A stretch of DNA of 64,000 bases. Source: Candidatus Staskawiczbacteria bacterium. Lineage in GTDB: Bacteria > Patescibacteriota > Minisyncoccia > Minisyncoccales > Staskawiczbacteraceae. The notes under the pieces are model-generated. The model ran no database searches and was not told the origin of the DNA. It saw nothing but the letters and a program-made list of their open reading frames with translations. Position numbers and translations under genes: made by a program. Of the stretch, positions 1 through 64,000 are shown piece by piece. The DNA lies in NCBI GenBank assembly GCA_963756225.1, contig CAVWMZ010000004.1, forward strand, positions 3,412 to 67,411. The letters are read 5' to 3'. How positions within the stretch are numbered: the first letter of the stretch is position 1; each line of letters opens with the position of its first letter.

Positions 1-2788
<2,788 letters not shown>

Positions 2789-3123
2789 GATATACTTAGC
2801 ATTTGAGTATATAATAGACCTGCTGACTAAAGATTTTTCTACTGCAATTTTAATATTTTGGCTCCGCCAAATAAATTGTTCGTCGGCGTACCGCAAGGGT
2901 ATGCCTCCTCACAATTTTTTCGGCTCGCCTTAAAATCTTAAAATTTCGTTACCGGTCGCGAGATTTATCCGCATAGCGGAAAATCCCGACCTAGAAAACC
3001 TTTAGCCAGCAGGTCTAGATTCACAAGCGTAAGTTTGAGTGTTACTCGTTTCACCACGAGTGCATTAATAGATACAGATTTTAGGTATTTTAAATATTTT
3101 GTATATAGTATAATTCGAGAATT

Positions 3124-3235
3124 TTGTAAGACGGCTATATCGGAGGTGCTCCACCTGTTCCCATTTCGAACACAGAAGTGAAATCCTCCAGAGCCGATGG
3201 TAGTGGCAACGCGAGAGTAGGTCGCCGTCTTACAA
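3124..3235 (+). rRNA. rrf: 5S rRNA
   Basis: Helix I pairs TTGTAAGACGGC with GCCGTCTTACAA. The conserved core CCACCTGTTCCCATTTCGAACACAGAAGTGAAA is present. Length is 112 nt. Confidence 0.9.
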
Positions 3236-3255
3236 AGTTCTTGAATTAAAAAACA

Positions 3256-3282
3256 AAAGCCGATTTTAACTCGGTTTTTTTG
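3256..3282 (+). terminator. Intrinsic terminator after the rRNA operon
   Basis: Short stem (CCGA/TCGG, extended by A-T and G-T pairs) followed by a T7 run. Confidence 0.55.
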
Positions 3283-3361
3283 TTGCAATTAAAATATTTT
3301 GTGTTATTATAATGGCAATCGTAATTTTACGGTTTTGAACCTTAACAAAAAGGAGCGAGCC

Positions 3362-3760
3362 ATGTTTATCATTGATGTAATGATTGGAAATTTTATGAGG
3401 GAAGGGCGAGCACGGAAAGACCTTGAGACCCAGAAAGCCAAAGAAGAAAAAAAATTAAGGATTGAGAAAAGCGAGAAAGAATGGGAAGAATATAACAGAA
3501 AAAGAAATCTGGTTGACCCTCAGACTCGTAAGTATGTTTACCACCTCATTGATCAGTATGGCGATGGTCATCATTTAGAATGCAATAAGTGCCACAACGA
3601 TACATTTATTTGTGAAGTTCAATTTGGTACACTGGCAGATATGAAGTGTTGCAAGTGTGGACAAATTATGAGAATGAGAGATGGAGGCACTAGTGGGCGT
3701 CATGCCACCCTGGATTCATGTAAAGAATGGCCCGTTGTTGCAATTTCACAAAAAAGATAG
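3362..3760 (+). CDS. Hypothetical small zinc-ribbon protein (132 aa)
   Basis: AAGGAG Shine-Dalgarno 7 nt upstream of the ATG. CxxC...CxxC pair (CNKCH...CCKCG). More G+C-rich than its neighbours by eye. Confidence 0.6.
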   Translation: MFIIDVMIGNFMREGRARKDLETQKAKEEKKLRIEKSEKEWEEYNRKRNLVDPQTRKYVYHLIDQYGDGHHLECNKCHNDTFICEVQFGTLADMKCCKCGQIMRMRDGGTSGRHATLDSCKEWPVVAISQKR

Positions 3761-3770
3761 GAGGCTTATT

Positions 3771-4094
3771 ATGGCCGAACACGTAAATAAAACATGTGTC
3801 TGCAGGGCAAAAATAGTTTGCCATCAATACGCTGACACTGTAAATGGAAACCAGCACCTCGTAATTGTTATTGAGAGATCAGCTGGGCCTGAGGGAGCCA
3901 CTTTGTATTGTCCTTTTTGCAGACGTTCGTTAAAAAATAAAAAGCATTCTTGCAACGGCTCCGCAGCTATAAAAAAAGCGGAGAAGAAAAAGGCACGTCT
4001 GCACAAAATATCGCAGCGTATAGACGCTCTGCCCGGAGAAACCGAGAAGGAATACCGTAGGCGCGTTGCGCCATTATCGAAAAGAAAACCGTAA
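3771..4094 (+). CDS. Hypothetical small Cys-rich / zinc-ribbon protein with a basic tail (107 aa)
   Basis: GGAGG Shine-Dalgarno before the ATG. CxC...CxxC motifs and a Lys/Arg-rich C-terminus. Confidence 0.55.
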   Translation: MAEHVNKTCVCRAKIVCHQYADTVNGNQHLVIVIERSAGPEGATLYCPFCRRSLKNKKHSCNGSAAIKKAEKKKARLHKISQRIDALPGETEKEYRRRVAPLSKRKP

Positions 4095-4190
4095 AGCGGA
4101 AATGTCGGCGTTGCAAGCGAGAGCACATGTGCTAAAGCGGATTCAGTAGAATAATTTTATGCCCGAACTTTTGTTGGGGCCTTTTTTTAT

Positions 4191-4458
4191 AATCCTGCCA
4201 AATACTAAAATTTCAGATAACGTCCCGTTAAATAATATTTTTTCACAGAAAAAATATTACCATTTAACGGGATCGTGTCGAATCCTGCCAATCAGTAACA
4301 TTTTTTCCGTGAAAAAATGTTAATTGCCAGGAGGCTGTCTCAAACTTTATTTGCCAGGATGCTTATACCAAATTTGCAAAAGGAAACCCGCTGAGGTAAA
4401 CCACGTTAGAGGTTTATGGGCTTGTTTTGTGATAAAATTTGACCGCAGACCTCTAACG
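4191..4458. repeat. Cluster of three long hairpins plus direct 11-mers upstream of mreC
   Basis: Hairpin 1 is at 4224-4271 (about 20 bp stem, loop CACAG). Hairpin 2 is at 4296-4322 (11 bp stem, loop CCGTG). Hairpin 3 pairs 4404-4413 with 4449-4458. AATCCTGCCAA is repeated at 4191 and 4281, and TTGCCAGGA at 4323 and 4351. Confidence 0.7.
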
Positions 4459-4485
4459 GGGTAAAATAACGTATTAAATAAATCT

Positions 4486-5379
4486 ATGAGAGGTGTTAAA
4501 GATTTTTCTATAAACAAAAAAAGGAAAGGTTGGTCTAAATTTTTGATTGGAGCCGTCGTGGTTTTTTTGATTTTATTTGTTGTTAATTTATTTATTTCTC
4601 CTATTAGAAATTATATTTTTGCCGTATCGGCTCCGGTGCAGCAAACATTTTGGGCTGCCAGTGAGTCATCTGCTACTTTTTTTAATTCATTTTTTCAAGC
4701 GAATTCTCTGGCAAGTGAGAACGAAGATTTGAAAAGCGAGAATCAAAAACTTTTATCTCAAGTTGCCGCATTACAATCTGTAGAACAGGGAAATCAAGCT
4801 CAGAGTGATATATCTGCAGCTTGTCAAAGTAACGGATTTAAAACTGTTATGGCGGGTGTGGTCGGTTTAAGCGATAACGATGTTCTTTCTATAAGCAAGG
4901 GTTCGGCCGATGGAGTTTCAATAGGAATGCCGGTTATTAATCAGCAGAACGTGTTAGTTGGTAAAATTTTTAAGGTTTACAAAAATTTTTCAAACATAAT
5001 GCTTGTTTCAAATAAAAACAGTGTTATAAATGTTAAAGTTCAGCAAAGCAGCCCCGTAATTGCTACCGCTACCGCTACCGCTGCAACTGGTAGCGTGGCA
5101 CCCACGTTACCTCCAGAAATTGACGGTGTGATTAGGGGGGATGGCGGATTGAACGCCCACCTAGACTTAATCCCAATAAGTAGCGATATAAATCCTCAAG
5201 ATGTTTTAGTAACGTCTGCAGTAGAGAAATCTTTTCCTAAAGATTTATTGGTGGCTAAAATTATCCAAAAAATAAAAAATGATCAAAAACCATTTCAGCA
5301 GGCGCAGATAAGTTTATTTTTTGACGTGAAGACGGCCGATAATCTTTTTGTTATCACAAACTACAAACAAACCAATTGA
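4486..5379 (+). CDS. mreC: Rod shape-determining protein MreC
   Basis: N-terminal TM segment, a coiled-coil (ENEDLKSENQKLLSQVAALQ), and a beta-rich C-terminal domain. Sits upstream of mreD and pbp2. Confidence 0.8.
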   Translation: MRGVKDFSINKKRKGWSKFLIGAVVVFLILFVVNLFISPIRNYIFAVSAPVQQTFWAASESSATFFNSFFQANSLASENEDLKSENQKLLSQVAALQSVEQGNQAQSDISAACQSNGFKTVMAGVVGLSDNDVLSISKGSADGVSIGMPVINQQNVLVGKIFKVYKNFSNIMLVSNKNSVINVKVQQSSPVIATATATAATGSVAPTLPPEIDGVIRGDGGLNAHLDLIPISSDINPQDVLVTSAVEKSFPKDLLVAKIIQKIKNDQKPFQQAQISLFFDVKTADNLFVITNYKQTN

Positions 5380-5380
5380 T

Positions 5381-5914
5381 ATGTGGAAAAAAATAGTCGG
5401 CATAATTTTTATTTTTTATATTCTTGCGTTACTGCAAAACAGCTTCTTTGCGCACTTCAGCCTATTGGGGTCCATCCCTAATTTAGTGTTTATCTTTTTT
5501 TTCCTACTTGTTTTCTTTGAGAAGAAAGATAAAAATGGGCGGATGGATAATAATTATTGGATTATCTTTCTAGCAGTAACAGCGGGATTTTTTTTAGATA
5601 TTTTTTCGTATAGTTATTTAGGGCCATCAATACTTTTACTTATGGTTTTAGGTGTTTTATTAAAAAAAATACAATTATTATTGAAAAATAGGGAGAATAA
5701 CTATCCGTTTGTTTATTTTTTGCCGCTTTTCATTTTTTTTATATTGGTTTACGACCTACTTATATGGTTGTATTTTTATTTTTTAGATCCAAGTAAAATA
5801 ATTTTAAGTTTTGGCTCAAAAACTGTTTATGCCGTAATTTACGATTTATTGATAGCAACTGTATTTTTTTATACTTATAAAAAGACCTTATCTTTAAAGT
5901 CAAATTTTAGATAG
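5381..5914 (+). CDS. mreD: Rod shape-determining protein MreD-like polytopic membrane protein
   Basis: Five hydrophobic segments. Located between mreC and pbp2. The ATG lies 2 nt after the mreC stop. Confidence 0.6.
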   Translation: MWKKIVGIIFIFYILALLQNSFFAHFSLLGSIPNLVFIFFFLLVFFEKKDKNGRMDNNYWIIFLAVTAGFFLDIFSYSYLGPSILLLMVLGVLLKKIQLLLKNRENNYPFVYFLPLFIFFILVYDLLIWLYFYFLDPSKIILSFGSKTVYAVIYDLLIATVFFYTYKKTLSLKSNFR

Positions 5915-5922
5915 TATATATT

Positions 5923-7890
5923 ATGTCGAAGATTTACAAAGTTAAAAATTCGCATGTCAATATAGAGCCCCACGAGGTTTTTTTGGATAAGTTGGCTCAT
6001 TCCAAAGAGGAAGAGCTTGGTTTGTCTGAAAAAAAATTTGAAGTCCCTATAAAAGAAAGAATATCTTATCTGCTATTCGGTATTTTTTTTGTTTTAGCGT
6101 CCATTTTGTTTTCAAGAGTTTTCTATTTCCAAATGTTTCAAGGAAAAAAATTATATACTGAAGCTGAAAATAATAAAGGGAGCATAAATATAATTGTGCC
6201 TACGAGGGGCATAATTTACGACAAAAATATGACAAAGCTCGTGCTCAATTCTCCCGATTACGATTTAGTTTGCGATAGGGCTCATTTTTCATTTTCTTCA
6301 GCGCAAATTTCTGGTGAAATAAAAGAAATTGCCGATACTATGGGTTTAACTCCCCAAGATGTTTTTGATAAAATACAAAATACAGACTCTTCGGATGTTC
6401 TTATAGCAGAAAACATAGATCATGATACGCTTTTATTATTAGAGGCAAAAATAGGTGATTTCCAAGGATGCAGAATTCAGCAAAATACCGCCAGAGATTA
6501 TGTTTTTGGTCCCACTTTTTCTCAAGTTCTAGGCTATACGGCCAGAATAAGCAAAAATGAATATTCAACCAGTAGCGGATATGCAATCAACGATTATATA
6601 GGGAAAACGGGTCTAGAAGAATATTATGAGCCATATTTGAGGGGAGTGCCTGGGCAATCAAGGTCCGCAAACTTAAATTCCGGTTTACCGGCGCAGGCTA
6701 ATTCAATAAATAGCGATCAAATTTCGGTGTCACCTCAGCCGGGAGATAATTTAGTGCTTAATATAGATGCTGATTTGCAGCAAAGACTTTATAACGATCT
6801 TGGGGCAAATTTACAAAAATTAGGCGGTAAAAAGGGCGCCGCAGTTGCCATGGATCCGAGAACGGGGGCTATATTGGCATTGGTTTCTTACCCGTCTTAT
6901 GATGACAACGATTTTTCAAATGGAATCTCGGCAGCAGATTATAGTAAAATTATAAATGATCCGTCGCAGCCCCTTTTTGATAGAGCGATTGCCGCGAAAT
7001 ATCCGACTGGCTCTACTATAAAACCCTTTGAGGCTTCTGCCGCTCTACAGGAAAAAATAATTTCTCCCGATAAACAAATTAATGATCCCGGGTATATTTT
7101 AGTTCATAGCCAATACGATCCAAGTGTGGTTTATAGGTTTGGTGGAGTGGAGGCCCATGGATTGGTTGATATGAGAAAGGCCATTGCTGTTTCCTCAAAC
7201 ATTTATTTTTATACAGTTGGCGGAGGATATGGAGACCAGCAGGGGCTGGGTCCTGCTAGAATCAAAAAATATCTTTCTCTTTTTGGTTGGAACCAAAAAA
7301 CGGGAGTTGATTTGCCTGACGAATTTTCTGGGTTTATCCCTGATCCGGCATGGAAAAAAGCAACAAAAGGTCAGGCTTGGTATGACGGAGACACTTATAA
7401 CCTTGCAATAGGTCAATCAGACTTAGAAACAACTCCAATACAGGTGGCCAGCGCTTATTGTGCGATTGCAAATGGTGGAACTTTATATGTGCCACAAATT
7501 GTAAATAGGATAGTTTCTGGCGATTCAACAAAAACCGTTAAGCAGTTTGAGCCGCAAATTATTAGGAGTGGTTTTATTGATCCGGCAAATTTAGAAATTG
7601 TTAGAGAGGGAATGCGAGATGGCGTAGACAAAGACTATGGACTCTCTCGTGTTTTAAACGACTTACCGGTTCAAGCTGCAGCCAAAACTGGAACGGCCGA
7701 AATAGGAATAAAAAACTATTACAATGTTTGGTCGTCGGTTTTTGCTCCATACGATAATCCTCAGATAGTCTTAGTTGTTACGGCCGAAGACGTTCAGGGT
7801 TTAGGAGCCGTAACGCTGCCCGTTGCGCACGACGTTTTAAACTGGTATTTTTCAAAAGATTCTAAATCTCAAGCCTCAACTTCTAAATAA
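5923..7890 (+). CDS. mrdA: Penicillin-binding protein 2 (peptidoglycan D,D-transpeptidase)
   Basis: STIKPF (SxxK), SSN and KTGTA motifs, with an N-terminal TM anchor. Confidence 0.9.
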   Translation: MSKIYKVKNSHVNIEPHEVFLDKLAHSKEEELGLSEKKFEVPIKERISYLLFGIFFVLASILFSRVFYFQMFQGKKLYTEAENNKGSINIIVPTRGIIYDKNMTKLVLNSPDYDLVCDRAHFSFSSAQISGEIKEIADTMGLTPQDVFDKIQNTDSSDVLIAENIDHDTLLLLEAKIGDFQGCRIQQNTARDYVFGPTFSQVLGYTARISKNEYSTSSGYAINDYIGKTGLEEYYEPYLRGVPGQSRSANLNSGLPAQANSINSDQISVSPQPGDNLVLNIDADLQQRLYNDLGANLQKLGGKKGAAVAMDPRTGAILALVSYPSYDDNDFSNGISAADYSKIINDPSQPLFDRAIAAKYPTGSTIKPFEASAALQEKIISPDKQINDPGYILVHSQYDPSVVYRFGGVEAHGLVDMRKAIAVSSNIYFYTVGGGYGDQQGLGPARIKKYLSLFGWNQKTGVDLPDEFSGFIPDPAWKKATKGQAWYDGDTYNLAIGQSDLETTPIQVASAYCAIANGGTLYVPQIVNRIVSGDSTKTVKQFEPQIIRSGFIDPANLEIVREGMRDGVDKDYGLSRVLNDLPVQAAAKTGTAEIGIKNYYNVWSSVFAPYDNPQIVLVVTAEDVQGLGAVTLPVAHDVLNWYFSKDSKSQASTSK

Positions 7891-8073
7891 GTAGAAGTTA
7901 TAAAAAATATTACAGAACCGTTCAATATTGCTGAGCGGTTTTTTGTTTTATCGGATTCTTGTTAAAGCGGTGAATTATATTAAAACAATGTCATATTATA
8001 TAAACGATGTCAACGGTTTACTGCTTTTTGCAATTTTGGTATTATTATATAACATAAATAAAAATTATTACTT

Positions 8074-9541
8074 ATGCCAACAATCGAAGAACTCCGTAAA
8101 ACAAGAATCGAAAAACTAAAGAAGCTTAAAGATGCTGGGTTTTTATCGTATCCAGCGAAAACAAATAGAACTAATTCTATTGCAGAAGTTATAGAGGATA
8201 AGAATTTTAAGAAATTATCGAAAGGCAAAAAACGAATTGTTTTAGCTGGAAGAATAATGGCACAGAGAGGGCATGGCGGCGCTACTTTTTTGGACATAAA
8301 TGATGGGTCTGGGAAAATTCAAGCTATAATTAAGCAAGATAAAATAGGGGAGAAAGGTTATCAATTTTTCTTGGACGTTTTTGATATAGCCGATTTTGTA
8401 GAAATAAAAGGAATTTTGTTTACAACCCAGAGGGGGGAGAAGACAATTGAGGCGGAAGATTATAAAATGCTTTCAAAAGCATTGTTGCCTTTACCAGAAA
8501 AATGGCACGGCTTGCAGGATACTGAAGAGAAACTAAGGAAAAGATATTTAGATATTATCTTTAATCCGGAGGTTAAGGAAATGATTAGAAAGCGGACTAT
8601 TTTTTGGGCCTCAATGAGAGAGTTTTTGGTTGAAAAGGGGTTTTTGGAAGTTGAAACGCCTGTTTTAGAAACAACTCCTGGGGGAGCCGATGCAAAACCA
8701 TTTATAACGCATCATAATGCTCTAGATTTGGATGTTTATCTTAGGATTTCTATGGGAGAATTATGGCAAAAAAGATTAATGGTTGCGGGTTTCGAAAAAA
8801 CCTTTGAGATTGGTAGACAATTCAGAAATGAGGGCATGGATTCAGAGCATTTGCAGGATTACACGCAAATGGAGTTTTATTGGGCTTATGCAGATTATGA
8901 ACAGGGCATGGAGTTTGTTGAAGAAATGTATAAATATATTGCTAAAAAAACTTTTGGAACTTTGAAGTTTAAGATTAAGGGATTCGATGTTGATTTGGGA
9001 AAAAAATGGGAAAAATATGATTATCAGTTCGATAATTGCAAGAGAGACGGGAGTTAATATAGCAGAGGCCGGTTTGAAAGAAATAGAAAAAGCTCTACAA
9101 AAACTAAAAATTGATTATGATAAAAATGGTTTTAATATAACCAGAGCTATCGATAATCTATGGAAATACTGTAGGAAAAATATTTCCGGTCCGGGATTTT
9201 TAATTAATGCGCCAATCGAAGTTTCGCCCTTAGCAAAGAAAAATGAAAAAAATCCAAAAGTTGCGCAAAGATTCCAGGTAATTTTGGCGGGTTCTGAAAA
9301 TGGAAATGGCTATTCCGAGCTTAATGATCCTATTGATCAGGCCGAAAGATTCAAAGAACAACAAAAACTTAGAGAAAAAGGAGACGAAGAGGCGCAAATG
9401 CACGATGAAGACTTTGTTGAGGCCTTAGAGCATGGAATGCCACCAACCTGCGGATTTGGAGTTTCAGAGAGGCTATTTTCCTTCTTAATGGACAAACCAA
9501 GTCGTGATTGCCAGATATTTCCTTTAATGCGACCAAAATAA
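8074..9541 (+). pseudogene. lysS: Lysine--tRNA ligase (class II), one frameshift as sequenced
   Basis: The two track ORFs (8074-9057 and 8987-9541) join into a complete LysRS. The break is near 9005-9020 at A8/A5 runs. Length is 3n+1. Confidence 0.85.
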
Positions 9542-9942
9542 TGAAAAAGGTAATGGTTTTCGGAACTTTTGACGGATTGCATGAGGGGCACTTGGATATG
9601 TTCAAGCAAGCAAAAAAATATGGAGATTATCTTGTGGTAGTTATCGCCAGAGATGTTAATGTTAAGAAAATAAAAAGTAGACCGCCAATTAAAAATGAAA
9701 ATGAAAGATTAGATATTATAAAGAATTGTGATTTAGTTGATGAGGCAACTCTTGGGAACGAGGATAATCCATACAAAATTATCGCAAAAATAAAACCAGA
9801 TGTGATTTGCATTGGGTATGATCAAAATTCCTTTAATGTAAATTTAGAAGATAAATTAAAGGAGCTGGGATTAAGCATAAAAATTTATACTTTAAAACCG
9901 TACAAACCAGACCAATTTAAATCATCTTTAATAAATAAATAG
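9541..9942 (+). CDS. Cytidylyltransferase-family nucleotidyltransferase (RibL/FAD synthase-like)
   Basis: FGTFDGLHEGH (HxGH nucleotidyltransferase motif) in a small 133-aa protein. TAATG overlap with the lysS stop. Confidence 0.6.
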   Translation: MKKVMVFGTFDGLHEGHLDMFKQAKKYGDYLVVVIARDVNVKKIKSRPPIKNENERLDIIKNCDLVDEATLGNEDNPYKIIAKIKPDVICIGYDQNSFNVNLEDKLKELGLSIKIYTLKPYKPDQFKSSLINK

Positions 9943-10000
9943 AAATTACTTCGTAATTTATATAATTAATCGCTCGGTTGAAATGATAAACCGCTCGCTC

Positions 10001-10028
10001 GCAAAATATAAATAAATTTATATTTTGC
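10001..10028. repeat. Near-perfect 28-bp palindrome upstream of serS
   Basis: GCAAAATATAAAT aa ATTTATATTTTGC, with 13-bp arms. Confidence 0.8.
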
Positions 10029-10070
10029 TTCACTCGGATTTTTCACTTCTCCCTCCCTCATAATTATAAA

Positions 10071-11326
10071 ATGTTAGATCTAAATTTTATAAGAGAAAAT
10101 CCGCAGAAAACTAAAGAAGCATGCGAAAAAAAGAATGTTAAAATTGACGTTGACAGAATTTTGGCGCTAGACAAGGGGAAGAGGGGATTAATGACAGAAA
10201 TGGAATTGCTTAGGGCAGAACAAAATAAAATCAGTAGAGGCGGAAAAGATAATAACGTGCTAATATCGCAGGCGAAAGAGATAAAAGACAGAATAAAAGA
10301 ATATTGAACCCAGATTGAAGCAACTTGAAACTGAATTACATGATTTTTTGTTAATGCTTCCAAATGTTCCATTTGACGATGTTCCTGTCGGCAAAGATGA
10401 TTCCGAAAATGTCGTTTTGCGAAAAGTTGGGACGCACCCCGAAATTTATTTTTCATCAGCCGAAAGATTATATGGAATTGGGAGAAAGCTTAGATTTGAT
10501 TGACATAGAACGGGCTGGAAAGGTTTCTGGTTCTCGTTTTGGTTATATAAAAGGGGATTTAGCTTTATTAGAATTTGCTTTGATAAAATTAGTTACCGAT
10601 ACCGTAAAAAAAGATGGATTTGTGCCGGTTATTCCGCCGGTTTTGCTAAAAGACCAAATGGCTCGGGGAACCGGATATTTTGAGGCCGCTGACGAAAAAG
10701 AAGCATATTATCTACCCGAAGATAAAATGTATTTAACGGGTACCTCTGAGCAGTCGTTAGTTTCTATGCATGCCGGCGAAATTTTAAATGAAAAAGATTT
10801 ACCATTAAGATATGTGGGATTTTCAACCTGTTTTAGAAGGGAGGCCGGAAGTTACGGGAAAGATACAAAAGGAATTTTAAGAGTTCATCAATTTGATAAG
10901 TTAGAAATGGTTATATTTTCAAAACCGGAAGATTCTAAAGATGAACACCAATTACTTTTATCGATTGAGGAGAAATTGATGAGATTACTGGGTCTCCCAT
11001 ATCAAGTTATAAATATTTGCACGGGAGATTTGGGTAGGCCGGCAGCCGCAAAATATGATATTGAGGCGTGGTTGCCTTCAGAAAATAAATATAGAGAAAC
11101 TCACTCAACTTCAAATTGCACCGATTTTCAGGCTCGTAGATTAAATATCCGATACCGAGATAAATCTGGAAAAGTTAATTTTGTGCATACCTTAAATGGA
11201 ACTGCTTTTGCAATTGGCAGGATTTTAATAATGATAATGGAGAATTATCAACAAAAAGACGGATCAATAAAAGTACCAAAGGTTTTGCAAAAATATTGTG
11301 GGTTTAAAATTATATCACTACGCTAA
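10071..11326 (+). pseudogene. serS: Serine--tRNA ligase, two frameshifts as sequenced
   Basis: Three track ORFs join into a full SerRS. These cover the N-terminal coiled-coil, LPNVPFDDVPVGKDD, and the class II core. Breaks are near 10300 and 10440. Length is 3n+2. Confidence 0.85.
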
Positions 11327-11345
11327 AATTTACGAATTTAAAAAT

Positions 11346-12110
11346 GGCTCTAGACTAGCAGTCTGTCATGGTATAATGACAAAATGTTAGTAAATAGTCT
11401 CAAAAAATCTAAATTATCGACATTTAAAATTAAAAAAATTATTGAACACTTTTGTTTGGATATTAACGCCTCCAAAGCAGCTCCTCTGGTGGGCGTAAAT
11501 CGCAACACGATAAATTACTGGTACAACAGATTTCGTGTGGCAATTTATGCTCATCAGCACAAAGAATTTGAAAAGATTTTCGGTGAAGCGGAAGTGGACG
11601 AATCATATTTTGGAGCAAGGCGCAAACGCGGATTTCACGGCAAGCTGAAACGCGGACGAGGCACGCAGAAGCAACCGGTGTTCGGAATACTGAAACGCAA
11701 CGGACATGTTTACACGGAAATTGTTCCTAACTGTAAAAAAGACATTCTGCAAAGCATTATCAGAGGGAAAGTAGATAAATCAGCAGTAATTTATTCGGAC
11801 AGCTGGCGTAGCTATGACGGACTTGTTGATGTAGGATACGACAAACATTTCAGGGTTAATCACGGAGACAATGAATTTGCAAGGAAAGGTACAGGTATTC
11901 ACATCAACGGCATTGAAAATTTCTGGAGCTTCACCAAACGTCGACTGGCTAAATTTAATGGTGTAAAAAAGAATTTCGAACTGCATCTTAAAGAGTCAGA
12001 GTGGCGCTACGGAAAAACAAATGATACAATGAAAAAAGAATTGTGGAAAATTATTAAAAAATATTATTAAATTAATCGGCTACTTTGACTAGTCTTGCTA
12101 GTCTAGAGCC
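11346..12110 (+). mobile_element. IS1595-family (ISXO2-like transposase) insertion sequence, copy 1
   Basis: 765 bp. Terminal inverted repeats are GGCTCTAGACTAGCA. A 7-bp direct duplication TAAAAAT lies at 11339-11345 and 12111-12117. Confidence 0.85.
11384..12070 (+). CDS. IS1595-family transposase (228 aa)
   Basis: Three near-identical copies occur in this window. It has an N-terminal HTH-like region and a DDE-type core typical of ISXO2-like transposases. Confidence 0.8.
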   Translation: MLVNSLKKSKLSTFKIKKIIEHFCLDINASKAAPLVGVNRNTINYWYNRFRVAIYAHQHKEFEKIFGEAEVDESYFGARRKRGFHGKLKRGRGTQKQPVFGILKRNGHVYTEIVPNCKKDILQSIIRGKVDKSAVIYSDSWRSYDGLVDVGYDKHFRVNHGDNEFARKGTGIHINGIENFWSFTKRRLAKFNGVKKNFELHLKESEWRYGKTNDTMKKELWKIIKKYY

Positions 12111-12118
12111 TAAAAATA

Positions 12119-12865
12119 ATGGAAATCTCTATTAGCGGTATCAAAATAAATTATCAAGTTTTTGGAGAGGGCAGCCCTTTCTTAATATTGCATGGGTGGG
12201 GATCTAATTCAGAGAGATGGGCTCCCGTTGCAGAGCTGATTTCTAAAAATGGATTTAAAGTTATTGTCCCCGATTTACCTGGCTTCGGAAAGTCTGACGC
12301 ACTGACAGCGCCATGGAATATGAATAACTATATTAATTGGTTGGAAGGATTTGTGAAAGATTTGAATCTTAGGGATTTTTATTTAATGGGCCATTCTTTT
12401 GGTGGAGCATTGGCCGTTAAGTTGGCCATAAAGCATCCGCAAGATGTAAAAGAATTATTTTTAGTCGCAGCCGCGTCTGTTAGAAAAAGAACGGTAAAAA
12501 AGTCAGCCTATAAAACCGTTTCTAGTCTAGCTAAGAATTTTTCCTTCTTACCATTTTATGGATTTTTTCGAAAAGCTTTTTATAAATTTATAATTAGAAA
12601 AAGCGATTATCCATACGTAGAAGGAGTGATGAAGGAGACCTTTAAAAACGTGATTTTCGAAGACCTTTCTCAATTCACGGGTTTTATTAGAACGCCAACA
12701 GTTATTATTTGGGGAGACAAGGATAAATCAACGCCCGTAGAAGACGCATATTTTATGAATAAAAAAATTAAAAATTCTAAACTAGTTATTATAAGTGGCG
12801 CCGGTCATATTTTAAATCGGGAATGTCCTGAGGTTTTAGCTGAAAAAGTATTAGAAAATGTCTAA
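12119..12865 (+). CDS. Alpha/beta-fold hydrolase
   Basis: GHSFGG nucleophile elbow, HGWG oxyanion region, and a C-terminal GAGH. Confidence 0.8.
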   Translation: MEISISGIKINYQVFGEGSPFLILHGWGSNSERWAPVAELISKNGFKVIVPDLPGFGKSDALTAPWNMNNYINWLEGFVKDLNLRDFYLMGHSFGGALAVKLAIKHPQDVKELFLVAAASVRKRTVKKSAYKTVSSLAKNFSFLPFYGFFRKAFYKFIIRKSDYPYVEGVMKETFKNVIFEDLSQFTGFIRTPTVIIWGDKDKSTPVEDAYFMNKKIKNSKLVIISGAGHILNRECPEVLAEKVLENV

Positions 12866-14477
12866 AACATTTATTTTATTAAGCGCATTTTGGTTTATTT
12901 GGGAACTAAAATATGTTTTATTTTGGTTGTATTTATGGCAGTTAAAAGAATATCACGTAGGCAGATTTATAGATCATTTTAGAACTGCTAAGGGCAAGAA
13001 ACTGATATTTAGTTATGAGCAAATTTTAAAGTTATTTTTGCTTATTTTATTAATTTTAGATCAGGGGTTACTTAATCCCATATTATATCTTGCGCTTATA
13101 CTTTATTTCGCTGAATTGGTTTTATTTTTGAAGGTAATTTTTAATAAAGCATTAAAAACTCCTAAAAAAACTCTAAAAACTCTGATTTTAATAGTGGCAT
13201 CTTTTGCAGTCGCGGTTTTGTTTTTGTTTTGGGTGGCAAGGTTTAAAGCCTTGTCTCAGCTAGCACTTCTTTTGGGTTTTGACATTTTAACTCCAATAAT
13301 TATTTCCGTGGTTGTGCTTTTGTTTCAACCAGCTTTTGTGTTTTTCAGGAATAATATTCTAAAAAAGGCCGCAGAAAAAATTGAAAGAATAAATCAATCA
13401 GGTCAGCTTAAAGTTATTGTTATTACCGGTAGTTATGGCAAAACATCAACTAAAGAATTTTTATCTACTATACTTTCTAAAAAATTTAAGGTCTTAAAAA
13501 CAAATAATCACCAAAATTCTGAAATTGGAATTGCAAGATGTATCTTAGATAATTTAAATTCAAGCCATCAAATTTTTATTGCCGAAGTGGGTGCCTATAA
13601 TAAAGAAAAAGTAAAAGAGGTTTGTGCGATGATAAAGCCCGAGATTGGAATAGTAACCGGAGTTAATGAGCAGCACCTGGCGCTTTTCGGTTCTCTTGAA
13701 AATTTGCTCTCAGCTGAGGGTGGGGGCGAGCTAGTTGACGCGTTACCTAAAAGCGGATTGTTGGTTGTCAACGGAGATAACAAATATTGCTTAGATCTTT
13801 ACAGAAGAGCAAATATAAAGAAAAAAATTTATAGCTTGGATACTAAGATAACAGATTCTGATCTTTGGTCTGAAAGCATTACGGTATCTAGAGACGGGGT
13901 TTCTTTTTTAACCATAGATAGGTCTGGCAATCTGAATCATTTTGGGGTGAAGGTATTGGGCAAACAAAATGTGCAGAATCTTTTAGGAGCCATTTTGGTT
14001 GCCAGGGAGTTTGGCATGAGCTTTGAAGATATTTCTGACGCCTGTAAAGATATTTCTCAAGAAGCCGCAGGAATGACCATAAAAAACGGAAAGCATGGTA
14101 TAGATATTATAGATTCATCATATTCCTCTAACCCCGATGGAGTTTTTGCCGAATTAGACTATCTTTCAATTTTTCATAATAAAAAAGTTATTATAATGCC
14201 GTGCTTGATAGAGCTAGGCGATAAGTCATCCAAAATTCACTCAAAAATAGGCAAAAAAATAGGGAAAGTTTGTGATTTGGCGATAATAACGACTGAAGAT
14301 AAGTTTAAAGAAATAAAGAATGGAGCTATGAAATCGGGCATGGACGAAAAGAATATTATATTATGTAGCAGTCCCCAAGATATTTATTCAATAGTCTCTC
14401 TTTTCTGTAAGCCAAATGGAGCTGTTTTGCTCGAAGGTCGAGTTCCACCAGGGTTAATAGACCTATTAAAATCATGA
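12858..14477 (+). CDS. murF: Mur ligase family protein (MurF-like) with an N-terminal polytopic membrane domain
   Basis: ITGSYGKTSTKE P-loop and DSSYSSNP near the C-terminus. The first approx. 170 aa are hydrophobic TM segments. Confidence 0.65.
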   Translation: MSKTFILLSAFWFIWELKYVLFWLYLWQLKEYHVGRFIDHFRTAKGKKLIFSYEQILKLFLLILLILDQGLLNPILYLALILYFAELVLFLKVIFNKALKTPKKTLKTLILIVASFAVAVLFLFWVARFKALSQLALLLGFDILTPIIISVVVLLFQPAFVFFRNNILKKAAEKIERINQSGQLKVIVITGSYGKTSTKEFLSTILSKKFKVLKTNNHQNSEIGIARCILDNLNSSHQIFIAEVGAYNKEKVKEVCAMIKPEIGIVTGVNEQHLALFGSLENLLSAEGGGELVDALPKSGLLVVNGDNKYCLDLYRRANIKKKIYSLDTKITDSDLWSESITVSRDGVSFLTIDRSGNLNHFGVKVLGKQNVQNLLGAILVAREFGMSFEDISDACKDISQEAAGMTIKNGKHGIDIIDSSYSSNPDGVFAELDYLSIFHNKKVIIMPCLIELGDKSSKIHSKIGKKIGKVCDLAIITTEDKFKEIKNGAMKSGMDEKNIILCSSPQDIYSIVSLFCKPNGAVLLEGRVPPGLIDLLKS

Positions 14478-15727
14478 GTTACTTTAGACCAATATCAATA
14501 TCATTATCTCCGAACATTGAAAAAGATGATTTACGCGTTGCCTTAAATCTAATAATTCGGCCATGGTTATGGAAGAAGGGCAAAGCCATTGAAGAGTTAG
14601 AAAATAAATTTAAAAATTATCTTGGAGTGAAATATGCTTTTTCTTTTAACTCCGGAAGAAGTTCTTTTTATGCAATTTTAAAGTCTTTAAATATTTAGAA
14701 AGGCAGCGATGTTTTACTGCAAGCTTTTACATGTAATGCCGTGCCAAACCCTATTTTGTGGGCAGACTTGAATCCAATTTATGTTGACTGTAATAAAGAA
14801 GATTTCAATATTGATATCGAAGATTTAAAAAATAAAATTACGCCTAAATCTAAAATTTTAGTTATTCAGCACACTTTTGGAATGCCCGCGGATATAAGTG
14901 GGGCTGTGTCAGTCGCAAAGCAAAATAATCTGATTTTAATTGAGGACTGCGCGCATTCCCTGGGCGCAAAATTTAATAATCAAAAAGTTGGTACCTTCGG
15001 AAAGTTTTCTTTTTTCAGTTTTTCTAGAGATAAAATAATTTCCTCTGTTTATGGTGGAATGGCGGTAACAAATGATGATATTGTTGGCGAAAAGCTAAAA
15101 GAGTTGCAAAAAAGATTCGGTATGCCTTCAAATTTTTGGATTTTTCAGCAGATTTTTCATCCGATTTTATTAAATTATGTTATTTTACCAATTTATAATT
15201 TTTTAGATTTAGGAAAAATATTTTTAGTTTTATCTCAATTTTTTCACATTTTATCTAAGGCGGTTTCTTGGCAGGAGAAGAGGGGACAAAGACCGGATTA
15301 TTTTCCAAAAGCTTTGCCTAATGCATTGGCCGTTATGGCTTTGAATCAATTTAATAAATTAGAAAAATTTAATAATCACAGGAGAATAATATCCGATTAT
15401 TACTTCGAAAATTTAAAAGACACTAATATAAAATTACCTAGAAAGTTTGATAATAGGGGAAATGTTTTTTTACGTTTTGCCATAGAGCACAAGAAAGCTC
15501 ATGATATAATTTATGATGCCTGGCATAAGCAAAATATATTGCTTGGAGATTGGTATACAACACCGATTGCTCCGTTTGATACAAAAATTGAGGAAATAAG
15601 ATATACCTCTGGTAGTTGTAGGAATGCTGAGGATTTGGCAAAAATAACATTAAACTTGCCAACTCATATAAATATTTCTCAAAAAGACGCCGAACGAATA
15701 GTTAATTTTTTAAAAAACTACAAATAA
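14474..15727 (+). pseudogene. DegT/DnrJ/EryC1/StrS-family PLP aminotransferase interrupted by one in-frame TAG
   Basis: Track ORFs 14474-14698 and 14741-15727 are in the same frame. The TAG is at 14696-14698 (..LNI*KGSDVLLQAFTCNAV..). The PLP-lysine context FSFSRDK is present. Confidence 0.8.
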
Positions 15728-15729
15728 CT

Positions 15730-16767
15730 ATGGAATTAAAAGAGCTGATTAATAAAGACGAATGGGAAAATTTTTTATTACAAAGGTCAGAAAAAACCTT
15801 TCTGCAATCGTGGAATTGGGGCGATTTTAACGAGAAAGCGGGCGGGAAAATTTGGAGATTCGGAGCGTATAATGAAGGAAAGCTGATGGGGGTCGCCCTG
15901 GTTCTGAAGGTTTCAGCAAAAAGAGGAACGTTTTTATTTATTCCCCATGGTCCTGTTTTAATTGAAGAGTTACCACCAAAAGATAAAAAAGAAATTTTGG
16001 AATTAATTGTATTGCAACTAAGTGATGTCGCCAAAAAAGAAAAGGCGAGTTTTATAAGGGTTTCGTCACTTTTTTTAGAAACTGAGGAAAATAAAGATAT
16101 TTTTATTGATTTAGGTTTTAGATTTTCTCCAATGCACGCTTCAGCCTATGAGGCAACATGGAAATTAGATATTTATCCCTCAGATGAAGACCTTCTAAAG
16201 AATATGCGTAAAACAACGCGATATTTGATAAAAAAAGCTTCAGAAAATCCCGATATTTCAATAGAAAAAAGCCAAGAGCAAAAAAATGTTGAGGTGTATC
16301 AAAAGCTTAATAAAGAGGTTTCAAAAAGGCAAAGATTCGTTCCGTTTTCAGACGATTTTATAAAAAATGAATTTGAAATATTTAACAAAGATAACGAAAT
16401 AGTTTTTCTGTTTGGAAAGTATAAGGGGGAGGTGGCAGCCGGAGCGATGATTATTTTTTGGTCTGGTACGGCTTTTTATCATCAGGCGGCTTCTTTGGGT
16501 AAGTTTTCTAAATTTTCAATACCATATTTATTGCAATGGGAAGCCATTAAAGAGGCCAAAAGCCGAGGTTGCAAAATTTATGATTTCTGGGGACACACCG
16601 ATCCTGAAAAATTTCCGAAACATCCCTGGGCCGGACCAACGTTATTTAAAATGGGTTTTGGCGGCTACAAAGAAGAGTATATTAAAACTCAAGATTTTGT
16701 TATTTCAAAAAAATATTGGATTAATTATATAATAGAAAGTATTAGAAAAAGGAAGAGAAATTTATAA
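15730..16767 (+). CDS. FemAB-family peptidoglycan bridge-forming aminoacyltransferase
   Basis: N-terminal FLQSWNWGDF signature. Length and peptidoglycan-synthesis context fit the FemX/MurM family. Confidence 0.7.
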   Translation: MELKELINKDEWENFLLQRSEKTFLQSWNWGDFNEKAGGKIWRFGAYNEGKLMGVALVLKVSAKRGTFLFIPHGPVLIEELPPKDKKEILELIVLQLSDVAKKEKASFIRVSSLFLETEENKDIFIDLGFRFSPMHASAYEATWKLDIYPSDEDLLKNMRKTTRYLIKKASENPDISIEKSQEQKNVEVYQKLNKEVSKRQRFVPFSDDFIKNEFEIFNKDNEIVFLFGKYKGEVAAGAMIIFWSGTAFYHQAASLGKFSKFSIPYLLQWEAIKEAKSRGCKIYDFWGHTDPEKFPKHPWAGPTLFKMGFGGYKEEYIKTQDFVISKKYWINYIIESIRKRKRNL

Positions 16768-17645
16768 TGCCATCGTATAGGAAGAAAAATATAAAATCAA
16801 AAATTCACAAAATAAAGCCTAGAAAATCTATACTTAAAAGGCGTTGGTTTTGGTTCTCGATTTTAATTTTAATAATTGTTTCGGTTATAATTTATTTTTC
16901 TTTTTTTTACTCCGGGTTTCAATTAAAGAATATTATAATTTCAGGCAATATTAAAGTAAAGACCTCTAATTTATATAGCGTCGCCTACGAAGACGCCAAT
17001 ACAAACTTGATTAGCTTGGGAAAGATAAAAATAACGTCGCGAAGTATTTTCTGGATTGACGAGAGCAGAATTAATAGAGATATTTTGGCACAGTTTCCAG
17101 ACGTTGAGAGGTTAACAATGAATAGAGATTTCCCCCAGACCCTAGTTTTAGTAGTACAAGAGCGAAAACCAGTCGGGGTTTTTTGCCCCTCTTCGTCGGA
17201 TGATTTTTCAGCGCAAACCAACTTAGGCTGTTTTTTAATTGATCAGAGCGGGGTTATTTTTAATCCGCTTGCAGTGATAACGTCGGGTATGACAATTGTG
17301 CGAGAAAATATGGGTGATAGCCAGGTTTATGCGGGCCAAGGAGTCGTGACAAAGAATGCAATAAGTGCGATTGCCAAGATCCAAAAAACCCTAAAGGATG
17401 ATTTTCAAATAGACCTGACACAGGCATTAATCACAGGTCCAGTAAGACTGAATATAGACACGGGTGAAAATTGGCATATTTATTTTGATTTAAGCCCCGA
17501 CTCTAGCGTTGACACTCAGCTTTCCGAGTTAGGGTTGCTTTTGAACGGTGGGATTTCCGCAGACAGTAGGAAGAATTTACGGTACATAGATTTAAGACCA
17601 AAAGATAGGGCTATCGTCTGCGACAATAAAGTCTGTGGCGGCTAA
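16767..17645 (+). CDS. ftsQ: Cell division protein FtsQ/DivIB-like (POTRA domain)
   Basis: TM anchor followed by POTRA-like IIISGN...FPDVERL..RDFPQTLVLVVQERKPV. Confidence 0.7.
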   Translation: MPSYRKKNIKSKIHKIKPRKSILKRRWFWFSILILIIVSVIIYFSFFYSGFQLKNIIISGNIKVKTSNLYSVAYEDANTNLISLGKIKITSRSIFWIDESRINRDILAQFPDVERLTMNRDFPQTLVLVVQERKPVGVFCPSSSDDFSAQTNLGCFLIDQSGVIFNPLAVITSGMTIVRENMGDSQVYAGQGVVTKNAISAIAKIQKTLKDDFQIDLTQALITGPVRLNIDTGENWHIYFDLSPDSSVDTQLSELGLLLNGGISADSRKNLRYIDLRPKDRAIVCDNKVCGG

Positions 17646-17756
17646 AACGAGCCACATGGAAAAAGATTGGTTCAGATGAAATATTTCTGGCTTTTTTATT
17701 GCATAAATGCAGATTTGTGGCAGAATTAAAGTGGGGAAGTTTGCGCGGTCAAATTA

Positions 17757-17785
17757 TTGACAAAAGAATAATAATAATGTATAAT
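17757..17785 (+). promoter_or_regulatory. Consensus sigma70-type promoter
   Basis: TTGACA (17757-17762), a 17-nt spacer, then TATAAT (17780-17785). Lies 16 nt upstream of the 17802 ATG. Confidence 0.7.
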
Positions 17786-17801
17786 CAATTATATTAAATA
17801 T

Positions 17802-18884
17802 ATGGATTATTCTTTAAAAGAGGACCTTATCGAACATTTTTTTGATAAAATAAAAAGTTTGATTTTGCCTTCAGAGAACAATAATTATAAGTTGAAGTTT
17901 TTACAAAGTAGGTTTTTGTTATACTGTGCTGTTTTGCTTTTGACGCTTAAATTTATTACTACACTGATTTCAATTAACGTTCCTGCGAATATATTTTTTG
18001 CCGATATAACAAAATTAGCTCTTGAAAACTCTGTTAACCAAACGAGGCAATCTGTAGGATTAGCGCCGTTAGCGGAGAATACAAAATTAGATCAAGCTGC
18101 GGCAGCGAAAGCGAAAAATATGGTACAGGATGATTATTTTAATCACACTAGCCCCACAGGAGTTACGCCATGGTTTTGGTTTTTACAGGCTGGATATAAT
18201 TACAAATATGCGGGAGAAAATTTAGCTGTTGGTTTTTATGATTCACAGGAAGTTTATAATGCCTGGTTAAATTCACCATCACATAAAGCAAATATTGTAA
18301 ATCCTAACTACACAGAAGTTGGAACAGCTATATTAAACGGATTTGGTGGAGGCAATACAATCGTGGTTGTGCAAGAATTCGGCAGTCAATTGCCAGGAAA
18401 AACAACTACAGTTAAAACCAATGCTACAAAACCAATTATAAGCACCAACACCAAGCCCGCTAGTACGCAAGTCGTTAGCAAACCGACCACAAGCAAGCAG
18501 GTTGCCAGCACGCCGGCGGCGAATACGCAAACCACAACTACTCCGCAGGTAGTAAATAATAACAATAATGGACAGGTATTATCTCAATCAACACAAGCGA
18601 GCACCGCTATAGTAGCTTCAAATGGAACTAGCTCAAATAGTTTATTTTCAAAGGTTATGAGCTCCGCCCTGTATAATTCTGATATATGGTTGCAGGACGT
18701 TATTTATGGGTTGTCTTTAATTGTTATAGGCATATTATTAACTTTGATATTTTTTAATTTTAATATTAATTTTAGAAAACAGCTTATTTTTAGAGCGGTA
18801 CTAATAGTGGGATTATTATCGGTAGCAACGCTTTTAAACAAAGAGATAATACTTTCTCTTATCCCGCATCAAATATTTATTTAA
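17802..18884 (+). CDS. CAP/SCP-domain protein with Thr/Gln-rich linker and C-terminal TM segments
   Basis: CAP-domain motifs (NHTSPTG, GENLA, SPSHKANI). Confidence 0.7.
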   Translation: MDYSLKEDLIEHFFDKIKSLILPSENNNYKLKFLQSRFLLYCAVLLLTLKFITTLISINVPANIFFADITKLALENSVNQTRQSVGLAPLAENTKLDQAAAAKAKNMVQDDYFNHTSPTGVTPWFWFLQAGYNYKYAGENLAVGFYDSQEVYNAWLNSPSHKANIVNPNYTEVGTAILNGFGGGNTIVVVQEFGSQLPGKTTTVKTNATKPIISTNTKPASTQVVSKPTTSKQVASTPAANTQTTTTPQVVNNNNNGQVLSQSTQASTAIVASNGTSSNSLFSKVMSSALYNSDIWLQDVIYGLSLIVIGILLTLIFFNFNINFRKQLIFRAVLIVGLLSVATLLNKEIILSLIPHQIFI

Positions 18885-18888
18885 TTTT

Positions 18889-19620
18889 ATGGACAAGAAA
18901 AATGCTAAGAAAATCTTAAAAGTAGCCATCCTGATATACGCAGTAAGCTTTTTGGTTATAAATTGGAGCGACGTTTCTTGGATTTTTAATTATCAAGAAG
19001 TCTCAGGGCTAATAAGTGATTTTTTTAATCCATATCCGTCAATAGATGCTTCAACAATGGATACATATTTTTATCCTAATCATAGCCAGGATATTGTAGC
19101 CGCAGATCAACCAGTTGCGACTCCGGTGGCAACAGTTCAACCAGTAGCAACCCAGGTATTACAAAATATTACTACCGGCTATACAGACAAGCAAAATACA
19201 TTGGAAATTCCTAAAATTTCTATTTCGGTTCCAATAGTTTTCGCAGACAGCACAGATAAAACAGTACTTGCGAAGGATTTGGATTTGGGAACAGTTTATT
19301 ATCCGGGCTCTGTATATCCTGGTCAGGCGGGACAGATTATAATTTTGGGGCATTCGGCTCCCCCAGGTTGGCCAACAATAAAACATGATTGGGTTTTCAC
19401 TAATTTGGATAAATTATCAGCCGGTGACCAAATTTTAATTGACTTAAATAACAAGCAATATACATATATAGTCAAGGGGAAAACCATAATAAAAAGGGGC
19501 GCAGATGTTCCGCAAGACGCCTTAGCTCCAGATAGCAACGTTCTAACCCTAATTAGTTGTTGGCCACCAGGGAAAGACTATCAAAGAATCACCGTTCAAG
19601 CCGAGTTGCAAAATGGCTAA
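18889..19620 (+). CDS. Sortase-family transpeptidase
   Basis: N-terminal TM, GHS histidine, TLISCWP (TLxTC catalytic Cys), and a C-terminal conserved Arg context. Confidence 0.75.
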   Translation: MDKKNAKKILKVAILIYAVSFLVINWSDVSWIFNYQEVSGLISDFFNPYPSIDASTMDTYFYPNHSQDIVAADQPVATPVATVQPVATQVLQNITTGYTDKQNTLEIPKISISVPIVFADSTDKTVLAKDLDLGTVYYPGSVYPGQAGQIIILGHSAPPGWPTIKHDWVFTNLDKLSAGDQILIDLNNKQYTYIVKGKTIIKRGADVPQDALAPDSNVLTLISCWPPGKDYQRITVQAELQNG

Positions 19621-19683
19621 AATATATTGACGGCCTCTATGAAATATGTTAGAACGTAGTATATAAGTTTTTAATATAAAAAT

Positions 19684-21366
19684 ATGAAAACAATGAATAA
19701 ATTAATTATCACGGGTGCTTTATTTTCAATGATGCTTGTTTTTGCGTTATTGATGCCTGGCGCTGTTCAGGCTCAGTCTTATGGCTGTACATACCACTCG
19801 TATGAGGGGTGCAGTGGCAATTATTTATATTGGTACGATTCTTGCGGTACTCAAGAGGACGAAATCCAGTATTGCTCTAGCGGTTGCTACAATAATTCAT
19901 GCCAAAACAATTATAATGGCAATTGTACCTCGAATTACCAGGAAAAATGTTCTGGGAATGGTTTATACTGGTATGATTCTTGCGGAAACCAGGGGGCATT
20001 GATCCAGAACTGTTCTAATGGTTGCTACAATGGCATTTGTCAAAATAATAATAACTATGGCAATTGTACCTCGAATTACCAGGAAAAATGTTTAGGCAAT
20101 AATCTTTATTGGTACGATTCGTGCGGAAACCAGCAGAACCTTGTTCAGTACTGTCCAAACGGATGCTACAATAATTCATGCCAGAACAATAACAATTACA
20201 ATTATAATAACTACGGCAATTGCACCTATCACTCCTATGAAAAATGTTCTGGGAATGGTTTATACTGGTATGATTCTTGCGGTAACCAGCAAGACTTAGT
20301 CCAGTATTGTAGTAATGGATGCTCCGGCAATTCCTGTGGATATAATAATTATAACAACAATAACTACTATAGTTATGGCAGTTGCGCATATCATGCCTAT
20401 AAGCTATGTTCGGGTAATAATATCTACTGGTATGATTCATGCGGAGATCAGCAGGACCTGTATTACAGCTGTGGAGGTGGACAGGTTTGCCAATATGGAC
20501 AATGCACCACATATGTAGCTCCGATACTGCCAGTTGTAGTTCAGCCGGCTAATAATTACGTATCACATTATAAAACAGCCTGCTATGATAGCTCAATTTA
20601 TTGGTACGATTCGCTTGGAGCACAAACCGGTCTAGATAAAAATTGTTCCGATGGCAATAGTTGTACATTAGACACATGTTCTGGCGACAAATGCTTGAAT
20701 ACTTTAAAGTGTGATGGATCTACTTGCGCAGTGGGTTCTGCGGATTATAATACTTATTGTTCAACCGCTCAAGGTGCTCCGACTCAGCCAGCTACAACAA
20801 ACAACCAAAATACTAGCACCAATACAAACATGGGGGCGTTGTCAATTTTATTTTTCTCAAAACAAAATTCAACTGATACCCAATGGCAAAAAACCGCTCA
20901 GGTAGGATCTAATGGTCAAGTCTATTTTATGATTACCGTGACCAACAACTCGGCCACCCAAATAGATAATGTAAATATTTCGGCCAATATTCCAAGCGAA
21001 GTATCTTCTTTGGGAAATTTACAGCTTAACGGAGTTCCGGTTTCTGGCGATATAGTTTCGGGAATTAATATTGGGTCTATCTCTCCATCTAGTACAAAAC
21101 CAATAACTTTTGAGGGTAAAACTCAAGCAATTTCAGCCGCTTCTACAAAGCAGGCCATTGCAACAAGCAACGTCTCAGGAGCAACGCAGTCTGATACCAT
21201 CTCATTAAGTTTCAATCCTAACCAGGCTACTGCCGCCGTTTCTTCGGCTCCAGCTACAAATGGTTTCTGGGAATTTATAAAACGTTGGTACTTGTGGATT
21301 TTAGTAATAGTTGTGCTAATTTTCTTGTTTGTAATCGTTTTCAGGCGACTTTCGTCTGAAGCTTAA
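19684..21366 (+). CDS. Secreted cysteine-rich tandem-repeat surface protein with a C-terminal TM anchor
   Basis: Signal peptide. Five full and one degenerate approx. 46-54 aa modules (C..Y..C.GN.LYWYDSCG.Q..L.QYC.NGC..NSC). A beta-sandwich-like region follows, then a hydrophobic tail ending in RR. Confidence 0.75.
   Translation: MKTMNKLIITGALFSMMLVFALLMPGAVQAQSYGCTYHSYEGCSGNYLYWYDSCGTQEDEIQYCSSGCYNNSCQNNYNGNCTSNYQEKCSGNGLYWYDSCGNQGALIQNCSNGCYNGICQNNNNYGNCTSNYQEKCLGNNLYWYDSCGNQQNLVQYCPNGCYNNSCQNNNNYNYNNYGNCTYHSYEKCSGNGLYWYDSCGNQQDLVQYCSNGCSGNSCGYNNYNNNNYYSYGSCAYHAYKLCSGNNIYWYDSCGDQQDLYYSCGGGQVCQYGQCTTYVAPILPVVVQPANNYVSHYKTACYDSSIYWYDSLGAQTGLDKNCSDGNSCTLDTCSGDKCLNTLKCDGSTCAVGSADYNTYCSTAQGAPTQPATTNNQNTSTNTNMGALSILFFSKQNSTDTQWQKTAQVGSNGQVYFMITVTNNSATQIDNVNISANIPSEVSSLGNLQLNGVPVSGDIVSGINIGSISPSSTKPITFEGKTQAISAASTKQAIATSNVSGATQSDTISLSFNPNQATAAVSSAPATNGFWEFIKRWYLWILVIVVLIFLFVIVFRRLSSEA
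19786..20520 (+). repeat. Tandem coding repeats (approx. 140-160 bp units) of the Cys-rich modules
   Basis: The YWYDSCGNQ-encoding segments recur five times. The antisense and alternative-frame ORFs here are artefacts. Confidence 0.8.
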
Positions 21367-21380
21367 TTAAATTTTTAGAA

Positions 21381-21416
21381 ACTGCCCCAAGGCCTTATGG
21401 TCATGGGGCAGTTTTG
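21381..21416 (+). terminator. Intrinsic terminator
   Basis: 9-bp stem ACTGCCCCA/TGGGGCAGT followed by a T-run. Confidence 0.75.
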
Positions 21417-21453
21417 ATTTCGTGATTATTTTTGCTATACTATACTATTAAAC

Positions 21454-22251
21454 ATGATTGGAATTTTTGATTCTGGTGTTGGGGGCTTAACGGTCGTTAA
21501 GGAGATTTTTAACTATTTACCCGATTATCAGATAATTTATTTTGGAGATTCGGCGCGCCTTCCATATGGTACGAGGGGGGCACGTTTCGTTAAAAAATAT
21601 TCCTGCAAAATAACAGATTGGCTTTTACGTAAAAATGCAAAAATAATTATTATAGCTTGTAATACGGCATCGTCTCTGGCTGCAGACTCATTGAAAAAAC
21701 AATTTAAAGGAATACCCGTTTTTGAAATGATAGACCCAGCTATAACGGGTGCATTGATTGCGACAAAGAACAAAAAAATTGGGATAATCGGCACCAGAGG
21801 AACAATAAAAAGCGGCGCTTATCAGAAAAAGTTTTTGAAAGCCGACCCTTCTGTGCAAATATTTGCAGAGGCTTGCCCGTTACTTGTTCCGCTCGTAGAA
21901 GAGGGGATGCTAGGCGACAAAGTTACATTGGAAATGTTAAATAAATACTTAAATCCTTTAAAAGAAAAGGGGATAGACACATTAGTTTTAGGTTGCACGC
22001 ATTATCCTTTACTAAAAATGGTAATTGAGAGTATGCTTGGTGACAATATAAAAGTTATTAATCCTGCAGAAATTTTAGCAAAAGAAATTAAGAAATATTT
22101 AGAAAAAAATCCAAAAGAGGCTAAAAAAATAAAGAAGGGAAGCGCTCACGGATTTTTCTTTTCAGACGAGCCTTATAATATAGAAAAGATAAGTCAGCTT
22201 TGTTTTAATAAAAAAATAGATTATATCGTTAAAGATCCTTTTAATGTCTAA
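21454..22251 (+). CDS. murI: Glutamate racemase
   Basis: IGIFDSGVGGLTV, ACNTAS and GCTHYP motifs. Confidence 0.9.
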   Translation: MIGIFDSGVGGLTVVKEIFNYLPDYQIIYFGDSARLPYGTRGARFVKKYSCKITDWLLRKNAKIIIIACNTASSLAADSLKKQFKGIPVFEMIDPAITGALIATKNKKIGIIGTRGTIKSGAYQKKFLKADPSVQIFAEACPLLVPLVEEGMLGDKVTLEMLNKYLNPLKEKGIDTLVLGCTHYPLLKMVIESMLGDNIKVINPAEILAKEIKKYLEKNPKEAKKIKKGSAHGFFFSDEPYNIEKISQLCFNKKIDYIVKDPFNV

Positions 22252-23577
22252 ACAATTATTTAAAAATAAAAAAGTTTTAATAATGGGTCTGGGTTTACAC
22301 GGCGGGGGAGTTGGCGTAGCTAAGTTTTTTTGCGCACAAGGAGCGGATGTTTTGGTTACAGATTTAAAATCAGAGGAGCAGTTAAAAGAGTCGTTAGAAA
22401 AATTAAAGAAGTTTAAAGTAAAATATAGATTAGGTGAGCACGAAGAAGCAGATTTTATTTCTTCAGATTTGATTATTAAAAATCCGGATGTTGCCAAGCA
22501 CTTCGCCATATTTAGAAATTGCAAGAAAAAATAATATTAAAATAGAGACAGACGTAAGTTTATTCTTTAAATTGTCGAAGGCGCTTATTATCGGCGTTAC
22601 GGGCACAAAAGGAAAATCAACTACCGCATCTTTAATTTATCACATTTTAAAAACAAAATATAAAGAATACATTTTTAGCGGGCAATATTGGTGTTTCTCC
22701 ATTAGAACTTTTAACGAAAATAAAAAATGGCGACAAGGTTATTTTAGAACTTTCCAGCTTTGAATTAGAGGGTTTGCCCCAAAGTCCAAATATATCCGTA
22801 ATTACAAATATAATGCCCGATCACCTTAACAGATATGCTAGCATGAAGGAGTACATAGAAGCTAAAAAAATAATTTTTAAATACCAAACAAATAAAGATT
22901 TTCTAATTTTAAATGGTGATGATCCGATTGCCAGAGAATTTTCCAAGCAAGCAGCTAGTCGAAGATTATTTTTTATTCAGCGAAAAGTGAATCAAAATTA
23001 ATTAACATAAATAATTTTAAATTATTTGGTGAGCACAATTTATCCAATCTTTCCGCCGCAATTGAGGTCGCTAAATTATTGAAAATTCCCACAAAAGCAA
23101 TTGAAAAATCTTTAGCAAACTTTTAAGGGAGTTTCGAGACGGCAGGAATTTGTTAAAGAGATCAACGGCGTAAAATATTTTAACGACACTACGGCAACAA
23201 TGCCCGAGGCCGCAATAACGGCAATAAATGCATTTTTAGGAAAATTTCCCAGATTCAAGATTGATTTTAATTTGTGGCGGTCAGAATAAGGGATTAAAAT
23301 ACAATGAGTTCGCAAAGATTATTAAAGAGAGGGTTGATGAAATAATTATGCTTCCAGGTACGGCATCTGATAAAATAAAAGAAGGCCTTGGGGATTACAC
23401 AAGAATGCATGAAGTTTCTTCAATGCAGGAAGCCGTAAAAATGCTAAAGAATTAGCCAAAAAGGGAGACATCGTTATACTTTCTCCCGGAGCAGCAAGTT
23501 TTAATTTATTTAAAAATGAATTTGACAGAGGAAAACAATTTGTAGAGGCCGTATCTAACCTTCAAGTAATATTATAA
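22244..23577 (+). pseudogene. murD: UDP-N-acetylmuramoylalanine--D-glutamate ligase, at least 6 frameshifts as sequenced
   Basis: Frame-hopping restores GLGLHGGG, GVTGTKGKSTT, NIMPDHLNRY, FNDTTATMPEA, ICGGQNKG and SPGAASF. Breaks are near 22490, 22680, 22985, 23125, 23260 and 23440. Confidence 0.8.
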
Positions 23578-23605
23578 AAAATAATGATACAAGTGGTTTT
23601 GAATT

Positions 23606-24732
23606 ATGAAAAAACAATTTAATTATTTTTTATTTTTTATAGTTATCTTTTTGCTTGGTTTTAGCCTTTTCTTTTTTGCGTGTCTTTCTGCTCCGGCTTC
23701 TTTGCAAAGGTTTGGAAACACCAACTATTATTTATTTCACCAAATTCTTTCGGGTCTTTTGCCGGCATTAATTTTAGGATATCGTCGCTTACAAAATTTC
23801 CTTAGGTTTTTTAAAAAAATGGGCACCTTTATTGGTTATTTTAATATATTCGCCCTATTTTTAGTTTTTGTTCCTAAAATAGGATCAAGGGGCGGAGGAG
23901 CGAGCAGGTGGATAGGGATAGGGAGGTCTTACGGTGCAGCCCTCAGAATTTTTAAAAATTACAGCTATTTTATATTTGGCCGCATGGATTGCCTCTAAAT
24001 TATCGGAAACAAGCGCATCGGATTGGAAATCTATTACGAAAAAAGGTTATCATAATATCGTGTATATTCTTGTTCCATTTATAGTTTTTTTAGGGTTAAT
24101 TTCTGTTGCATTATATTTTCAAAAAGATATCAGCACCCTAGGAATAATCACCATAACACTGCTTGATCTTTATTTTTCGGCAAAAACTCCTTTATGGCAT
24201 ACATTATTAATAATATTTTCCTGGAAGCACTATTTTATTGCTTTTAGTAAAATTTGAATCATATCGTTTAGATCGTTGGTTAATATTTTTACATCCCAAC
24301 GAAGATCCACTAGGCAAGGGCTTACAATTAAGGCAATCGTTAATCTCTTTGGGATCCGGCGGAGTTTTTGGGAAAGGTCTTGGGATGTCCGCCGAAAAAT
24401 TTTTTCTACCAATGTCCATGTCAGATTCTATTTTCGCAATTATTGGCGAAGAGCTCGGAATAATAGGTTGCATGGTTTTAATTGTTGCTTTTGTCTTATT
24501 GTTTTGGATTGGAATCAAAATTGCAAAGGATTCAAATGACAGATTTTCTAGAATGACAGCAATAGGAATCGTTGTTTGGATAACGTTGCAGGCCTTTGTA
24601 AATATGGCCTCGGTTGCAGGGGTTTTTCCTTTGGCTGGAATACCGTTACCGTTTTTTTCCTACGGAGGTTCTCATATGGTTGTTGAATTAATAGGGATAG
24701 GCCTTTTATTAAATATTTCAAAAAATACTTAA
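23606..24732 (+). pseudogene. ftsW: FtsW/RodA (SEDS) family protein, at least 3 frameshifts as sequenced
   Basis: Restored motifs are RWIGIG..VQPSEF, NEDPLGKGLQLRQS, SGGVFGKGLG, DSIFAIIGEELG and PFFSYGGS. Breaks are near 23780, 23930 and 24225. Confidence 0.8.
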
Positions 24733-24734
24733 AA

Positions 24735-24758
24735 CTCCGCCTATCAGCGGATTTTTTC
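24735..24758 (+). terminator. Intrinsic terminator after ftsW
   Basis: TCCGC/GCGGA stem plus T6. Confidence 0.5.
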
Positions 24759-24804
24759 GTAAAAAAAGAGAGCAATCTTGCGAATGCTCATATTGCGTTA
24801 AAAT

Positions 24805-25376
24805 TTATTGCCCAAAATTGGGTTTGGTAATTTCCGCAAGTCGGTCGGCAAAATCCATAAGATCTTTTTCTGAGCAGCCTACTTCTTCGGCCAGCGGTAA
24901 GGTTTCGCCGTCTATCACTGCCTGCCGGATAATTCCTTCCTCGATCGTCATGTCGCAGACTCCGTAAACGTGTCTATCTATATTACGATCTTCGAATGAA
25001 GTAGGTTCTTTTATGGAGCCCAGGAACTCGCTGAAAAGATCTCTCGTTTTCCGGATGGTTCTAGTCTTTTCTGGATCAAGGTCTCTTTATGGCCGCACTT
25101 CAAACAAAATTTTAAGTTGTGGTCTTTCCGTACATTTCTAAGACCGTGAGGATGTTGCATTATGCCATACCAGCTCTTAGTCCACAATATGGTAAAACGA
25201 GAGCCACACTTAGGACAATTATCAACAAAATCGCCATTTAAAAAATTAGATACTATTTCTATTAGAAACGAGATCAGCAATGTCACGATAAATAACAAGA
25301 TCAATATCGCAAGGATTGCTAAAAACACAGAAAAGAACTTAGTAAAAAATACTTCCATAATATCAAGATTTGTCAT
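24805..25376 (-). pseudogene. Membrane-anchored zinc-ribbon protein, paralogue P2 (one frameshift as sequenced)
   Basis: N-terminal TM, then CPKCG...CLKCGH. After a shift near 25070, the C-terminal ..EEGIIRQAVIDGETLPLAEEVGCSEKDLMDF.. aligns to the C-terminus of P1. Confidence 0.6.
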
Positions 25377-25385
25377 ATGCTTTCT

Positions 25386-25907
25386 TTAAAAATGACCCAA
25401 GCGTCGCTTCGCCCTATGAATAAGTCCATCATCCTCGGCTAAATCGTTGACATACTGGATAAGATCTATAAGAGAGCATCCGACATTTTCAGCAAGTTCC
25501 CTGATTGTGCAGTCAGCTTGAGCTTGGCGGATAATTCCTTCCTCAACATACATGCTGCGTTCAATAAAAACATCATTGTTGACATCCTCATCGGCGAATG
25601 ATTCGGGAAGGCTCGGTAATCTGCTTAAATAATCTAAGTAAAGATCATGCGTTTTGGTAATAACTAGCACATTCTCGCGGTCAAAATCCTCTTCGTGGCC
25701 ACAACACATGCATACCTTCAAATTAATCTTTAAGGGATTAGAGCGCGGAATTTTTTGCCAAAGGAGGACAAACTTTGAGCCACATTCGCTGCAGCTACCG
25801 GAAAGTACGTACGAAGAGCGAATTTTAAAAGCAAAAGATACCAACGACAAAAAGATAACGGTCGCGGCGCAGTAAAAGACCCAGTGCGCAATGGTTAGCA
25901 TTTCCAT
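25386..25907 (-). CDS. Membrane-anchored zinc-ribbon protein with HTH-like C-terminal domain, paralogue P1
   Basis: GGAG Shine-Dalgarno, TM helix, CSECG...CMCCGH zinc ribbon, and C-terminal EEGIIRQAQADCTIRELAENVGCSLIDLIQY. Confidence 0.65.
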   Translation of the reverse strand: MEMLTIAHWVFYCAATVIFLSLVSFAFKIRSSYVLSGSCSECGSKFVLLWQKIPRSNPLKINLKVCMCCGHEEDFDRENVLVITKTHDLYLDYLSRLPSLPESFADEDVNNDVFIERSMYVEEGIIRQAQADCTIRELAENVGCSLIDLIQYVNDLAEDDGLIHRAKRRLGHF

Positions 25908-26113
25908 GGGGGGTGACTCCTTTCAAGATTGGATTGAGCTTAATTGTCAAAATGCCACTCTTATTCTGTAATTATAATCATTTATTGTCAAGAGTTTACC
26001 ACATAGGATAACTTTGTTATTATTATGTAATATATAAAAAGGTCTGCAATTTATATAGTTACGACATTCGGTCAATAAAAGAATAAGTTTCAGTATTGAC
26101 CTCATTTGCAATT

Positions 26114-27271
26114 ATGAAAATATTATTTACGGGCGGTGGCACCGGAGGACACGTTTTTCCAATAGTTGCCACAGTCAGAGAAATAAGAAGAATTTATCCA
26201 AAAAAAGATTTGGAGTTTTATTACGTTGGACCAAAAGATGAGTTTAGTTTAATTTTACTTTCGCAAGAAGATTTTATCATAAAAACAATAGTCTCAGGAA
26301 AAATAAGAAGATATTTTTCTAATTCCGGACCATCCGCATTGCAGATAGACATTCAAACATATTGGAAAAATTTTATTGATATTGTTTTTAAAATTCCGTT
26401 CGGTTTTTTGCAAAGCTTTCTTTATCTTTTTACGATAAGACCAGATTTAGTTTTTAGTAAAGGAGGTTCAGGGTCTATATCCGTAACTTATTCAGCTAGA
26501 TTTTTAAGAATCCCAGTATTTTTGCACGAATCAGATGTAGTCCCGGGTCTTTCCAACCAGGTCACCGCAAAATGGGCAAAAAGGATTTTTACCTCTTTCC
26601 CTAAAACAGAATATTTTGATCCGGAAAGGGTGACGGTAATAGGCAACCCAATAAGAAAAGAAATTTTAGACGGCAACAAAGAAGCCGCTGTTGAGACTTT
26701 TAATTTAACTCTTTCAAAGCCAATATTTTTAATAATTGGCGGATCTCAAGGCGCAGAAACAATTAATGATTTCGTTTTAAGAATCATAAACGACATATTA
26801 AAAGACTACGAAGTTATTCATGTTACCGGAGCTTTAAACGTAAAAGAAGTTTCGGCCGAAGCTCAGGTTATGGAGGATAAAGATTTAGATAAATATTATC
26901 ACCCAGTTGGGTTTTTAGATGAGGAGAAAATAAAGCATGCATATAAAGCGGCCGATTTAATAATCTCTCGCTCGGGTTCCGGTTCAATTTTTGAAATTGC
27001 CGCAGTTGGCAAGCCTAGCGTTTTAATACCATTGCCTTCTGCCGCAGGCGATCATCAATCAAAAAACGCCTATGCGTATACGCAAACTGGTGCTGGCATG
27101 GTTATTGAGCAAGAAAACCTAACTCCTAATTTCTTCATGGAAAATATCCAATTATTATTTTTACATCCAGAGAAATTAAAAGAAATGAGCGACGCGGCAT
27201 TAGCTTTTGCAAAACCGTTGGCGGCTCGAGCAATGGCTAGAGAAATTTTAGAATTTTTAATGTTAGATTAA
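26114..27271 (+). CDS. murG: Undecaprenyldiphospho-muramoylpentapeptide beta-N-acetylglucosaminyltransferase
   Basis: GGGTGGHVFP N-terminal motif and a GT28 C-terminal domain (GGSQGA, SRSGSGSIFE). Confidence 0.9.
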   Translation: MKILFTGGGTGGHVFPIVATVREIRRIYPKKDLEFYYVGPKDEFSLILLSQEDFIIKTIVSGKIRRYFSNSGPSALQIDIQTYWKNFIDIVFKIPFGFLQSFLYLFTIRPDLVFSKGGSGSISVTYSARFLRIPVFLHESDVVPGLSNQVTAKWAKRIFTSFPKTEYFDPERVTVIGNPIRKEILDGNKEAAVETFNLTLSKPIFLIIGGSQGAETINDFVLRIINDILKDYEVIHVTGALNVKEVSAEAQVMEDKDLDKYYHPVGFLDEEKIKHAYKAADLIISRSGSGSIFEIAAVGKPSVLIPLPSAAGDHQSKNAYAYTQTGAGMVIEQENLTPNFFMENIQLLFLHPEKLKEMSDAALAFAKPLAARAMAREILEFLMLD

Positions 27272-27287
27272 TTCCTATTTTATAAAT

Positions 27288-28787
27288 ATGCCAAAAATTA
27301 AAAAACAAGAAGCAAAAGAAGTACGGGTTCGTTTCGCTCCATCTCCAACGGGACCGTTGCACGTCGGGGGCAGCCGAACTGCTTTGTTTAATTATTTATT
27401 TGCCAAAAATAATAAAGGTAAATTTATATTGCGCATTGAAGATACCGACACCCAAAGATCTGAGCAAAAATGGACAAATGAAATTATAGAAGAATTAAAG
27501 TGGTTAGGAATTCAATGGGACGAAGGGCCAGACATTGCTGGAGAATTCGGACCGTACAAACAATCTCAAAGACTAGATATTTATAAAAAATATTTAGAAA
27601 AACTTTTAGAAGAAAAAAAACTTTATTATTGTTTTTGCACGGAAGAAGAATTGGAATCTAAGAGGCACGAACAGATGAGTAGGGGATTGGCCCCCAAATA
27701 TGACGGTACGTGCGCACATTTGTCACAAGAAATTGTTGATAAAAATTTGCAGGAAGGGAAAGCCTCTGTAATAAGATTTAAGATTGAAAATAAAAAAATT
27801 AAATTTAATGATTTGATCCGTGGCGCCGTTGAGTTTGACGCAGCATTGTTGGGCGACGTTGTGGTTGCAAAAAACTTAAACACGCCTCTTTATCATTTTG
27901 CGGTTGTCGTAGATGATTTTTTAATGCAAATAAGCCACGTAATTAGAGGCGAAGAACACCTATCAAATACTCCTCGTCAAATATTGCTACAAGAAGCGCT
28001 TGGTTTCTATCAGCCAGAGTATGCTCATTTGCCCCTGATGTTAAACTCGGATAGAAGCAAGCTTTCTAAGCGGCAGGGTGATGTAGCGCTAGCTGATTAT
28101 CATAATCAAGGGTATCTACCAGAAGCATTGGTCAATTTTATGGTCTTGTTGGGTTGGAATCCGGGCACCGAAAAAGAACTATTTACTTTAACTCAGCTTA
28201 TAAAAGAATTTTCAATAGAAAAAGTACAAAAAGCAGGAGCCATATTTAATATCCAAAGATTAGATTTTTTAAATGGACTTTATATTCGCGAAAAATCAAT
28301 AGAAAAACTAACTGAACTTTGCATCCCATATCTTAAGGAAGCAGGCCTTTTAGTGGTAGGCCAAGTGTCGCAAAATAAATTACAAGAAATTATTGAGATT
28401 TCCAGAACTAGGATGAAGAAATTATCAGATATAGTTTTGCTTTCCGATTTTTTCTTTAGCGACAAATTGGTTTTTGATAAAGAATTGTTAAGGTGGCAAA
28501 AAATTACAGACGAACAGATAAAAAACTCTTTAGTTTTTTCACAAAAAATATTAACTGACGCCAAAGGATGGGAATTAAAAGAGTTGGAAGCATTATTGTT
28601 TGCTGAATCAGAAAAATTTAATTTAAAAAATGGTTATCCGGAGAAAAATAAAGGTTATTTATTATGGCCATTACGCGTTGCTTTGTCTGGCAAACAGTCC
28701 TCTCCAAGTCCATTTGAAATAGCCGATATTCTAGGGAGAGAGAAAACACTAAAACGTATTGACGACGCAATTAAATCTCTTACTTAA
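27288..28787 (+). CDS. gltX: Glutamate--tRNA ligase
   Basis: HVGG (HIGH) and KLSKR (KMSKS) motifs, with the class I GluRS architecture. Confidence 0.9.
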   Translation: MPKIKKQEAKEVRVRFAPSPTGPLHVGGSRTALFNYLFAKNNKGKFILRIEDTDTQRSEQKWTNEIIEELKWLGIQWDEGPDIAGEFGPYKQSQRLDIYKKYLEKLLEEKKLYYCFCTEEELESKRHEQMSRGLAPKYDGTCAHLSQEIVDKNLQEGKASVIRFKIENKKIKFNDLIRGAVEFDAALLGDVVVAKNLNTPLYHFAVVVDDFLMQISHVIRGEEHLSNTPRQILLQEALGFYQPEYAHLPLMLNSDRSKLSKRQGDVALADYHNQGYLPEALVNFMVLLGWNPGTEKELFTLTQLIKEFSIEKVQKAGAIFNIQRLDFLNGLYIREKSIEKLTELCIPYLKEAGLLVVGQVSQNKLQEIIEISRTRMKKLSDIVLLSDFFFSDKLVFDKELLRWQKITDEQIKNSLVFSQKILTDAKGWELKELEALLFAESEKFNLKNGYPEKNKGYLLWPLRVALSGKQSSPSPFEIADILGREKTLKRIDDAIKSLT

Positions 28788-28885
28788 TATTTAGCTTAGA
28801 CAAGTCTTGTGCCACTGTTTAATTTAGCAAATTTTAAAGTGTTTGATGTTAAATGACGTTTCCGTAGAAATGTTGTTTAACATTT

Positions 28886-28898
28886 ATTGTGCGACAAT
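28886..28898 (+). repeat. Intergenic motif copy 1: ATTGTGCGACAAT
   Basis: Exact 12-mer core ATTGTGCGACAA. It ends 1 nt before the GNAT ATG and is preceded by a hairpin (28868-28885). Confidence 0.9.
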
Positions 28899-28899
28899 T

Positions 28900-29442
28900 A
28901 TGGTGATCAAAAAATTTGGGGATAAAAAAATTACAATAAGAAAATTAGAAGAATCAGATCTGAGAAACGCTAAAAAGTTTCAGATTTTTATAAACTCTTT
29001 GATTGACGAAGAAGTCAAAATTTTAATAAACAAAAAGAATTCACTAAAAGAAGAGAAAGATTATTTAAAAAGAACCATAGCCGCAATAAAGAGGGGGAGC
29101 AAGGTTTTTCTTTTGGCCGAGCACGGTAATAAAGTCGTTGGCTCAACAGACATAGAGTTAGAACCTTGGCGCAGGAATCACATAGGGGAATTTGGCATCA
29201 TAATTAGTAAAGAATATAGGGGATTGGGTCTTGGAGAATACTTGATGTCTGAAGTTATAAAATTAGCTAAAAAAGAACTGTGTCCGAAACCTAGAATTAT
29301 TCAATTGGCGGCCTACGCCAACAACAAGCCCGCGATAAGTCTTTATAAAAAGATGGGTTTTAAAATAATTGCCAAGATACCAAAACAAATTCAGTATAAA
29401 GGAGCGCTAATCAGCGACCTCGTAATGATTAGAGATATTTAG
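28900..29442 (+). CDS. GNAT-family N-acetyltransferase
   Basis: RGLGLGEYLM acetyl-CoA binding motif. The start was chosen at MVIKKF because the upstream part of the track ORF is intergenic-like. Confidence 0.75.
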   Translation: MVIKKFGDKKITIRKLEESDLRNAKKFQIFINSLIDEEVKILINKKNSLKEEKDYLKRTIAAIKRGSKVFLLAEHGNKVVGSTDIELEPWRRNHIGEFGIIISKEYRGLGLGEYLMSEVIKLAKKELCPKPRIIQLAAYANNKPAISLYKKMGFKIIAKIPKQIQYKGALISDLVMIRDI

Positions 29443-29448
29443 TCTTAT

Positions 29449-29461
29449 ATTGTGCGACAAA
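29449..29461 (+). repeat. Intergenic motif copy 2: ATTGTGCGACAAA
   Basis: Exact core, 6 nt after the GNAT stop codon. Confidence 0.9.
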
Positions 29462-29496
29462 TATTTTAATGAATTATTTAAACTGTTTAACTAACC

Positions 29497-29856
29497 ATGA
29501 ATAAATCTTTTATATTTTCTGCAGCCGCAATAGTTATTATATTGGTCGTTGTATTTTTAAGCCAACAACCATATTTTAAGGCAACTGGGAAAACCCTTAT
29601 TTCTGCTGCCACCAATCAAGCTAAGAGCGAGGCGGCAAAAGGCTCTGATTGGGTTGGTGCAAATATCATCTCAAAAATAGGTGGGGAAGCTCAAAATGGG
29701 GGAGACGCCATAAAAGTAGAAGCTAACCAGGAAAAAAATAATGTTTCTCAAAATATCGGACAAAAAATTTCAAATTATTTTTCTGGAGTTGCAAATAGTA
29801 TAATTCATCCAGGAAATCCGCAAAATTGTCCGGCTCCTCAAACTACTTCTAAGTAA
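29497..29856 (+). CDS. Hypothetical signal-anchored small protein
   Basis: N-terminal hydrophobic segment and a low-complexity polar remainder. Confidence 0.5.
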   Translation: MNKSFIFSAAAIVIILVVVFLSQQPYFKATGKTLISAATNQAKSEAAKGSDWVGANIISKIGGEAQNGGDAIKVEANQEKNNVSQNIGQKISNYFSGVANSIIHPGNPQNCPAPQTTSK

Positions 29857-29857
29857 A

Positions 29858-29881
29858 AGATGACCTAAGGGTCGTCTTTTG
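29858..29881 (+). terminator. Intrinsic terminator
   Basis: GATGACC/GGTCGTC stem (one G-U pair) plus T4. Confidence 0.55.
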
Positions 29882-29884
29882 GGG

Positions 29885-29913
29885 TTGACATGACCTTAGG
29901 GGACGGCTATTAT
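29885..29913 (+). promoter_or_regulatory. Sigma70-type promoter of the recombinase gene
   Basis: TTGACA, 17 nt, TATTAT. A motif-like AATGTCGCAAAAT lies just downstream at 29926-29938. Confidence 0.6.
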
Positions 29914-29989
29914 TAAGATATAAGCAATGTCGCAAAATGTAGGTTAACCGACCTATAGCCTAGGGGCCGATAAGCCAACTTATAAAAAC

Positions 29990-30961
29990 ATGCAAAACTC
30001 AAACAAAACAATTATATCAACTATTCCAGATTTTATAGATTATTGTGAAATAGAAAAAGGTTTGCGCAGCGGATCACAAGAAGTTTATAAAAAATATTTA
30101 ACACGATTTGGAAATTGGTTAGAATCCCAGAATTTAGCCTCTCTACTTCCCCACCAACTGACCCCGGATCATATTTGGAACTACCGTTTATACCTTTCCA
30201 GGCACTTAGACCCTAAATCTGGCCGTTCCCTTGGTAAGAACACCCAAAACTCGTATTTAATCGCTCTAAGAGGCCTTCTGACGTATTATGCAGCCAAAGA
30301 CATAGTTTCACTACCCTCTGACAAAATAACCCTCCCAAAGCCCGATAAAAGCCAGAAAATGATCAAATTTCTCTCCTTAGAGCAGATTGGCAAGCTTTTA
30401 TCATCTATAGAGCCAAAAGACCCTATTTCCATCCGCGACAGGGCAATTTTAGAGTCCTTTTTCTCAACCGGTCTTCGTATCGCAGAACTGGTTTCTTTGG
30501 ATCTTGAACAGTTTAACAGCATTAAAGATAAAAAGGAAATTGAACTGAGCATTAATGGCAAAGGCGGTAAGACGCGCGTTGTTTATTTTTCAGAACGCGC
30601 GCTAGGTTTCATAAAAAATTATCTAGAAATAAGAAAAGATATAAAATATGCCGATGCCAAAGCCTTGTTTATAAACTTCAGAGATAAGAAAGCCGAAAGT
30701 GATTCCCGACTTACACCAAGATCAATTGAACGAATGGTTAAAAACGCTGCCATGCATGCAGGCGTGCCGATATTTACTACCCCACATACACTCAGGCATT
30801 CATATGCCACTGATTTAATGAACCAAGGAGTTGATATAAGAAGCATTCAAGAATTTTTAGGCCACTCAAACATTGCCACCACTCAAATTTACACGCACGT
30901 AACAAATAAACGCCTCCGCGACCTACACCACCAGTTTCATAGCGACCCAGATAAAAAATAA
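29990..30961 (+). CDS. Tyrosine site-specific recombinase (XerC/XerD-like integrase family)
   Basis: SAM-like N-terminal domain. Catalytic R..HTLRHSYAT..GHSNIATTQIYTHV (R-H-R-Y signature). Confidence 0.85.
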   Translation: MQNSNKTIISTIPDFIDYCEIEKGLRSGSQEVYKKYLTRFGNWLESQNLASLLPHQLTPDHIWNYRLYLSRHLDPKSGRSLGKNTQNSYLIALRGLLTYYAAKDIVSLPSDKITLPKPDKSQKMIKFLSLEQIGKLLSSIEPKDPISIRDRAILESFFSTGLRIAELVSLDLEQFNSIKDKKEIELSINGKGGKTRVVYFSERALGFIKNYLEIRKDIKYADAKALFINFRDKKAESDSRLTPRSIERMVKNAAMHAGVPIFTTPHTLRHSYATDLMNQGVDIRSIQEFLGHSNIATTQIYTHVTNKRLRDLHHQFHSDPDKK

Positions 30962-30981
30962 TAAAATAAATCAATAAATAT

Positions 30982-31428
30982 ATGAAACAGACTACATTAA
31001 AATCTGAAGATAGTATAAATCAAGAAGTTAACAAATTTTTTGATGATGAATTTACAAAGCTCAACGATGAAGAGAAAAAAATTTTTATTGAAGAATTACA
31101 GGAGATATTTCTGGCTAAGGGCGTTAATAGCTATATAACCATTGCGACTATTACTAGTAAAAAATATCGGGACTTAGTTATAAATTTTAGCAAACAACTG
31201 GTTGAGGAATACAAATGTAAAACGGTCGCACAAAAAGCATTGGCTCAAATCGCAACGATTGAATATGTTAGAATGATTGATAACTCATATAAGTTAAATT
31301 ATGCATTAGAGCAAAGCTTCCCCGTAAACGAACGTATTCGTCTAGCTTCTTTCTTAAGCAAAGAGGTAGATAAATCCCAGAAGCAGTTCATGAAGGCTAT
31401 TACTGAACTCGAAAAAACTAAAGAATAA
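30982..31428 (+). CDS. Hypothetical protein (148 aa, helical)
   Basis: ORF only; no recognisable motif. Confidence 0.45.
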   Translation: MKQTTLKSEDSINQEVNKFFDDEFTKLNDEEKKIFIEELQEIFLAKGVNSYITIATITSKKYRDLVINFSKQLVEEYKCKTVAQKALAQIATIEYVRMIDNSYKLNYALEQSFPVNERIRLASFLSKEVDKSQKQFMKAITELEKTKE

Positions 31429-31437
31429 AAGACCAAC

Positions 31438-31467
31438 CAAAAAGAGGGCCTAATCCCCTCTTTTTTA
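31438..31467. terminator. Bidirectional hairpin terminator
   Basis: GAGGG/CCCTC stem flanked by A-run and T-run, between convergent genes. Confidence 0.5.
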
Positions 31468-31478
31468 TTTGTTATTAA

Positions 31479-31491
31479 TTTGTCACACAAT
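31479..31491 (-). repeat. Intergenic motif copy 3 (1 mismatch): ATTGTGTGACAAA
   Basis: Reads ATTGTGTGACAAA on the minus strand, 9 nt after the stop of the small minus-strand ORF. Confidence 0.8.
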
Positions 31492-31500
31492 AAAGGTCAA

Positions 31501-31641
31501 TCAGTTGTTTGATACTTTATTCGAGATTAGGTCTGCTATTTTTTGTGCTACCTCTAGTTGTTCCTCTTTGGTCATTTCCTCCCACTTTCTCCCCTTGAGT
31601 AATTCCTGCAGGCTCACTAAATTGATTGGTTCTTTTTTCAT
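31501..31641 (-). CDS. Hypothetical small protein (46 aa)
   Basis: ATG..TGA ORF MKKEPINLVSLQELLKGRKWEEMTKEEQLEVAQKIADLISNKVSNN, bracketed by motif copies 3 and 4. No obvious Shine-Dalgarno. Confidence 0.35.
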   Translation of the reverse strand: MKKEPINLVSLQELLKGRKWEEMTKEEQLEVAQKIADLISNKVSNN

Positions 31642-31654
31642 ATACTTTATTTAA

Positions 31655-31667
31655 TTTGTCGCACAAT
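31655..31667 (-). repeat. Intergenic motif copy 4: ATTGTGCGACAAA
   Basis: Exact core on the minus strand, between the Res-like gene stop (31707) and the small ORF start. Confidence 0.9.
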
Positions 31668-33774
31668 AAGATTTGGCCAAGGGTGAACGTATTGATTTTT
31701 TAATTTTTACCAAAGCAAATCTTTAATAGTTGGTTTATTTTTTATAGCTCTAAATTTCCATTCTCCCCAAGAGTCCTTATCTGCGTTTAAAGCTTCGCAC
31801 CACAATTTAGCCGACTCCCATTTCGATTGATCCTGCTCTCTCTCTTTTCCCTTAACTTCTAGCATTAAATATTTATTACCTTTCAATTTAATAATGAAAT
31901 CTGGAAAATATGACCTAAGAAGACCTTTATGAATATAAGGAATCGTAAAACCAAGATGGTCATTTTTTACCCAGGCCTCTAAATCATCTATTTCGTTATC
32001 TAAAAATTTACCTATGTTTTCCCATTTACTGTCTTGTACTAGATGACTAATATGACATTTCATTTCTGGCGAGGTGTACGTATCTCTAGTTGTATACCAG
32101 GGAGTCATTACTGCTGTTGTTTTAAACTTATTAACTGGATCGGGTATCGGATAAGATTTTGTATTCTGACTTAAATTAATTGCTTGTCTAATCACAGATG
32201 CTATTTTAGTAGTATTTAAACTGATAAGGATATTTTTATAAACATCGTAATTCTTTTTATCAGCATCAATAATAACTTTTTTTTCTATAAATTCTGAAAC
32301 TATTTTAAATATTTGTTGAAACTTATTACCATCATCAATATTTTTCCAAGTGTCATCTAGCCCACTTTTGATACTGGATGTTATTGAAAATAAGCTTTGT
32401 TTTAATCTTATGTCTTTACCTAAATATTCATTAATAGAAAGCATTTTTTGAGAGAGAGAAAAATCTGGCCTCTCAATTGTTGGAGCTACCTGAACCCATA
32501 CTGGATCCTCTGTTGATGATAAGGTGATTTTTTCAGTTTTCTCCCAGTTTATATCTATAAAATATTCTATTTCTCTCTGCACCCTAAGTATGTTGGGGAA
32601 AAGTATTTGGTATTCTTTCTTATCTTTTAATACCTGTATAAATGTTTTAGGTTTTTCATCAATTGGCCCATCTTTAGGTTTTCCTTCTATCGGCAAGAAT
32701 GTGAAGGGAATACCAAAAACTGTTACGTATTCTGCTGTAAGTAATCCTGTTTCTGGATTTACATCATAGCTCATTCTTCTTAATCCCCTTCCTACGACTT
32801 GTTCACAAAGTAGTTGGGATGTAAAAGCTCTTAATCCAAGTATTTGTTTTACATTGTTTGCATCCCACCCTTCAGATAGCATATTTACACCAACAACACA
32901 GTGAATATTTTCCTCCGGGTTTACCTGGCTTACCTACGGTGTTAAATTTTTCTCTTAAAATATTATCTTCAATATCTTCCGCAGTACTATCAACTCGTAT
33001 AATATTCTCTCTTTCAGCTATTTGTGATACGCCCAAATTACTATTTAAAATTGAAAATTCTATTCTTTTTGAAGTATATGTATTATTACAAATAACTATC
33101 ATTGACGGCGGAATATGTTTCCCCCAATTTTCTTTTATGCCCAACCAATCGGTAGAAAGTATTTTAAATGCAGTACGAACAAGGTCTGGCAAATCAATGT
33201 TTGATTCACATTTTTGATTAAGATTTTCTTTTATCCCATCTTCGTAATATATATGAAATAACTTTGACCTATCAACGACCTGGTCTGATGGATAAGAACT
33301 ATCTTTAACTGCAATGGTGGGAGTTTTTACTAGACCTGACTCAATAGCATCATGTAATCCAAAGTCTGATATTATCCAATTAAATAGTTTAAACCCCGTG
33401 TTTGAAGTACGTCCCTTAGGAACAAATGGCGTTGCAGACAAATCGTACGCAGTGATAATTCCTCGTGCTTTATGAATCTTATCCAATCCCTGTATCCAAA
33501 TTGTAGCTTCTTCATTTTCTTTTTCTTCTTCTCCTTTTTCTTCTTTTGATCTTCCAATCTCGGCTGTATCCCTGTGACAATGATGAGCTTCATCATTTAT
33601 AACAACGATAGGAGCACTACCTGGGAATTCCGAAATTACTCTTTTAGCAAAAGCACTATCGCTCTCTTCTCCCATTGATTCTCTCATCACTTTTGGTAAA
33701 GAACCATTTTTTTTTGGAGCTAATATATGCCAATTAAAGACAACCTGCAAGGTACCCATTTCTTCGGACACTGA

Positions 33775-34587
33775 TTATACAGATAAGCTTGACCTTTCGT
33801 AATGATTTCTCGCAAATTCCGCAGGCGGCATTTTCAGCGATGTCTGGATTCTGGTGTTGTTGTAATTATGGATTGTTTTGTATATCGCCCACACTAATTC
33901 TCCTAAATGGTTGAATCTGTTTGGATCTCCTAAATCAACTTTGAATTGGGAATAAAATGATTCTTGGTATCCGTTTTCCCACGGGCAGCCTTTCTCGCTC
34001 ATCGATGGATTGATTCCCAGATTGTTTTGCAATGCGACGTAATCTTTTGAAGCGTATTCTGAACCTTGGTCTGAATGGGCGATTTCCGGAACCGGATGGT
34101 TTGATACAGCCGATAAAAGAGCGTTCATTACGAGACTGCTGGAATGGTTCAGCAAGACGGAAAATCCGACAATTTCCTTCGTGAATAAATCAAGCACAGT
34201 TGCAAGGTACACTGTTCGCTTTTTGAATTGGATGTAAGTGAAGTCGGAAACCCAGATGTGATTCGGATAACTCGGACAATTTGTTAAAAGCAAATTTGGG
34301 AATTGCTCTGAATATTCTTTTTTGACTTTTTTCCATTTTTTCCCTCTGCGTCGATACGGCTTGATGCCGAATATTTTCATTACTCGCAATGTTCTCTTTT
34401 TGTTGATTTTTAAATGCATCGCCAATCTTTTGTGTCCGTAGCTGGGAAATTCTCTGAGCGTTAATTCAATCTGCTGTTTTAGTATCCAATCTTTGTCCGG
34501 CTGTTTGTGATGGTAGTAAAGCATTGAACGGGACATCCTTGCCGCTTTGCTAAACTGTGTTTTATCTAATGAACAATCTTTACTCAA
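33775..34587 (-). CDS. IS3-family transposase OrfB (DDE integrase core)
   Basis: WVSDFTY, HSDQGSEY and PWENGYQESF motifs. Confidence 0.85.
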   Translation of the reverse strand: MSKDCSLDKTQFSKAARMSRSMLYYHHKQPDKDWILKQQIELTLREFPSYGHKRLAMHLKINKKRTLRVMKIFGIKPYRRRGKKWKKVKKEYSEQFPNLLLTNCPSYPNHIWVSDFTYIQFKKRTVYLATVLDLFTKEIVGFSVLLNHSSSLVMNALLSAVSNHPVPEIAHSDQGSEYASKDYVALQNNLGINPSMSEKGCPWENGYQESFYSQFKVDLGDPNRFNHLGELVWAIYKTIHNYNNTRIQTSLKMPPAEFARNHYERSSLSV

Positions 34588-34853
34588 TCCTTTTTTTGGG
34601 CTTGGGATAGCTTTATGGTCAGCGAACCTACCAGTTCCAGCAGTCCTTTATTTTCTTTTTTCACTCTGGCGAACTCGGCCCACGATGGATTTCCCGATAC
34701 TCCCTTGGTCAGCCACTTGTAAATCGTGGCTTCGGACACGCCGTGATCCTGGCTGGCTTGGGCAACACTCACGCCTTCGTCCCTTACTCGCTTTAATATC
34801 TGGTCTTTTACTTCTTTGGCTACGTGGTAGCCTTTTTTAGTTGTAGTTGTCAT
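34584..34853 (-). CDS. IS3-family transposase OrfA (HTH)
   Basis: HTH region plus leucine-zipper-like tail. Overlaps orfB at the slippery site. Confidence 0.8.
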   Translation of the reverse strand: MTTTTKKGYHVAKEVKDQILKRVRDEGVSVAQASQDHGVSEATIYKWLTKGVSGNPSWAEFARVKKENKGLLELVGSLTIKLSQAQKKD

Positions 34854-35343
34854 ATTATCTTTTACCCCTATTATACATTTACATTGTTAATATTCAAACC
34901 CGTAGAAAGAGTGTCTGAATTTTGGGGTACCTGCCAACCACTTTTGATTGATAAATATATTCTTTTAATGACGAGGGTACAATATTAAACTCATCATAAT
35001 AATTTCCTGCACTGCTTGGGATAAGAACAGCTAACCTTTCTTTAACGGTTATTCCCGGGGCCATCACAAGAATATTTTTTGAAAATCTTGCGTCTTTAGG
35101 ATTAGTTATTTTGTTTAAAGCTTGCCATGCTATTATCATCGCCATAATTACTGTTTTCCCCGTACCAGTAGCAAGTTTCGTGCAAGCTCTTAGCCATTCA
35201 CTATCACTATTATCTTTAAGATTTATTCCCACCTTCATAGAATCAGGAGCTTCTGTAAGCCATACAATAGTTTCTTGTACTGACCCCCGTATGTAGACAA
35301 AAGGTTGAAACCTAATGTAATATGGGGAAAACACAAAAAACAC

Positions 35344-35598
35344 ATGAAAAAAGGATACAAAATATCACAGGAAGTAAAAGATCAAATATTAAAACGAGTC
35401 AAAGAAGACGGAGTCACGGTGATCCAGGCAGCCCAGGAACACGGAGTCCATGAGTCAACAATTTATGGCTGGCTAGGCAAGGGAGCCGAATCTGGCTCCA
35501 CAGCAGAACTGCTTAAACTTAAGCGTGAAAAGAAAATGCTACTGGAACTAGTGGGAGAAATGACGCTGAAGTTATCCGAATCCCAAAAAAAGAGTTGA
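35344..35598 (+). CDS. IS3-family transposase OrfA
   Basis: Paralogous to the IS-A OrfA (KGYKISQEVKDQILKRVKEDGV..). Confidence 0.8.
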   Translation: MKKGYKISQEVKDQILKRVKEDGVTVIQAAQEHGVHESTIYGWLGKGAESGSTAELLKLKREKKMLLELVGEMTLKLSESQKKS

Positions 35599-36404
35599 TT
35601 GAAAAACAGGAAGAGAAAGAAAACAAGAGCTTAATGGCAAAAGCTCTCGGAGTTTCAAGATCAGCGATTTACTACCGATCAAAGAAATTAGCCAAAGATT
35701 GGGAATTAAAAATCAAAATTGAAAAAGTATTAACTGATGATCCGAGTTATGGATACAGAAGGGTGGCTGACGCATTGCACATAAACAAGAAAAAAGCACA
35801 AAGGGTGATGAAATTATTCGGTATGAAGGCCTATCGCCGAAGAGGCAGAAAACCAAGGAAAAAAGGTGTTGCAAACACATTTTTTCCAAATCTGCTGAAA
35901 ATGAATTTCCCGCAATATCCGAATCACATCTGGGTTTCAGATTTCACCTACATACCGTTCCAAAACAAATTTGTTTATCTGGCTACGGTCATGGATTTGT
36001 TCACAAGAGAGGTTGTTGGCTGGTCAGTTCTTACCAATCATTCCGTGCAATTGACGCTGCAATCACTGTTTACTGCATTAACTTATCATTCCAGGCCTGA
36101 AATATTTCATTCGGATAACGGACGCGAATACGGGGCAAAATTGTTTATCCGGGCATTAACCGAATTCGGCATAAACATATCCCGCTCAAACAAAAAATCT
36201 CCGTGGGAAAACGGATACCAAGAAAGTTTTTACTCCCAATTCAAAGTTGACTTAGGAGATCCAAACAGATTCAAAACATTGGGGGAGCTGGTTTACGAAA
36301 TACACCACCTTATCTGGAAATACAATCACACGAGAATTCACTCCGCCTTACGCATGCCGCCGTGTTGTTCGCTAAACGATGCCAAAACGTTCAAAAACAT
36401 TTAG
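35595..36404 (+). CDS. IS3-family transposase OrfB
   Basis: WVSDFTY, HSDNGREY and PWENGYQESF motifs. Confidence 0.85.
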   Translation: MIEKQEEKENKSLMAKALGVSRSAIYYRSKKLAKDWELKIKIEKVLTDDPSYGYRRVADALHINKKKAQRVMKLFGMKAYRRRGRKPRKKGVANTFFPNLLKMNFPQYPNHIWVSDFTYIPFQNKFVYLATVMDLFTREVVGWSVLTNHSVQLTLQSLFTALTYHSRPEIFHSDNGREYGAKLFIRALTEFGINISRSNKKSPWENGYQESFYSQFKVDLGDPNRFKTLGELVYEIHHLIWKYNHTRIHSALRMPPCCSLNDAKTFKNI

Positions 36405-36430
36405 AGAAAGTGTCTTAAAAACGGGGGTCA

Positions 36431-36626
36431 GCCCACTAGCTTCAACTTTGAGAGCTGAAAAATATGATTTGTATTCTCTCGGATAGCGAGTTTTTATTTC
36501 CTCCAAGCTCATAGATAATAACTCCTGCCTAAAATTTTCGGGCTTGATTCTACCGCCAAGCAACGATTCTGCTTTACCGAGCTGATTATCTAATTCTTCT
36601 GGCGTTTTATCTCTAAAATTTTCCAT
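36431..36626 (-). pseudogene. Possible N-terminal fragment of the IS-disrupted Res-like gene
   Basis: The ORF runs straight into the right end of IS-B, and the last 19 codons of the track ORF are IS-derived. Assignment to the Res gene rests on position only. Confidence 0.3.
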
Positions 36627-36672
36627 AAAATTTATATATTGTTTTTATTTAATCCTATCAAAAACCCCTCAA

Positions 36673-37282
36673 TTAAAAAGTTACAGACTTAATGAAGGGT
36701 ATGAGTTTTTTCCCAATTACTTCTTGTCTGAATGTAGCCCGTTCTTTTTCGCTCATTTCTGAAATATATTTTCCACTGGTAGGGTCAATCTGGATAGATT
36801 CAAGAGGATAACCCGGAATACGCGAATTGCTTACCTTGCTGGTGAATACCCTAGGAGACACTATTGTTATTCCATGTTTTTCTCCTAACGAGGTAATGAA
36901 GCAGATAGCAAATTCAAATCTCCCATTAATTCTACCGCCAAGTTTTTTAACTAAATTAGAATAATAACTCAACATTTCTTCGTCAGTGGCCCTGTCGTTA
37001 GAGTTTTTGATTCTCCTAACATTGAGTCCCGGCTGTTTCTTCTGGCCTCAATCCATCTAGATACAAGGCGTTATCCATCGATAGAACATTTTTACCTAAG
37101 ACCTTGGCGTAAGCCAGTGCTTTTTTCTGAGCATTCTGCTGTGGAGTTTTACCATCTTCTTCCACATCGGGCAATATAGCATCTTTACTAATGCCATTTA
37201 TTATTATTTCAAGAGGTTGAAGCGCGTCTCTTATTTGTTCTATTTTAGCAGGATTAGTTGTGCCGACTATAATTTCTTTCAT
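36673..37282 (-). pseudogene. Ham1/RdgB-family non-canonical purine NTP pyrophosphatase, one frameshift as sequenced
   Basis: N-terminal GTTNPAKIEQI..SMDNALYLDGL. After a shift near 37020 it continues EEQPGLNVRRI...MLSYYSNLV... Length is 3n+1. Confidence 0.6.
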
Positions 37283-37330
37283 ATATTTACTTTTATTTTA
37301 TCAAAAAAACCACCTCAATTAAAAGGTGGC

Positions 37331-37343
37331 TTTGTCGCACAAT
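37331..37343 (-). repeat. Intergenic motif copy 5: ATTGTGCGACAAA
   Basis: Exact core on the minus strand, 4 nt after the cupin stop. It is immediately followed by terminator hairpin CCACC/GGTGG (37311-37330) plus a T-run. Confidence 0.9.
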
Positions 37344-37347
37344 AAAA

Positions 37348-37720
37348 TCACCTTATTCTGCCATAATCATCTTCAAATCTAATTATGTCTTCCTCATCAA
37401 AAAGTCCAAAAGAAATTTCAAGAACCTTGCCTGTTTTTTTAGTGCCGATTAGTCTGTGTTTAGCGCCTTTTGGAATATTTATCTGCTGTCCCTTTTTAAG
37501 TTTATGCTCTACGCCCTCTATAACTGCAACAACTTCTCCTTTGATGCAAAGCCAAAATTCTTCACGATTTTTGTGCTTTTGATAAGAAAGACGACTTTTA
37601 GGATTTACTGTTAATATCTTAACCGTTGATTGCTCATTAAGAGTAAACTGTTTCGAATTTGCCCCATGGTTTTTCTACCACCAAAATTTTACGATTATTT
37701 CTTAATTTTTTAGCCTTCAT
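37348..37720 (-). pseudogene. Small cupin, mannose-6-phosphate isomerase type II C-terminal-domain-like, one frameshift as sequenced
   Basis: Minus-strand reading gives KPWGKFE..VKILTVNPKSRLSYQKHKNREEFW..IPKGAKHRLIG..FGLFDEEDIIRFEDDYGR. ATGA overlap with the tag stop. Missed by the ORF track because of the shift near 37640. Confidence 0.65.
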
Positions 37721-38298
37721 TTTTTATTGCTAATTTTATTATTTCGATTCTTCCTGAAGCACTTTTCCATATGGTCGTTAACCATTCCTGATGCCTGCAT
37801 ATGGGCATAAATTGTCGTTGGTCCGAGAAACTTGAATCCCCTATTTTTTAGGTCTTTAGCCAAGGCGATAGCTTCGTTGCTTATGGGTTTATAATCCCCC
37901 GCCTTTTTAATATGATTATCTATTGGCTTATTGTCCACAAATTTCCAAATATATTTAGAGAAGGTACCAAATTCTTTTTTTGTTTTCAAGAATATTTTGG
38001 CATTATTAACTGCTGCATTCATTTTGGCCTTGTTTCTTATAATGCCCTTGTTATTAAGCAACTTGTTAATTTTACTTTTTGAAAATTTAGAAATTTTTAC
38101 CGGATCAAAATTAGCAAATAATTTTTTAAAATTTTGGCGTTTGTTTAAAATGGTCCTCCAGCTTAATCCTGCCTGGAAGCTTTCTAGCATTAAAAATTCA
38201 AATATTTTTTTGTCGTTATATAAAGGAACGCCCCATTCTGTGTCGTGGTATGTGGTCATCAAATCGTCGCCATCTTTTACCCAATCGCACCGATTAAT
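37717..38298 (-). CDS. tag: DNA-3-methyladenine glycosylase I
   Basis: YHDTEWGVP and QAGLSW motifs. The conserved N-terminal RCDW (zinc ligand) lies upstream of the track start. This implies a start at the ATT codon 38296-38298, or an error there. Confidence 0.8.
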   Translation of the reverse strand: MNRCDWVKDGDDLMTTYHDTEWGVPLYNDKKIFEFLMLESFQAGLSWRTILNKRQNFKKLFANFDPVKISKFSKSKINKLLNNKGIIRNKAKMNAAVNNAKIFLKTKKEFGTFSKYIWKFVDNKPIDNHIKKAGDYKPISNEAIALAKDLKNRGFKFLGPTTIYAHMQASGMVNDHMEKCFRKNRNNKISNKK

Positions 38299-38310
38299 AT
38301 TTTTTCTGTA

Positions 38311-38781
38311 TTATTGGCCATTCATCACGCTTAAGAGCGCTTCGGCCGCTTCGGCTCCTTTGTTATTTTGTTTTCCGGAACGGTCTTTGGCCTGCTTTAA
38401 ATTAGAAACTGTTATAACTCCAAAAGAAATTGGTATAGATTCTTCAAGCATAACCGTCATAATGCCTCTCGTGGTTTCTCCTGCAATATAATAATAGTGA
38501 TCGGTGCCGCCTTTAATAACTGCTCCAAGAGTTATTATGCCGTCAAATTTCTTTGTTTTAGCCAAGATCTGACATGTCAATGGTATTTCAAACGAGCCGG
38601 GCACATGAACAATTTTAATATTATTATTTTTAAAACCCTGCTCGGCAAAAAAATCCAAGGCGCCGACTAAAAGATTTCCAGTAATGTCAGAATTAAAATC
38701 TGCAACCACGATAGCTATTTTGTGCTTGTCCCAATTCTTTAATAGAGCTCCTTTTTCTTTTTTATTATTTTTTCTTTGCAT
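38311..38781 (-). CDS. ribH: 6,7-dimethyl-8-ribityllumazine synthase
   Basis: VPGSFEIP and LGAVIKGGTDHY motifs. Confidence 0.9.
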   Translation of the reverse strand: MQRKNNKKEKGALLKNWDKHKIAIVVADFNSDITGNLLVGALDFFAEQGFKNNNIKIVHVPGSFEIPLTCQILAKTKKFDGIITLGAVIKGGTDHYYYIAGETTRGIMTVMLEESIPISFGVITVSNLKQAKDRSGKQNNKGAEAAEALLSVMNGQ

Positions 38782-39370
38782 GTGTATTATTTTTTAAAAT
38801 ATTAAAAATATATTTTGCTATTATATCTGTTTCTATGTTAACTAAATCGCCTACTTTTTTATCTCTAAAATTTGTGTTCGTAATAGTATAATCTACCAAT
38901 GAAACCGTAAACCGTTTGTCTTTAGCATCTACTACGGTTAGGCTGATTCCGTCTACGGCAACAGATCCTTTCGGAGCAATATATTTCATAAAATCTTTTG
39001 GAACTTCCATGGTTATAACTTTCGAATCCCCCATTACGTCTATACGTATAATTTTACCAACAGTGTCCACATGCCCCGAAACTAAATGCCCATCAATAAG
39101 ATCGCTTAACTTTAAACTTTTCTCTAAATTAATGATCAGGCCAGCAAGCCATTTTAAAGCAGTTGTCTTGCTTGTGGTTTCTGGCATATATTCTACTAAA
39201 AAACTTTTCTTTGATACATTTTTTACAGTTGAGCAAATACCATTAATTGAAACGCTTTCCCCTTTCTTCAATTTCCATCCCGACGGCAAAAAAATTTCAA
39301 CAAAAAGACTTTTGTTTTTTAGTGATACTTTTTTTATTTTTTCTGTTTTTCTAACTATGCCTGTAAACAT
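38765..39370 (-). CDS. ribE: Riboflavin synthase alpha chain
   Basis: MFTGIV N-terminus and a duplicated lumazine-binding barrel. Confidence 0.9.
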   Translation of the reverse strand: MFTGIVRKTEKIKKVSLKNKSLFVEIFLPSGWKLKKGESVSINGICSTVKNVSKKSFLVEYMPETTSKTTALKWLAGLIINLEKSLKLSDLIDGHLVSGHVDTVGKIIRIDVMGDSKVITMEVPKDFMKYIAPKGSVAVDGISLTVVDAKDKRFTVSLVDYTITNTNFRDKKVGDLVNIETDIIAKYIFNILKNNTHAKKK

Positions 39371-40322
39371 TTTTATATTGTAATATTTCCAGCTGCCGTG
39401 GTAACTTTTTTAATAGATTTTTCTGTCATGATAATATCTTAACAAAAAATCCCATCAATTAAAAGGTGATTTTATTGCGTAATAATATCTTTATTGAACG
39501 TACTGCTAATGTTATGATAATCCGATAATTTTTTTCCTTGTATAAAATATAGTTATAAGCGCCACAGACCAGTTTATTAGGAATACCGAAATCCAAATTC
39601 CGTCTATTTTAAAATAAAAAGATAAGAAAGAAAACATAATTAAAGGAAAAATAATTTGTCGAGCCAATCCAATATATAAAGCGTACATTGGTTTTTGCAA
39701 TCCTTGCAGAGCAGAAACATTTAGAAACAAAAGCAAATAAGCCCAGGTTAAAAATGAAGCATAAATTAAATAATGAGCGCCAATATTTATCACATCCACA
39801 TCAGAAGTGAATATTCTCATTAGATATTTGGCAAAAAATAATAAGCAGACAGTCCCAAATGTCATTAAATAAAGCCCGTATTTTGTTGTGATTTTTATGG
39901 TTTCTCTTACTCTGTCAAATTTTTTTGCTCCGTTATTCTGACCAACCAATGTTAATGTGGCAATGCTTAGTCCAACCGTAGGCAGTAAAAACAACTGCTC
40001 TATTCTGGTTGCTATTCCGTAGGCTGCAACAGAATCTTTCCCAAATATAGATATAAAATAAGTTATAACAAATATGCCAACCCCAACGCTAGCAGTATTT
40101 AGGGCTGACGGAAGACCCTGATTTATTATTCCCAAATAAGGTTCTTTCTGCGGCATTATTTTTTTAAGACTGGGCGCTTCAAATAAAAAAGTTTTTGAGG
40201 CTTTAAGCCCCATATAAATTGTTCCGCCAGCTTGCACTAAAACCGTTGCAAGGGCGACTCCGGCTACGCCAAGTTTTGGCAAGCCAAACCATCCAAACAT
40301 AAGTATCGGATCTAAAAGAATA

Positions 40323-41087
40323 GGCTCTAGACTAGCAGTCTGTCATGGTATAATGACAAAATGTTAGTAAATAGTCTCAAAAAATCTAAATTATTGACAT
40401 TTAAAATTAAAAAAATTATTGAACACTTTTGTTTGGATATTAACGCCTCCAAAGCAGCTCCTCTGGTGGGCGTAAATCGCAACACGATAAATTACTGGTA
40501 CAACAGATTTCGTGTGGCAATTTATGCTCATCAGCACAAAGAATTTGAAAAGATTTTCGGTGAAGCGGAAGTGGACGAATCATATTTTGGAGCAAGGCGC
40601 AAACGCGGATTTCACGGCAAGCTGAAACGCGGACGAGGCACGCAGAAGCAACCGGTGTTCGGAATACTGAAACGCAACGGACATGTTTACACGGAAATTG
40701 TTCCTAACTGTAAAAAAGACATTCTGCAAAGCATTATCAGAGGGAAAGTAGATAAATCAGCAGTAATTTATTCGGACAGCTGGCGTAGCTATGACGGACT
40801 TGTTGATGTAGGATACGACAAACATTTCAGGGTTAATCACGGAGACAATGAATTTGCAAGGAAAGGTACAGGTATTCACATCAACGGCATTGAAAATTTC
40901 TGGAGCTTCACCAAACGTCAACTGGCTAAATTTAATGGTGTAAAAAAGAATTTTGAACTGCATCTTAAAGAGTCAGAGTGGCGCTACGGAAAAACAAATG
41001 ATACAATGAAAAAGGAATTGTGGAAAATTATTAAAAAATATTATTAAATTAATCGGCTACTTTGACTAGTCTTGCTAGTCTAGAGCC
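40323..41087 (+). mobile_element. IS1595-family insertion sequence, copy 2
   Basis: Same inverted repeats as copy 1. Target duplication AAGAATA at 40316-40322 and 41088-41094. Confidence 0.9.
40361..41047 (+). CDS. IS1595-family transposase
   Basis: Differs from copy 1 by 2 aa (S12L, R187Q). Confidence 0.8.
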   Translation: MLVNSLKKSKLLTFKIKKIIEHFCLDINASKAAPLVGVNRNTINYWYNRFRVAIYAHQHKEFEKIFGEAEVDESYFGARRKRGFHGKLKRGRGTQKQPVFGILKRNGHVYTEIVPNCKKDILQSIIRGKVDKSAVIYSDSWRSYDGLVDVGYDKHFRVNHGDNEFARKGTGIHINGIENFWSFTKRQLAKFNGVKKNFELHLKESEWRYGKTNDTMKKELWKIIKKYY

Positions 41088-41737
41088 AAGAATATTAGCG
41101 AATAGGCCAACTATTAAAAAATTCCGGAAAGTTTTGGTATCTCCGATAGAATTTAGGATTGCATTAAATACATAAACCATTATGAAAAATATAGTTCCAT
41201 AAAAAATCATATTCATAAAGGCAAGTGATAAGCCTAGATAGCTCCCCTCTGCTCCCAATAACTTAAATAAATATGGCGATGCCAATATCCCAATTATCAT
41301 AATTGGAATAGAAATTAAAATACCAAAAGATATTGCCTGCAAACTATAGCGCTTTCCTTCTTCGTGATTTTTTCTGCCCAGATGATTAGAAATTATTGCG
41401 GTAGCTCCCGTGGATAGTCCTGTGCCAATTGATATTAAAATAAAGAAAATTGGAAACGATAAAGACAACGCAGCAATTGCCTGAGTTGAAATTAACCCAG
41501 AATAGATAGTATCTACAATATTAAATAATGTATTAAAAAAGAATCCGATAATGGCGGGCACAGCCATCATTTTTACTAGTCCGGCAATTGGCTCCGACGT
41601 TAAATTTGAATCTTTTGTGTCCATCTTGAATAAATTTAATAATAATGATTACTATTAATTATTATACTTTGCCTAAAGCATTAAATCAATCTAAAAGCCG
41701 CTTAATTAAAGGCGGCTTTATTGGATTCCGCGATAGC

Positions 41738-42214
41738 TTATTTTTTCTTTAAAGGATACTCAAGCTCTATTTCGTCTCTGATAGGTATGTCAAAGTATCC
41801 CTTTTCTGGAATTATTTGTCCAAGGTCGCGGCTTTTTTGTATAGCGTTTATATTGATTCCCCTTAAAACAAATCCTCTCTTCTGATAAAAACGAATAGCA
41901 TTTATATTGTCGTTAGTGGTCATTAACCAAAGCCTGGAGACACTTATTTTTTTAGCTTTTTCAATAATCGACCCTACTAGGGCCGTGCCAATCCCCTGCC
42001 CCTCTTTTAGCGAATCCAGTGAAACAATTTCGCACTCACTATTTTTTATATGGTAAGTTAAAAGACCAACTATTTTATCGTTCTCAAAAACAAAAAAGCC
42101 CGGCAAGTCCTTACCATAAAGTTTTTCAGTGCCAGAAACAATAAAATTACTGCCCCAGCGCTTAACCAGAAAATCGGACACCCTGCCATCTTTTTGAAAT
42201 TCTTGAATATTCAT
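41738..42214 (-). CDS. GNAT-family N-acetyltransferase
   Basis: EGQGIGTALV acetyl-CoA motif and FYQKRGF. Confidence 0.75.
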   Translation of the reverse strand: MNIQEFQKDGRVSDFLVKRWGSNFIVSGTEKLYGKDLPGFFVFENDKIVGLLTYHIKNSECEIVSLDSLKEGQGIGTALVGSIIEKAKKISVSRLWLMTTNDNINAIRFYQKRGFVLRGININAIQKSRDLGQIIPEKGYFDIPIRDEIELEYPLKKK

Positions 42215-42316
42215 TTAATTTTGACGATATTTCATTTTGCCTTTTCTAAACTAAAAATGCAAATAAAAAGCCATCCTCACAATTAAGCAAGATGGCCGTC
42301 GAACTAATATGTATTA

Positions 42317-43117
42317 CTAGAAAAGATGGAGAATATCCCTGAAGAAAATAAAGGCCATAAGCAGCAAAAACCCAAGGTCGGCTGCCGTTATGCACTTTTT
42401 CTCAAAAGGAGACTCTTCCCTTTTTTTATCAAGACCGTATTTATGTCGTATTTCTGAAACTTTTCCTCCGTCCAAAAACGAGAAAGGCATTAAATTCATC
42501 AAGGATAAGCTGACGGAAATTACACTAATATAGGCGAAAAAAGACGCGGCATTATGGACTACAGAAACTCCAAGCTTCACAATAGCGATTGGGCCACCGG
42601 TTGAATGTGTATCGCGAAATGTCAGATAAGATAGAAGACCCAATAATATAAACCGTGTGACAACGCGCGGGATGAATTTCCAGATGTAGATAACCACATA
42701 TGCTATAACAAGTGCTCGCAGCATCTCTAGGCCTATGCTGATTAAAAGACTGGAAGATAATTTATTGGCAATAATTAATGCAGTAAGGAATGTCAGCCAG
42801 AATAAATGAAGGTTGGCCTTAACGCCACCAAGACATATCGCAATTTGGTCTTTTGGTGGTAGTCGCTTTATCTTTCTACCTGCTCGCTCGGAAAACCTAA
42901 CGTATGCACCAATTAGAAGCGGATGAAAAACGATTTTAAGATTTCCCAGCCACTTTCCTGAAAGACTTATCGAAGGAACGTATGGTATTGGGATTCCTAT
43001 GCCAAATTCTTTGATATATATTCCTCTTTTTCGCATTGCTATAACGTGGCCCATCTCGTGAACCACTATGACTATAAGAAGCGCGAAGATAACAGTGATA
43101 ATTGATAACATAAACAC
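42317..43117 (-). CDS. M50-family (site-2 protease-like) membrane metalloprotease
   Basis: HEMGHV zinc motif in TM1 and NLMPFSFLDGG second motif. Confidence 0.75.
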   Translation of the reverse strand: MFMLSIITVIFALLIVIVVHEMGHVIAMRKRGIYIKEFGIGIPIPYVPSISLSGKWLGNLKIVFHPLLIGAYVRFSERAGRKIKRLPPKDQIAICLGGVKANLHLFWLTFLTALIIANKLSSSLLISIGLEMLRALVIAYVVIYIWKFIPRVVTRFILLGLLSYLTFRDTHSTGGPIAIVKLGVSVVHNAASFFAYISVISVSLSLMNLMPFSFLDGGKVSEIRHKYGLDKKREESPFEKKCITAADLGFLLLMAFIFFRDILHLF

Positions 43118-43285
43118 CTCCGGATTTGATAGTTTGAGTTTAGTAAAAGGCCGTAATTTTTTTTGTTCTATTCAGGGCTAATTACATCCTTTATCCTAAA
43201 CTCAAAACGTTTTTTAAGGTACTGTTTAATGCTTAAAATAACATATTTTTGTAGTCATGTCAATAATTAAAATTTTATATAAAAT

Positions 43286-43329
43286 AAAAAGCCCCTCACA
43301 CACATGCCCGAAGACATGTGCGGAGGGGT
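43286..43329 (-). terminator. Intrinsic terminator of the G+C-rich operon
   Basis: Long stem CCCCTC.CACACATG / CATGTG.GGAGGGG, followed by a T-run on the minus strand. Confidence 0.7.
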
Positions 43330-43356
43330 ATAAGGAGTTATGGCTGTTCTGCCTGA

Positions 43357-43863
43357 TTAGTCGCCGAAGTGGCCGGCAAGGAATTCGCTGAGACCGCCGA
43401 GGCCAAGGCCGCTGAGCGAGGGCAAGGGAATCTCGATATACTCCGGCGCCTTGGAAGGGATAATCGCGACCTTCCAGCCCTTGCGAATGCCGAGGCTCGG
43501 GTTTTCGCCTGCCAATTCCGGGAACGTTCTCCGAACCGACGACCAAAACATGTCGCGGATGGTTTGGGAGTTGTTCCTGGGGATGGCGAGCTTCTGCTCG
43601 ATGGCTCCGATCGCAGCCCGAAATTCCCGCGGGGGCGTATTCTCGAACATCTCGCGCAGTTTTTCCAGCTCTCCGATGGTTTTCGCTCCGAGCGTGGTCA
43701 GCTCATTGCTGCTTTCGATGAGCACGGCATAAAGGCCGCGCAGCTCCGGTGGCAATTCGCCGACAACCCGATCTTCCGGGCCGACTTCGGTGTCACGCAC
43801 CAGCGCGTCGTTTTTCGGTACACTATTCTTCGCTTTATCCAATATTTCTTGGATGAACTTCAT
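43357..43863 (-). CDS. Hypothetical protein (168 aa), G+C-rich
   Basis: GGAG Shine-Dalgarno, its own consensus promoter, and a downstream terminator. Overlapping plus-strand ORFs were rejected. Confidence 0.6.
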   Translation of the reverse strand: MKFIQEILDKAKNSVPKNDALVRDTEVGPEDRVVGELPPELRGLYAVLIESSNELTTLGAKTIGELEKLREMFENTPPREFRAAIGAIEQKLAIPRNNSQTIRDMFWSSVRRTFPELAGENPSLGIRKGWKVAIIPSKAPEYIEIPLPSLSGLGLGGLSEFLAGHFGD

Positions 43864-43945
43864 GGTTTTCTCCTATTTTGCGGCTCGCCCGTTTCCCTGC
43901 AATAGCGCAGAGTTAGGGCGTGCCTATGTTGTGTGCTATCTAACA

Positions 43946-43973
43946 ATTATACACGAAATGCATTTTATGTCAA
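43946..43973 (-). promoter_or_regulatory. Sigma70-type promoter
   Basis: On the minus strand: TTGACA (43973-43968), 16 nt, TATAAT (43951-43946). Confidence 0.65.
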
Positions 43974-44038
43974 TATTTAACGGGTAATTAAAAAGCCCGT
44001 TGATGTTTCCATCGCGGGGCACAGGCTGAACGGAAATA

Positions 44039-44231
44039 TTATTCTGAAGGTTGCAGGGTATTTTGCGGCAGATTCCTCTCTGCTGCACGACGTTCGCTCT
44101 TTTCGCGATAAATATGACAAGCGGTGTAGATTTCTGAGCACGGTTTTGACTTCTCGCATAGCGCATTCAGGAATTCGCCGTTTCTGCAGTCATTTGAAAA
44201 ATGGACAGGCACTTTTCATATATAGTTCCAT
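44039..44231 (-). pseudogene. Cys/His-rich small protein, paralogue 2 (one frameshift in a T5 run as sequenced)
   Basis: GGAGA Shine-Dalgarno. The restored sequence is MELYMKSACPFSNDCRNGEFLNALCEKSKPCSEIYTACHIYREKS... It shares the pattern CP-x4-C-x9-C-x4-PC-x3-Y-x2-CH-x-Y-x-EK with the upstream gene. Confidence 0.45.
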
Positions 44232-44256
44232 TTGGTTCTCCTATTGGTTAGTTTCT

Positions 44257-44505
44257 TTATCGACGCAATGCCTTCAACATATTGGTAAAGACGGCAAATA
44301 AATTAACCCGCGCAACAGGGGCGCTTTCAGCAGCAAGACCGTTGCATTTAGGTTGCAAGGGCTTTGGCGCAGCAGCTTCCTTCTCTAGATAATAATGGCA
44401 GCGGTCATAACACGTGTCGCAAGGACGACTTGCGGGGCAACACGCCATCACTGCAGCAGAATGCGAACAACTTTTCTTATGTGGGCAATGACCAAAGGTA
44501 GTCAT
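44257..44505 (-). CDS. Cys/His-rich small protein, paralogue 1 (82 aa)
   Basis: AAGGAGG Shine-Dalgarno. HCPHKKSCSHSAAVMACCPASRPCDTCYDRCHYYLEKE. Confidence 0.65.
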   Translation of the reverse strand: MTTFGHCPHKKSCSHSAAVMACCPASRPCDTCYDRCHYYLEKEAAAPKPLQPKCNGLAAESAPVARVNLFAVFTNMLKALRR

Positions 44506-44551
44506 GACGCACCTCCTTCAGGTTTTCTGGTTTTCAATGAGCAATAAACAA

Positions 44552-44577
44552 CAAAAAATCCCCTAGTTCTTAGGAGA
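44552..44577 (-). terminator. Leader (attenuator-like) terminator between the GAF-ANTAR gene and the Cys-rich operon
   Basis: Minus-strand RNA CUCCUA-AGAAC-UAGGGG followed by AUUUUUUG. It lies about 45 nt upstream of the 44505 ATG and downstream of the promoter. Confidence 0.55.
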
Positions 44578-44627
44578 CAACTTTGTCGCTTGGGGGGGAG
44601 ACACATCATTGTGCCAACCTTTAATCT

Positions 44628-44655
44628 ATTATATTCTTTCAAGACATCGTGTCAA
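44628..44655 (-). promoter_or_regulatory. Sigma70-type promoter of the Cys-rich operon
   Basis: On the minus strand: TTGACA (44655-44650, overlapping the ANTAR gene stop), 16 nt, TATAAT (44633-44628). Confidence 0.65.
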
Positions 44656-45372
44656 GCCACTCCCTTCTTTAGCTCATCAGAAATTAAAATTGCATCGGCG
44701 ACCTCTTTCATGGAGATTCTTTTATTCATGCTTTTTTTATTTAAAAGCTTATAAGCGTCTTCTTCGGAAATAGACAGCTCTTTCATCAAAATACCTTTTG
44801 CTTTTTTCGATTGCTTTTCTGGTTTCCAACGCTTCTCTTAATTCATGACTCTCTGTAAAAAGCCTTGCATTTTCGATAGCACCTCCAATTGCCTTGGCAA
44901 TAGTTTCAAAAAGTTTTATTTGGCTGTCAAAATATTTTTGGGACTTCTTGTGTTGGACATTGATAACTCCCAGGGTCGCTTTTTTATATATTACCGGAAC
45001 CGACAGAAATGCCTCATAGGAATCTTCCGGCAAATTATTAAACAACTTGAAACGTTCATCGTCATAAGCTTTTTTAGAGACAATAACAGTCTTCTTATTT
45101 TTAGCTACCCAACCAGTAATTCCCTCCCCCAGTTTTAACCTAATATTTCCAATAATTCCGGGATGAGCATTCTGTGATGCGCGCAGAACAATATTCTTCC
45201 CATCAATTAAATACAAAAAACAAGAATCAGCTTTCGTTAGCTCTCCAACAATATTTATAATTTTTGACAAAACTTCTTCTAAATTCAGGTCGTAACTTAT
45301 TGTATCTATGATTGTATGCAAAATCGCCAATTCTGAACCATCTTTGCCATTTTTATTTTCTCTTTTAGGCAT
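44652..45372 (-). pseudogene. GAF-ANTAR RNA-binding antiterminator-type regulator, one frameshift (extra A in A6 run 44802-44807)
   Basis: GAF domain in the track ORF. Removing one A restores the ANTAR domain IEKAKGILMKELSISEEDAYKLLNKKSMNKRISMKEVADAIL. Confidence 0.75.
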
Positions 45373-45402
45373 AATTAATTTAAATTATTGGTATTCTGTA
45401 TA

Positions 45403-45883
45403 CTATACAATGTGTATATTTTGTAAATTGAAATCAGAAATTACATCTTTAGCATGATCAGCGGGTTTTACATCTTCATATATTTTATCTATTTTGCCTT
45501 TAGGGTTTATAAGAAAAGATGTTCTTTTTATTCCTTCATATTCTCTGCCCATAAATTTCTTCTTGCCCCAAACACCATACATTTTCACAACTTTTTTATT
45601 TTCGTCAGATAATAAAGGAAATGGTAGCTTATATTTTACTGAAAACTTTTCATGAGATTCTATAGAATCTGAGCTCACCCCCAAAACAATCAATTTTAAT
45701 TTTTTAAAGACAGAAATATTATCCTCTTATTTCACAGGCTTCTTTTGTACATCCTGGCGTATCGTCTTTTGGATAGAAATATAACAAAACCGAGCTTCCC
45801 AAATAAGAAGACAAAATATGCTCCTTTCCTTCTTGGTCTTTTAATTTGAAATCTGGGGCACTATCCCCTACTTTTAATTTCAT
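45403..45883 (-). pseudogene. bcp: Bcp-type peroxiredoxin (thiol peroxidase), one frameshift as sequenced
   Basis: N-terminal APDFKLKDQEGKE..YFYPKDDTPGCTKEAC. It then continues into track ORF 45403-45693 after a shift near 45720. Confidence 0.8.
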
Positions 45884-45944
45884 ATAATTATTATATTATA
45901 TCGTTTAAATAAAAACAGGCTTTTAACCTGTAATCAATAGTTTT

Positions 45945-46094
45945 TTATTTGACTGTCTCTTCTCCCTCAGTTAACACCCATTTTAACATTCGCAACTCTG
46001 AGTGTAAAATCAACCTTTCATCTAAGCCGTCGGCTAAACCATCTTCTTGAAATACCTCTTGGTATTTCCTTTTTATTTCTTCTTCTGTTTTCAT
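45945..46094 (-). CDS. Hypothetical small acidic protein (49 aa)
   Basis: ORF only. Confidence 0.3.
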   Translation of the reverse strand: MKTEEEIKRKYQEVFQEDGLADGLDERLILHSELRMLKWVLTEGEETVK

Positions 46095-46236
46095 AATTTT
46101 TTAATTTTAATTATATTTACTAGTAATCATTACTGTTTATTTATCATAGTTCTTACAAAGCCGAATGTCAATATATAAATTAAAAACCACCTTAGTCAGA
46201 AGATGGTTTTATCTTATAAGCAAGATACGCTGTTTT

Positions 46237-46461
46237 TTAGGATTGTCTTTTATGTTTCCAAATTTTAAAAATAATAAAGGTTGGTATTCCTAACACTATT
46301 AAAATGCTCAATAATAAAATTCCGTTTATTTCTAAAAATGTTGGTAACGTTGATAAATCCGGGACGCCCCCGATTAAAACCGTATAGATGTTAACAAGGG
46401 CAAATATAACAAAAGAAAATGCTAACCACGAAGTTAAAACTATTTTTTGAGACGTATTCAT
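46237..46461 (-). CDS. Hypothetical membrane protein (2 TM)
   Basis: Two hydrophobic helices. Confidence 0.45.
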   Translation of the reverse strand: MNTSQKIVLTSWLAFSFVIFALVNIYTVLIGGVPDLSTLPTFLEINGILLLSILIVLGIPTFIIFKIWKHKRQS

Positions 46462-46585
46462 ATATTTAATATTTAATGATGATAATTAAATTTACTACTT
46501 TTCTAATAAATATTCAATTATAAATAAAAAGCCCGAGAAGTATTGTAACTCTCGGGTATAGTTAATCTTTTATATTTTTGTTGCG

Positions 46586-47557
46586 CTAAGCAACAACTTT
46601 TCTTGCATATTGAAAATACTCTTCAAACAAACGGCGAAGCATGGTTTTTGCCTCCTTGGATGTTAAGCCTATCGGCCCGCTTTTCCAAAAAACAAAACGT
46701 GAATGTCCAGAATTACGAGTAAGCCATTTGGCTGATTGGTTAATTGCGTTATTTAACGCAGTATCACTTTCTCCGCCCCTTGGAGCATCGAATACCGATG
46801 ACGCCAGATTCATTGCGAAGTCAGAAGTAGCAACATCGCCAACGACACCGGCAAGAGCAATGATGACGTAATCGGGAAAATCCATTTTTGTGGCCCAGGC
46901 AACAATTTTTAATAGCGCACCTTCAATACTGCTCATCCCCAGGCATTCGCGCGGCAAGTTACAACTCTCGCCATAAGAAATAAGCAAATCCTCGAATTTA
47001 GCAATTGTTTCATTCTGCGCCCTTCTCCTGGTATCGACCACGTGTGGGTGTTCAATCCCAGCATCAACAAATTCTTGGCGCCACTTAATCGTTCCGGCAC
47101 GCACTTCGTCAGTGATTTCACAAATATTAGGTTTTAATTGACCTGACTGGTTGTCAAGGATCGCCCTAATTATTTCCTCGGGCACTAGAAGAATCATTAT
47201 CCCGTCGTACACCGTCTGCCCAATTTTTTCAATTATCGGATCGATATATTGTTTCTTATCAGATTCGCGCGGATTGCGTCCGCCGGTATAATAGGCATTG
47301 CACAAAGTTCCAAAACCGATAGTATCCAGGTGTCTAAGAACCTCTGTGCCCCGCCACGCGGTTATCAGATTGCGAGGAATTACTGGACCCCAAACTGTTC
47401 CGTTGCCGCTCTCGTTGAAGACGCCAATGCCACAATGCGACTCCGAGTTGATTATCACGGGAGTACAAACAATAGAACCATTTCCCAGATCCCAAACGCG
47501 TGCTGTGAACGGCTGATTCTTAAACGGAATTATTGGATTATCCGATTCTTTGTCCAT
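46586..47557 (-). CDS. Hypothetical protein (323 aa), G+C-rich, no recognisable family
   Basis: Long intact ORF. AAGGAAA lies upstream and the terminator hairpin CCCGAGA/TCTCGGG lies downstream (46536-46560). Confidence 0.6.
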   Translation of the reverse strand: MDKESDNPIIPFKNQPFTARVWDLGNGSIVCTPVIINSESHCGIGVFNESGNGTVWGPVIPRNLITAWRGTEVLRHLDTIGFGTLCNAYYTGGRNPRESDKKQYIDPIIEKIGQTVYDGIMILLVPEEIIRAILDNQSGQLKPNICEITDEVRAGTIKWRQEFVDAGIEHPHVVDTRRRAQNETIAKFEDLLISYGESCNLPRECLGMSSIEGALLKIVAWATKMDFPDYVIIALAGVVGDVATSDFAMNLASSVFDAPRGGESDTALNNAINQSAKWLTRNSGHSRFVFWKSGPIGLTSKEAKTMLRRLFEEYFQYARKVVA

Positions 47558-47567
47558 ATTTTTCCTT

Positions 47568-47801
47568 TCAGTTTCCGTAATGTACGGGTTTGTCCTTTAA
47601 TGTTATTTCAATCTGACGATTCGCCTCCGTAACAACAGTATCCCAACTTACCGGTTTCCCATCAAGTTTTTTATCGTATCTGCTTAACGTATAGGCGCTT
47701 CCAGAACCAAAAGCTCAATTAATTAAATCCGTGACAGTTGCCTGATCGCTCAAATCTATTGTTCTAACTCCATCTGGGACCACAATGTCGATTTTCTTCA
47801 T
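47568..47801 (-). pseudogene. Small ORF (77 codons) with an in-frame TGA at 47715-47717
   Basis: AGGAGG Shine-Dalgarno 6 nt before the ATG. MKKIDIVVPDGVRTIDLSDQATVTDLIN-TGA-AFGSGSAYTLSRYDKKLDGKPVSWDTVVTEANRQIEITLKDKPVHYGN. It stops 10 nt before the 323-aa gene. Confidence 0.45.
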
Positions 47802-47853
47802 TTGATGCCTCCTATATTTAGACCTCATCGGGTCGTTATCAAAGTGCAGTGTA

Positions 47854-47882
47854 AATATAAACGTATTAATCATTTTTGTCAA
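47854..47882 (-). promoter_or_regulatory. Sigma70-type promoter
   Basis: On the minus strand: TTGACA (47882-47877), 17 nt, TATATT (47859-47854). Confidence 0.55.
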
Positions 47883-47911
47883 TTAAAGTTTATGCATCTT
47901 TTATATATTAA

Positions 47912-47924
47912 ATTGTCGCACAAT
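47912..47924 (-). repeat. Intergenic motif copy 6: ATTGTGCGACAAT
   Basis: Exact core on the minus strand, between the terminator of secreted paralogue 1 and the next promoter. Confidence 0.9.
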
Positions 47925-47997
47925 CAATATTCCAACAAATAAAAATCCCCGCCGTTAATTAAACTGACGCGGGGTTTGCTTCTTCGATATATACTCA

Positions 47998-48746
47998 CTA
48001 TTTCTTTACTGCCGCCACTGCGACCAAAACTTTTTCCCATTGCCAATCGGCCTGCAGAAGATCGACGTAACCGCCGGTGTAGGGCATAACATTTTTCCCG
48101 GAACTATTATTAAAATCAACCGTGAAGTAATACGTCTTTCCGTTTAATTGAGCGGTGCTTCCATAGACGTTCACGTCCATGTCCACGCAAATCTTAGATC
48201 GAACAGATAGCGCTTCGGCCAGCGTTGCTGGCCTATAGCCAGCCGTGTCTAACATCTTAATTAATGCCTCCGGGCTCACTTTTTTCAATAAAGTTATTCC
48301 ATTGGCTTTCGGGCGGAATATGGTCAAAATCAATCTTAAGGACGGATACCTCGGTTTCCGCGCTAGATTGTATTGGCACCGAAGCGATTTCCGCACCATC
48401 TGGAAAGTTAACATCCTTCATTAGCTCAACGCCGTCAGAAGATAGTCCACGTACCGCGGCCATAACCTTAAAAATGTGGCCGACTGTTTCGATCTTAATC
48501 TCCGAATCATGTTTAATCAATGGAACCTCAGTATTAAGCTTACGACCCATCATAACCTCAAAATTGCTCTCATTTGCTGAAGCAATATTTTTTGAATTGC
48601 CGTCAACTGAAACAGTGTCATGTGCTCGCGCATGTTCGAGACGATACGACTTTAAGTATATGGGCATGCTTCATTGTAGAAGTACGTCTCGCCAATCCTG
48701 TCGAGATGGGCATTACTAGAAGCAATACGGCAAAAACTAATTTCAT
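47998..48746 (-). pseudogene. Secreted protein, paralogue 1 (two frameshifts as sequenced)
   Basis: GGAGGAG Shine-Dalgarno and signal peptide MKLVFAVLLLVMPISTGLA. The middle frame is 48257-48667. The C-terminal frame carries AGYRPATLAEALSVRSK...YYFTVDF...ADWQWEK. Confidence 0.6.
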
Positions 48747-48787
48747 AACTCCTCCTGGTCTATTGTTTTAATCTGAAAAAGCTGTTA

Positions 48788-48843
48788 TTTGGTTGCATAT
48801 ATCTTTCAATATTTTTTAGTATTAAAAGATATATGCAACCAAA
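48788..48843. promoter_or_regulatory. Perfect 19-bp inverted repeat in the leader of paralogue 1
   Basis: TTTGGTTGCATATATCTTT (48788-48806) and AAAGATATATGCAACCAAA (48825-48843), separated by an 18-nt spacer. It lies downstream of the promoter and upstream of the Shine-Dalgarno. Confidence 0.85.
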
Positions 48844-48875
48844 GATCTCAAAACTTTTAAATGTGCTATATTTTG

Positions 48876-48904
48876 ATTATGCAATATATATAGAATTAAG
48901 TCAA
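48876..48904 (-). promoter_or_regulatory. Sigma70-type promoter of paralogue 1
   Basis: On the minus strand: TTGACT, 17 nt, CATAAT. Confidence 0.6.
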
Positions 48905-49016
48905 TGAAGAAGAGACCAGGTGCTGATCAGCGAAAAAGCATTATAAATCTCAAATAAAAAGCCCCGCCGTTAATTAAACTGACGCGGGGACTTGCTGTTT
49001 TTTGAGACTGGCTCAA

Positions 49017-49593
49017 TTATTTCTTTACGGCCGCTATGGCCACGATGGACCGTTCCCACTTCCAGTCGGCCTTGAACAGGCCGACCTTTCCGCCGACGTA
49101 AGGTATCATGTCCTCACCGGGACGACAATTATAGTCGAGCATGAAGTAATAGGTCTGCCCATCAAGTTCTGCCCGACTTCCATACACGCTTATAGACAGG
49201 ATTGTGCTCAACTTATTCCTTACCGAGAGCGTCTCGGTTATCGTGGCAGGCCTATAGCCGGCTTTGTTGAGCTCACCGATCAGGCCTTCGGCGCCGATCG
49301 GCTCGTTGAAGCTTATCGATGCGCTTCTCAAGCGGAACGTTACCGAAATCGAATTTCAGAATCTGAACCTCGATTTTTGACATCCAGGCCGGTGGCGTCA
49401 ATACCGTCTTTACGCTTTTCGGGATTTTCACCCCGCGAAAGGACTTAATTCCATCGGCGGGATCGCCCACTGCTGACGCGACGACGGTGAACGTGGGTGT
49501 GGCGTTTGTGGTCTGTTCGATACCCGCGTTTTTTTGCGCTTCAAGCATTAAAGTTAATGCGACGAGCAGCAACATGCTAATTATCTGTTTCAT
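49017..49593 (-). pseudogene. Secreted protein, paralogue 2 (one frameshift as sequenced)
   Basis: Signal peptide MKQIISMLLLVALTLMLEA. The C-terminal AGYRPATITETLSVRNK...YYFMLDY...ADWKWER aligns with paralogue 1. Confidence 0.6.
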
Positions 49594-49636
49594 TTCTATC
49601 CTCCTGTTTGTTTTGTTTTATAATATGCAGCCAATA

Positions 49637-49691
49637 TTTGGTTGCAAGTATCTTTTAATAATTTAGGTATTAGAAAATATTTGCAACCAAA
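49637..49691. promoter_or_regulatory. Imperfect inverted repeat in the leader of paralogue 2
   Basis: TTGGTTGCAAGTATCTTTT ... AAAATATTTGCAACCAA. It has the same TTGGTTGCA core and the same position as in paralogue 1. Confidence 0.75.
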
Positions 49692-49721
49692 ATATCATAA
49701 TTTATCAAAGTACAATTTATA

Positions 49722-49750
49722 ATTATATCATACATATTAAATTAAGTCAA
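49722..49750 (-). promoter_or_regulatory. Sigma70-type promoter of paralogue 2
   Basis: On the minus strand: TTGACT, 17 nt, TATAAT. Confidence 0.65.
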
Positions 49751-49815
49751 TAGAGAGACGCCGCCACTCAAACACTAAAAAGCCGCCTGATAAAGGGCGG
49801 CTTAAAAAACTATTT

Positions 49816-50865
49816 TTAAATTTTAACTATTTTCTCCCAAGGAAGATCACCCTTTCCAAAATGTCCATAAGCAGCAGTTTTTAAATAGATTGGATTTTTC
49901 AAATTAAGAGTTTCTATTATTGATTTAGGCTTGAAATCAAATTTACTTATTATCTCATCTAAACTTTTTCCATTTTCATCAATTGCAGAGACCATTAAAG
50001 GGTCAGCCATTCCAATCGCATAAGCTACAGAAACCAAGCATTCTTTTGCATACCCATTAGCTACAATATTTTTTGCAGCAAACCTAGCCATATAAGCAGC
50101 TGACCTGTCTACTTTGCTTGGATCTTTTCCTGAAAAACATCCGCCGCCATGAAATATTAATCCGCAATAGGTATCCACCATTATTTTTCTGCCAGTTAAT
50201 CCCGTATCTGCTTCAAATCCGCCCTGCACAAATTTACCGGTTGGATTTACAAAAATTTCCACGCCATCAATATCTCCTAGAATAGGCCTTATTAATTTTT
50301 CGATTAAAATATTTTTTATTTCTTCTTGTAAAATTTCTGCATCATGCTGAGTGCTTACTAAAACATTTTTAATTTTACCGTTTTGCATTACTATTTGCGT
50401 TTTCCCATCTGGCTTTAACCATTTAATTTCACCTCTTTCTCTTAAATCCTGTAACCCTTTTGCTAATGCATGAACTTTCACTACAGCCCACGGTAAAAAT
50501 TCTGGCGTTTCATTTGTTGCGTATCCATACATAATTCCCTGATCCCCCGCTCCGCCGACATTAACGCCCATGGCTATGTCTGGAGACTGTTCAACAATAT
50601 TAATTAAATATTTTAATTCTTGATCATATCCAATATTTTTATAAACTTTTTCTGCAACCTCCTGATAGTTAACTTTGGCTAGTGTTGTGACTTCCCCGCC
50701 CACAACAACGAGCCCATGTCCCCCAAACGATTCTACTGCCACCCTTGAATTTTGATCTTGTTTTAAACACTCATCTAAAATTGCATCTGAAATTTGATCG
50801 CAAACTTTATCTGGATGCCCCGATGTGACACTTTCTACTGCATATGTTTTTTGATTTATTATCAT
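49816..50865 (-). CDS. metK: S-adenosylmethionine synthetase
   Basis: GHPDKVCDQISD, GAGDQGIMYGYA and GGGCFSGKDPSKVDRS motifs. The start was moved to MIINQKT because the track ORF's 5' extension overlaps the riboswitch terminator. Confidence 0.9.
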   Translation of the reverse strand: MIINQKTYAVESVTSGHPDKVCDQISDAILDECLKQDQNSRVAVESFGGHGLVVVGGEVTTLAKVNYQEVAEKVYKNIGYDQELKYLINIVEQSPDIAMGVNVGGAGDQGIMYGYATNETPEFLPWAVVKVHALAKGLQDLRERGEIKWLKPDGKTQIVMQNGKIKNVLVSTQHDAEILQEEIKNILIEKLIRPILGDIDGVEIFVNPTGKFVQGGFEADTGLTGRKIMVDTYCGLIFHGGGCFSGKDPSKVDRSAAYMARFAAKNIVANGYAKECLVSVAYAIGMADPLMVSAIDENGKSLDEIISKFDFKPKSIIETLNLKNPIYLKTAAYGHFGKGDLPWEKIVKI

Positions 50866-50955
50866 AATGATATTTTTTGCATAAGCATCCTGGCAAATAA
50901 AACTTTTCGACACGAAAAGTTTTAGTATTTGGCAGAAAATTACATTTAATATTTT

Positions 50956-50982
50956 TAAAAAAAATCTTCCCGACAAGGAAGC
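50956..50982 (-). terminator. Expression-platform terminator of the SAM riboswitch
   Basis: CUUCC/GGAAG stem followed by U8 on the minus strand. The stem is short. Confidence 0.5.
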
Positions 50983-50985
50983 ATG

Positions 50986-51098
50986 ACCCTTATCTTCCCC
51001 ATTAGGGGTTTGGATTTAGCACCTTTATTGAGGAGTCGCCCCAAAAGGTTGCTGGACGGGTCGCAGAGCCAATTCTCTCACCGCCACTCTTGATAAAT
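50986..51098 (-). ncRNA. SAM-I (S-box) riboswitch
   Basis: Minus strand reads UUAUCAAGAGUGGCGGUGAGAGAAUUGGCUC..GACCCGUCCAGCAACC...AAGGUGCUAAAUCC...GAAGAUAAGGG. This matches the conserved S-box core and P1 (CUUAUC/GAUAAG). Confidence 0.85.
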
Positions 51099-51204
51099 AA
51101 ATTGTTTAATAAATATATTATATCAAATATAAATTGATATGCAAATTTTACAAAAAAAAGGGCGCGAATGCTGCTGCATCGCGCCATAACTTTAATTATT
51201 TTCC

Positions 51205-53043
51205 TTACGGAATTTTTTGTACCGCGCCTTCGCTGGCGCTTGTCACGAAGTAAGCATAGCGCTTAAGCTGACTGCTAACTTCGCGAGTCCTGTTTGCATT
51301 GCGGACTCCTTGGTGCAAGGCACACCTTTTTCTGTATGAAATTTTCTCTTCCGTCAGACGAACTCCTATTGTCCGGTTAGGGATATCATAAAAAATAATG
51401 TCGCCATTTTCGATATTTCCAATTAATCCCCCAGATGCGGCTTCGGGCGATATGTGACCAAAGCATGGGCCGGCCGTACCACCGGAAAATCTGCCATCGG
51501 TCAGCAAGAAGCAACTAGAAGCGAGCTCCGGCTTTGCCATAAGGTAAGTTGTCGGATAAAGCATTTCCTGCATACCAGGTCCTCCTTTAGGCCCCTCAAA
51601 ACAAATAACTACTGCATGTCCAGGCTTGACCGTGCCATCAAGAATTCCTTTAACGGCGGCCTCTTGGCTGTCGAAAATAATGGCTTTGCCTTCTCCAACC
51701 AACATAGATGGGTCCACTCCTGCTGTTTTTACAATGCACCCATCAGGGGCTAGATTGCCAAACATAACAGCAAGTCCGCCATCCTTCGAGTAGGCATGAT
51801 CAAGATCGCGAATGCAACCAGTCCGGCGGTTTTTATCCAAGAGAGGATGCCGATTTGACTGACAGCCCATTTCGGTTGTCCGGGAATGTCCGGGCGCACC
51901 AAAATAGAAACTTGCGCATCCTTCGTCGGAGTGCGACATCACGTCGTAGGCATCTATTAATTCTCCTAAATCATAGACACTGCAGAAATTAGGCGTTTCA
52001 AATTTACCAACATGGCTTACGCGCCTATTTAAGAGACCGCCGCGCGAGAGCTCAGCCATAATTCCCATAACGCCTCCAGCCCTATTCAAGTCCTCCATAT
52101 GATAGTGCGAACTCGGCGCAATTTTGCAAAGCACCGGGGTGCTGCGCGAAATTCTATCAATGTCCTTCATAGTAAAATCGACACCTGCTTCGCGTGCGAT
52201 TGCCAGAATATGCAAGACGGTATTTGTTGACCCACCCATTGCTACGTCCAACCTCATCGCATTTTTGAAAGATGATGGAATTACAATTGACCTCGGCAAG
52301 ACAGAAGTGTGTCCGTCAAGGTAATAGCTTTGCGCCATATTCACAATTGCTTCAGCGGCACGGTCAAATAATGCCAGCCGGTCTGAGTGAGTCGCGAGAA
52401 TGGTCCCGTTGCCGGGAAGAGCTAAACCAAAACCCTCGGCTAAGCAGCTCATTGAGTTAGCAGTAAACAATCCTGAGCACGATCCGCAAGTAGGACAAGC
52501 GCTTTTTTCAATTTGTTCAAGTCTAGCACCTGACGCTGTTTTGTCGGAGCCAGCCTTCATTGCCTCAATAAGATCAAGGCCGCCGTTGCCCGCCTCCATG
52601 GGGCCACCCGTAACCAATATTGCAGGAATGTTTAGGCGCATTATCGCCATCAACATGCCCGGAGTAATCTTGTCGCATCCCGAGATGCAAATGATCGCAT
52701 CCAGACGATGCGCGTTAACCATAGACTCCACAGAATCGGCAATCAGCTCGCGTGAAGGTAAAGAATACAGCATGCCGTCGTGCCCCATGGCGATACCGTC
52801 ATCGATGGCTATGGTATTAAACTCAGCGGCAAAAAATCCAAGTTCTTCAATCCGCTTCTTAATGCGCTGACCCACGTCATGGAGATGCACGTGCCCGGGC
52901 ACAAGTTGCGTGAAAAAATTAACGATTCCGATAATCGGCTTTCCAAACTGCTCTGACTTCATCCCATTCGCTCTCCAAAGAGCGCGCGAGCCAACCATAA
53001 GGTTGCCCACGGTAGTCGTATTGCTTCTCAGTGGTATTTTCAT
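51205..53043 (-). CDS. ilvD: Dihydroxy-acid dehydratase
   Basis: Strong colinear similarity to E. coli IlvD. Shared segments are [49 protein letters not shown] and [11 protein letters not shown]. The start was chosen at MKIPLRS with an AAGAAAGAGGTGG Shine-Dalgarno. Confidence 0.9.
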
Positions 53044-53227
53044 AAACCACCTCTTTCTTGTTGTGCTGTGTCTTAATTGACAAAGTACGGTTTCCACTTG
53101 AAAACTTAACTTGATATTAACCTAAAAAATATAAAAGTCAATAATTAATCTATTGATTTTTGACCTTTAAAATACTAACATATAATCACTTTTGGACATT
53201 AACAATTTATAAAGGGAGGACAAACAT

Positions 53228-54166
53228 ATGCGCGATGAACCCTGCTTAGAGCAATACATTCCCCTAGATAAAGGATGGATAATCAGAATGGGTTTTTTGG
53301 ATTTGACGCGAGGATATGGTTTGAAAGATTTGATTGAGTTTCTAAACGGCCAAAATGATCTCGGCGGAGACGTAAGAGCATTAAGAATGGTTGCTGAGAG
53401 CTGGAAGGATGCATTTAAACCGCTCGATGTCGGCGAATCAAGAACGATTTACTGCCTTGTAAGATTTTATTTGTGGAAACAAGATGTTGACAGAAAAATC
53501 ATTACCAGGGGCACGCTTACAAAACGCGTTGAAGAAATGGAAGCGACTGCGAACATAGTTAGGTGGCCACTGGCGAGACTTTTAACTTTAGAAAAAGGCA
53601 CAAGCCAATGGGCCACCGCGGCCATCCTGTGTGGTAACACCGAAAAATTACCCGATATTTCTTTCTATCTACAAAAAACTTACGATGCTCTTTTACGGTG
53701 GACGTCTTGGAGGAAAAAAGGATTAATTTGGATGCCCCAAACAGATCCGACGCTGACGACTCAAGCTTTAGAATATATTTCCTTTTTGAAGACAGGCAAA
53801 ATTTTTATCCGGCCAAATCAACTCGGCGACTGCGATCTATATTGCTTCCTTCGCGCGTTCAATGCAATAACAAACGAAGAAGGACTAAAAATGTGGCCTC
53901 AGGTTCAAACTCACGAGAGCAACCGCATAGAGGAGATGGAACGGACGCTAAATGAGCTTTATACAGGTAAAATTATTATTTCGGACGATCATCGCGTCGT
54001 TCAGGCAAACGCAATGTTATTGCAATCCCTGTACATGTCTACCAACTCCCACAATTTAGGGACAGTAGTTGATATTGTAAAAAATAAATTTAATAATCCT
54101 GGTTGCGTAAATAAAACCTGGCCTAAATTTTGGGATTTCCTAAAAGATATTCATAAATTTTTATAA
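53228..54166 (+). CDS. Short, divergent EPSP-synthase (AroA/MurA) fold-like protein
   Basis: C-terminal HESNRIEEM, DDHRVVQANAMLL and NPGCVNKTWPKFWDFL parallel AroA KETDR, NDHRMAM and DPKCTAKTFPDYF. It is only 312 aa, and the N-terminal substrate-binding Lys-Ser motif is not conserved. Confidence 0.4.
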   Translation: MRDEPCLEQYIPLDKGWIIRMGFLDLTRGYGLKDLIEFLNGQNDLGGDVRALRMVAESWKDAFKPLDVGESRTIYCLVRFYLWKQDVDRKIITRGTLTKRVEEMEATANIVRWPLARLLTLEKGTSQWATAAILCGNTEKLPDISFYLQKTYDALLRWTSWRKKGLIWMPQTDPTLTTQALEYISFLKTGKIFIRPNQLGDCDLYCFLRAFNAITNEEGLKMWPQVQTHESNRIEEMERTLNELYTGKIIISDDHRVVQANAMLLQSLYMSTNSHNLGTVVDIVKNKFNNPGCVNKTWPKFWDFLKDIHKFL

Positions 54167-54180
54167 GACAATTAGCGGAT

Positions 54181-54210
54181 GTGGACTTGCGCAGGCAATG
54201 TCCACTTTTT
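54181..54210 (+). terminator. Intrinsic terminator
   Basis: GTGGAC/GTCCAC stem plus T6. Confidence 0.7.
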
Positions 54211-54261
54211 TATTGTAAAATTAGAAGCCTATTGTCGCATAATCGACAATTTGGTACAATA
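54211..54261. promoter_or_regulatory. Nested palindrome upstream of the LAGLIDADG gene
   Basis: Outer arms are TATTGTA (54211) and TACAATA (54255). Inner arms are ATTGTCG (54231) and CGACAAT (54244). The inner left arm plus spacer, ATTGTCGCATAAT, is a 1-mismatch variant of the recurrent motif in reverse orientation. Confidence 0.7.
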
Positions 54262-54288
54262 GTAATATATAAAAATAAATTTATTTTC

Positions 54289-54783
54289 ATGGCAAAAAAA
54301 ATTTTCAGCCTTGCGGAAATAGTAAACAATGATGGATGTTTTGATCTTCAATTTAGAAAAGACACAAGACACGAACGAACAAACTCCCCTACATATTATC
54401 GATGGAAAACGCAATTTATAGTAACCGCCTCCAAGGAAGATATAAAAACATTAGAAAAAATTAAAAAAATTATAGGTTGCGGCGAAGTCTCTATATCAAA
54501 GGAACAAGCAAGATTTTCTGTACAAAAAATAGATGATATTTCAGTAAATGTGGTTCCTTTCTTTAAAAAAAATCTGTTGGCCAACAAAAAGAAAAAAGAT
54601 TTCGAGCTTTGGGCAAAGGCAGTTGATATTATCCAAAAGAATAAAGGCAAGTATTTAAACGACTGGAAAAAAACCGACGTATGCAATCTCATAGAAATCC
54701 ATAAGTCGTCTGCCAAGTATAAAAACCGCCCAAGACAACCTAAGTGGCTAGAGATGGCGAGAACCTTCTGCCAGACAAGTTAA
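54289..54783 (+). CDS. Free-standing single-motif LAGLIDADG homing endonuclease (164 aa)
   Basis: SLAEIVNNDGCF (LAGLIDADG motif with the conserved Asp-Gly). Also IGCGEVS, VVPFFKKNLLANKKKKDFELWAKAV, and an I-CreI-like size. Confidence 0.75.
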   Translation: MAKKIFSLAEIVNNDGCFDLQFRKDTRHERTNSPTYYRWKTQFIVTASKEDIKTLEKIKKIIGCGEVSISKEQARFSVQKIDDISVNVVPFFKKNLLANKKKKDFELWAKAVDIIQKNKGKYLNDWKKTDVCNLIEIHKSSAKYKNRPRQPKWLEMARTFCQTS

Positions 54784-54793
54784 TGAAATAAAT

Positions 54794-54820
54794 AAAAAAT
54801 GAGGCTTAGCCTCATTTTTT
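54794..54820. terminator. Bidirectional terminator
   Basis: ATGAGGC/GCCTCAT stem flanked by an A-run and a T-run. Confidence 0.75.
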
Positions 54821-54832
54821 AGTACAATTAAA

Positions 54833-56660
54833 TTATTCCATATCATTCTTCTTTAAACCTGCCATACTCTGTCTTATTTCGATGGGTATGTCCGAATCAA
54901 GCGTTTTAAAATTTCCTTTTTTATCCACTCTTTTCGCAATTAAGTCGGCGCAACTATCAGAATGAGCCGAATCTATTAATCAGGGCCTTAACGGCTTCAA
55001 ATGTTTCATTATCTCCGTTTTCTTTCGCATTAAGAGCAAAGCCGTATAAAGAAAACAATTCTCTTCTCGTGTCTCTCTCGCTATAAGCCTTATGTCTATT
55101 AGATTCTGCCCCCTCGGCCATTTTTCTTAATTCCCCCAGTCGCTCCTCTGATTTTTTAATAACATCGGTCGGAGTCAAAGGATCATTTTCTTTAATGCCT
55201 ACCGCAGCTCTTTTTTTGTGAAGATCTTGATCTCTTAATAAAGATTCATATCCGTTTCTTTTATTATATATGCCATAAGTTCCATTAGAATATGCATTAT
55301 AAAGTTCATAGTCCCCGACAGAATCTATCCTAAATGGATTTTTTTCTATAACGGACGTGGCCAATTCTAATTTTTCTTCTTGGCTAATTTCTCGGCGCCT
55401 ATTAATTATATCTCCGAGAGAAAGCGGACTTACCGGTCGCCTCAAATGCGTCCTCTTTTTGATATGTTCTTCCATCTTCTCTGGTCTCAAGTTTTCCGTC
55501 AATATCAAACGGATATATTTTCCCGTCCTTTAAAGCGTATATCGGCAGATTTAAAGCTTCGGAGTATTTTTTCAACTCACCAATTCCTATTTGATCATAA
55601 TTTTTATCAAGTTGAGATAAATTAATATACAATCCAGCCACTTCTGGCCGCTCAACAACTATCTCATTGTATTTTCCATAATTCCTAGAATCAACGGGGG
55701 CATTTACCGCTTCTTCTAAACGATCCTCTATATTAGGTTGAATGCTTGTTCGTTCCATTTCTCTGTCATATTTCGATTTTCGGCTATACAAACTTTCAGC
55801 CAAGGTGCCAGAATCTTCCTTGTACGCACTCAAAATATTTCCTCCGCCAAGAATAACTCCAAATGTATAATATGTTTTTGCGTCTTTTTGACCTTCTTTA
55901 AGAATTGACGTTGAGATGGTCGGTTCTAAGCCCATCAACAAAGATAGCTTGTCTTGCGTACTCATTCCGGCGACTTTTAATGCTGGATTATTCTCGGCAG
56001 TATTATTCATATTTCTATTTTTTGTAGGAATTCCGTGCAAGAAAATATAACCTTTTTCTTTTGAGAGAGCTTCTACGTCGCGACTTTTTTCTTCTCCCTC
56101 AAAACTAGATTTTAAATCGGCCTGCTCTTTATAAAAGGCGTCCAGGGCAGACTTAGCTGCTTGAAGGGAGGATATGTCTAAAATTACGCTTTCTTCCTCT
56201 CCAATTATTCCCAACCTTTCCTCAATATCTTTTTTCACATCCTCAAGCTTTTTTCTTTAGGATCTAGCCCCAACTCTTCTTCTAGCTCAGCTTTATAAAA
56301 CATAGATGAAATTTTATACCACAAGCTGGCCTTCTTTTGCTCAATTTCGTCTTCCGTGCTTTCAACCTCTTGCTCTATTTGATCTTTCTCTCCTCGAAGA
56401 GTCTCTATTCTTTTTTCTTGCTCAGCAATATTTTTTTGTCGCTTGGGATTTCCTTTCTCTTTTTTAAAATATTGAAAACGCATCTCCCTTATCTCTTCTG
56501 CTAATTTTTGCCTACCGGCAAGCGAATATCTTTTGCTAAATTGCACTAATTCTGTGTGGCTATCCTTCGGCTCAAAATCAGCGCCGCTTTCAGCGGCTTC
56601 AAGACTTGAATCTCCATTTTGGATATCATCTTCTGGCGATAAAGTTTGAGGTTTTTCCAT
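54833..56660 (-). pseudogene. Large hypothetical coiled-coil-containing protein, read in several frames (about three frameshifts as sequenced)
   Basis: Track ORFs 56235-56660, 55402-56238 and 54957-55508, plus a tail at 54833-54970, abut or overlap in different frames. One junction is at an A6 run. No recognisable family. Confidence 0.4.
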
Positions 56661-56699
56661 ATTTTAATTTTACAAAATATTAAAATATTTATTAGTTTA

Positions 56700-57464
56700 G
56701 GCTCTAGACTAGCAAGACTAGTCAAAGTAGCCGATTAATTTAATAATATTTTTTAATAATTTTCCACAATTCTTTTTTCATTGTATCATTTGTTTTTCCG
56801 TAGCGCCACTCTGACTCTTTAAGATGCAGTTCGAAATTCTTTTTTACACCATTAAATTTAGCCAGTCGACGTTTGGTGAAGCTCCAGAAATTTTCAATGC
56901 CGTTGATGTGAATACCTGTACCTTTCCTTGCAAATTCATTGTCTCCGTGATTAACCCTGAAATGTTTGTCGTATCCTACATCAACAAGTCCGTCATAGCT
57001 ACGCCAGCTGTCCGAATAAATTACTGCTGATTTATCTACTTTCCCTCTGATAATGCTTTGCAGAATGTCTTTTTTACAGTTAGGAACAATTTCCGTGTAA
57101 ACATGTCCGTTGCGTTTCAGTATTCCGAACACCGGTTGCTTCTGCGTGCCTCGTCCGCGTTTCAGCTTGCCGTGAAATCCGCGTTTGCGCCTTGCTCCGA
57201 AATATGATTCGTCCACTTCCGCTTCACCGAAAATCTTTTCAAATTCTTTGTGCTGATGAGCATAAATTGCCACACGAAATCTGTTGTACCAGTAATTTAT
57301 CGTGTTGCGATTTACGCCCACCAGAGGAGCTGCTTTGGAGGCGTTAATATCCAAACAAAAGTGTTCAATAATTTTTTTAATTTTAAATGTCGATAATTTA
57401 GATTTTTTGAGACTATTTACTAACATTTTGTCATTATACCATGACAGACTGCTAGTCTAGAGCC
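56700..57464 (-). mobile_element. IS1595-family insertion sequence, copy 3
   Basis: Target duplication TAGTTTA at 56693-56699 and 57465-57471. The latter contains the uppS stop codon. Confidence 0.9.
56740..57426 (-). CDS. IS1595-family transposase
   Basis: Protein identical to copy 1. Confidence 0.8.
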   Translation of the reverse strand: MLVNSLKKSKLSTFKIKKIIEHFCLDINASKAAPLVGVNRNTINYWYNRFRVAIYAHQHKEFEKIFGEAEVDESYFGARRKRGFHGKLKRGRGTQKQPVFGILKRNGHVYTEIVPNCKKDILQSIIRGKVDKSAVIYSDSWRSYDGLVDVGYDKHFRVNHGDNEFARKGTGIHINGIENFWSFTKRRLAKFNGVKKNFELHLKESEWRYGKTNDTMKKELWKIIKKYY

Positions 57465-57468
57465 TAGT

Positions 57469-58158
57469 TTATTTTCCAAATCGCCTAGACCTTCTGTCAA
57501 ATTCTATAAGCGCCTCTATTAAATCTTGCTCATTAAAATCTGGCCAAAGTTTTGGAGAAAAATATAATTCAGCATATGCGGCCTGCCACAAAACAAAATT
57601 TGACATTCGCATTTCTCCTCCAGCTCGTATTATAAAATCTGGAGACGGCAACCCCACGGTTGATAGGTGGCTTTCAAATAACTTTTCGTCTATTTCTTCG
57701 GATGGAATTTTTTCGTTGATAATTTTCTTAACTGCATTTAAAATATCCCATTTGCCACCATAGCTTATCGCTAAATTCAAGAAAAGATTTACATTATCTT
57801 TTGTAGCTTCTTCTATTTTTTTAATTGCTTCTTGCAATGACTTTGGCAATCTTTCCCGCTGGCCAATTACTCTAACCCTTGTTCCATCTTTGTCATATTT
57901 TGATAAATTATCCAACAAACAATTTTCTAAAAGCTTCATCAAGTAATTAACCTCCTCTTCGCTTCTGTTCCAGTTCTCCGTTGAAAAACCAAAAGCCGTA
58001 AGGACTTTTACTCCCCTATTTTTGCACCATTCAGAAAAATCTAAAAGATTATTATATCCTTGTTTGTGTCCCTCAAGAGTATGCAGGCCTTTTTGTCTTG
58101 CCCAACGCCTGTTGCCATCAGGAAACAAGACTATATGTTGCGGAATGTGTTCTGTCAT
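57469..58158 (-). CDS. uppS: Isoprenyl transferase (undecaprenyl diphosphate synthase)
   Basis: FPDGNRRWA and the cis-prenyltransferase fold motifs. Confidence 0.9.
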   Translation of the reverse strand: MTEHIPQHIVLFPDGNRRWARQKGLHTLEGHKQGYNNLLDFSEWCKNRGVKVLTAFGFSTENWNRSEEEVNYLMKLLENCLLDNLSKYDKDGTRVRVIGQRERLPKSLQEAIKKIEEATKDNVNLFLNLAISYGGKWDILNAVKKIINEKIPSEEIDEKLFESHLSTVGLPSPDFIIRAGGEMRMSNFVLWQAAYAELYFSPKLWPDFNEQDLIEALIEFDRRSRRFGK

Positions 58159-58262
58159 TTTTGGTTTAAAATTTGTATCGGCTCTCTAAGTTGATATTTC
58201 GCAGTTATATATCCTGCGGCATATGCTAATAGAACCAATAGTATAATTATTATTGCGAGCAT
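58155..58262 (-). CDS. Hypothetical 35-aa single-TM peptide
   Basis: MLAIIIILLVLLAYAAGYITAKYQLREPIQILNQK. ATGA overlap with the uppS start. Confidence 0.35.
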   Translation of the reverse strand: MLAIIIILLVLLAYAAGYITAKYQLREPIQILNQK

Positions 58263-58376
58263 TATGTCATTAAAATGTCCTTTGACAAACTCTTTTATTT
58301 CTGATAACATACTAATATATAAAAGTAACCGCTCATTACATAGCCGTAATTATGCGGAATTTAAAAATATAAAACA

Positions 58377-58676
58377 ATGTCAAAAACTAAACAAGGAGGA
58401 ACATCTAGGCTGGGAAGAGATTCGGCCGCTCAAAGGCTTGGAATTAAAATCACAGCTGGTCAAAAAGTTAAAACCGGGATGATTATTGTCAGACAGCGTG
58501 GCACAAAATTCCTTTTAGGTAAAAACGTTAAGAAAGGATCTGACGATACCATATACGCGATGAAGGATGGATTGGTAAAATTTTCTTCTAAAACGAAAAA
58601 GGTTTTTAATGGAACGAGAAGAACTGCTAAAATAGTTTCTGTTGAAAACTCAAAGGTTGCCCCTAAGGCTAAATAA
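58377..58676 (+). CDS. rpmA: 50S ribosomal protein L27
   Basis: GGTSRLGRDSAAQRLGIK..GMIIVRQRGTKF. Confidence 0.9.
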   Translation: MSKTKQGGTSRLGRDSAAQRLGIKITAGQKVKTGMIIVRQRGTKFLLGKNVKKGSDDTIYAMKDGLVKFSSKTKKVFNGTRRTAKIVSVENSKVAPKAK

Positions 58677-58685
58677 GATATTTTA

Positions 58686-58710
58686 AAAACCGCCCGATCG
58701 GGCGGTTTTT
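58686..58710. terminator. Bidirectional terminator between rpmA and pyrG
   Basis: ACCGCCC/GGGCGGT stem with an A-run and a T-run. Confidence 0.75.
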
Positions 58711-58712
58711 AG

Positions 58713-60365
58713 TTATTTATTTTTTACTGCCGCCTCGATAAATCTCTTAAACAAAGGATGGGGCTTTAAGGGTCTAGACTTAAATTCTGGATGAAATTGA
58801 GTTCCCACAAAAAATGGATGATCTTTTATTTCAATTATTTCCACTAAATTTTTTTTAGGGTTAATGCCGGCAACCGTAAGACCACTTTTCTTAAGCAAAT
58901 CCAAATAGTCATTATTTACCTCATATCTATGTCGATGTCTCTCGGAAATCATATATGGACCCTTATCCGTCTTAACCCAATCTTTATAGGCTACGTGGCT
59001 TATCGTGCCCTCCTGAATCTGACAGTCATATGCTCCAAGTCGCATAGTGCCTCCATAATTTTTTTCTTTTAACAATTCCTTCTGTTCTTTCATCACATCA
59101 ATTACTGGGTTTTTAGAATTTTTATCAAACTCCCTCGACGTTGCATCTTTTATACCGGCAACGTTTCTAGCAAACTCTATTACCGACAGTTGAAGTCCAA
59201 GACATAGCCCAAAAAATGGTATTTTATTTTTTCTGCAATATTCAATGACTTTTATTTTTCCCTCTACTCCTCTGGTTCCGAAACCTCCAGGAACTATTAT
59301 GCCGTCGAATTCTTTTAATTCTTTTAATTTCTCAGGCTTCTTTTCATATATATCCGAATCCAACCATTCTATAATTGGTTTTTGTCCCCAAAAATATGCT
59401 GCATGCTTTACTGACTCTAACACTGATATATATGAATCTGTTAAAATAAAATCTCCGCTGCCAAAATATTTCCCTACGATTCCTATTTTAACTTCGCCCT
59501 TAGGATTTTTTATAGTATTAACAAATGTCCGCCATTCCTTTAGATCTTTAATTTTTGGCTTTAGGGATAGTTTTTTAAAAATTCGCTCGCCTATGTTATC
59601 CTTTTCAAAATTTATTGGTATTTCATAAATGCTCTCTACGGTTGGAGCAGAAACGACATCTCCTTCTTCAAGGCCACACATAAATTGAATTTTTTCTTTT
59701 CTTTTTTGATCAAGGGGAACATCTGCCCTGCCCAAAATAATATCAGGCTGTATACCGACAGAATTTAAATCTCTTACAGCATGCTGCGTAGGTTTAGTTT
59801 TTAATTCAGTTCCGCCTGCCCCCAAACTTGGAATAAAGCTTACCAAAACGACTATGACGTCCTTCGGTCTTTTCAATTTTAACAACCTTATGGCTTCCAA
59901 AAAAAGAAGGTTCTCATACTCTCCGACGGTTCCACCAATTTCCGTAATTACAATTTCTGCCTTTTCTTTTTTAGCAGCATTATTAATTCTGTCTATTATT
60001 TCTAATGGAATCCTTGGGACAACTTCAACCTGTTTACCGCCATACTCCATTCTACGCTCTTTGTTTATAACGGAAAGATAAACACTTCCCGTTGTCATAT
60101 AGTTGGCGCTCGACAAACTTGTATCTAAAAATCTTTCATAATTTCCCATATCCTGATCGCATTCCATGCCGTCATCTAAAACGAAAACTTCCCCATGTTC
60201 AGTGGGGTTCATTGTACCGGCGTCAACGTTTACATATGGATCTATTTTAATGGCAGTGACACTAAAACCGCTTGATTGGATAATTTTTGCGATCGATGCG
60301 GCTGCCACTCCTTTCCCTACGCCAGACATTACGCCGCCGGTAACGAAAATATATTTTGTGGGCAT
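58713..60365 (-). CDS. pyrG: CTP synthase
   Basis: TGGVMSGVGKG N-terminus and a glutamine amidotransferase domain with GLCLGLQ. Confidence 0.95.
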   Translation of the reverse strand: MPTKYIFVTGGVMSGVGKGVAAASIAKIIQSSGFSVTAIKIDPYVNVDAGTMNPTEHGEVFVLDDGMECDQDMGNYERFLDTSLSSANYMTTGSVYLSVINKERRMEYGGKQVEVVPRIPLEIIDRINNAAKKEKAEIVITEIGGTVGEYENLLFLEAIRLLKLKRPKDVIVVLVSFIPSLGAGGTELKTKPTQHAVRDLNSVGIQPDIILGRADVPLDQKRKEKIQFMCGLEEGDVVSAPTVESIYEIPINFEKDNIGERIFKKLSLKPKIKDLKEWRTFVNTIKNPKGEVKIGIVGKYFGSGDFILTDSYISVLESVKHAAYFWGQKPIIEWLDSDIYEKKPEKLKELKEFDGIIVPGGFGTRGVEGKIKVIEYCRKNKIPFFGLCLGLQLSVIEFARNVAGIKDATSREFDKNSKNPVIDVMKEQKELLKEKNYGGTMRLGAYDCQIQEGTISHVAYKDWVKTDKGPYMISERHRHRYEVNNDYLDLLKKSGLTVAGINPKKNLVEIIEIKDHPFFVGTQFHPEFKSRPLKPHPLFKRFIEAAVKNK

Positions 60366-60366
60366 A

Positions 60367-60843
60367 TTATTCTTCTATTTTATCGTCTGCAGCAGTACCC
60401 GTAGCCGCAGCAATAATTACTTTTATCTCTGCTTCTAAATTATGCTCTAAAGTTATGCTTACGGGAAATTCTCCAAGATCTTTAATGGGGCTTTCTAGTT
60501 TAACCTGCGTTTTTTTAATTTCAAATCCCATTTCCTTTAATTTCTCGGCAATTTTTTGATTATTTATTGATTCAAAGAGTTGTCCTTCATCTCCAACCCT
60601 TACTGCAATATTTAACTCCAAGCCATCAAGACCTGAAGCCAATGCTTGCGATTTCTTTAAATCTTCTTCCGCCTTTTGTTCTATAACTTCTTTTTGATCG
60701 GACAACCATTTTAAACCTTGTTTAGTTGCGGCTCTTGCTAATTTTTCTGGCAATAAAAAATTTCGGGCATGACCATTTTTTACATCTTTTACTTCATATT
60801 TTTTACCAAGACCTTCAACGTCTTGCAAGAGAATCACTTTCAT
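60367..60843 (-). CDS. rplI: 50S ribosomal protein L9
   Basis: MKVILLQDVEGLGKKYEVKDVKNGHARNFLLP. Confidence 0.9.
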   Translation of the reverse strand: MKVILLQDVEGLGKKYEVKDVKNGHARNFLLPEKLARAATKQGLKWLSDQKEVIEQKAEEDLKKSQALASGLDGLELNIAVRVGDEGQLFESINNQKIAEKLKEMGFEIKKTQVKLESPIKDLGEFPVSITLEHNLEAEIKVIIAAATGTAADDKIEE

Positions 60844-60921
60844 GTTTTTGGATTTATATTTTTTTTAATTCCGAGAATTACAATTATGCAATTAGCGGTT
60901 TTTTTAATATATATTTATATA

Positions 60922-62103
60922 TTACTTTAAGTTGTTTACTATTTCAAGTGCCTTGTCTAATTGCGGATCTTTTTTCTGCTGAATATCCTGATCGGTCATA
61001 TCAACTTTTACGTCGGGTGTCAACCCAATATCGGTAATTGAATTTCTTTTTGGGGTTAGCCAATTGGCAATAGTTATTTTAAGAAAAGATCCATCTCTTA
61101 GATTTATTACTTCTTGAACGCAACCCTTTCCAAAAGATTTAGTTCCAATTAATTGCACATTCCTATCGTCTCTAAGTGCGCCAGCTAAAATTTCGGACGC
61201 AGAAGCAGAGCCCTGGTTCATTAAAATAACTATTGGATAATTAGCGAGATTAGCGTTTCCGTCGGCTTTATATACTTGCTGTGGTTTAGCTTTGCCGAAA
61301 TCTTCTATAGTTACTGTTTGCCCGCTTTGCAAAAACCATCCAGCAATACCTTGAGCGGCATCTAAATATCCGCCCGGATTATCTCTTAAATCTAATACTA
61401 TCTTTTTGGCGGGGCTTTGTAAGATCTTAAGAGCTATCGCTTCAAAATCAGAGGGAAGGGTTTCGTCAAATTGATATATTTGGATATATGCCACATCTCC
61501 ATCCTTTAATGACCACTCCACAGAAGGGACTGTTATGGTACCCCTAATAACCTTAATATCTTTTGTGCTATCCCATCCATTTCTTAGAATAGATAGTGTA
61601 ACCGACGTTCCTTTTTGCCCCCTGATAAGGTTTACGGCGTCATCAGCTGTCATATTGCTAGTATCTTGCCCGTTTATTTTCGCAATTATGTCGCCAGATT
61701 CTAATCCGGCTTTTTGTCCCGGAGTATTTTTTAAAGGCGCTATAATTGTTAATAGCCCGTTTTTAATACCAATTTCTACTCCAATGCCATCAAAAGATCC
61801 TGCCAAATCGTCTTGAAATTCTTTTGCTTGAGTTGGATCAAAAAATTCAGTATATGGATCTCCTAATGAATTTGTCATACCCTCTATGGCACCATATACA
61901 ACTTTTTGGTTGTTTATTTTATCGGGAGTTATAAAATTTTGCTGAAGTTTATTGTAGGCGTCCCAAAAAAGAGAAAAATCGATAGTGCCAGGCTGTTGTA
62001 CGCGATAAGCCAACTTCGTGTCTCCGATCCAAAGACCCAAACCAAAAACAACAATAAAACAGACAAATAAAATTACGAAATAAATTATTTTTTTACTATT
62101 CAT
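60922..62103 (-). CDS. ctpA: S41-family carboxy-terminal processing protease (PDZ domain)
   Basis: TM anchor, PDZ (GLESGDIIAKING), GSASASEILAGAL and SFGKG. Confidence 0.85.
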   Translation of the reverse strand: MNSKKIIYFVILFVCFIVVFGLGLWIGDTKLAYRVQQPGTIDFSLFWDAYNKLQQNFITPDKINNQKVVYGAIEGMTNSLGDPYTEFFDPTQAKEFQDDLAGSFDGIGVEIGIKNGLLTIIAPLKNTPGQKAGLESGDIIAKINGQDTSNMTADDAVNLIRGQKGTSVTLSILRNGWDSTKDIKVIRGTITVPSVEWSLKDGDVAYIQIYQFDETLPSDFEAIALKILQSPAKKIVLDLRDNPGGYLDAAQGIAGWFLQSGQTVTIEDFGKAKPQQVYKADGNANLANYPIVILMNQGSASASEILAGALRDDRNVQLIGTKSFGKGCVQEVINLRDGSFLKITIANWLTPKRNSITDIGLTPDVKVDMTDQDIQQKKDPQLDKALEIVNNLK

Positions 62104-62246
62104 ACAAACATAATAATACCAAAAATAAAATTATAAAGCAATAGTTTAAAATAGGTAAAAAATGATAATATCGCTAAAATTTAACAAAAAATCTCTGTTT
62201 TAGAACAGAGATTTTTGCTTATAAATATTTATAGCCAGTATCACTT

Positions 62247-63326
62247 TTATTTAGACCCTCCAAATAAACTCGAGAAAAAATTCACAATTGCTTGCCAAAT
62301 AGAAACGCTCTTGGAACCATTCTGTGATGCCACCACCGTCTGGGATCCAGTTGTTGTAGTCGCACCGGCACAGGCCGCTATCGCGTTATTCCTTGCCGAT
62401 ATTAAAGCAGTCATATAGGGGACCTTAGCCTGCTTAACCGCGGGGTCGTTGTTATATACATCGTTAGCGGCTTTTATGGCAGCGCTATAGGGGACCTTAG
62501 CTTGTTTAACTGTAGAATTGTTATTATAGGCGTCATTAGCGGCTTTTATGGCAGCAGCTCTAGCTGTTAAATCTGTAAGCTTTTGTGCAGCAATTATCGC
62601 AGCCTGTTTTGTCGCTAATTGAGACTTTGTTGCGGCGTTTAGAGCGTCTGTTGCGATTTTTATCGCAGCCTGTTTTGTCGCTAATTGAGACTTTGTTGCG
62701 GCGTTTAGAGCGTCTAAGGCCGGTTTTATAGCGCCTTGTTGCTTACTATTCATGCAAGCTTGTTCTGCTACTGTATATTTTACAGGAGCCGAGGTTGAAG
62801 TTGAAGTTCCTGCTGGCTTCTGAGTTACAACCGAATTCAACAAAGCTGAAGTGGATTTTTGAAATATATTTTTAAGCGTATCTAAGAAAGTTGTCCCGCT
62901 CACCGTCGTACCCGTGCAAGTTGCTATAGCACTTGTTCTTGCAGTTGTTAAGGCGCTCATATATGGAGCCCTTGCTTGTTTAACTGCGGGGTCGTTATTG
63001 AATACATCGTTAGCGGCTTTTATGGCGGCGGCTCTAGCTGTTAAATCTGTAAGCTTTTGTGCAGCAATTACCGCAGTTTGTCTTATCGCCGATGCACTTT
63101 TTGTTGCGGCAGAAAAAATATCTTGGGCCGGCTTAGTTGCGGTTCGCAGATTGCTGCTTATACAGGTTTGCTGAGCTGTAGTATATTTTACAGGAGCTGG
63201 AATAGTTCTACGCGCTGTTACACTAGTTGTTGCGGCAGAGGCGTCTCCAAAAACTAGAACTGAAACAAAAATTAATAAAAATATACTAAATATTTTTTTG
63301 TTGCTCATATTTTTTGCACCCTTCAT
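62247..63326 (-). CDS. Secreted Ala/Thr/Lys-rich repeat protein
   Basis: Signal peptide. It has repeated QKLTDLTARAAAIKAAND..NN....VKQA..PY and ALNAATKSQLATKQAAI modules. An exact 54-bp segment is repeated with a 66-bp period (62596-62649 and 62662-62715). Confidence 0.65.
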   Translation of the reverse strand: MKGAKNMSNKKIFSIFLLIFVSVLVFGDASAATTSVTARRTIPAPVKYTTAQQTCISSNLRTATKPAQDIFSAATKSASAIRQTAVIAAQKLTDLTARAAAIKAANDVFNNDPAVKQARAPYMSALTTARTSAIATCTGTTVSGTTFLDTLKNIFQKSTSALLNSVVTQKPAGTSTSTSAPVKYTVAEQACMNSKQQGAIKPALDALNAATKSQLATKQAAIKIATDALNAATKSQLATKQAAIIAAQKLTDLTARAAAIKAANDAYNNNSTVKQAKVPYSAAIKAANDVYNNDPAVKQAKVPYMTALISARNNAIAACAGATTTTGSQTVVASQNGSKSVSIWQAIVNFFSSLFGGSK

Positions 63327-63495
63327 TTTATAAAAATGAGAAGAGTATAATTAATTAAATATTAATTTTATTAAACTATTTATATAAGTATACCTCATCC
63401 AATAAAAAACAAAAGTGGTGTCAATATTAAAACTGTGTATAACTTTTTTTCTGAAGATTTACAGCACATAACAAAAAATCGAGAACGTTCTCAAT

Positions 63496-63508
63496 TTTGT
63501 CGCACAAT
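63496..63508 (-). repeat. Intergenic motif copy 7: ATTGTGCGACAAA
   Basis: Exact core on the minus strand, 3 nt after the stop at 63512. It is followed by terminator hairpin TTGAGAACGTTCTCGA plus a T-run. Confidence 0.9.
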
Positions 63509-63511
63509 TAG

Positions 63512-64000
63512 CTATACGCCCTCAGGAGCAAGAAAACCATCTACAACTACTTTCGTACCAAAGGGTTCGGCCAATTTGGTCAATTCGTCTTTCATTTTTT
63601 CAATTTCTCTTACCTCGTCTGCTACGGCTATAAGTATAAAAGGATTTTTTTCGTTTAAAAAATATTCTCCAAATCCGTGATCGCCGAATGCAATGCCTAT
63701 TGCCAGCTTTATAGCATCCATCGAGGATTCTTTACTGATGCCTTTTAAATCGCTAACTATAAATCCGTTTGGAAGACCGACGACGCCACCAAAATTAAAT
63801 TTACCTGTTTTATCAAAATAACAGGCACGCTCTTGATGATGCCCTTCAACACCTAAATGTATATGCTCAACGCCCATTTCTCTAGCCATTTTTTCTGCCC
63901 ATTCTTTGCCTATCTGATCAGACAAATTAACATCGAGTCCGTTTTCTTCTGCGAATTTTCTTGCTGCGCCACAACCATCGTGACTTGATATGGAATCTGC
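63512..64000 (-). CDS. Hypothetical protein, 5' end beyond window
   Basis: The frame stays open to the window edge (..SHDGCGAARKFAEENGLD..). No family recognised. Confidence 0.5.
   Translation of the reverse strand, partial: ADSISSHDGCGAARKFAEENGLDVNLSDQIGKEWAEKMAREMGVEHIHLGVEGHHQERACYFDKTGKFNFGGVVGLPNGFIVSDLKGISKESSMDAIKLAIGIAFGDHGFGEYFLNEKNPFILIAVADEVREIEKMKDELTKLAEPFGTKVVVDGFLAPEGV

Follow-up and report, generated by a model that had tools for sequence, protein, structure and literature searches.

Putative single-arm dif sites form two opposed arrays around the dif-xer locus in Candidatus Staskawiczbacteria

XDS are described as dif-like sites in the terminus of Bacillus subtilis that are bound by XerD and at which SMC is unloaded (PMC11840125; 10.1101/2021.09.09.459576), and the same texts assign Smc-ScpAB unloading in the terminus to the XDS of both B. 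subtilis and Staphylococcus aureus (Karaboja et al. 2021; PMC11840125, PMC10945525, 10.1101/2021.09.09.459576). The dif site itself is a 28-bp sequence of 11-6-11 structure, with palindromic arms, a low G+C content, and an intergenic location at the skew switch (PMC2731167). In XerS-difSL, XerH-difH, and archaeal XerA-dif, as at the locus described here, a dif with all of these features adjoins the gene for a single recombinase. Accessory blocks bounded by Xer-type sites, as found here, also characterize the dif modules (pdif) of Acinetobacter and the IMEX (CTXphi, TLCphi), systems that likewise differ in content among relatives and tolerate imperfect sites (PMC6449649, PMC13141974, PMC12907356; 10.1101/2021.09.09.459576). 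KOPS/SRS, Tus-Ter, and RTP-Ter share with the present elements their short sequences and an orientation that is mirror-symmetric about dif or the terminus. The density of KOPS rises towards dif.

The window, a 64-kb stretch of DNA from an uncultured CPR bacterium of the Candidatus Staskawiczbacteria, contains six exact copies of the 12-mer ATTGTGCGACAA, at 28886(+), 29449(+), 31656(-), 37332(-), 47913(-), and 63497(-), against a chance expectation for a given 12-mer of ~0.008 exact copies per 64 kb on both strands. This confirms the count and the non-random occurrence reported in an earlier sequence-only reading, whose minus-strand positions were each one base too low. Copies with one mismatch occur at 31480(-), 54232(-), and 17295(+), and a looser copy at 29927(-) reads ATTTTGCGACAT. 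Allowing up to two mismatches yields 12 copies, which is not clearly above the 5.7 +/- 2.4 found in shuffled sequence, so that the signal resides in the exact and near-exact copies. The features of the locus, with copies of the motif labeled as putative dif half-sites, are as follows.

17295..17306, plus strand: in-gene copy with one mismatch, ATTGTGCGAGAA, in the correct polarity
28886..28897, plus strand: half-site, exact, left array; gltX stop 98 nt before, GNAT acetyltransferase ATG 2 nt after
29449..29460, plus strand: half-site, exact, left array; GNAT stop 6 nt before, 119-aa gene 36 nt after
29497..29856, plus strand: conserved 119-aa gene, directly upstream of dif-xer, in the conserved core between the arrays
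29885..29913, plus strand: promoter-like TTGACA-17-TATTAT in front of dif and xer, kept in relatives
29927..29954: dif site, 11-6-11, 28 bp, ATGTCGCAAAA TGTAGG TTAACCGACCT, flanked by the promoter and the ATG of xer
29990..30961, plus strand: XerC/XerD-like tyrosine recombinase gene (xer), presumed reader of dif and the half-sites
31439-31465: bidirectional terminator that follows the 31480 half-site
31480..31491, minus strand: half-site with one mismatch, ATTGTGTGACAA, right array; 9 nt past a 46-aa open reading frame
31656..31667, minus strand: half-site, exact, right array; 39 nt past the stop of a restriction-endonuclease fragment
37332..37343, minus strand: half-site, exact, right array; 9 nt past a frameshifted cupin gene, followed by a hairpin and T-run
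47913..47924, minus strand: half-site, exact, right array; terminator-like hairpin directly before
54232..54243, minus strand: half-site variant ATTATGCGACAA, antisense to both neighboring genes
54289..54783, plus strand: conserved single-domain LAGLIDADG protein, 164 aa; right-hand anchor of the variable region
63497..63508, minus strand: half-site, exact, 33.5 kb to the right of dif; 3 nt past a stop codon

All six exact copies are intergenic and co-oriented with adjacent genes, and the reported concentration of the motif in the mosaic half of the window is supported. The distances of 6, 9, 9, and 3 nt from a stop codon (at 29449, 31480, 37332, and 63497) agree with the 3 to 9 nt previously given for four copies. 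The 31480 copy is followed by a bidirectional terminator, and hairpin-plus-T runs can be seen in the sequence past both 37332 and 63497. The spacing between the 28886 copy and the GNAT start codon had been given as 1 nt and is 2 nt. The 31480 copy faces a convergent gene.

The identity of the motif emerges from a 28-bp element located 36 nt in front of the tyrosine recombinase gene, in the spacer that separates this gene from the 119-aa gene. The TTGACA-17-TATTAT sequence that precedes it is the top promoter match within 28.5-38 kb of the window, the recombinase has all of the Xer catalytic residues (R-K-H-R-H-Y), and the 119-aa protein has a hydrophobic N-terminal segment and returned no family hit. 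Downstream of this promoter-like sequence and upstream of xer, the element is conserved in ~30 loci with the consensus ATGTCGCAAAA-TGTAGG-TAAAGCGACGT. In one sub-clade, the two arms are altered together (AGTTCGCATAA-TTATAG-TTAAGCGAACA), and its left arm is identical at 10 of 11 positions to the Erwinia XerC arm, GGTTCGCATAA (PMC2731167). Sister Patescibacteria likewise have a promoter-dif-xer layout, with arms ACGTCGCACAA or AGGTCGCACAA. Judged by its sequence, the 28-bp element is a canonical dif site.

The reverse complement of the motif, TTGTCGCA[C/T]AA, is identical to a dif arm at 9-10 of 11 positions and matches, in addition, the arms found at dif in sister lineages as well as the classical XerC arm, and the A at motif position 1 corresponds to the last base of the dif central region. 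By this match, the repeated 12-mer is one arm of the chromosomal dif, predicted to bind Xer. The motif had been called not dif-like, a view overturned by the dif site 36 nt from the recombinase gene, and the looser variant assigned to 29926 is in fact the left arm of that site. The conserved flank of the copies is limited to a T-tract: the logo of 109 unique intergenic sites has this tract upstream and no second arm was found in it, and the sites are classed as dif half-sites because they consist of one arm and the T-tract without a second arm. Each array is arranged with the outer end of the arm towards dif and the T-tract away from it. Only one internal position varies, with G4 replaced by A in 19 of 109 sites while its pairing partner, C10, is invariant. 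This substitution breaks the 5-bp palindrome on which an RNA hairpin had been proposed, and predicted hairpins are no stabler than those of shuffled sequence; on both grounds, the small RNA hairpin was rejected. The other proposal of the sequence-only reading, a protein-recognition or recombination sequence, is plausible, and the neighboring tyrosine recombinase appears to be the right suspect.

In xer-containing loci, 114 of 117 sites run forward if they lie left of dif and reverse if they lie right of it, a count that does not represent independent events because the loci share ancestry and the motif itself served to retrieve 120 of them. In a locus set picked by gltX, not by the motif, 49 of 50 sites follow this rule. 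It is obeyed by 85 of 88 intergenic sites; among the 18 of these that run antisense to the genes on both sides, 17 obey it. Only 38 of the 88 are sense to both neighbors. Site orientation is set by the side relative to dif and xer, not by local transcription, such that the previously proposed agreement with transcription holds for the exact copies in the window and fails as a general rule.

These orientations bear on the possibility that the motif acts in transcripts or in transcription, as a 3'-end RNA hairpin, a terminator accessory, a promoter, or a GntR-type operator (TnGTnnnACnA). Many copies do lie 3-15 nt past stop codons and beside terminators, one copy makes up a -35 box, and the motif fits TNGT-N3-ACNA, the pattern of FadR-type operators. 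Against this, the 18 sites antisense to both neighbors and the several in convergent spacers do not suit a transcript element, the hairpin is not predicted to be stable and G4 changes to A without compensation, a -10 box at fixed spacing occurs at the LAGLIDADG gene only, and the information content of ~24 bits or more is well beyond the needs of a regulon operator, making any such role highly improbable.

Sites are most crowded next to dif, at 5-7 per 10 kb in the first 2 kb; from 5 to 35 kb away, the density is ~1 per 10 kb, compared with a chance density of ~0.04 per 10 kb. At xer, the genes change direction and the GC skew is reversed, both in the window and in 7 of 8 relatives; the dif/xer point is presumably the replication terminus, the gene-strand and GC-skew flips being confounded with each other. 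A KOPS/SRS-like motif, distributed genome-wide, perhaps at ~1 site per 10 kb, read by FtsK or SpoIIIE towards dif, and switching its skew at ori and dif, would also show near-perfect polarity towards dif from either side, an increase in density near dif, and polarity in every in-gene copy. We consider this improbable, as the motif, in the DNA sampled around dif, has the sequence of dif's own Xer arm, contains 11-12 invariant bases as opposed to the 7-8 of KOPS-type motifs, is almost wholly intergenic near dif, and drops more than 5-fold in density within 5 kb of it. KOPS/SRS and Ter motifs are unrelated to dif arms and have FtsK, Tus, or RTP as readers, and KOPS, unlike the half-sites, are 8-mers that are common inside genes genome-wide.

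The reading that we favor, and regard as probable, is that the half-sites are single-Xer binding sites that form two opposed arrays in the terminus and also serve as boundaries for the exchange of accessory modules. The 12-mer would comprise the 11-bp arm read by the single XerC/XerD-like recombinase and the last base of the central region, with the T-tract before it, and dozens of single-arm copies make up the two opposed arrays, one to either side of the dif in the xer leader. Xer bound to these copies would cover the terminus with oriented protein-DNA complexes, which might unload SMC complexes coming from the origin, as at the XDS of B. subtilis, or might alternatively halt another machine moving towards dif. 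Because the T-rich "central" flank is common to all half-sites, they could be favored as breakpoints when DNA between sites is deleted, inserted, or inverted, which would explain accessory gene blocks bounded by sites. If so, the half-sites would mark the replication terminus of this bacterium and also the limits of its swappable gene blocks. The sequences themselves show the identity to the dif arm, the polarity, the clustering, the conservation, and the block boundaries; recognition of half-sites by Xer is proposed from sequence similarity, and every functional consequence is likewise a proposal.

The XDS of B. subtilis appear to be the closest known analogues. Both kinds of element are extra dif-like sites with a bona fide recombinase-binding arm (predicted for the half-sites) that are scattered in the terminus region and are not themselves the sites of chromosome dimer resolution; XDS are described as keeping part of a second arm (its five innermost base pairs) and as degenerate in their central region, whereas the half-sites have no second arm and a conserved T-tract in place of the central region. 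XDS operate with a XerC/XerD pair, whereas Staskawiczbacteria apparently have one Xer. The half-sites are also much denser, at up to 7 per 10 kb beside dif, are strictly polar towards dif, and bound variable gene blocks, and SMC unloading is suggested here by analogy. XerS-difSL, XerH-difH, and XerA-dif have been described with one dif, whereas here an arm is amplified into two opposed single-arm arrays.

Among loci retrieved with a shared glutamyl-tRNA synthetase (gltX) query, 10 Staskawiczbacteria loci contain 23 copies of the motif and 70 other loci contain none; the motif is lineage-specific. Sites persist despite diverged flanks in the syntenic slots gltX/119-aa gene, xer/LAGLIDADG, and LAGLIDADG/uppS (undecaprenyl diphosphate synthase). 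The in-gene copies in relatives, which limit the original description as strictly intergenic to the exact copies of the window, are sense-oriented and all in the polar orientation. A lineage-specific, strongly overrepresented exact 12-mer, often next to terminators, would be expected of a DNA uptake sequence of the Neisseria DUS or Haemophilus USS type in an uptake-dependent CPR lineage, but such sequences are neither strictly polar around xer nor clustered at dif, and identity to a dif arm is the simpler account, leaving this the least credible of the explanations considered.

Between the sites lie variable gene blocks. In only one closely related genome pair (L002 and L255, ~90% identical), a block has been replaced, and homology ends at the T-tract side of the xer-adjacent site. 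One 114-aa gene belongs to the right array in L015 and to the left array in L218, with homology stopping at the site 3' of the gene. Such patterns raise the possibility, tentative and less probable than the favored reading, that the half-sites are mainly recombination sites of an integron-, IMEX-, or Acinetobacter dif module-like system, in which Xer inserts, deletes, and inverts circular or excised modules at half-sites sharing a TTTTA "central" flank, and polarity is a by-product of array growth and selection on gene orientation. Consistent with this, direct repeats of the site frame the variable genes of both arrays, empty slots retain 0-3 sites, the replacement breakpoint is the junction of T-tract and arm, one gene has a site 3' of it in left and right arrays alike, and the central-like flank is conserved, as recombination partners would require. 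The block content also looks foreign, in that the riboflavin synthase of the window has Moranbacteria-like nearest homologues with at most 69% identity, and IMEX attachment sites with one non-binding arm can still recombine (10.1101/2021.09.09.459576).

Several observations weigh against a system of this kind. A second recombinase monomer would have no arm to sit on, and many blocks are multigenic, reach 10 kb, and contain no internal sites. Sites conserved at slots that never hold a module, and sites in sense orientation inside conserved genes, cannot be module boundaries. In sister lineages, single half-sites flank xer with the same polarity (5/5) without any arrays. The between-genome identity of the relocated gene (79%) is no closer than that of the backbone (72-83%), which fits a terminus-symmetric inversion, and neither circular intermediates nor recent presence/absence pairs were seen among the loci compared. 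The sites themselves differ from those of known modules: pdif and attP have two arms and a 6-bp central region, whereas the half-sites are single-armed; pdif alternate in orientation and are mostly plasmid borne, whereas half-sites are direct within an array, chromosomal, and mirror-symmetric about dif; and IMEX integrate into dif itself, unlike the half-site arrays.

At the right-hand end of the variable region, the first six bases of the 54232 half-site (TTGTCG, 54232-54237, plus strand) form the -35 box of the LAGLIDADG promoter, whose -10 box is TACAAT (54255-54260), and a half-site overlaps this -35 box in more than 20 relatives. With dif in the xer leader and a half-site on the LAGLIDADG -35 box, occupancy by Xer would probably repress both genes. 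The overlap also recalls TerB in the E. coli tus promoter. The tus gene is autoregulated via TerB. Polar, Ter-like fork barriers around dif, bound by the LAGLIDADG protein or by Xer as the barrier protein, would account for two opposed polar groups of sites around the presumed terminus, and the LAGLIDADG protein is single copy and 71-77% identical in more than 100 relatives, with site arrays confined to the lineage that has it. We nevertheless judge a fork trap very improbable: the site is identical with the Xer arm, the ~20-bp palindromic symmetry that LAGLIDADG homodimers normally recognize is not seen in the sites, the protein looks like a nuclease rather than a pure DNA binder because its LAGLIDADG motif still has the catalytic Asp, and polar half-sites persist in sister lineages that lack the protein.

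The one-mismatch copy at 17295(+) was missed by the sequence-only reading; its counterpart in relatives is a perfect or near-perfect copy at approximately the same position of the orthologous gene.

The 12-mer ATTGTGCGACAA occurs exactly six times in the window, at 28886(+), 29449(+), 31656(-), 37332(-), 47913(-) and 63497(-), versus a chance expectation of about 0.008 copies. The claim of the sequence-only reading that six exact copies could not be random therefore stands, with its plus-strand coordinates correct and each of its minus-strand coordinates one base too low. Additional copies carry one mismatch (31480(-), 54232(-) and, within a gene, 17295(+)) or two mismatches (29927(-)). As that reading reported, all six exact copies are intergenic in the window and four lie 3 to 9 nt past a stop codon; one copy does abut an ATG, that of a GNAT acetyltransferase gene, at a gap of 2 nt and not 1 nt. 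The flanks of the copies, whose alignment had been proposed as a check for a longer repeat, share no similarity, which rules out a MITE or any other longer repeat. The window begins with 23S and 5S rRNA genes and has a G+C content of 37%, and an Rfam scan of it matched the rRNA and a SAM riboswitch and nothing else.

Occurrence in relatives was assessed in 80 loci from species-representative genomes, collected with the window's glutamyl-tRNA synthetase (gltX) protein as the query. The ten closest loci (67 to 82% identity) are all Candidatus Staskawiczbacteria (Patescibacteria/CPR), and nine of the ten contain a total of 23 exact copies; the remaining 70 loci, from other Patescibacteria, Clostridia and other groups, contain none. 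The 12-mer is thus specific to this lineage, in which it is strongly over-represented. Its only variable positions are 4 (G, sometimes A) and 12 (A more often than G, followed by C or T), leaving an invariant core ATT[G/A]TGCGACA with a T-tract ahead of it. Scanning metagenomes with a 17-mer version yielded 120 further loci, and after removal of coding coincidences ('LSHNKT' in UvrB of unrelated taxa, 'LLCDK' in gltX and 'FYCATK' in a protein of about 840 aa), 109 unique intergenic sites entered a logo that reads TTTT-A-TT[G/A]TGCGACA-A, with no conservation beyond it on either side. Viral contigs scanned with a 14-mer gave isolated chance matches only, a literature search for the motif sequence retrieved only unrelated primers, and exact-protein look-ups of window proteins found no match on record.

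Aligning the spacers between a 119-aa gene and xer, which encodes a XerC/XerD-like tyrosine recombinase, in about 30 loci exposed a conserved promoter, TTGACA-17-TATTAT, whose window copy at 29885-29913 is the best promoter match of the region. Downstream of this promoter is a 28-bp element with the consensus ATGTCGCAAAA-TGTAGG-TAAAGCGACGT. The window copy of the element, xer and a LAGLIDADG gene to their right are placed as follows:

29927-29954: dif site, ATGTCGCAAAA TGTAGG TTAACCGACCT, arranged 11-6-11, 36 nt upstream of xer
29990-30961 (+): xer
54289-54783 (+): LAGLIDADG gene, for a free-standing, single-domain protein of 164 aa

The two arms of the element at 29927-29954, each 11 bp long and partly palindromic, enclose a 6-bp center, and across the alignment they covary between loci. 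In one sub-clade, with the site AGTTCGCATAA-TTATAG-TTAAGCGAACA, both arms are altered together, and the left arm AGTTCGCATAA is identical at 10 of 11 positions to the XerC arm of Erwinia (GGTTCGCATAA) and at 9 of 11 to that of E. coli (GGTGCGCATAA; both arms from PMC2731167), relating the element to known Xer-binding arms. The hallmarks of dif listed in PMC2731167, namely, an intergenic position, low GC, palindromic arms and location at a skew switch, are all present, the switch in GC skew being that seen beside xer in the loci around dif. The same source notes that dif is linked to the recombinase gene in single-recombinase systems. The recombinase scores about 210 to 220 bits with XerC/XerD models, under their equivalog cut-offs, and its catalytic set R-K-H-R-H-Y is complete.

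Sister Patescibacteria lineages share the promoter-dif-xer order, likewise located downstream of gltX; their arms read ACGTCGCACAA or AGGTCGCACAA. Many loci of other Patescibacteria (L014 and L017-L029) carry ATATATTGTGCGACG(T)-type sequences about 1.7 to 3 kb downstream of gltX, and this similar distance suggests that both the gltX-dif linkage and the dif arm occur broadly in the phylum, including loci in which no xer homologue was found. The dif site sits inside the xer leader (29885-29989), between the near-consensus promoter and the ATG, an arrangement kept across several Patescibacteria lineages; this position suggests that bound Xer probably autoregulates its own gene. In L252, L275 and L288, the stretch between dif and xer has two further motif-like sequences in inverted arrangement, a short way downstream of dif (e.g., GCCGATATTGTGCGACAT...ATCGCACAATATCGGC); they may form another dif-like site or a hairpin.

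Read as its reverse complement, TTGTCGCA[C/T]AA, the recurrent motif agrees with the dif arms of its own and of sister lineages at 9 to 10 of 11 positions, and the A at motif position 1 corresponds to the final base of the dif central region. The motif had been described as not dif-like, but it corresponds to an arm of the dif beside the recombinase gene, and the supposed looser variant at 29926 is the left arm of dif; suspicion of the neighboring tyrosine recombinase was well placed. Complete dif, pdif (plasmid dif-module) and IMEX sites have two arms around a 6- to 8-bp center, whereas the 12-mer provides one arm and a T-tract, and the 109-site logo has no inverted arm or CAHAA at offsets -16 to -5. 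Having no second arm, the recurrent sites are, as judged from their sequence, dif half-sites, and the data show a dif arm, the putative Xer-recognition sequence, multiplied into two arrays that mirror each other across dif and xer. At the site nearest the LAGLIDADG gene (54224-54251(-)), the half-site is directly adjoined by part of an inverted arm (ATTGTCG-ATTATG-CGACAAT), which forms a 7-bp stem (-7.5 kcal/mol; z = -3.1) and has a spacing that is not dif-like. In L304 (about 3200-3250), a half-site directly follows the apparent 3' end of a tRNA gene (GGTTCGATTCCCGGTGGGTCCACA).

Relative to xer, half-sites run forward on its left side and reverse on its right side in 114 of the 117 cases in xer-containing loci, and in 49 of 50 cases in the set chosen by gltX and not by the motif. 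Transcription had been offered as the determinant of orientation, but only 38 of 88 intergenic sites are sense to both neighboring genes and 18 are antisense to both, versus 85 that obey the left/right rule. Among the antisense sites are the window copy at 54232 and, in about a dozen species, the one or two copies that separate xer(+) from the LAGLIDADG gene(+). Gene orientation and GC skew both switch at xer, a flip that resembles a replication terminus, with each signal confounded by the other. Origin markers (DnaA, ParB, GyrB and FtsK motifs) were not found in the fetched loci. Over the roughly 35 kb on either side of dif covered by these counts, site density in the unbiased loci is 5 to 7 per 10 kb at less than 2 kb from dif and about 1 per 10 kb at 5 to 35 kb, where it is still about 25-fold above chance. 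Orientation toward dif on both replichores (114/117) is what FtsK-orienting polar motifs (KOPS) display. KOPS are chromosome-wide and mostly within genes; over the roughly 35 kb covered on either side of dif, the half-sites are mostly intergenic and fall steeply in density. A KOPS-like reading, together with Ter-like (fork-barrier), transcript-level and DNA-uptake readings, is given a small share of the probability, divided among the four.

The description of the motif as strictly intergenic holds for the exact copies of the window and fails in relatives, some of which have perfect sites left of dif within gltX, the gene for the ~840-aa protein, murD and the homologue of the window gene at 16767-17645. 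These in-gene sites occupy differing reading frames and always have the polar orientation, and the one-mismatch copy at 17295 falls at roughly the point where the orthologous gene of relatives has its in-gene site; the in-gene copies of relatives were found through the motif itself, an ascertainment that limits any claim of selection. In sister lineages, single half-sites (TTGTGCGACAT) flank xer with matching polarity in 5 of 5 cases, and these lineages have neither arrays nor the LAGLIDADG gene.

Several other readings of the motif were rejected. In favor of a promoter, the motif is similar on its forward strand to an extended -10 box (TRTGn + GACAAW) and on its reverse strand to a -35 or a -10 box, but promoter-like spacing occurs only at the LAGLIDADG gene: when -10 boxes were sought at set distances from the motif, one peak lay at 17 nt, entirely from this gene, and another at 12 nt, a coding coincidence. 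A mini-ORF, in which [A/G]TG CGA CA[A/G] would encode Met-Arg-Gln, is ruled out because the Arg codon never varies synonymously and because stops follow after 4 to 15 unrelated codons. An RNA or DNA hairpin, including the tiny RNA hairpin at mRNA 3' ends suggested earlier, is rejected because the stem is not maintained across sites and predicted hairpins do not exceed shuffled sequence in stability. The pattern fits a GntR/FadR-type operator, which leaves polarity, clustering and information content unexplained. REP/RAYT repeats have a palindrome of at least 20 nt, a maintained stem and a RAYT Y1 HUH transposase; here the unit is 12 to 16 nt, the stem is not kept, and the conserved flanking gene encodes a tyrosine recombinase.

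The half-sites bound variable gene blocks. The conserved backbone order is murG, gltX, the 119-aa gene, xer, the 164-aa LAGLIDADG gene, uppS (undecaprenyl diphosphate synthase), rpmA, pyrG and rplI, and variable genes occupy three slots, gltX/119-aa gene, xer/LAGLIDADG and LAGLIDADG/uppS, the second of which spans 23 kb in the window and is empty in several relatives. Two loci that are about 90% identical, L002 and L255, have one and three genes, respectively, between xer and a shared 362-aa gene, and their homology on the xer side runs through the half-site arm and ends at the T-tract. At L255 1320-1370, where L002 has a half-site past the 362-aa gene, the sequence is ATTG-CCTGCCTGCCGGCAGGCAGG-TGAGACAAT, with both site ends kept and the center replaced by a 20-nt GC-rich palindrome. 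A 114-aa pyrimidine-dimer glycosylase-like gene is in the right array in L015 and in the left array in L218, with equal orientation relative to the sites, and nucleotide homology stops at the site 3' of the gene. Since the two copies are 79% identical, within the backbone range of 72 to 83%, this fits relocation within the lineage, for instance through an inversion, either one placed symmetrically on the terminus or one between half-sites of opposite orientation; recent transfer is not indicated. The window's riboflavin synthase is without a close relative, its best homologues being at most 69% identical and Moranbacteria-like, and homologous riboflavin operons in other lineages are without sites; block content can thus be foreign, and the sites belong to the host lineage.

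Capture of gene modules by site-specific recombination has known forms. For an integron, the recombinase scores 113.8 bits with the integrase model TIGR02249 (cut-off, 265) and higher with XerC/XerD models, and attC sites are structured, 57 to 141 bp long, with inverse-core and core sequences, in contrast to a 12- to 16-nt unit without conserved flanks or structure. The dif modules of Acinetobacter have complete pdif sites alternating as C/D and D/C, and the half-sites are single-armed and in direct orientation within each array. The TTTTA flank is unlike the dif center (CCTACA in the same orientation), so a recombination role like that of an integron or dif module keeps some plausibility; exchange of strands would then occur between half-sites and not with dif. 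Xer-driven module capture as the primary function is nonetheless improbable in our estimation.

By analogy, the closest precedent for the half-sites is the XDS, the dif-like terminus sites at which XerD binds without XerC and unloads Smc-ScpAB in B. subtilis and S. aureus, according to PMC11840125, PMC10945525 and 10.1101/2021.09.09.459576. The half-sites share with XDS a bona fide arm, matching their own dif at 9 to 10 of 11 positions and also sister dif arms, and a location in the terminus region apart from dif, clustering within about 2 kb of it and reaching at least 33 kb. An XDS, by the definition quoted in 10.1101/2021.09.09.459576, continues with a 5- to 6-bp degenerate center and the 5 innermost bp of the second XerD arm, whereas the half-site logo has a conserved TTTTA flank and no partial arm. 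Relative to XDS, the half-sites are also much denser, are strictly polar and bound accessory gene blocks. Among the readings considered, we rank first, and regard as probable, that Xer binds them as XDS-type sites of the terminus and that their role as module boundaries follows from this; module capture ranks second, ahead of the four readings that share the remainder. Polarity would be accounted for if, on both chromosome arms, a machine coming from the direction of the origin has to encounter bound Xer by the same face.

The locus pinpoints dif and the presumed replication terminus in a CPR lineage. Because CPR/Patescibacteria are uncultured, almost nothing is known, to our knowledge, of how their tiny chromosomes are organized, segregate and diversify. 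Dif-like extra Xer sites at the terminus are a known kind, and none were described for this phylum in the literature searched; the present sites are also unusual in that they have one arm only, are strictly polar, are expanded into arrays and form module boundaries. Amplification of a dif arm into oriented arrays suggests, by analogy with XerD at Bacillus XDS, an Xer role beyond dimer resolution. If the sites only bind Xer, the XDS principle would extend to a distant phylum and a single-recombinase system, with strict polarity added, a property not found in the descriptions of XDS that were consulted; if they recombine, they would offer a new gene-capture route. The sites also mark where accessory genes turn over, in the window including acetyltransferases, DNA-repair glycosylases, riboflavin genes and restriction enzymes, and in metagenome-assembled genomes of the lineage the motif can serve to find termini and variable islands.

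The LAGLIDADG gene occupies one syntenic position beside xer and dif in all Staskawiczbacteria loci (homologues in L002-L015 and L201-L300), with 71 to 77% identity across more than 100 relatives. Its product has one domain, as I-CreI does, and retains the catalytic Asp of the LAGLIDADG motif. This conservation is unlike that of a decaying selfish endonuclease, and the protein looks domesticated. In more than 20 loci, its promoter combines TTGTCG, the first six bases of a reversed half-site, with a 17-nt spacer and TATAAT (54232-54260 in the window), and, with the half-site forming the -35 box, Xer occupancy would overlap it. A bolder proposal, which we hold to be less likely still than module capture as such, is that Staskawiczbacteria have co-opted Xer/dif as a terminus gene-capture platform, in which mirror-image single-arm arrays with a private TTTTA crossover flank would let Xer, perhaps aided by the LAGLIDADG nuclease with its half-site promoter, insert, excise and flip modules by dif without touching dif itself. 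Were it true, ultra-small CPR genomes would possess an integron-like system of Xer and half-sites.

The variable xer-LAGLIDADG interval of both the window and L003 includes metK (49816-50865 in the window), upstream of which lies the SAM riboswitch (50987-51099(-)). Several window genes are broken. Those at 22244-24732 and 37016-37700 are intact in relatives and split or truncated here, with murD in three pieces (96, 91 and 62 aa), ftsW in two, a frameshifted cupin gene and an 88-aa Ham1 fragment; the cause could be pseudogenization or assembly frameshift errors. A BPTD_3080-family restriction endonuclease gene (31707-36404) is in fragments (31707-32882, 32872-33759 and 34894-35238), interrupted by two opposed copies of a two-ORF IS-like unit (33775-34853 and 35344-36404). 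An IS1595-family transposase gene is present in three near-identical copies (11384-12070(+), 40361-41047(+) and 56740-57426(-)), of which the copy at about 40.4 to 41.0 kb separates the ORFs 39512-40300 and 41049-41624, apparent halves of one membrane transporter.

Follow-up and report, generated by a model that had tools for sequence, protein, structure and literature searches.

The characterized systems closest to the locus reported here are the ANTAR antiterminators EutV/eutP, NasR/nasF, and AmiR/amiE (Ramesh et al. 2012, PMC3369931), which are linked to nitrogen metabolism and combine an ANTAR output domain with two leader hairpins whose hexaloops have A as first and G as fourth nucleotide (A1/G4), the second hairpin excluding a terminator. 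In the same source, an ANTAR target is defined as two hairpins of at least 3 bp with A1 and G4 in their hexaloops, the second of which overlaps the terminator (PMC3369931). The sensors of these regulators are receiver, NIT, or AmiC-partnered (EutV, NasR, AmiR), and the genes that they regulate encode enzymes or transporters. No GAF-ANTAR protein had been characterized as of 2012 (PMC3369931), a 2025 review gives GAF only as an ANTAR domain architecture, and no experimentally characterized GAF-ANTAR one-component regulator was found in the literature that we searched.

The 64,000-nt stretch of DNA analyzed here (the window) harbors a minus-strand locus that resembles those systems in its ANTAR output domain, in the two A1/G4 hexaloop hairpins, in the exclusion of the terminator by the second hairpin, and in its probable link to nitrogen metabolism. 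It differs from them in the sensor, for which this one-component protein has a single GAF domain, in the regulated genes, which encode two small proteins, and in a target promoter that overlaps the stop codon of the regulator. We consider it likely that the locus is a self-contained Paceibacterota (Patescibacteria) module, in which ANTAR antitermination would place Cys-rich small genes with putative metal-site products under the control of a nitrogen signal. Its features, in the order of transcription, are the following:

44652..45372, minus strand, GAF-ANTAR one-component regulator gene (239-aa product after frameshift repair)
44628..44655, minus strand, sigma-70-type promoter TTGACA-16-TATAAT, 12/12 matches, the -35 hexamer overlapping the regulator TGA stop
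44600..44615, minus strand, leader hairpin P1, GGCAC-AAUGAU-GUGUC, with an A1/G4 hexaloop
44574..44589, minus strand, leader hairpin P2, GCGAC-AAAGUU-GUCUC, with an A1/G4 hexaloop
44553..44578, minus strand, intrinsic terminator GUCUCCUA-AGAAC-UAGGGGAU followed by a U6 run (stem 44578-44558), from a terminator scan
44530..44541, minus strand, CTCATTGAAAAC (consensus YTCRTTGAAAAC), a conserved motif after the terminator and ahead of the Shine-Dalgarno sequence
44519-44510, minus strand, Shine-Dalgarno sequence GAAGGAGGTG of small gene 1
44257..44505, minus strand, small gene 1 (type 1), 82 aa: N-terminal Cys4His domain, linker, and C-terminal hydrophobic and basic tail
44039..44231, minus strand, small gene 2 (type 2), 63 aa after removal of one T from the T5 run 44201-44197
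43946..43973, minus strand, second promoter (12/12), serving the 168-aa gene
43357..43863, minus strand, 168-aa gene, G+C 0.58
43281..43328, minus strand, strong terminator after the 168-aa gene

A preliminary description of this DNA had given the same order on the minus strand, and all the features were found again at the coordinates that it states. These include the consensus promoter over the regulator stop (12/12 matches at 44655-44628) as well as the separate promotion of the 168-aa gene (12/12 at 43973-43946) and the strong terminator behind it (43328-43281).

The GAF-ANTAR Regulator

As read, the open reading frame of the regulator stops after 207 aa, and it reaches 239 aa once one A of the A6 run at 44807-44802 is dropped. 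The same deletion had been proposed to recover an ANTAR domain, and the Pfam analysis of the repaired protein agrees: ANTAR (PF03861) was matched at residues 177-229 with an E-value of 1.2e-20 and 73.5 bits against a cut-off of 27.3, over profile positions 2-54 of 54, and GAF_2 at residues 29-167 (E = 2e-19). The protein exhibits the arrangement that identifies an ANTAR regulator, namely an N-terminal signal-input domain (GAF_2), a helical linker, and ANTAR. Regulators of the GAF-ANTAR one-component type are common, and a search with this one returned >7,000 homologues; intact orthologues with 81-88% identity (P0003-P0012 and P0014) conserve, without a break, the reading frame that is broken in the window. 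A metagenome scan with the regulator produced two close loci only.

The Leader and Its Proposed Switch

Hairpin P1 is located upstream of P2 across a 10-nt linker; its stem, of 5 bp in the window, reaches 7 bp in relatives, and the stem of P2 comprises a 3-bp core and an outer G-C pair. The 3' arm of P2, GUCUC at 44578-44574, is shared with the terminator as the 5' arm of its stem, so that P2 and the terminator are mutually exclusive. This overlap was already part of the preliminary description, which had also proposed an ANTAR-target leader; the P2 hexaloop on which it relied was recovered, but a single hairpin had been recognized and P1 (44615-44600) overlooked. With the two hairpins in place, every structural element of the ANTAR target definition (PMC3369931) is present in the window leader. 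Additionally, the minimum-free-energy fold of the full leader contains the terminator, and the 5' 52 nt alone fold into P1 and P2. The conserved motif after the terminator was considered as a second promoter and rejected on inspection, as no suitably spaced -10 element was found.

These features suggest how the switch would work. The constitutive-looking promoter over the regulator stop would start a transcript that ends by default about 70 nt further on, at the intrinsic terminator. Upon perception of a signal at the GAF domain, the ANTAR domain, probably as a dimer, would bind the P1 and P2 hexaloops in the nascent leader. Closed P2 would then sequester GUCUC, the 5' arm of the terminator, and RNA polymerase would read through into the one or two small genes.

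Linkage of Regulator, Leader, and Small Genes Across Loci

The preliminary description had made the linkage between the regulator and the small proteins in other genomes its deciding test. This linkage is kept: at 8/8 distinct readable loci, regulators of 81-88% identity are followed by the promoter, the P1-P2-terminator leader, and one or two Cys-rich genes (window/L001, L002, L003, L005/L006, L087, L131, L132/L133, and L134). The flanking genes vary among the eight, which represent at least 5 different genomic contexts. Next to P0008, a close orthologue known from a protein-level record, the next gene encodes at least 750 aa. A divergent member of the Cys-rich family, on the 506-bp contig L137, has the same leader upstream, and the weakest family match, L138, has its own promoter, with no ANTAR leader and no regulator within 580 nt upstream.

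In the alignment of the eight loci, TTGACA was invariant, the -10 element was TATAAT, TATACT, or TATAGT, and 98.5% of the cells in the terminator were paired. The post-terminator motif was clear in 7/9 subclade leaders (window, L002, L003, L005, L131, L132, and L134) and in L137, and a weaker form of it, CTCATTAAAAAA, was observed in L087.

Leaders of the same type were also found, by inspection or by a covariance model (R1), before glnA, the gene for glutamine synthetase. These GAF-ANTAR and glnA units occur in Paceibacterota (L007 and L008), Buchananbacteria (L009 and L010), Gottesmanbacteria (L011, L013, and L089), and Anaerolineales (L012), and they share with the window a homologous regulator (48-65% identity), the promoter, P1, P2, and the overlapping terminator. 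They differ in carrying glutamine synthetase downstream and no Cys-rich genes, and the post-terminator motif was absent in the glnA leaders inspected.

Across 11 aligned leaders, position 1 of the loop was A in 10/11 and position 4 was G in 11/11, for P1 and P2 alike. The GAC/GUC core of P2 was invariant and compensatory changes were found at 3/7 P1 pairs; over the whole alignment, 91.7% of the cells were paired and 4 pairs exhibited compensatory changes. The covariation score of 0.263 compares with 0.182 in shuffles, of which 3/500 reached 0.263, and with at most 0.109 when the partners were slid. Covariation within the subclade alone was uninformative because its leader sequences are too similar, and it became informative only once the glnA leaders were added. 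Over the 64-kb window, model R1 gave one strong match, the P1-P2 region at 44571-44622 (56.7 bits, E = 1.6e-14), with a runner-up at 9.5 bits; the model is too sequence-specific to recover the Acidobacteriota leaders. A generic scan of the window for two hexaloop hairpins and a T-run gave 3 sites against 2.5 +/- 1.7 in shuffles, which is not above chance, and the significance of the RNA motif hence rests on its position and on its conservation across loci.

The chance frequency of the generic motif would suit a simpler account, in which the terminator merely closes the regulator transcript, the hairpins are fortuitous or structural, and the small genes are expressed without ANTAR control, as the L138 family member is without such a leader. 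We judge this account very unlikely, because the conserved consensus promoter precedes the terminator, which is not followed by any promoter-like element, because every subclade locus retains P1, P2, A1/G4, and a P2 that overlaps the terminator, and because the same features, with compensatory changes, precede glnA in classes and phyla other than this one. The leader might also be read by a metabolite, as a riboswitch, or by an RNA-binding protein other than the adjacent regulator, for which the extra conserved motif YTCRTTGAAAAC after the terminator could be cited. This appears highly improbable: no Rfam family matched the leader at gathering thresholds or at permissive ones (E up to 10), the element spans only about 50 nt and fits the ANTAR consensus exactly, and the leader accompanies the ANTAR gene across unrelated genomic contexts. 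The regulatory reading, in which a GAF-ANTAR protein operates a leader switch, is supported.

Frameshifts in the Window

In the window, frameshifts interrupt the regulator and small gene 2, two of the three genes of the module. This would be expected of a decaying remnant whose frameshifts are genuine and whose module is neither regulated nor expressed here. The pattern of the frameshifts speaks against such decay. Every one of them sits within a homopolymer run, and the orthologues in other genomes are intact. In L001, a Logan assembly that covers this locus independently at 99.7% identity, T4 stands in place of T5, leaving the 63-aa small gene 2 whole, and the 168-aa gene carries a different indel, peculiar to L001. 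Moreover, a class II aminoacyl-tRNA synthetase gene (8074-9541) and a Bcp peroxiredoxin gene are likewise split in the window; since the loss of an essential synthetase is implausible, indel errors in the assembly are the simpler reading. We therefore regard the frameshifts as most likely sequencing errors, and give a remnant only a small chance.

The Small Cys-Rich Proteins

WhiB-like (Wbl) [4Fe-4S] proteins are small helical sensors with four cysteines in the motif C-x(14-22)-C-x2-C-x5-C, and the cyanobacterial IF7 and IF17 are small glutamine synthetase inactivating factors that are not Cys-rich. By analogy, the proteins of the present locus may be likened to Wbl in their size of 60-90 aa and in four invariant Cys within a predicted helical domain, and to IF7/IF17 as small paralogous proteins under what would here be nitrogen-status control. 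Their spacing, C-x5-C-x(14-17)-PC-x6-CH, is not that of Wbl, and an assignment to Wbl was rejected on this difference together with the lack of any Wbl match for 18 members in a Pfam scan at E up to 10. Sequence or fold likeness to the small proteins was not detected in Pfam or PDB.

For the 82-aa protein, an exact-sequence look-up gave no match and a word-indexed homologue search returned self-matches only. The latter proved to be a false negative, which was corrected through gene neighborhood and through HMMER, run exhaustively on 1.84 billion representatives, which yielded 11 real members. Word-indexed protein searches thus miss short, fast-evolving families that neighborhood and exhaustive profile searches recover. 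The family splits into two orthologous groups, type 1 (homologues in L002, L003, L087, and L134, plus P0127) and type 2 (homologues in L002, L003, and L134, plus P0125, P0130, and P0131). The 18 members have a mean column identity of 29%, with C7, P8, C13, P28, C29, C36, and H37 invariant.

Small gene 2 carries the shared Cys pattern in frame only when one T is deleted from the T5 run. The preliminary description had proposed a longer common pattern for the two window proteins. Its elements CP-x4-C...PC-x6-CH are invariant in the family, but the C-x9-C spacing was discarded as a family feature, since C23 is not invariant among the 18 members. It had also recognized no described family in the pattern, a view sustained by the searches. 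Neither the 18 members nor their profile matched Pfam, NCBIfam, PHROG, PADLOC, or PDB sequences at permissive thresholds, and Foldseek of the model of small protein 1 against PDB gave 0 matches. This AlphaFold2 model, built on a three-sequence alignment, is of moderate confidence (pLDDT 68), with a helical N-terminal domain at pLDDT 76-80 in which C29 and C36 are predicted one heptad apart on the same helix.

The small open reading frames are real genes, as attested by the seven invariant residues at this level of divergence, the two orthologous groups, and the helical model. Based on the invariant Cys/His pattern and the moderate-confidence model, the conserved domain, of about 45 residues and mainly helical, most likely provides a putative site, of the Cys4 or Cys3His type, that would hold zinc or an iron-sulfur cluster. 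The hydrophobic and basic C-terminal tail of type 1 and of the single-gene forms could serve in membrane attachment. Short, Cys-rich, lineage-restricted tandem paralogues matching no known family might instead be precursors of exported or modified peptides, RiPP-like or bacteriocin-like, and not intracellular metal-binding proteins. We find this improbable, given that their flanks differ at every locus and show no conserved modification enzyme, protease, or exporter, that no N-terminal signal or leader was apparent by eye and the conserved domain begins at residues 3-8, and that the predicted fold is helical, with C29 and C36 on one helix.

Base Composition and the 168-aa Neighbor

The three genes downstream of the regulator had been described as more G+C-rich than it, and their values (0.49 for small gene 1, 0.44 for small gene 2, and 0.58 for the 168-aa gene, vs 0.35) confirm this. 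The excess of the small genes over the regulator recurs in all seven loci measured; hence there is no sign of recent transfer for these two genes, and their recent horizontal acquisition, as a reading of the G+C difference, was rejected. The 168-aa gene has G+C contents of 0.59, 0.42, and 0.72 at codon positions 1, 2, and 3. An exact look-up of its product was empty, a word-indexed homologue search returned only the protein itself and L001, and no similar gene follows the small genes at any other locus. Its structure model was unusable (pLDDT 35). This gene is a genome-specific neighbor outside the conserved module.

Relationship to Nitrogen Assimilation

Distant homologues of the regulator have glnA downstream at 10 loci, and at others the next gene encodes Amt (ammonium transporter), GDH (glutamate dehydrogenase), GATase, or NIR_SIR (nitrite/sulfite reductase). 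In the sensor domain, only four fixed differences separate the subclade from the homologue group at 62-69% identity. As judged from these comparisons, the regulator belongs to a nitrogen-assimilation family in which the target next to the regulator has been exchanged in one Paceibacterota subclade. Given that the genes controlled by homologues are glnA, gdh, amt, and nirA types, and that the sensor is nearly unchanged, a nitrogen-status metabolite is the most likely signal for the GAF domain, of which the small proteins would most likely constitute a lineage-specific output.

As a tentative extension, possible but rather doubtful at present, a Paceibacterota lineage may have redirected a GAF-ANTAR/two-hexaloop riboregulator from glnA to two new Cys4His metalloproteins, one of them membrane-tethered. 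These would be new effectors of a nitrogen signal, perhaps modulating a transporter or enzyme, whether the cell's own or the host's; the episymbiont would have lost either its glnA or the regulation of that gene.

Implications

With everything from the regulator and its target promoter through a 50-nt RNA element to the regulated gene inside about 1.2 kb, this family offers unusually clean and compact test cases for GAF-ANTAR regulation. The small proteins of Patescibacteria are mostly unannotated, and the swap of the target from glnA to a pair of small proteins, with the sensor almost unchanged, provides a functional handle on proteins without annotated relatives: they are probably turned on by the signal that activates nitrogen assimilation in sister lineages.

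Module organization and reading frames

The module under study lies on the minus strand of the window, where a GAF-ANTAR regulator gene is followed by a promoter, a leader and two Cys-rich small genes, with a 168-aa open reading frame further downstream.

Features of the region, in order of transcription
from 45372, minus: GAF-ANTAR ORF; GAF frame breaks off after 207 aa, ANTAR-like sequence continues in a second frame
44655-44628, minus: promoter TTGACA-16-TATAAT, 12/12 consensus; -35 hexamer overlaps the TGA stop of the ANTAR frame
44615-44600, minus: leader hairpin P1, GGCAC-AAUGAU-GUGUC
44589-44574, minus: leader hairpin P2, GCGAC-AAAGUU-GUCUC
44578-44558, minus: stem of the intrinsic terminator, then T6, within a leader of ~115 nt
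44505-44257, minus: small gene 1, 82-aa ORF behind a strong Shine-Dalgarno sequence
from 44231, minus: small gene 2, short ORF with its own (second) Shine-Dalgarno sequence
43973-43946, minus: second promoter, 12/12 consensus, preceding the 168-aa ORF
43863-43357, minus: 168-aa ORF
43328-43281, minus: strong terminator after the 168-aa ORF

With a single A deleted within the A6 stretch at 44807-44802, the regulator becomes a 239-aa protein with full-length matches to both GAF_2 (2e-19) and ANTAR (1.2e-20), which bears out the preliminary description, where the ANTAR domain had been restored by deleting an A. Likewise, deleting a T within the T5 stretch at 44201-44197 brings the CP...C part of small gene 2 into frame and gives a 63-aa paralogue of small gene 1. 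The locus was also assembled independently in Logan run ERR10755936 (L001; identity 99.7% across 1,206 nt), where T4 stands at this position and the 63-aa gene is intact. This assembly further crosses the junction of the A+T-rich regulator with the G+C-richer genes, so the junction is not an assembly chimera. The window holds several single-base frameshifts, these two included, most of them within homopolymer runs. The upstream Bcp peroxiredoxin gene (45403-45883, minus) is split by a homopolymer frameshift, and the class II aminoacyl-tRNA synthetase gene (8074-9541, plus), an essential gene, is divided into two overlapping ORFs covering Pfam profile positions 2-163 and 184-307. Given these further cases, we read the frameshifts as probable sequencing or assembly indels rather than gene decay. 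Systematic indel errors are likely in this contig, and other apparent pseudogenes on it should hence be treated with caution.

Elsewhere in the window we observed a 23S rRNA gene (1-2791, truncated at the 5' end where the window begins), a 5S rRNA gene (3127-3233), a SAM-I riboswitch (50987-51099, minus) upstream of the gene at 49816-50976, and genes for riboflavin synthase (lumazine-binding domain) and lumazine synthase (38311-39370, minus), notable for a small Patescibacteria genome.

The leader as a predicted ANTAR target

The ANTAR target derived experimentally for EutV, NasR and AmiR comprises a pair of hairpins, each with 3 bp or more and a hexaloop carrying A1 and G4, joined by a variable linker and competing with a terminator (PMC3369931). 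The window leader matches this definition and is predicted to be a complete target: P1 and P2 stand 10 nt apart, both hexaloops open with A and have G as their fourth base, and the GUCUC of P2 doubles as the 5' arm of the terminator. The preliminary description had recognized P2, with its loop and its terminator overlap, and had overlooked P1. In predicted folds, the first 52 nt of the leader formed P1 and P2, and the full leader formed P1 and the terminator, supporting two alternative leader states.

Across eight leaders from the subclade of close regulator orthologues the element is nearly invariant and so gives no covariation signal. When three leaders of glnA-linked regulators were added, 91.7% of cells in the 11-leader alignment were paired, with compensatory changes at four pairs and a covariation score of 0.263; shuffles gave 0.182, with 3 of 500 attaining the observed score, and slid partners gave 0.109 or less. 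In both loops, A occupied position 1 in 10 and G position 4 in all 11 leaders. Scanned with the covariance model of P1-P2 (R1), the 64-kb window gave one site (56.7 bits), the runner-up scoring 9.5 bits. A loose generic motif scan showed no excess over chance (3 sites in the window vs 2.5 +/- 1.7 in shuffled sequence), and no Rfam model matched the leader; what argues for an ANTAR target is where the motif lies and how well it is conserved, rather than the motif in isolation.

Past the leader terminator and ahead of the Shine-Dalgarno sequence lies a conserved 12-nt motif, YTCRTTGAAAAC (44530-44541, minus), also present in L002, L003, L005, L131, L132, L134 and L137, weaker in L087 and missing from the glnA leaders. 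It stands at a variable ~25 to ~90 nt from the start codon and has no evident function, and we rejected it as a promoter as it has no recognizable -10 element.

Conserved linkage of regulator and small genes

The genomic surroundings of close regulator orthologues were compared wherever downstream DNA was readable. Every such locus presented the same promoter at or just past the regulator stop, the same leader, and one or two genes of the Cys-rich family, so that the regulatory interpretation first proposed is supported by the linkage test its author had suggested.

Small genes at loci of close regulator orthologues
L002 (844-kb ENA scaffold): two, 77 and 64 aa
L003 (JGI): two
L134 (ENA): two
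L087 (regulator 88% identical): type 1 gene, then contig end
L005/L006 (ENA/JGI): one
L131 (NCBI): one
L132/L133 (JGI/Logan): one

The flanks vary by locus. Upstream we found Bcp in the window, ArgRS in L002, a PALP enzyme in L003, SAM synthetase in L005 and L132, and a flavodoxin-like protein in L131; downstream neighbours include a Big_1 protein, a radical-SAM enzyme, DinB/LexA, an integrase and an ORF with a putatively phosphofructokinase-like N-terminus (judged by eye). A module kept together in changing surroundings is classically read as a sign of functional coupling. The contig L137 (506 bp), which carries a divergent family member, starts inside the same leader. Exceptions are the orthologue P0008, outside the set with readable DNA and followed by a long gene, and the weakest family member, on a 1.7-kb Patescibacteria contig (L138), which has its own promoter without the ANTAR leader. 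Successive intergenic regions of that contig (~121-147, 465-488, 839-862 and 1248-1269) carry almost the same terminator hairpin, CCACC-TTTTAATTG-AGGTGG followed by a T-run, each copy closely trailed by a TTGAC-type -35 hexamer, forming a repeated compact terminator-promoter unit.

The Cys-rich small proteins

No member of the family was matched by Pfam, NCBIfam, PHROGs or PADLOC, and its profile returned nothing credible from all PDB sequences, in agreement with the initial impression that the pattern is not a described family. When a profile built from the two window paralogues was run exhaustively with HMMER against 1.84 billion cluster representatives, 13 proteins were recovered, 11 of them real (63-109 aa); the other two were rejected by eye as low-complexity repeat proteins. 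In an 18-member alignment mean column identity was 29%, yet C7, P8, C13, P28, C29, C36 and H37 were invariant; the third Cys of the pattern originally proposed was not.

The proteins form two orthologous groups. Type 1, encoded by the first gene, has an extra conserved C-x-H and a hydrophobic and basic C-terminal tail, e.g. VNLFAVFTNMLKALRR; type 2 unites the second gene with the single-gene forms, most of which also retain such a tail. The duplication is thus older than the divergence of these genomes, with both copies retained. An AlphaFold2 model built on three sequences gave a helical N-terminal domain (pLDDT 76-80) with C29 and C36 on one long helix, where their spacing of seven residues places them on the same face; Foldseek found no PDB neighbour. 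The most economical reading would be a small domain binding zinc or an iron-sulfur cluster.

Base composition and the 168-aa gene

At all seven loci measured, G+C was higher in the small genes (0.38-0.49) than in the regulator (0.29-0.35), as first noted for the window; being common to all seven, the excess is a family property, and recent transfer was rejected as its explanation. The 168-aa gene, at 0.58 (0.72 at third codon positions), stands apart from the small genes with which it had been grouped. It has no family match in Pfam, NCBIfam, PHROGs or PADLOC, the homologue search found it only in L001, no similar gene follows the small genes at any other locus compared, and its structure model was unusable. 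The ORF sits between two near-identical units of terminator end and promoter -35, ~705 nt apart (43257-43294; 43967-43998). It looks like a foreign ORF or gene cassette inserted in the intergenic region, and adjoins the module without being part of it.

The regulator family and a proposed exchange of its target

A search with the repaired regulator yielded over 7,000 homologues at E < 1e-10. The closest (P0003-P0012 and P0014) form a tight group at 81-88% identity; beyond an identity gap, many follow at 60-69%, those named belonging to Candidatus Paceibacterota or other Patescibacteria. Among more distant loci, drawn from a scan of species-representative genomes and metagenomes, glnA (glutamine synthetase) lies downstream of the regulator in 10, with the same leader design wherever the leader was inspected or matched by R1.

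Genes downstream of distant regulator homologues
glnA: L007, L008 (Paceibacterota, 64-65% identity); L009, L010 (Buchananbacteria); L011, L013, L089 (Gottesmanbacteria); L012 (Anaerolineales)
ammonium transporter: L034
glutamate dehydrogenase: L092, L096
glutamine amidotransferase: L093
nitrite/sulfite reductase: L044
tetrapyrrole methylase: L027

These neighbours point to a nitrogen-assimilation regulator family, consistent with the general association of ANTAR proteins with nitrogen (PMC3369931). Homologues at 39-55% identity in Acidobacteriota and Nitrospirota (L015-L086) are abundant in Terriglobia, Bryobacterales and Nitrospirales, and the loci checked there neighbour amt, NIR_SIR reductase or tetrapyrrole methylase genes, not glnA. 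Many family members are labelled 'uroporphyrinogen-III synthase' by JGI, which looks like a propagated annotation error.

The Cys motif occurred in 0 of 80 genome loci outside the close subclade, and no glnA was found within the 64-kb window. Fixed differences separating the subclade from the group at 62-69% identity are confined to four alignment columns. From these comparisons we infer that sensor and signal have stayed unchanged and that the regulated gene was swapped in the subclade lineage. The original observation is confirmed, and the mechanism is of an already known kind, ANTAR antitermination, here predicted. As a working hypothesis, the small proteins would be metal-binding effectors turned on by a nitrogen-status signal. 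What is new is the comparative evidence for a GAF-ANTAR one-component family and its RNA targets in Patescibacteria and beyond, together with the probable lineage-specific swap of the regulated gene from glnA to an undescribed, very narrowly distributed family of Cys4His small proteins.
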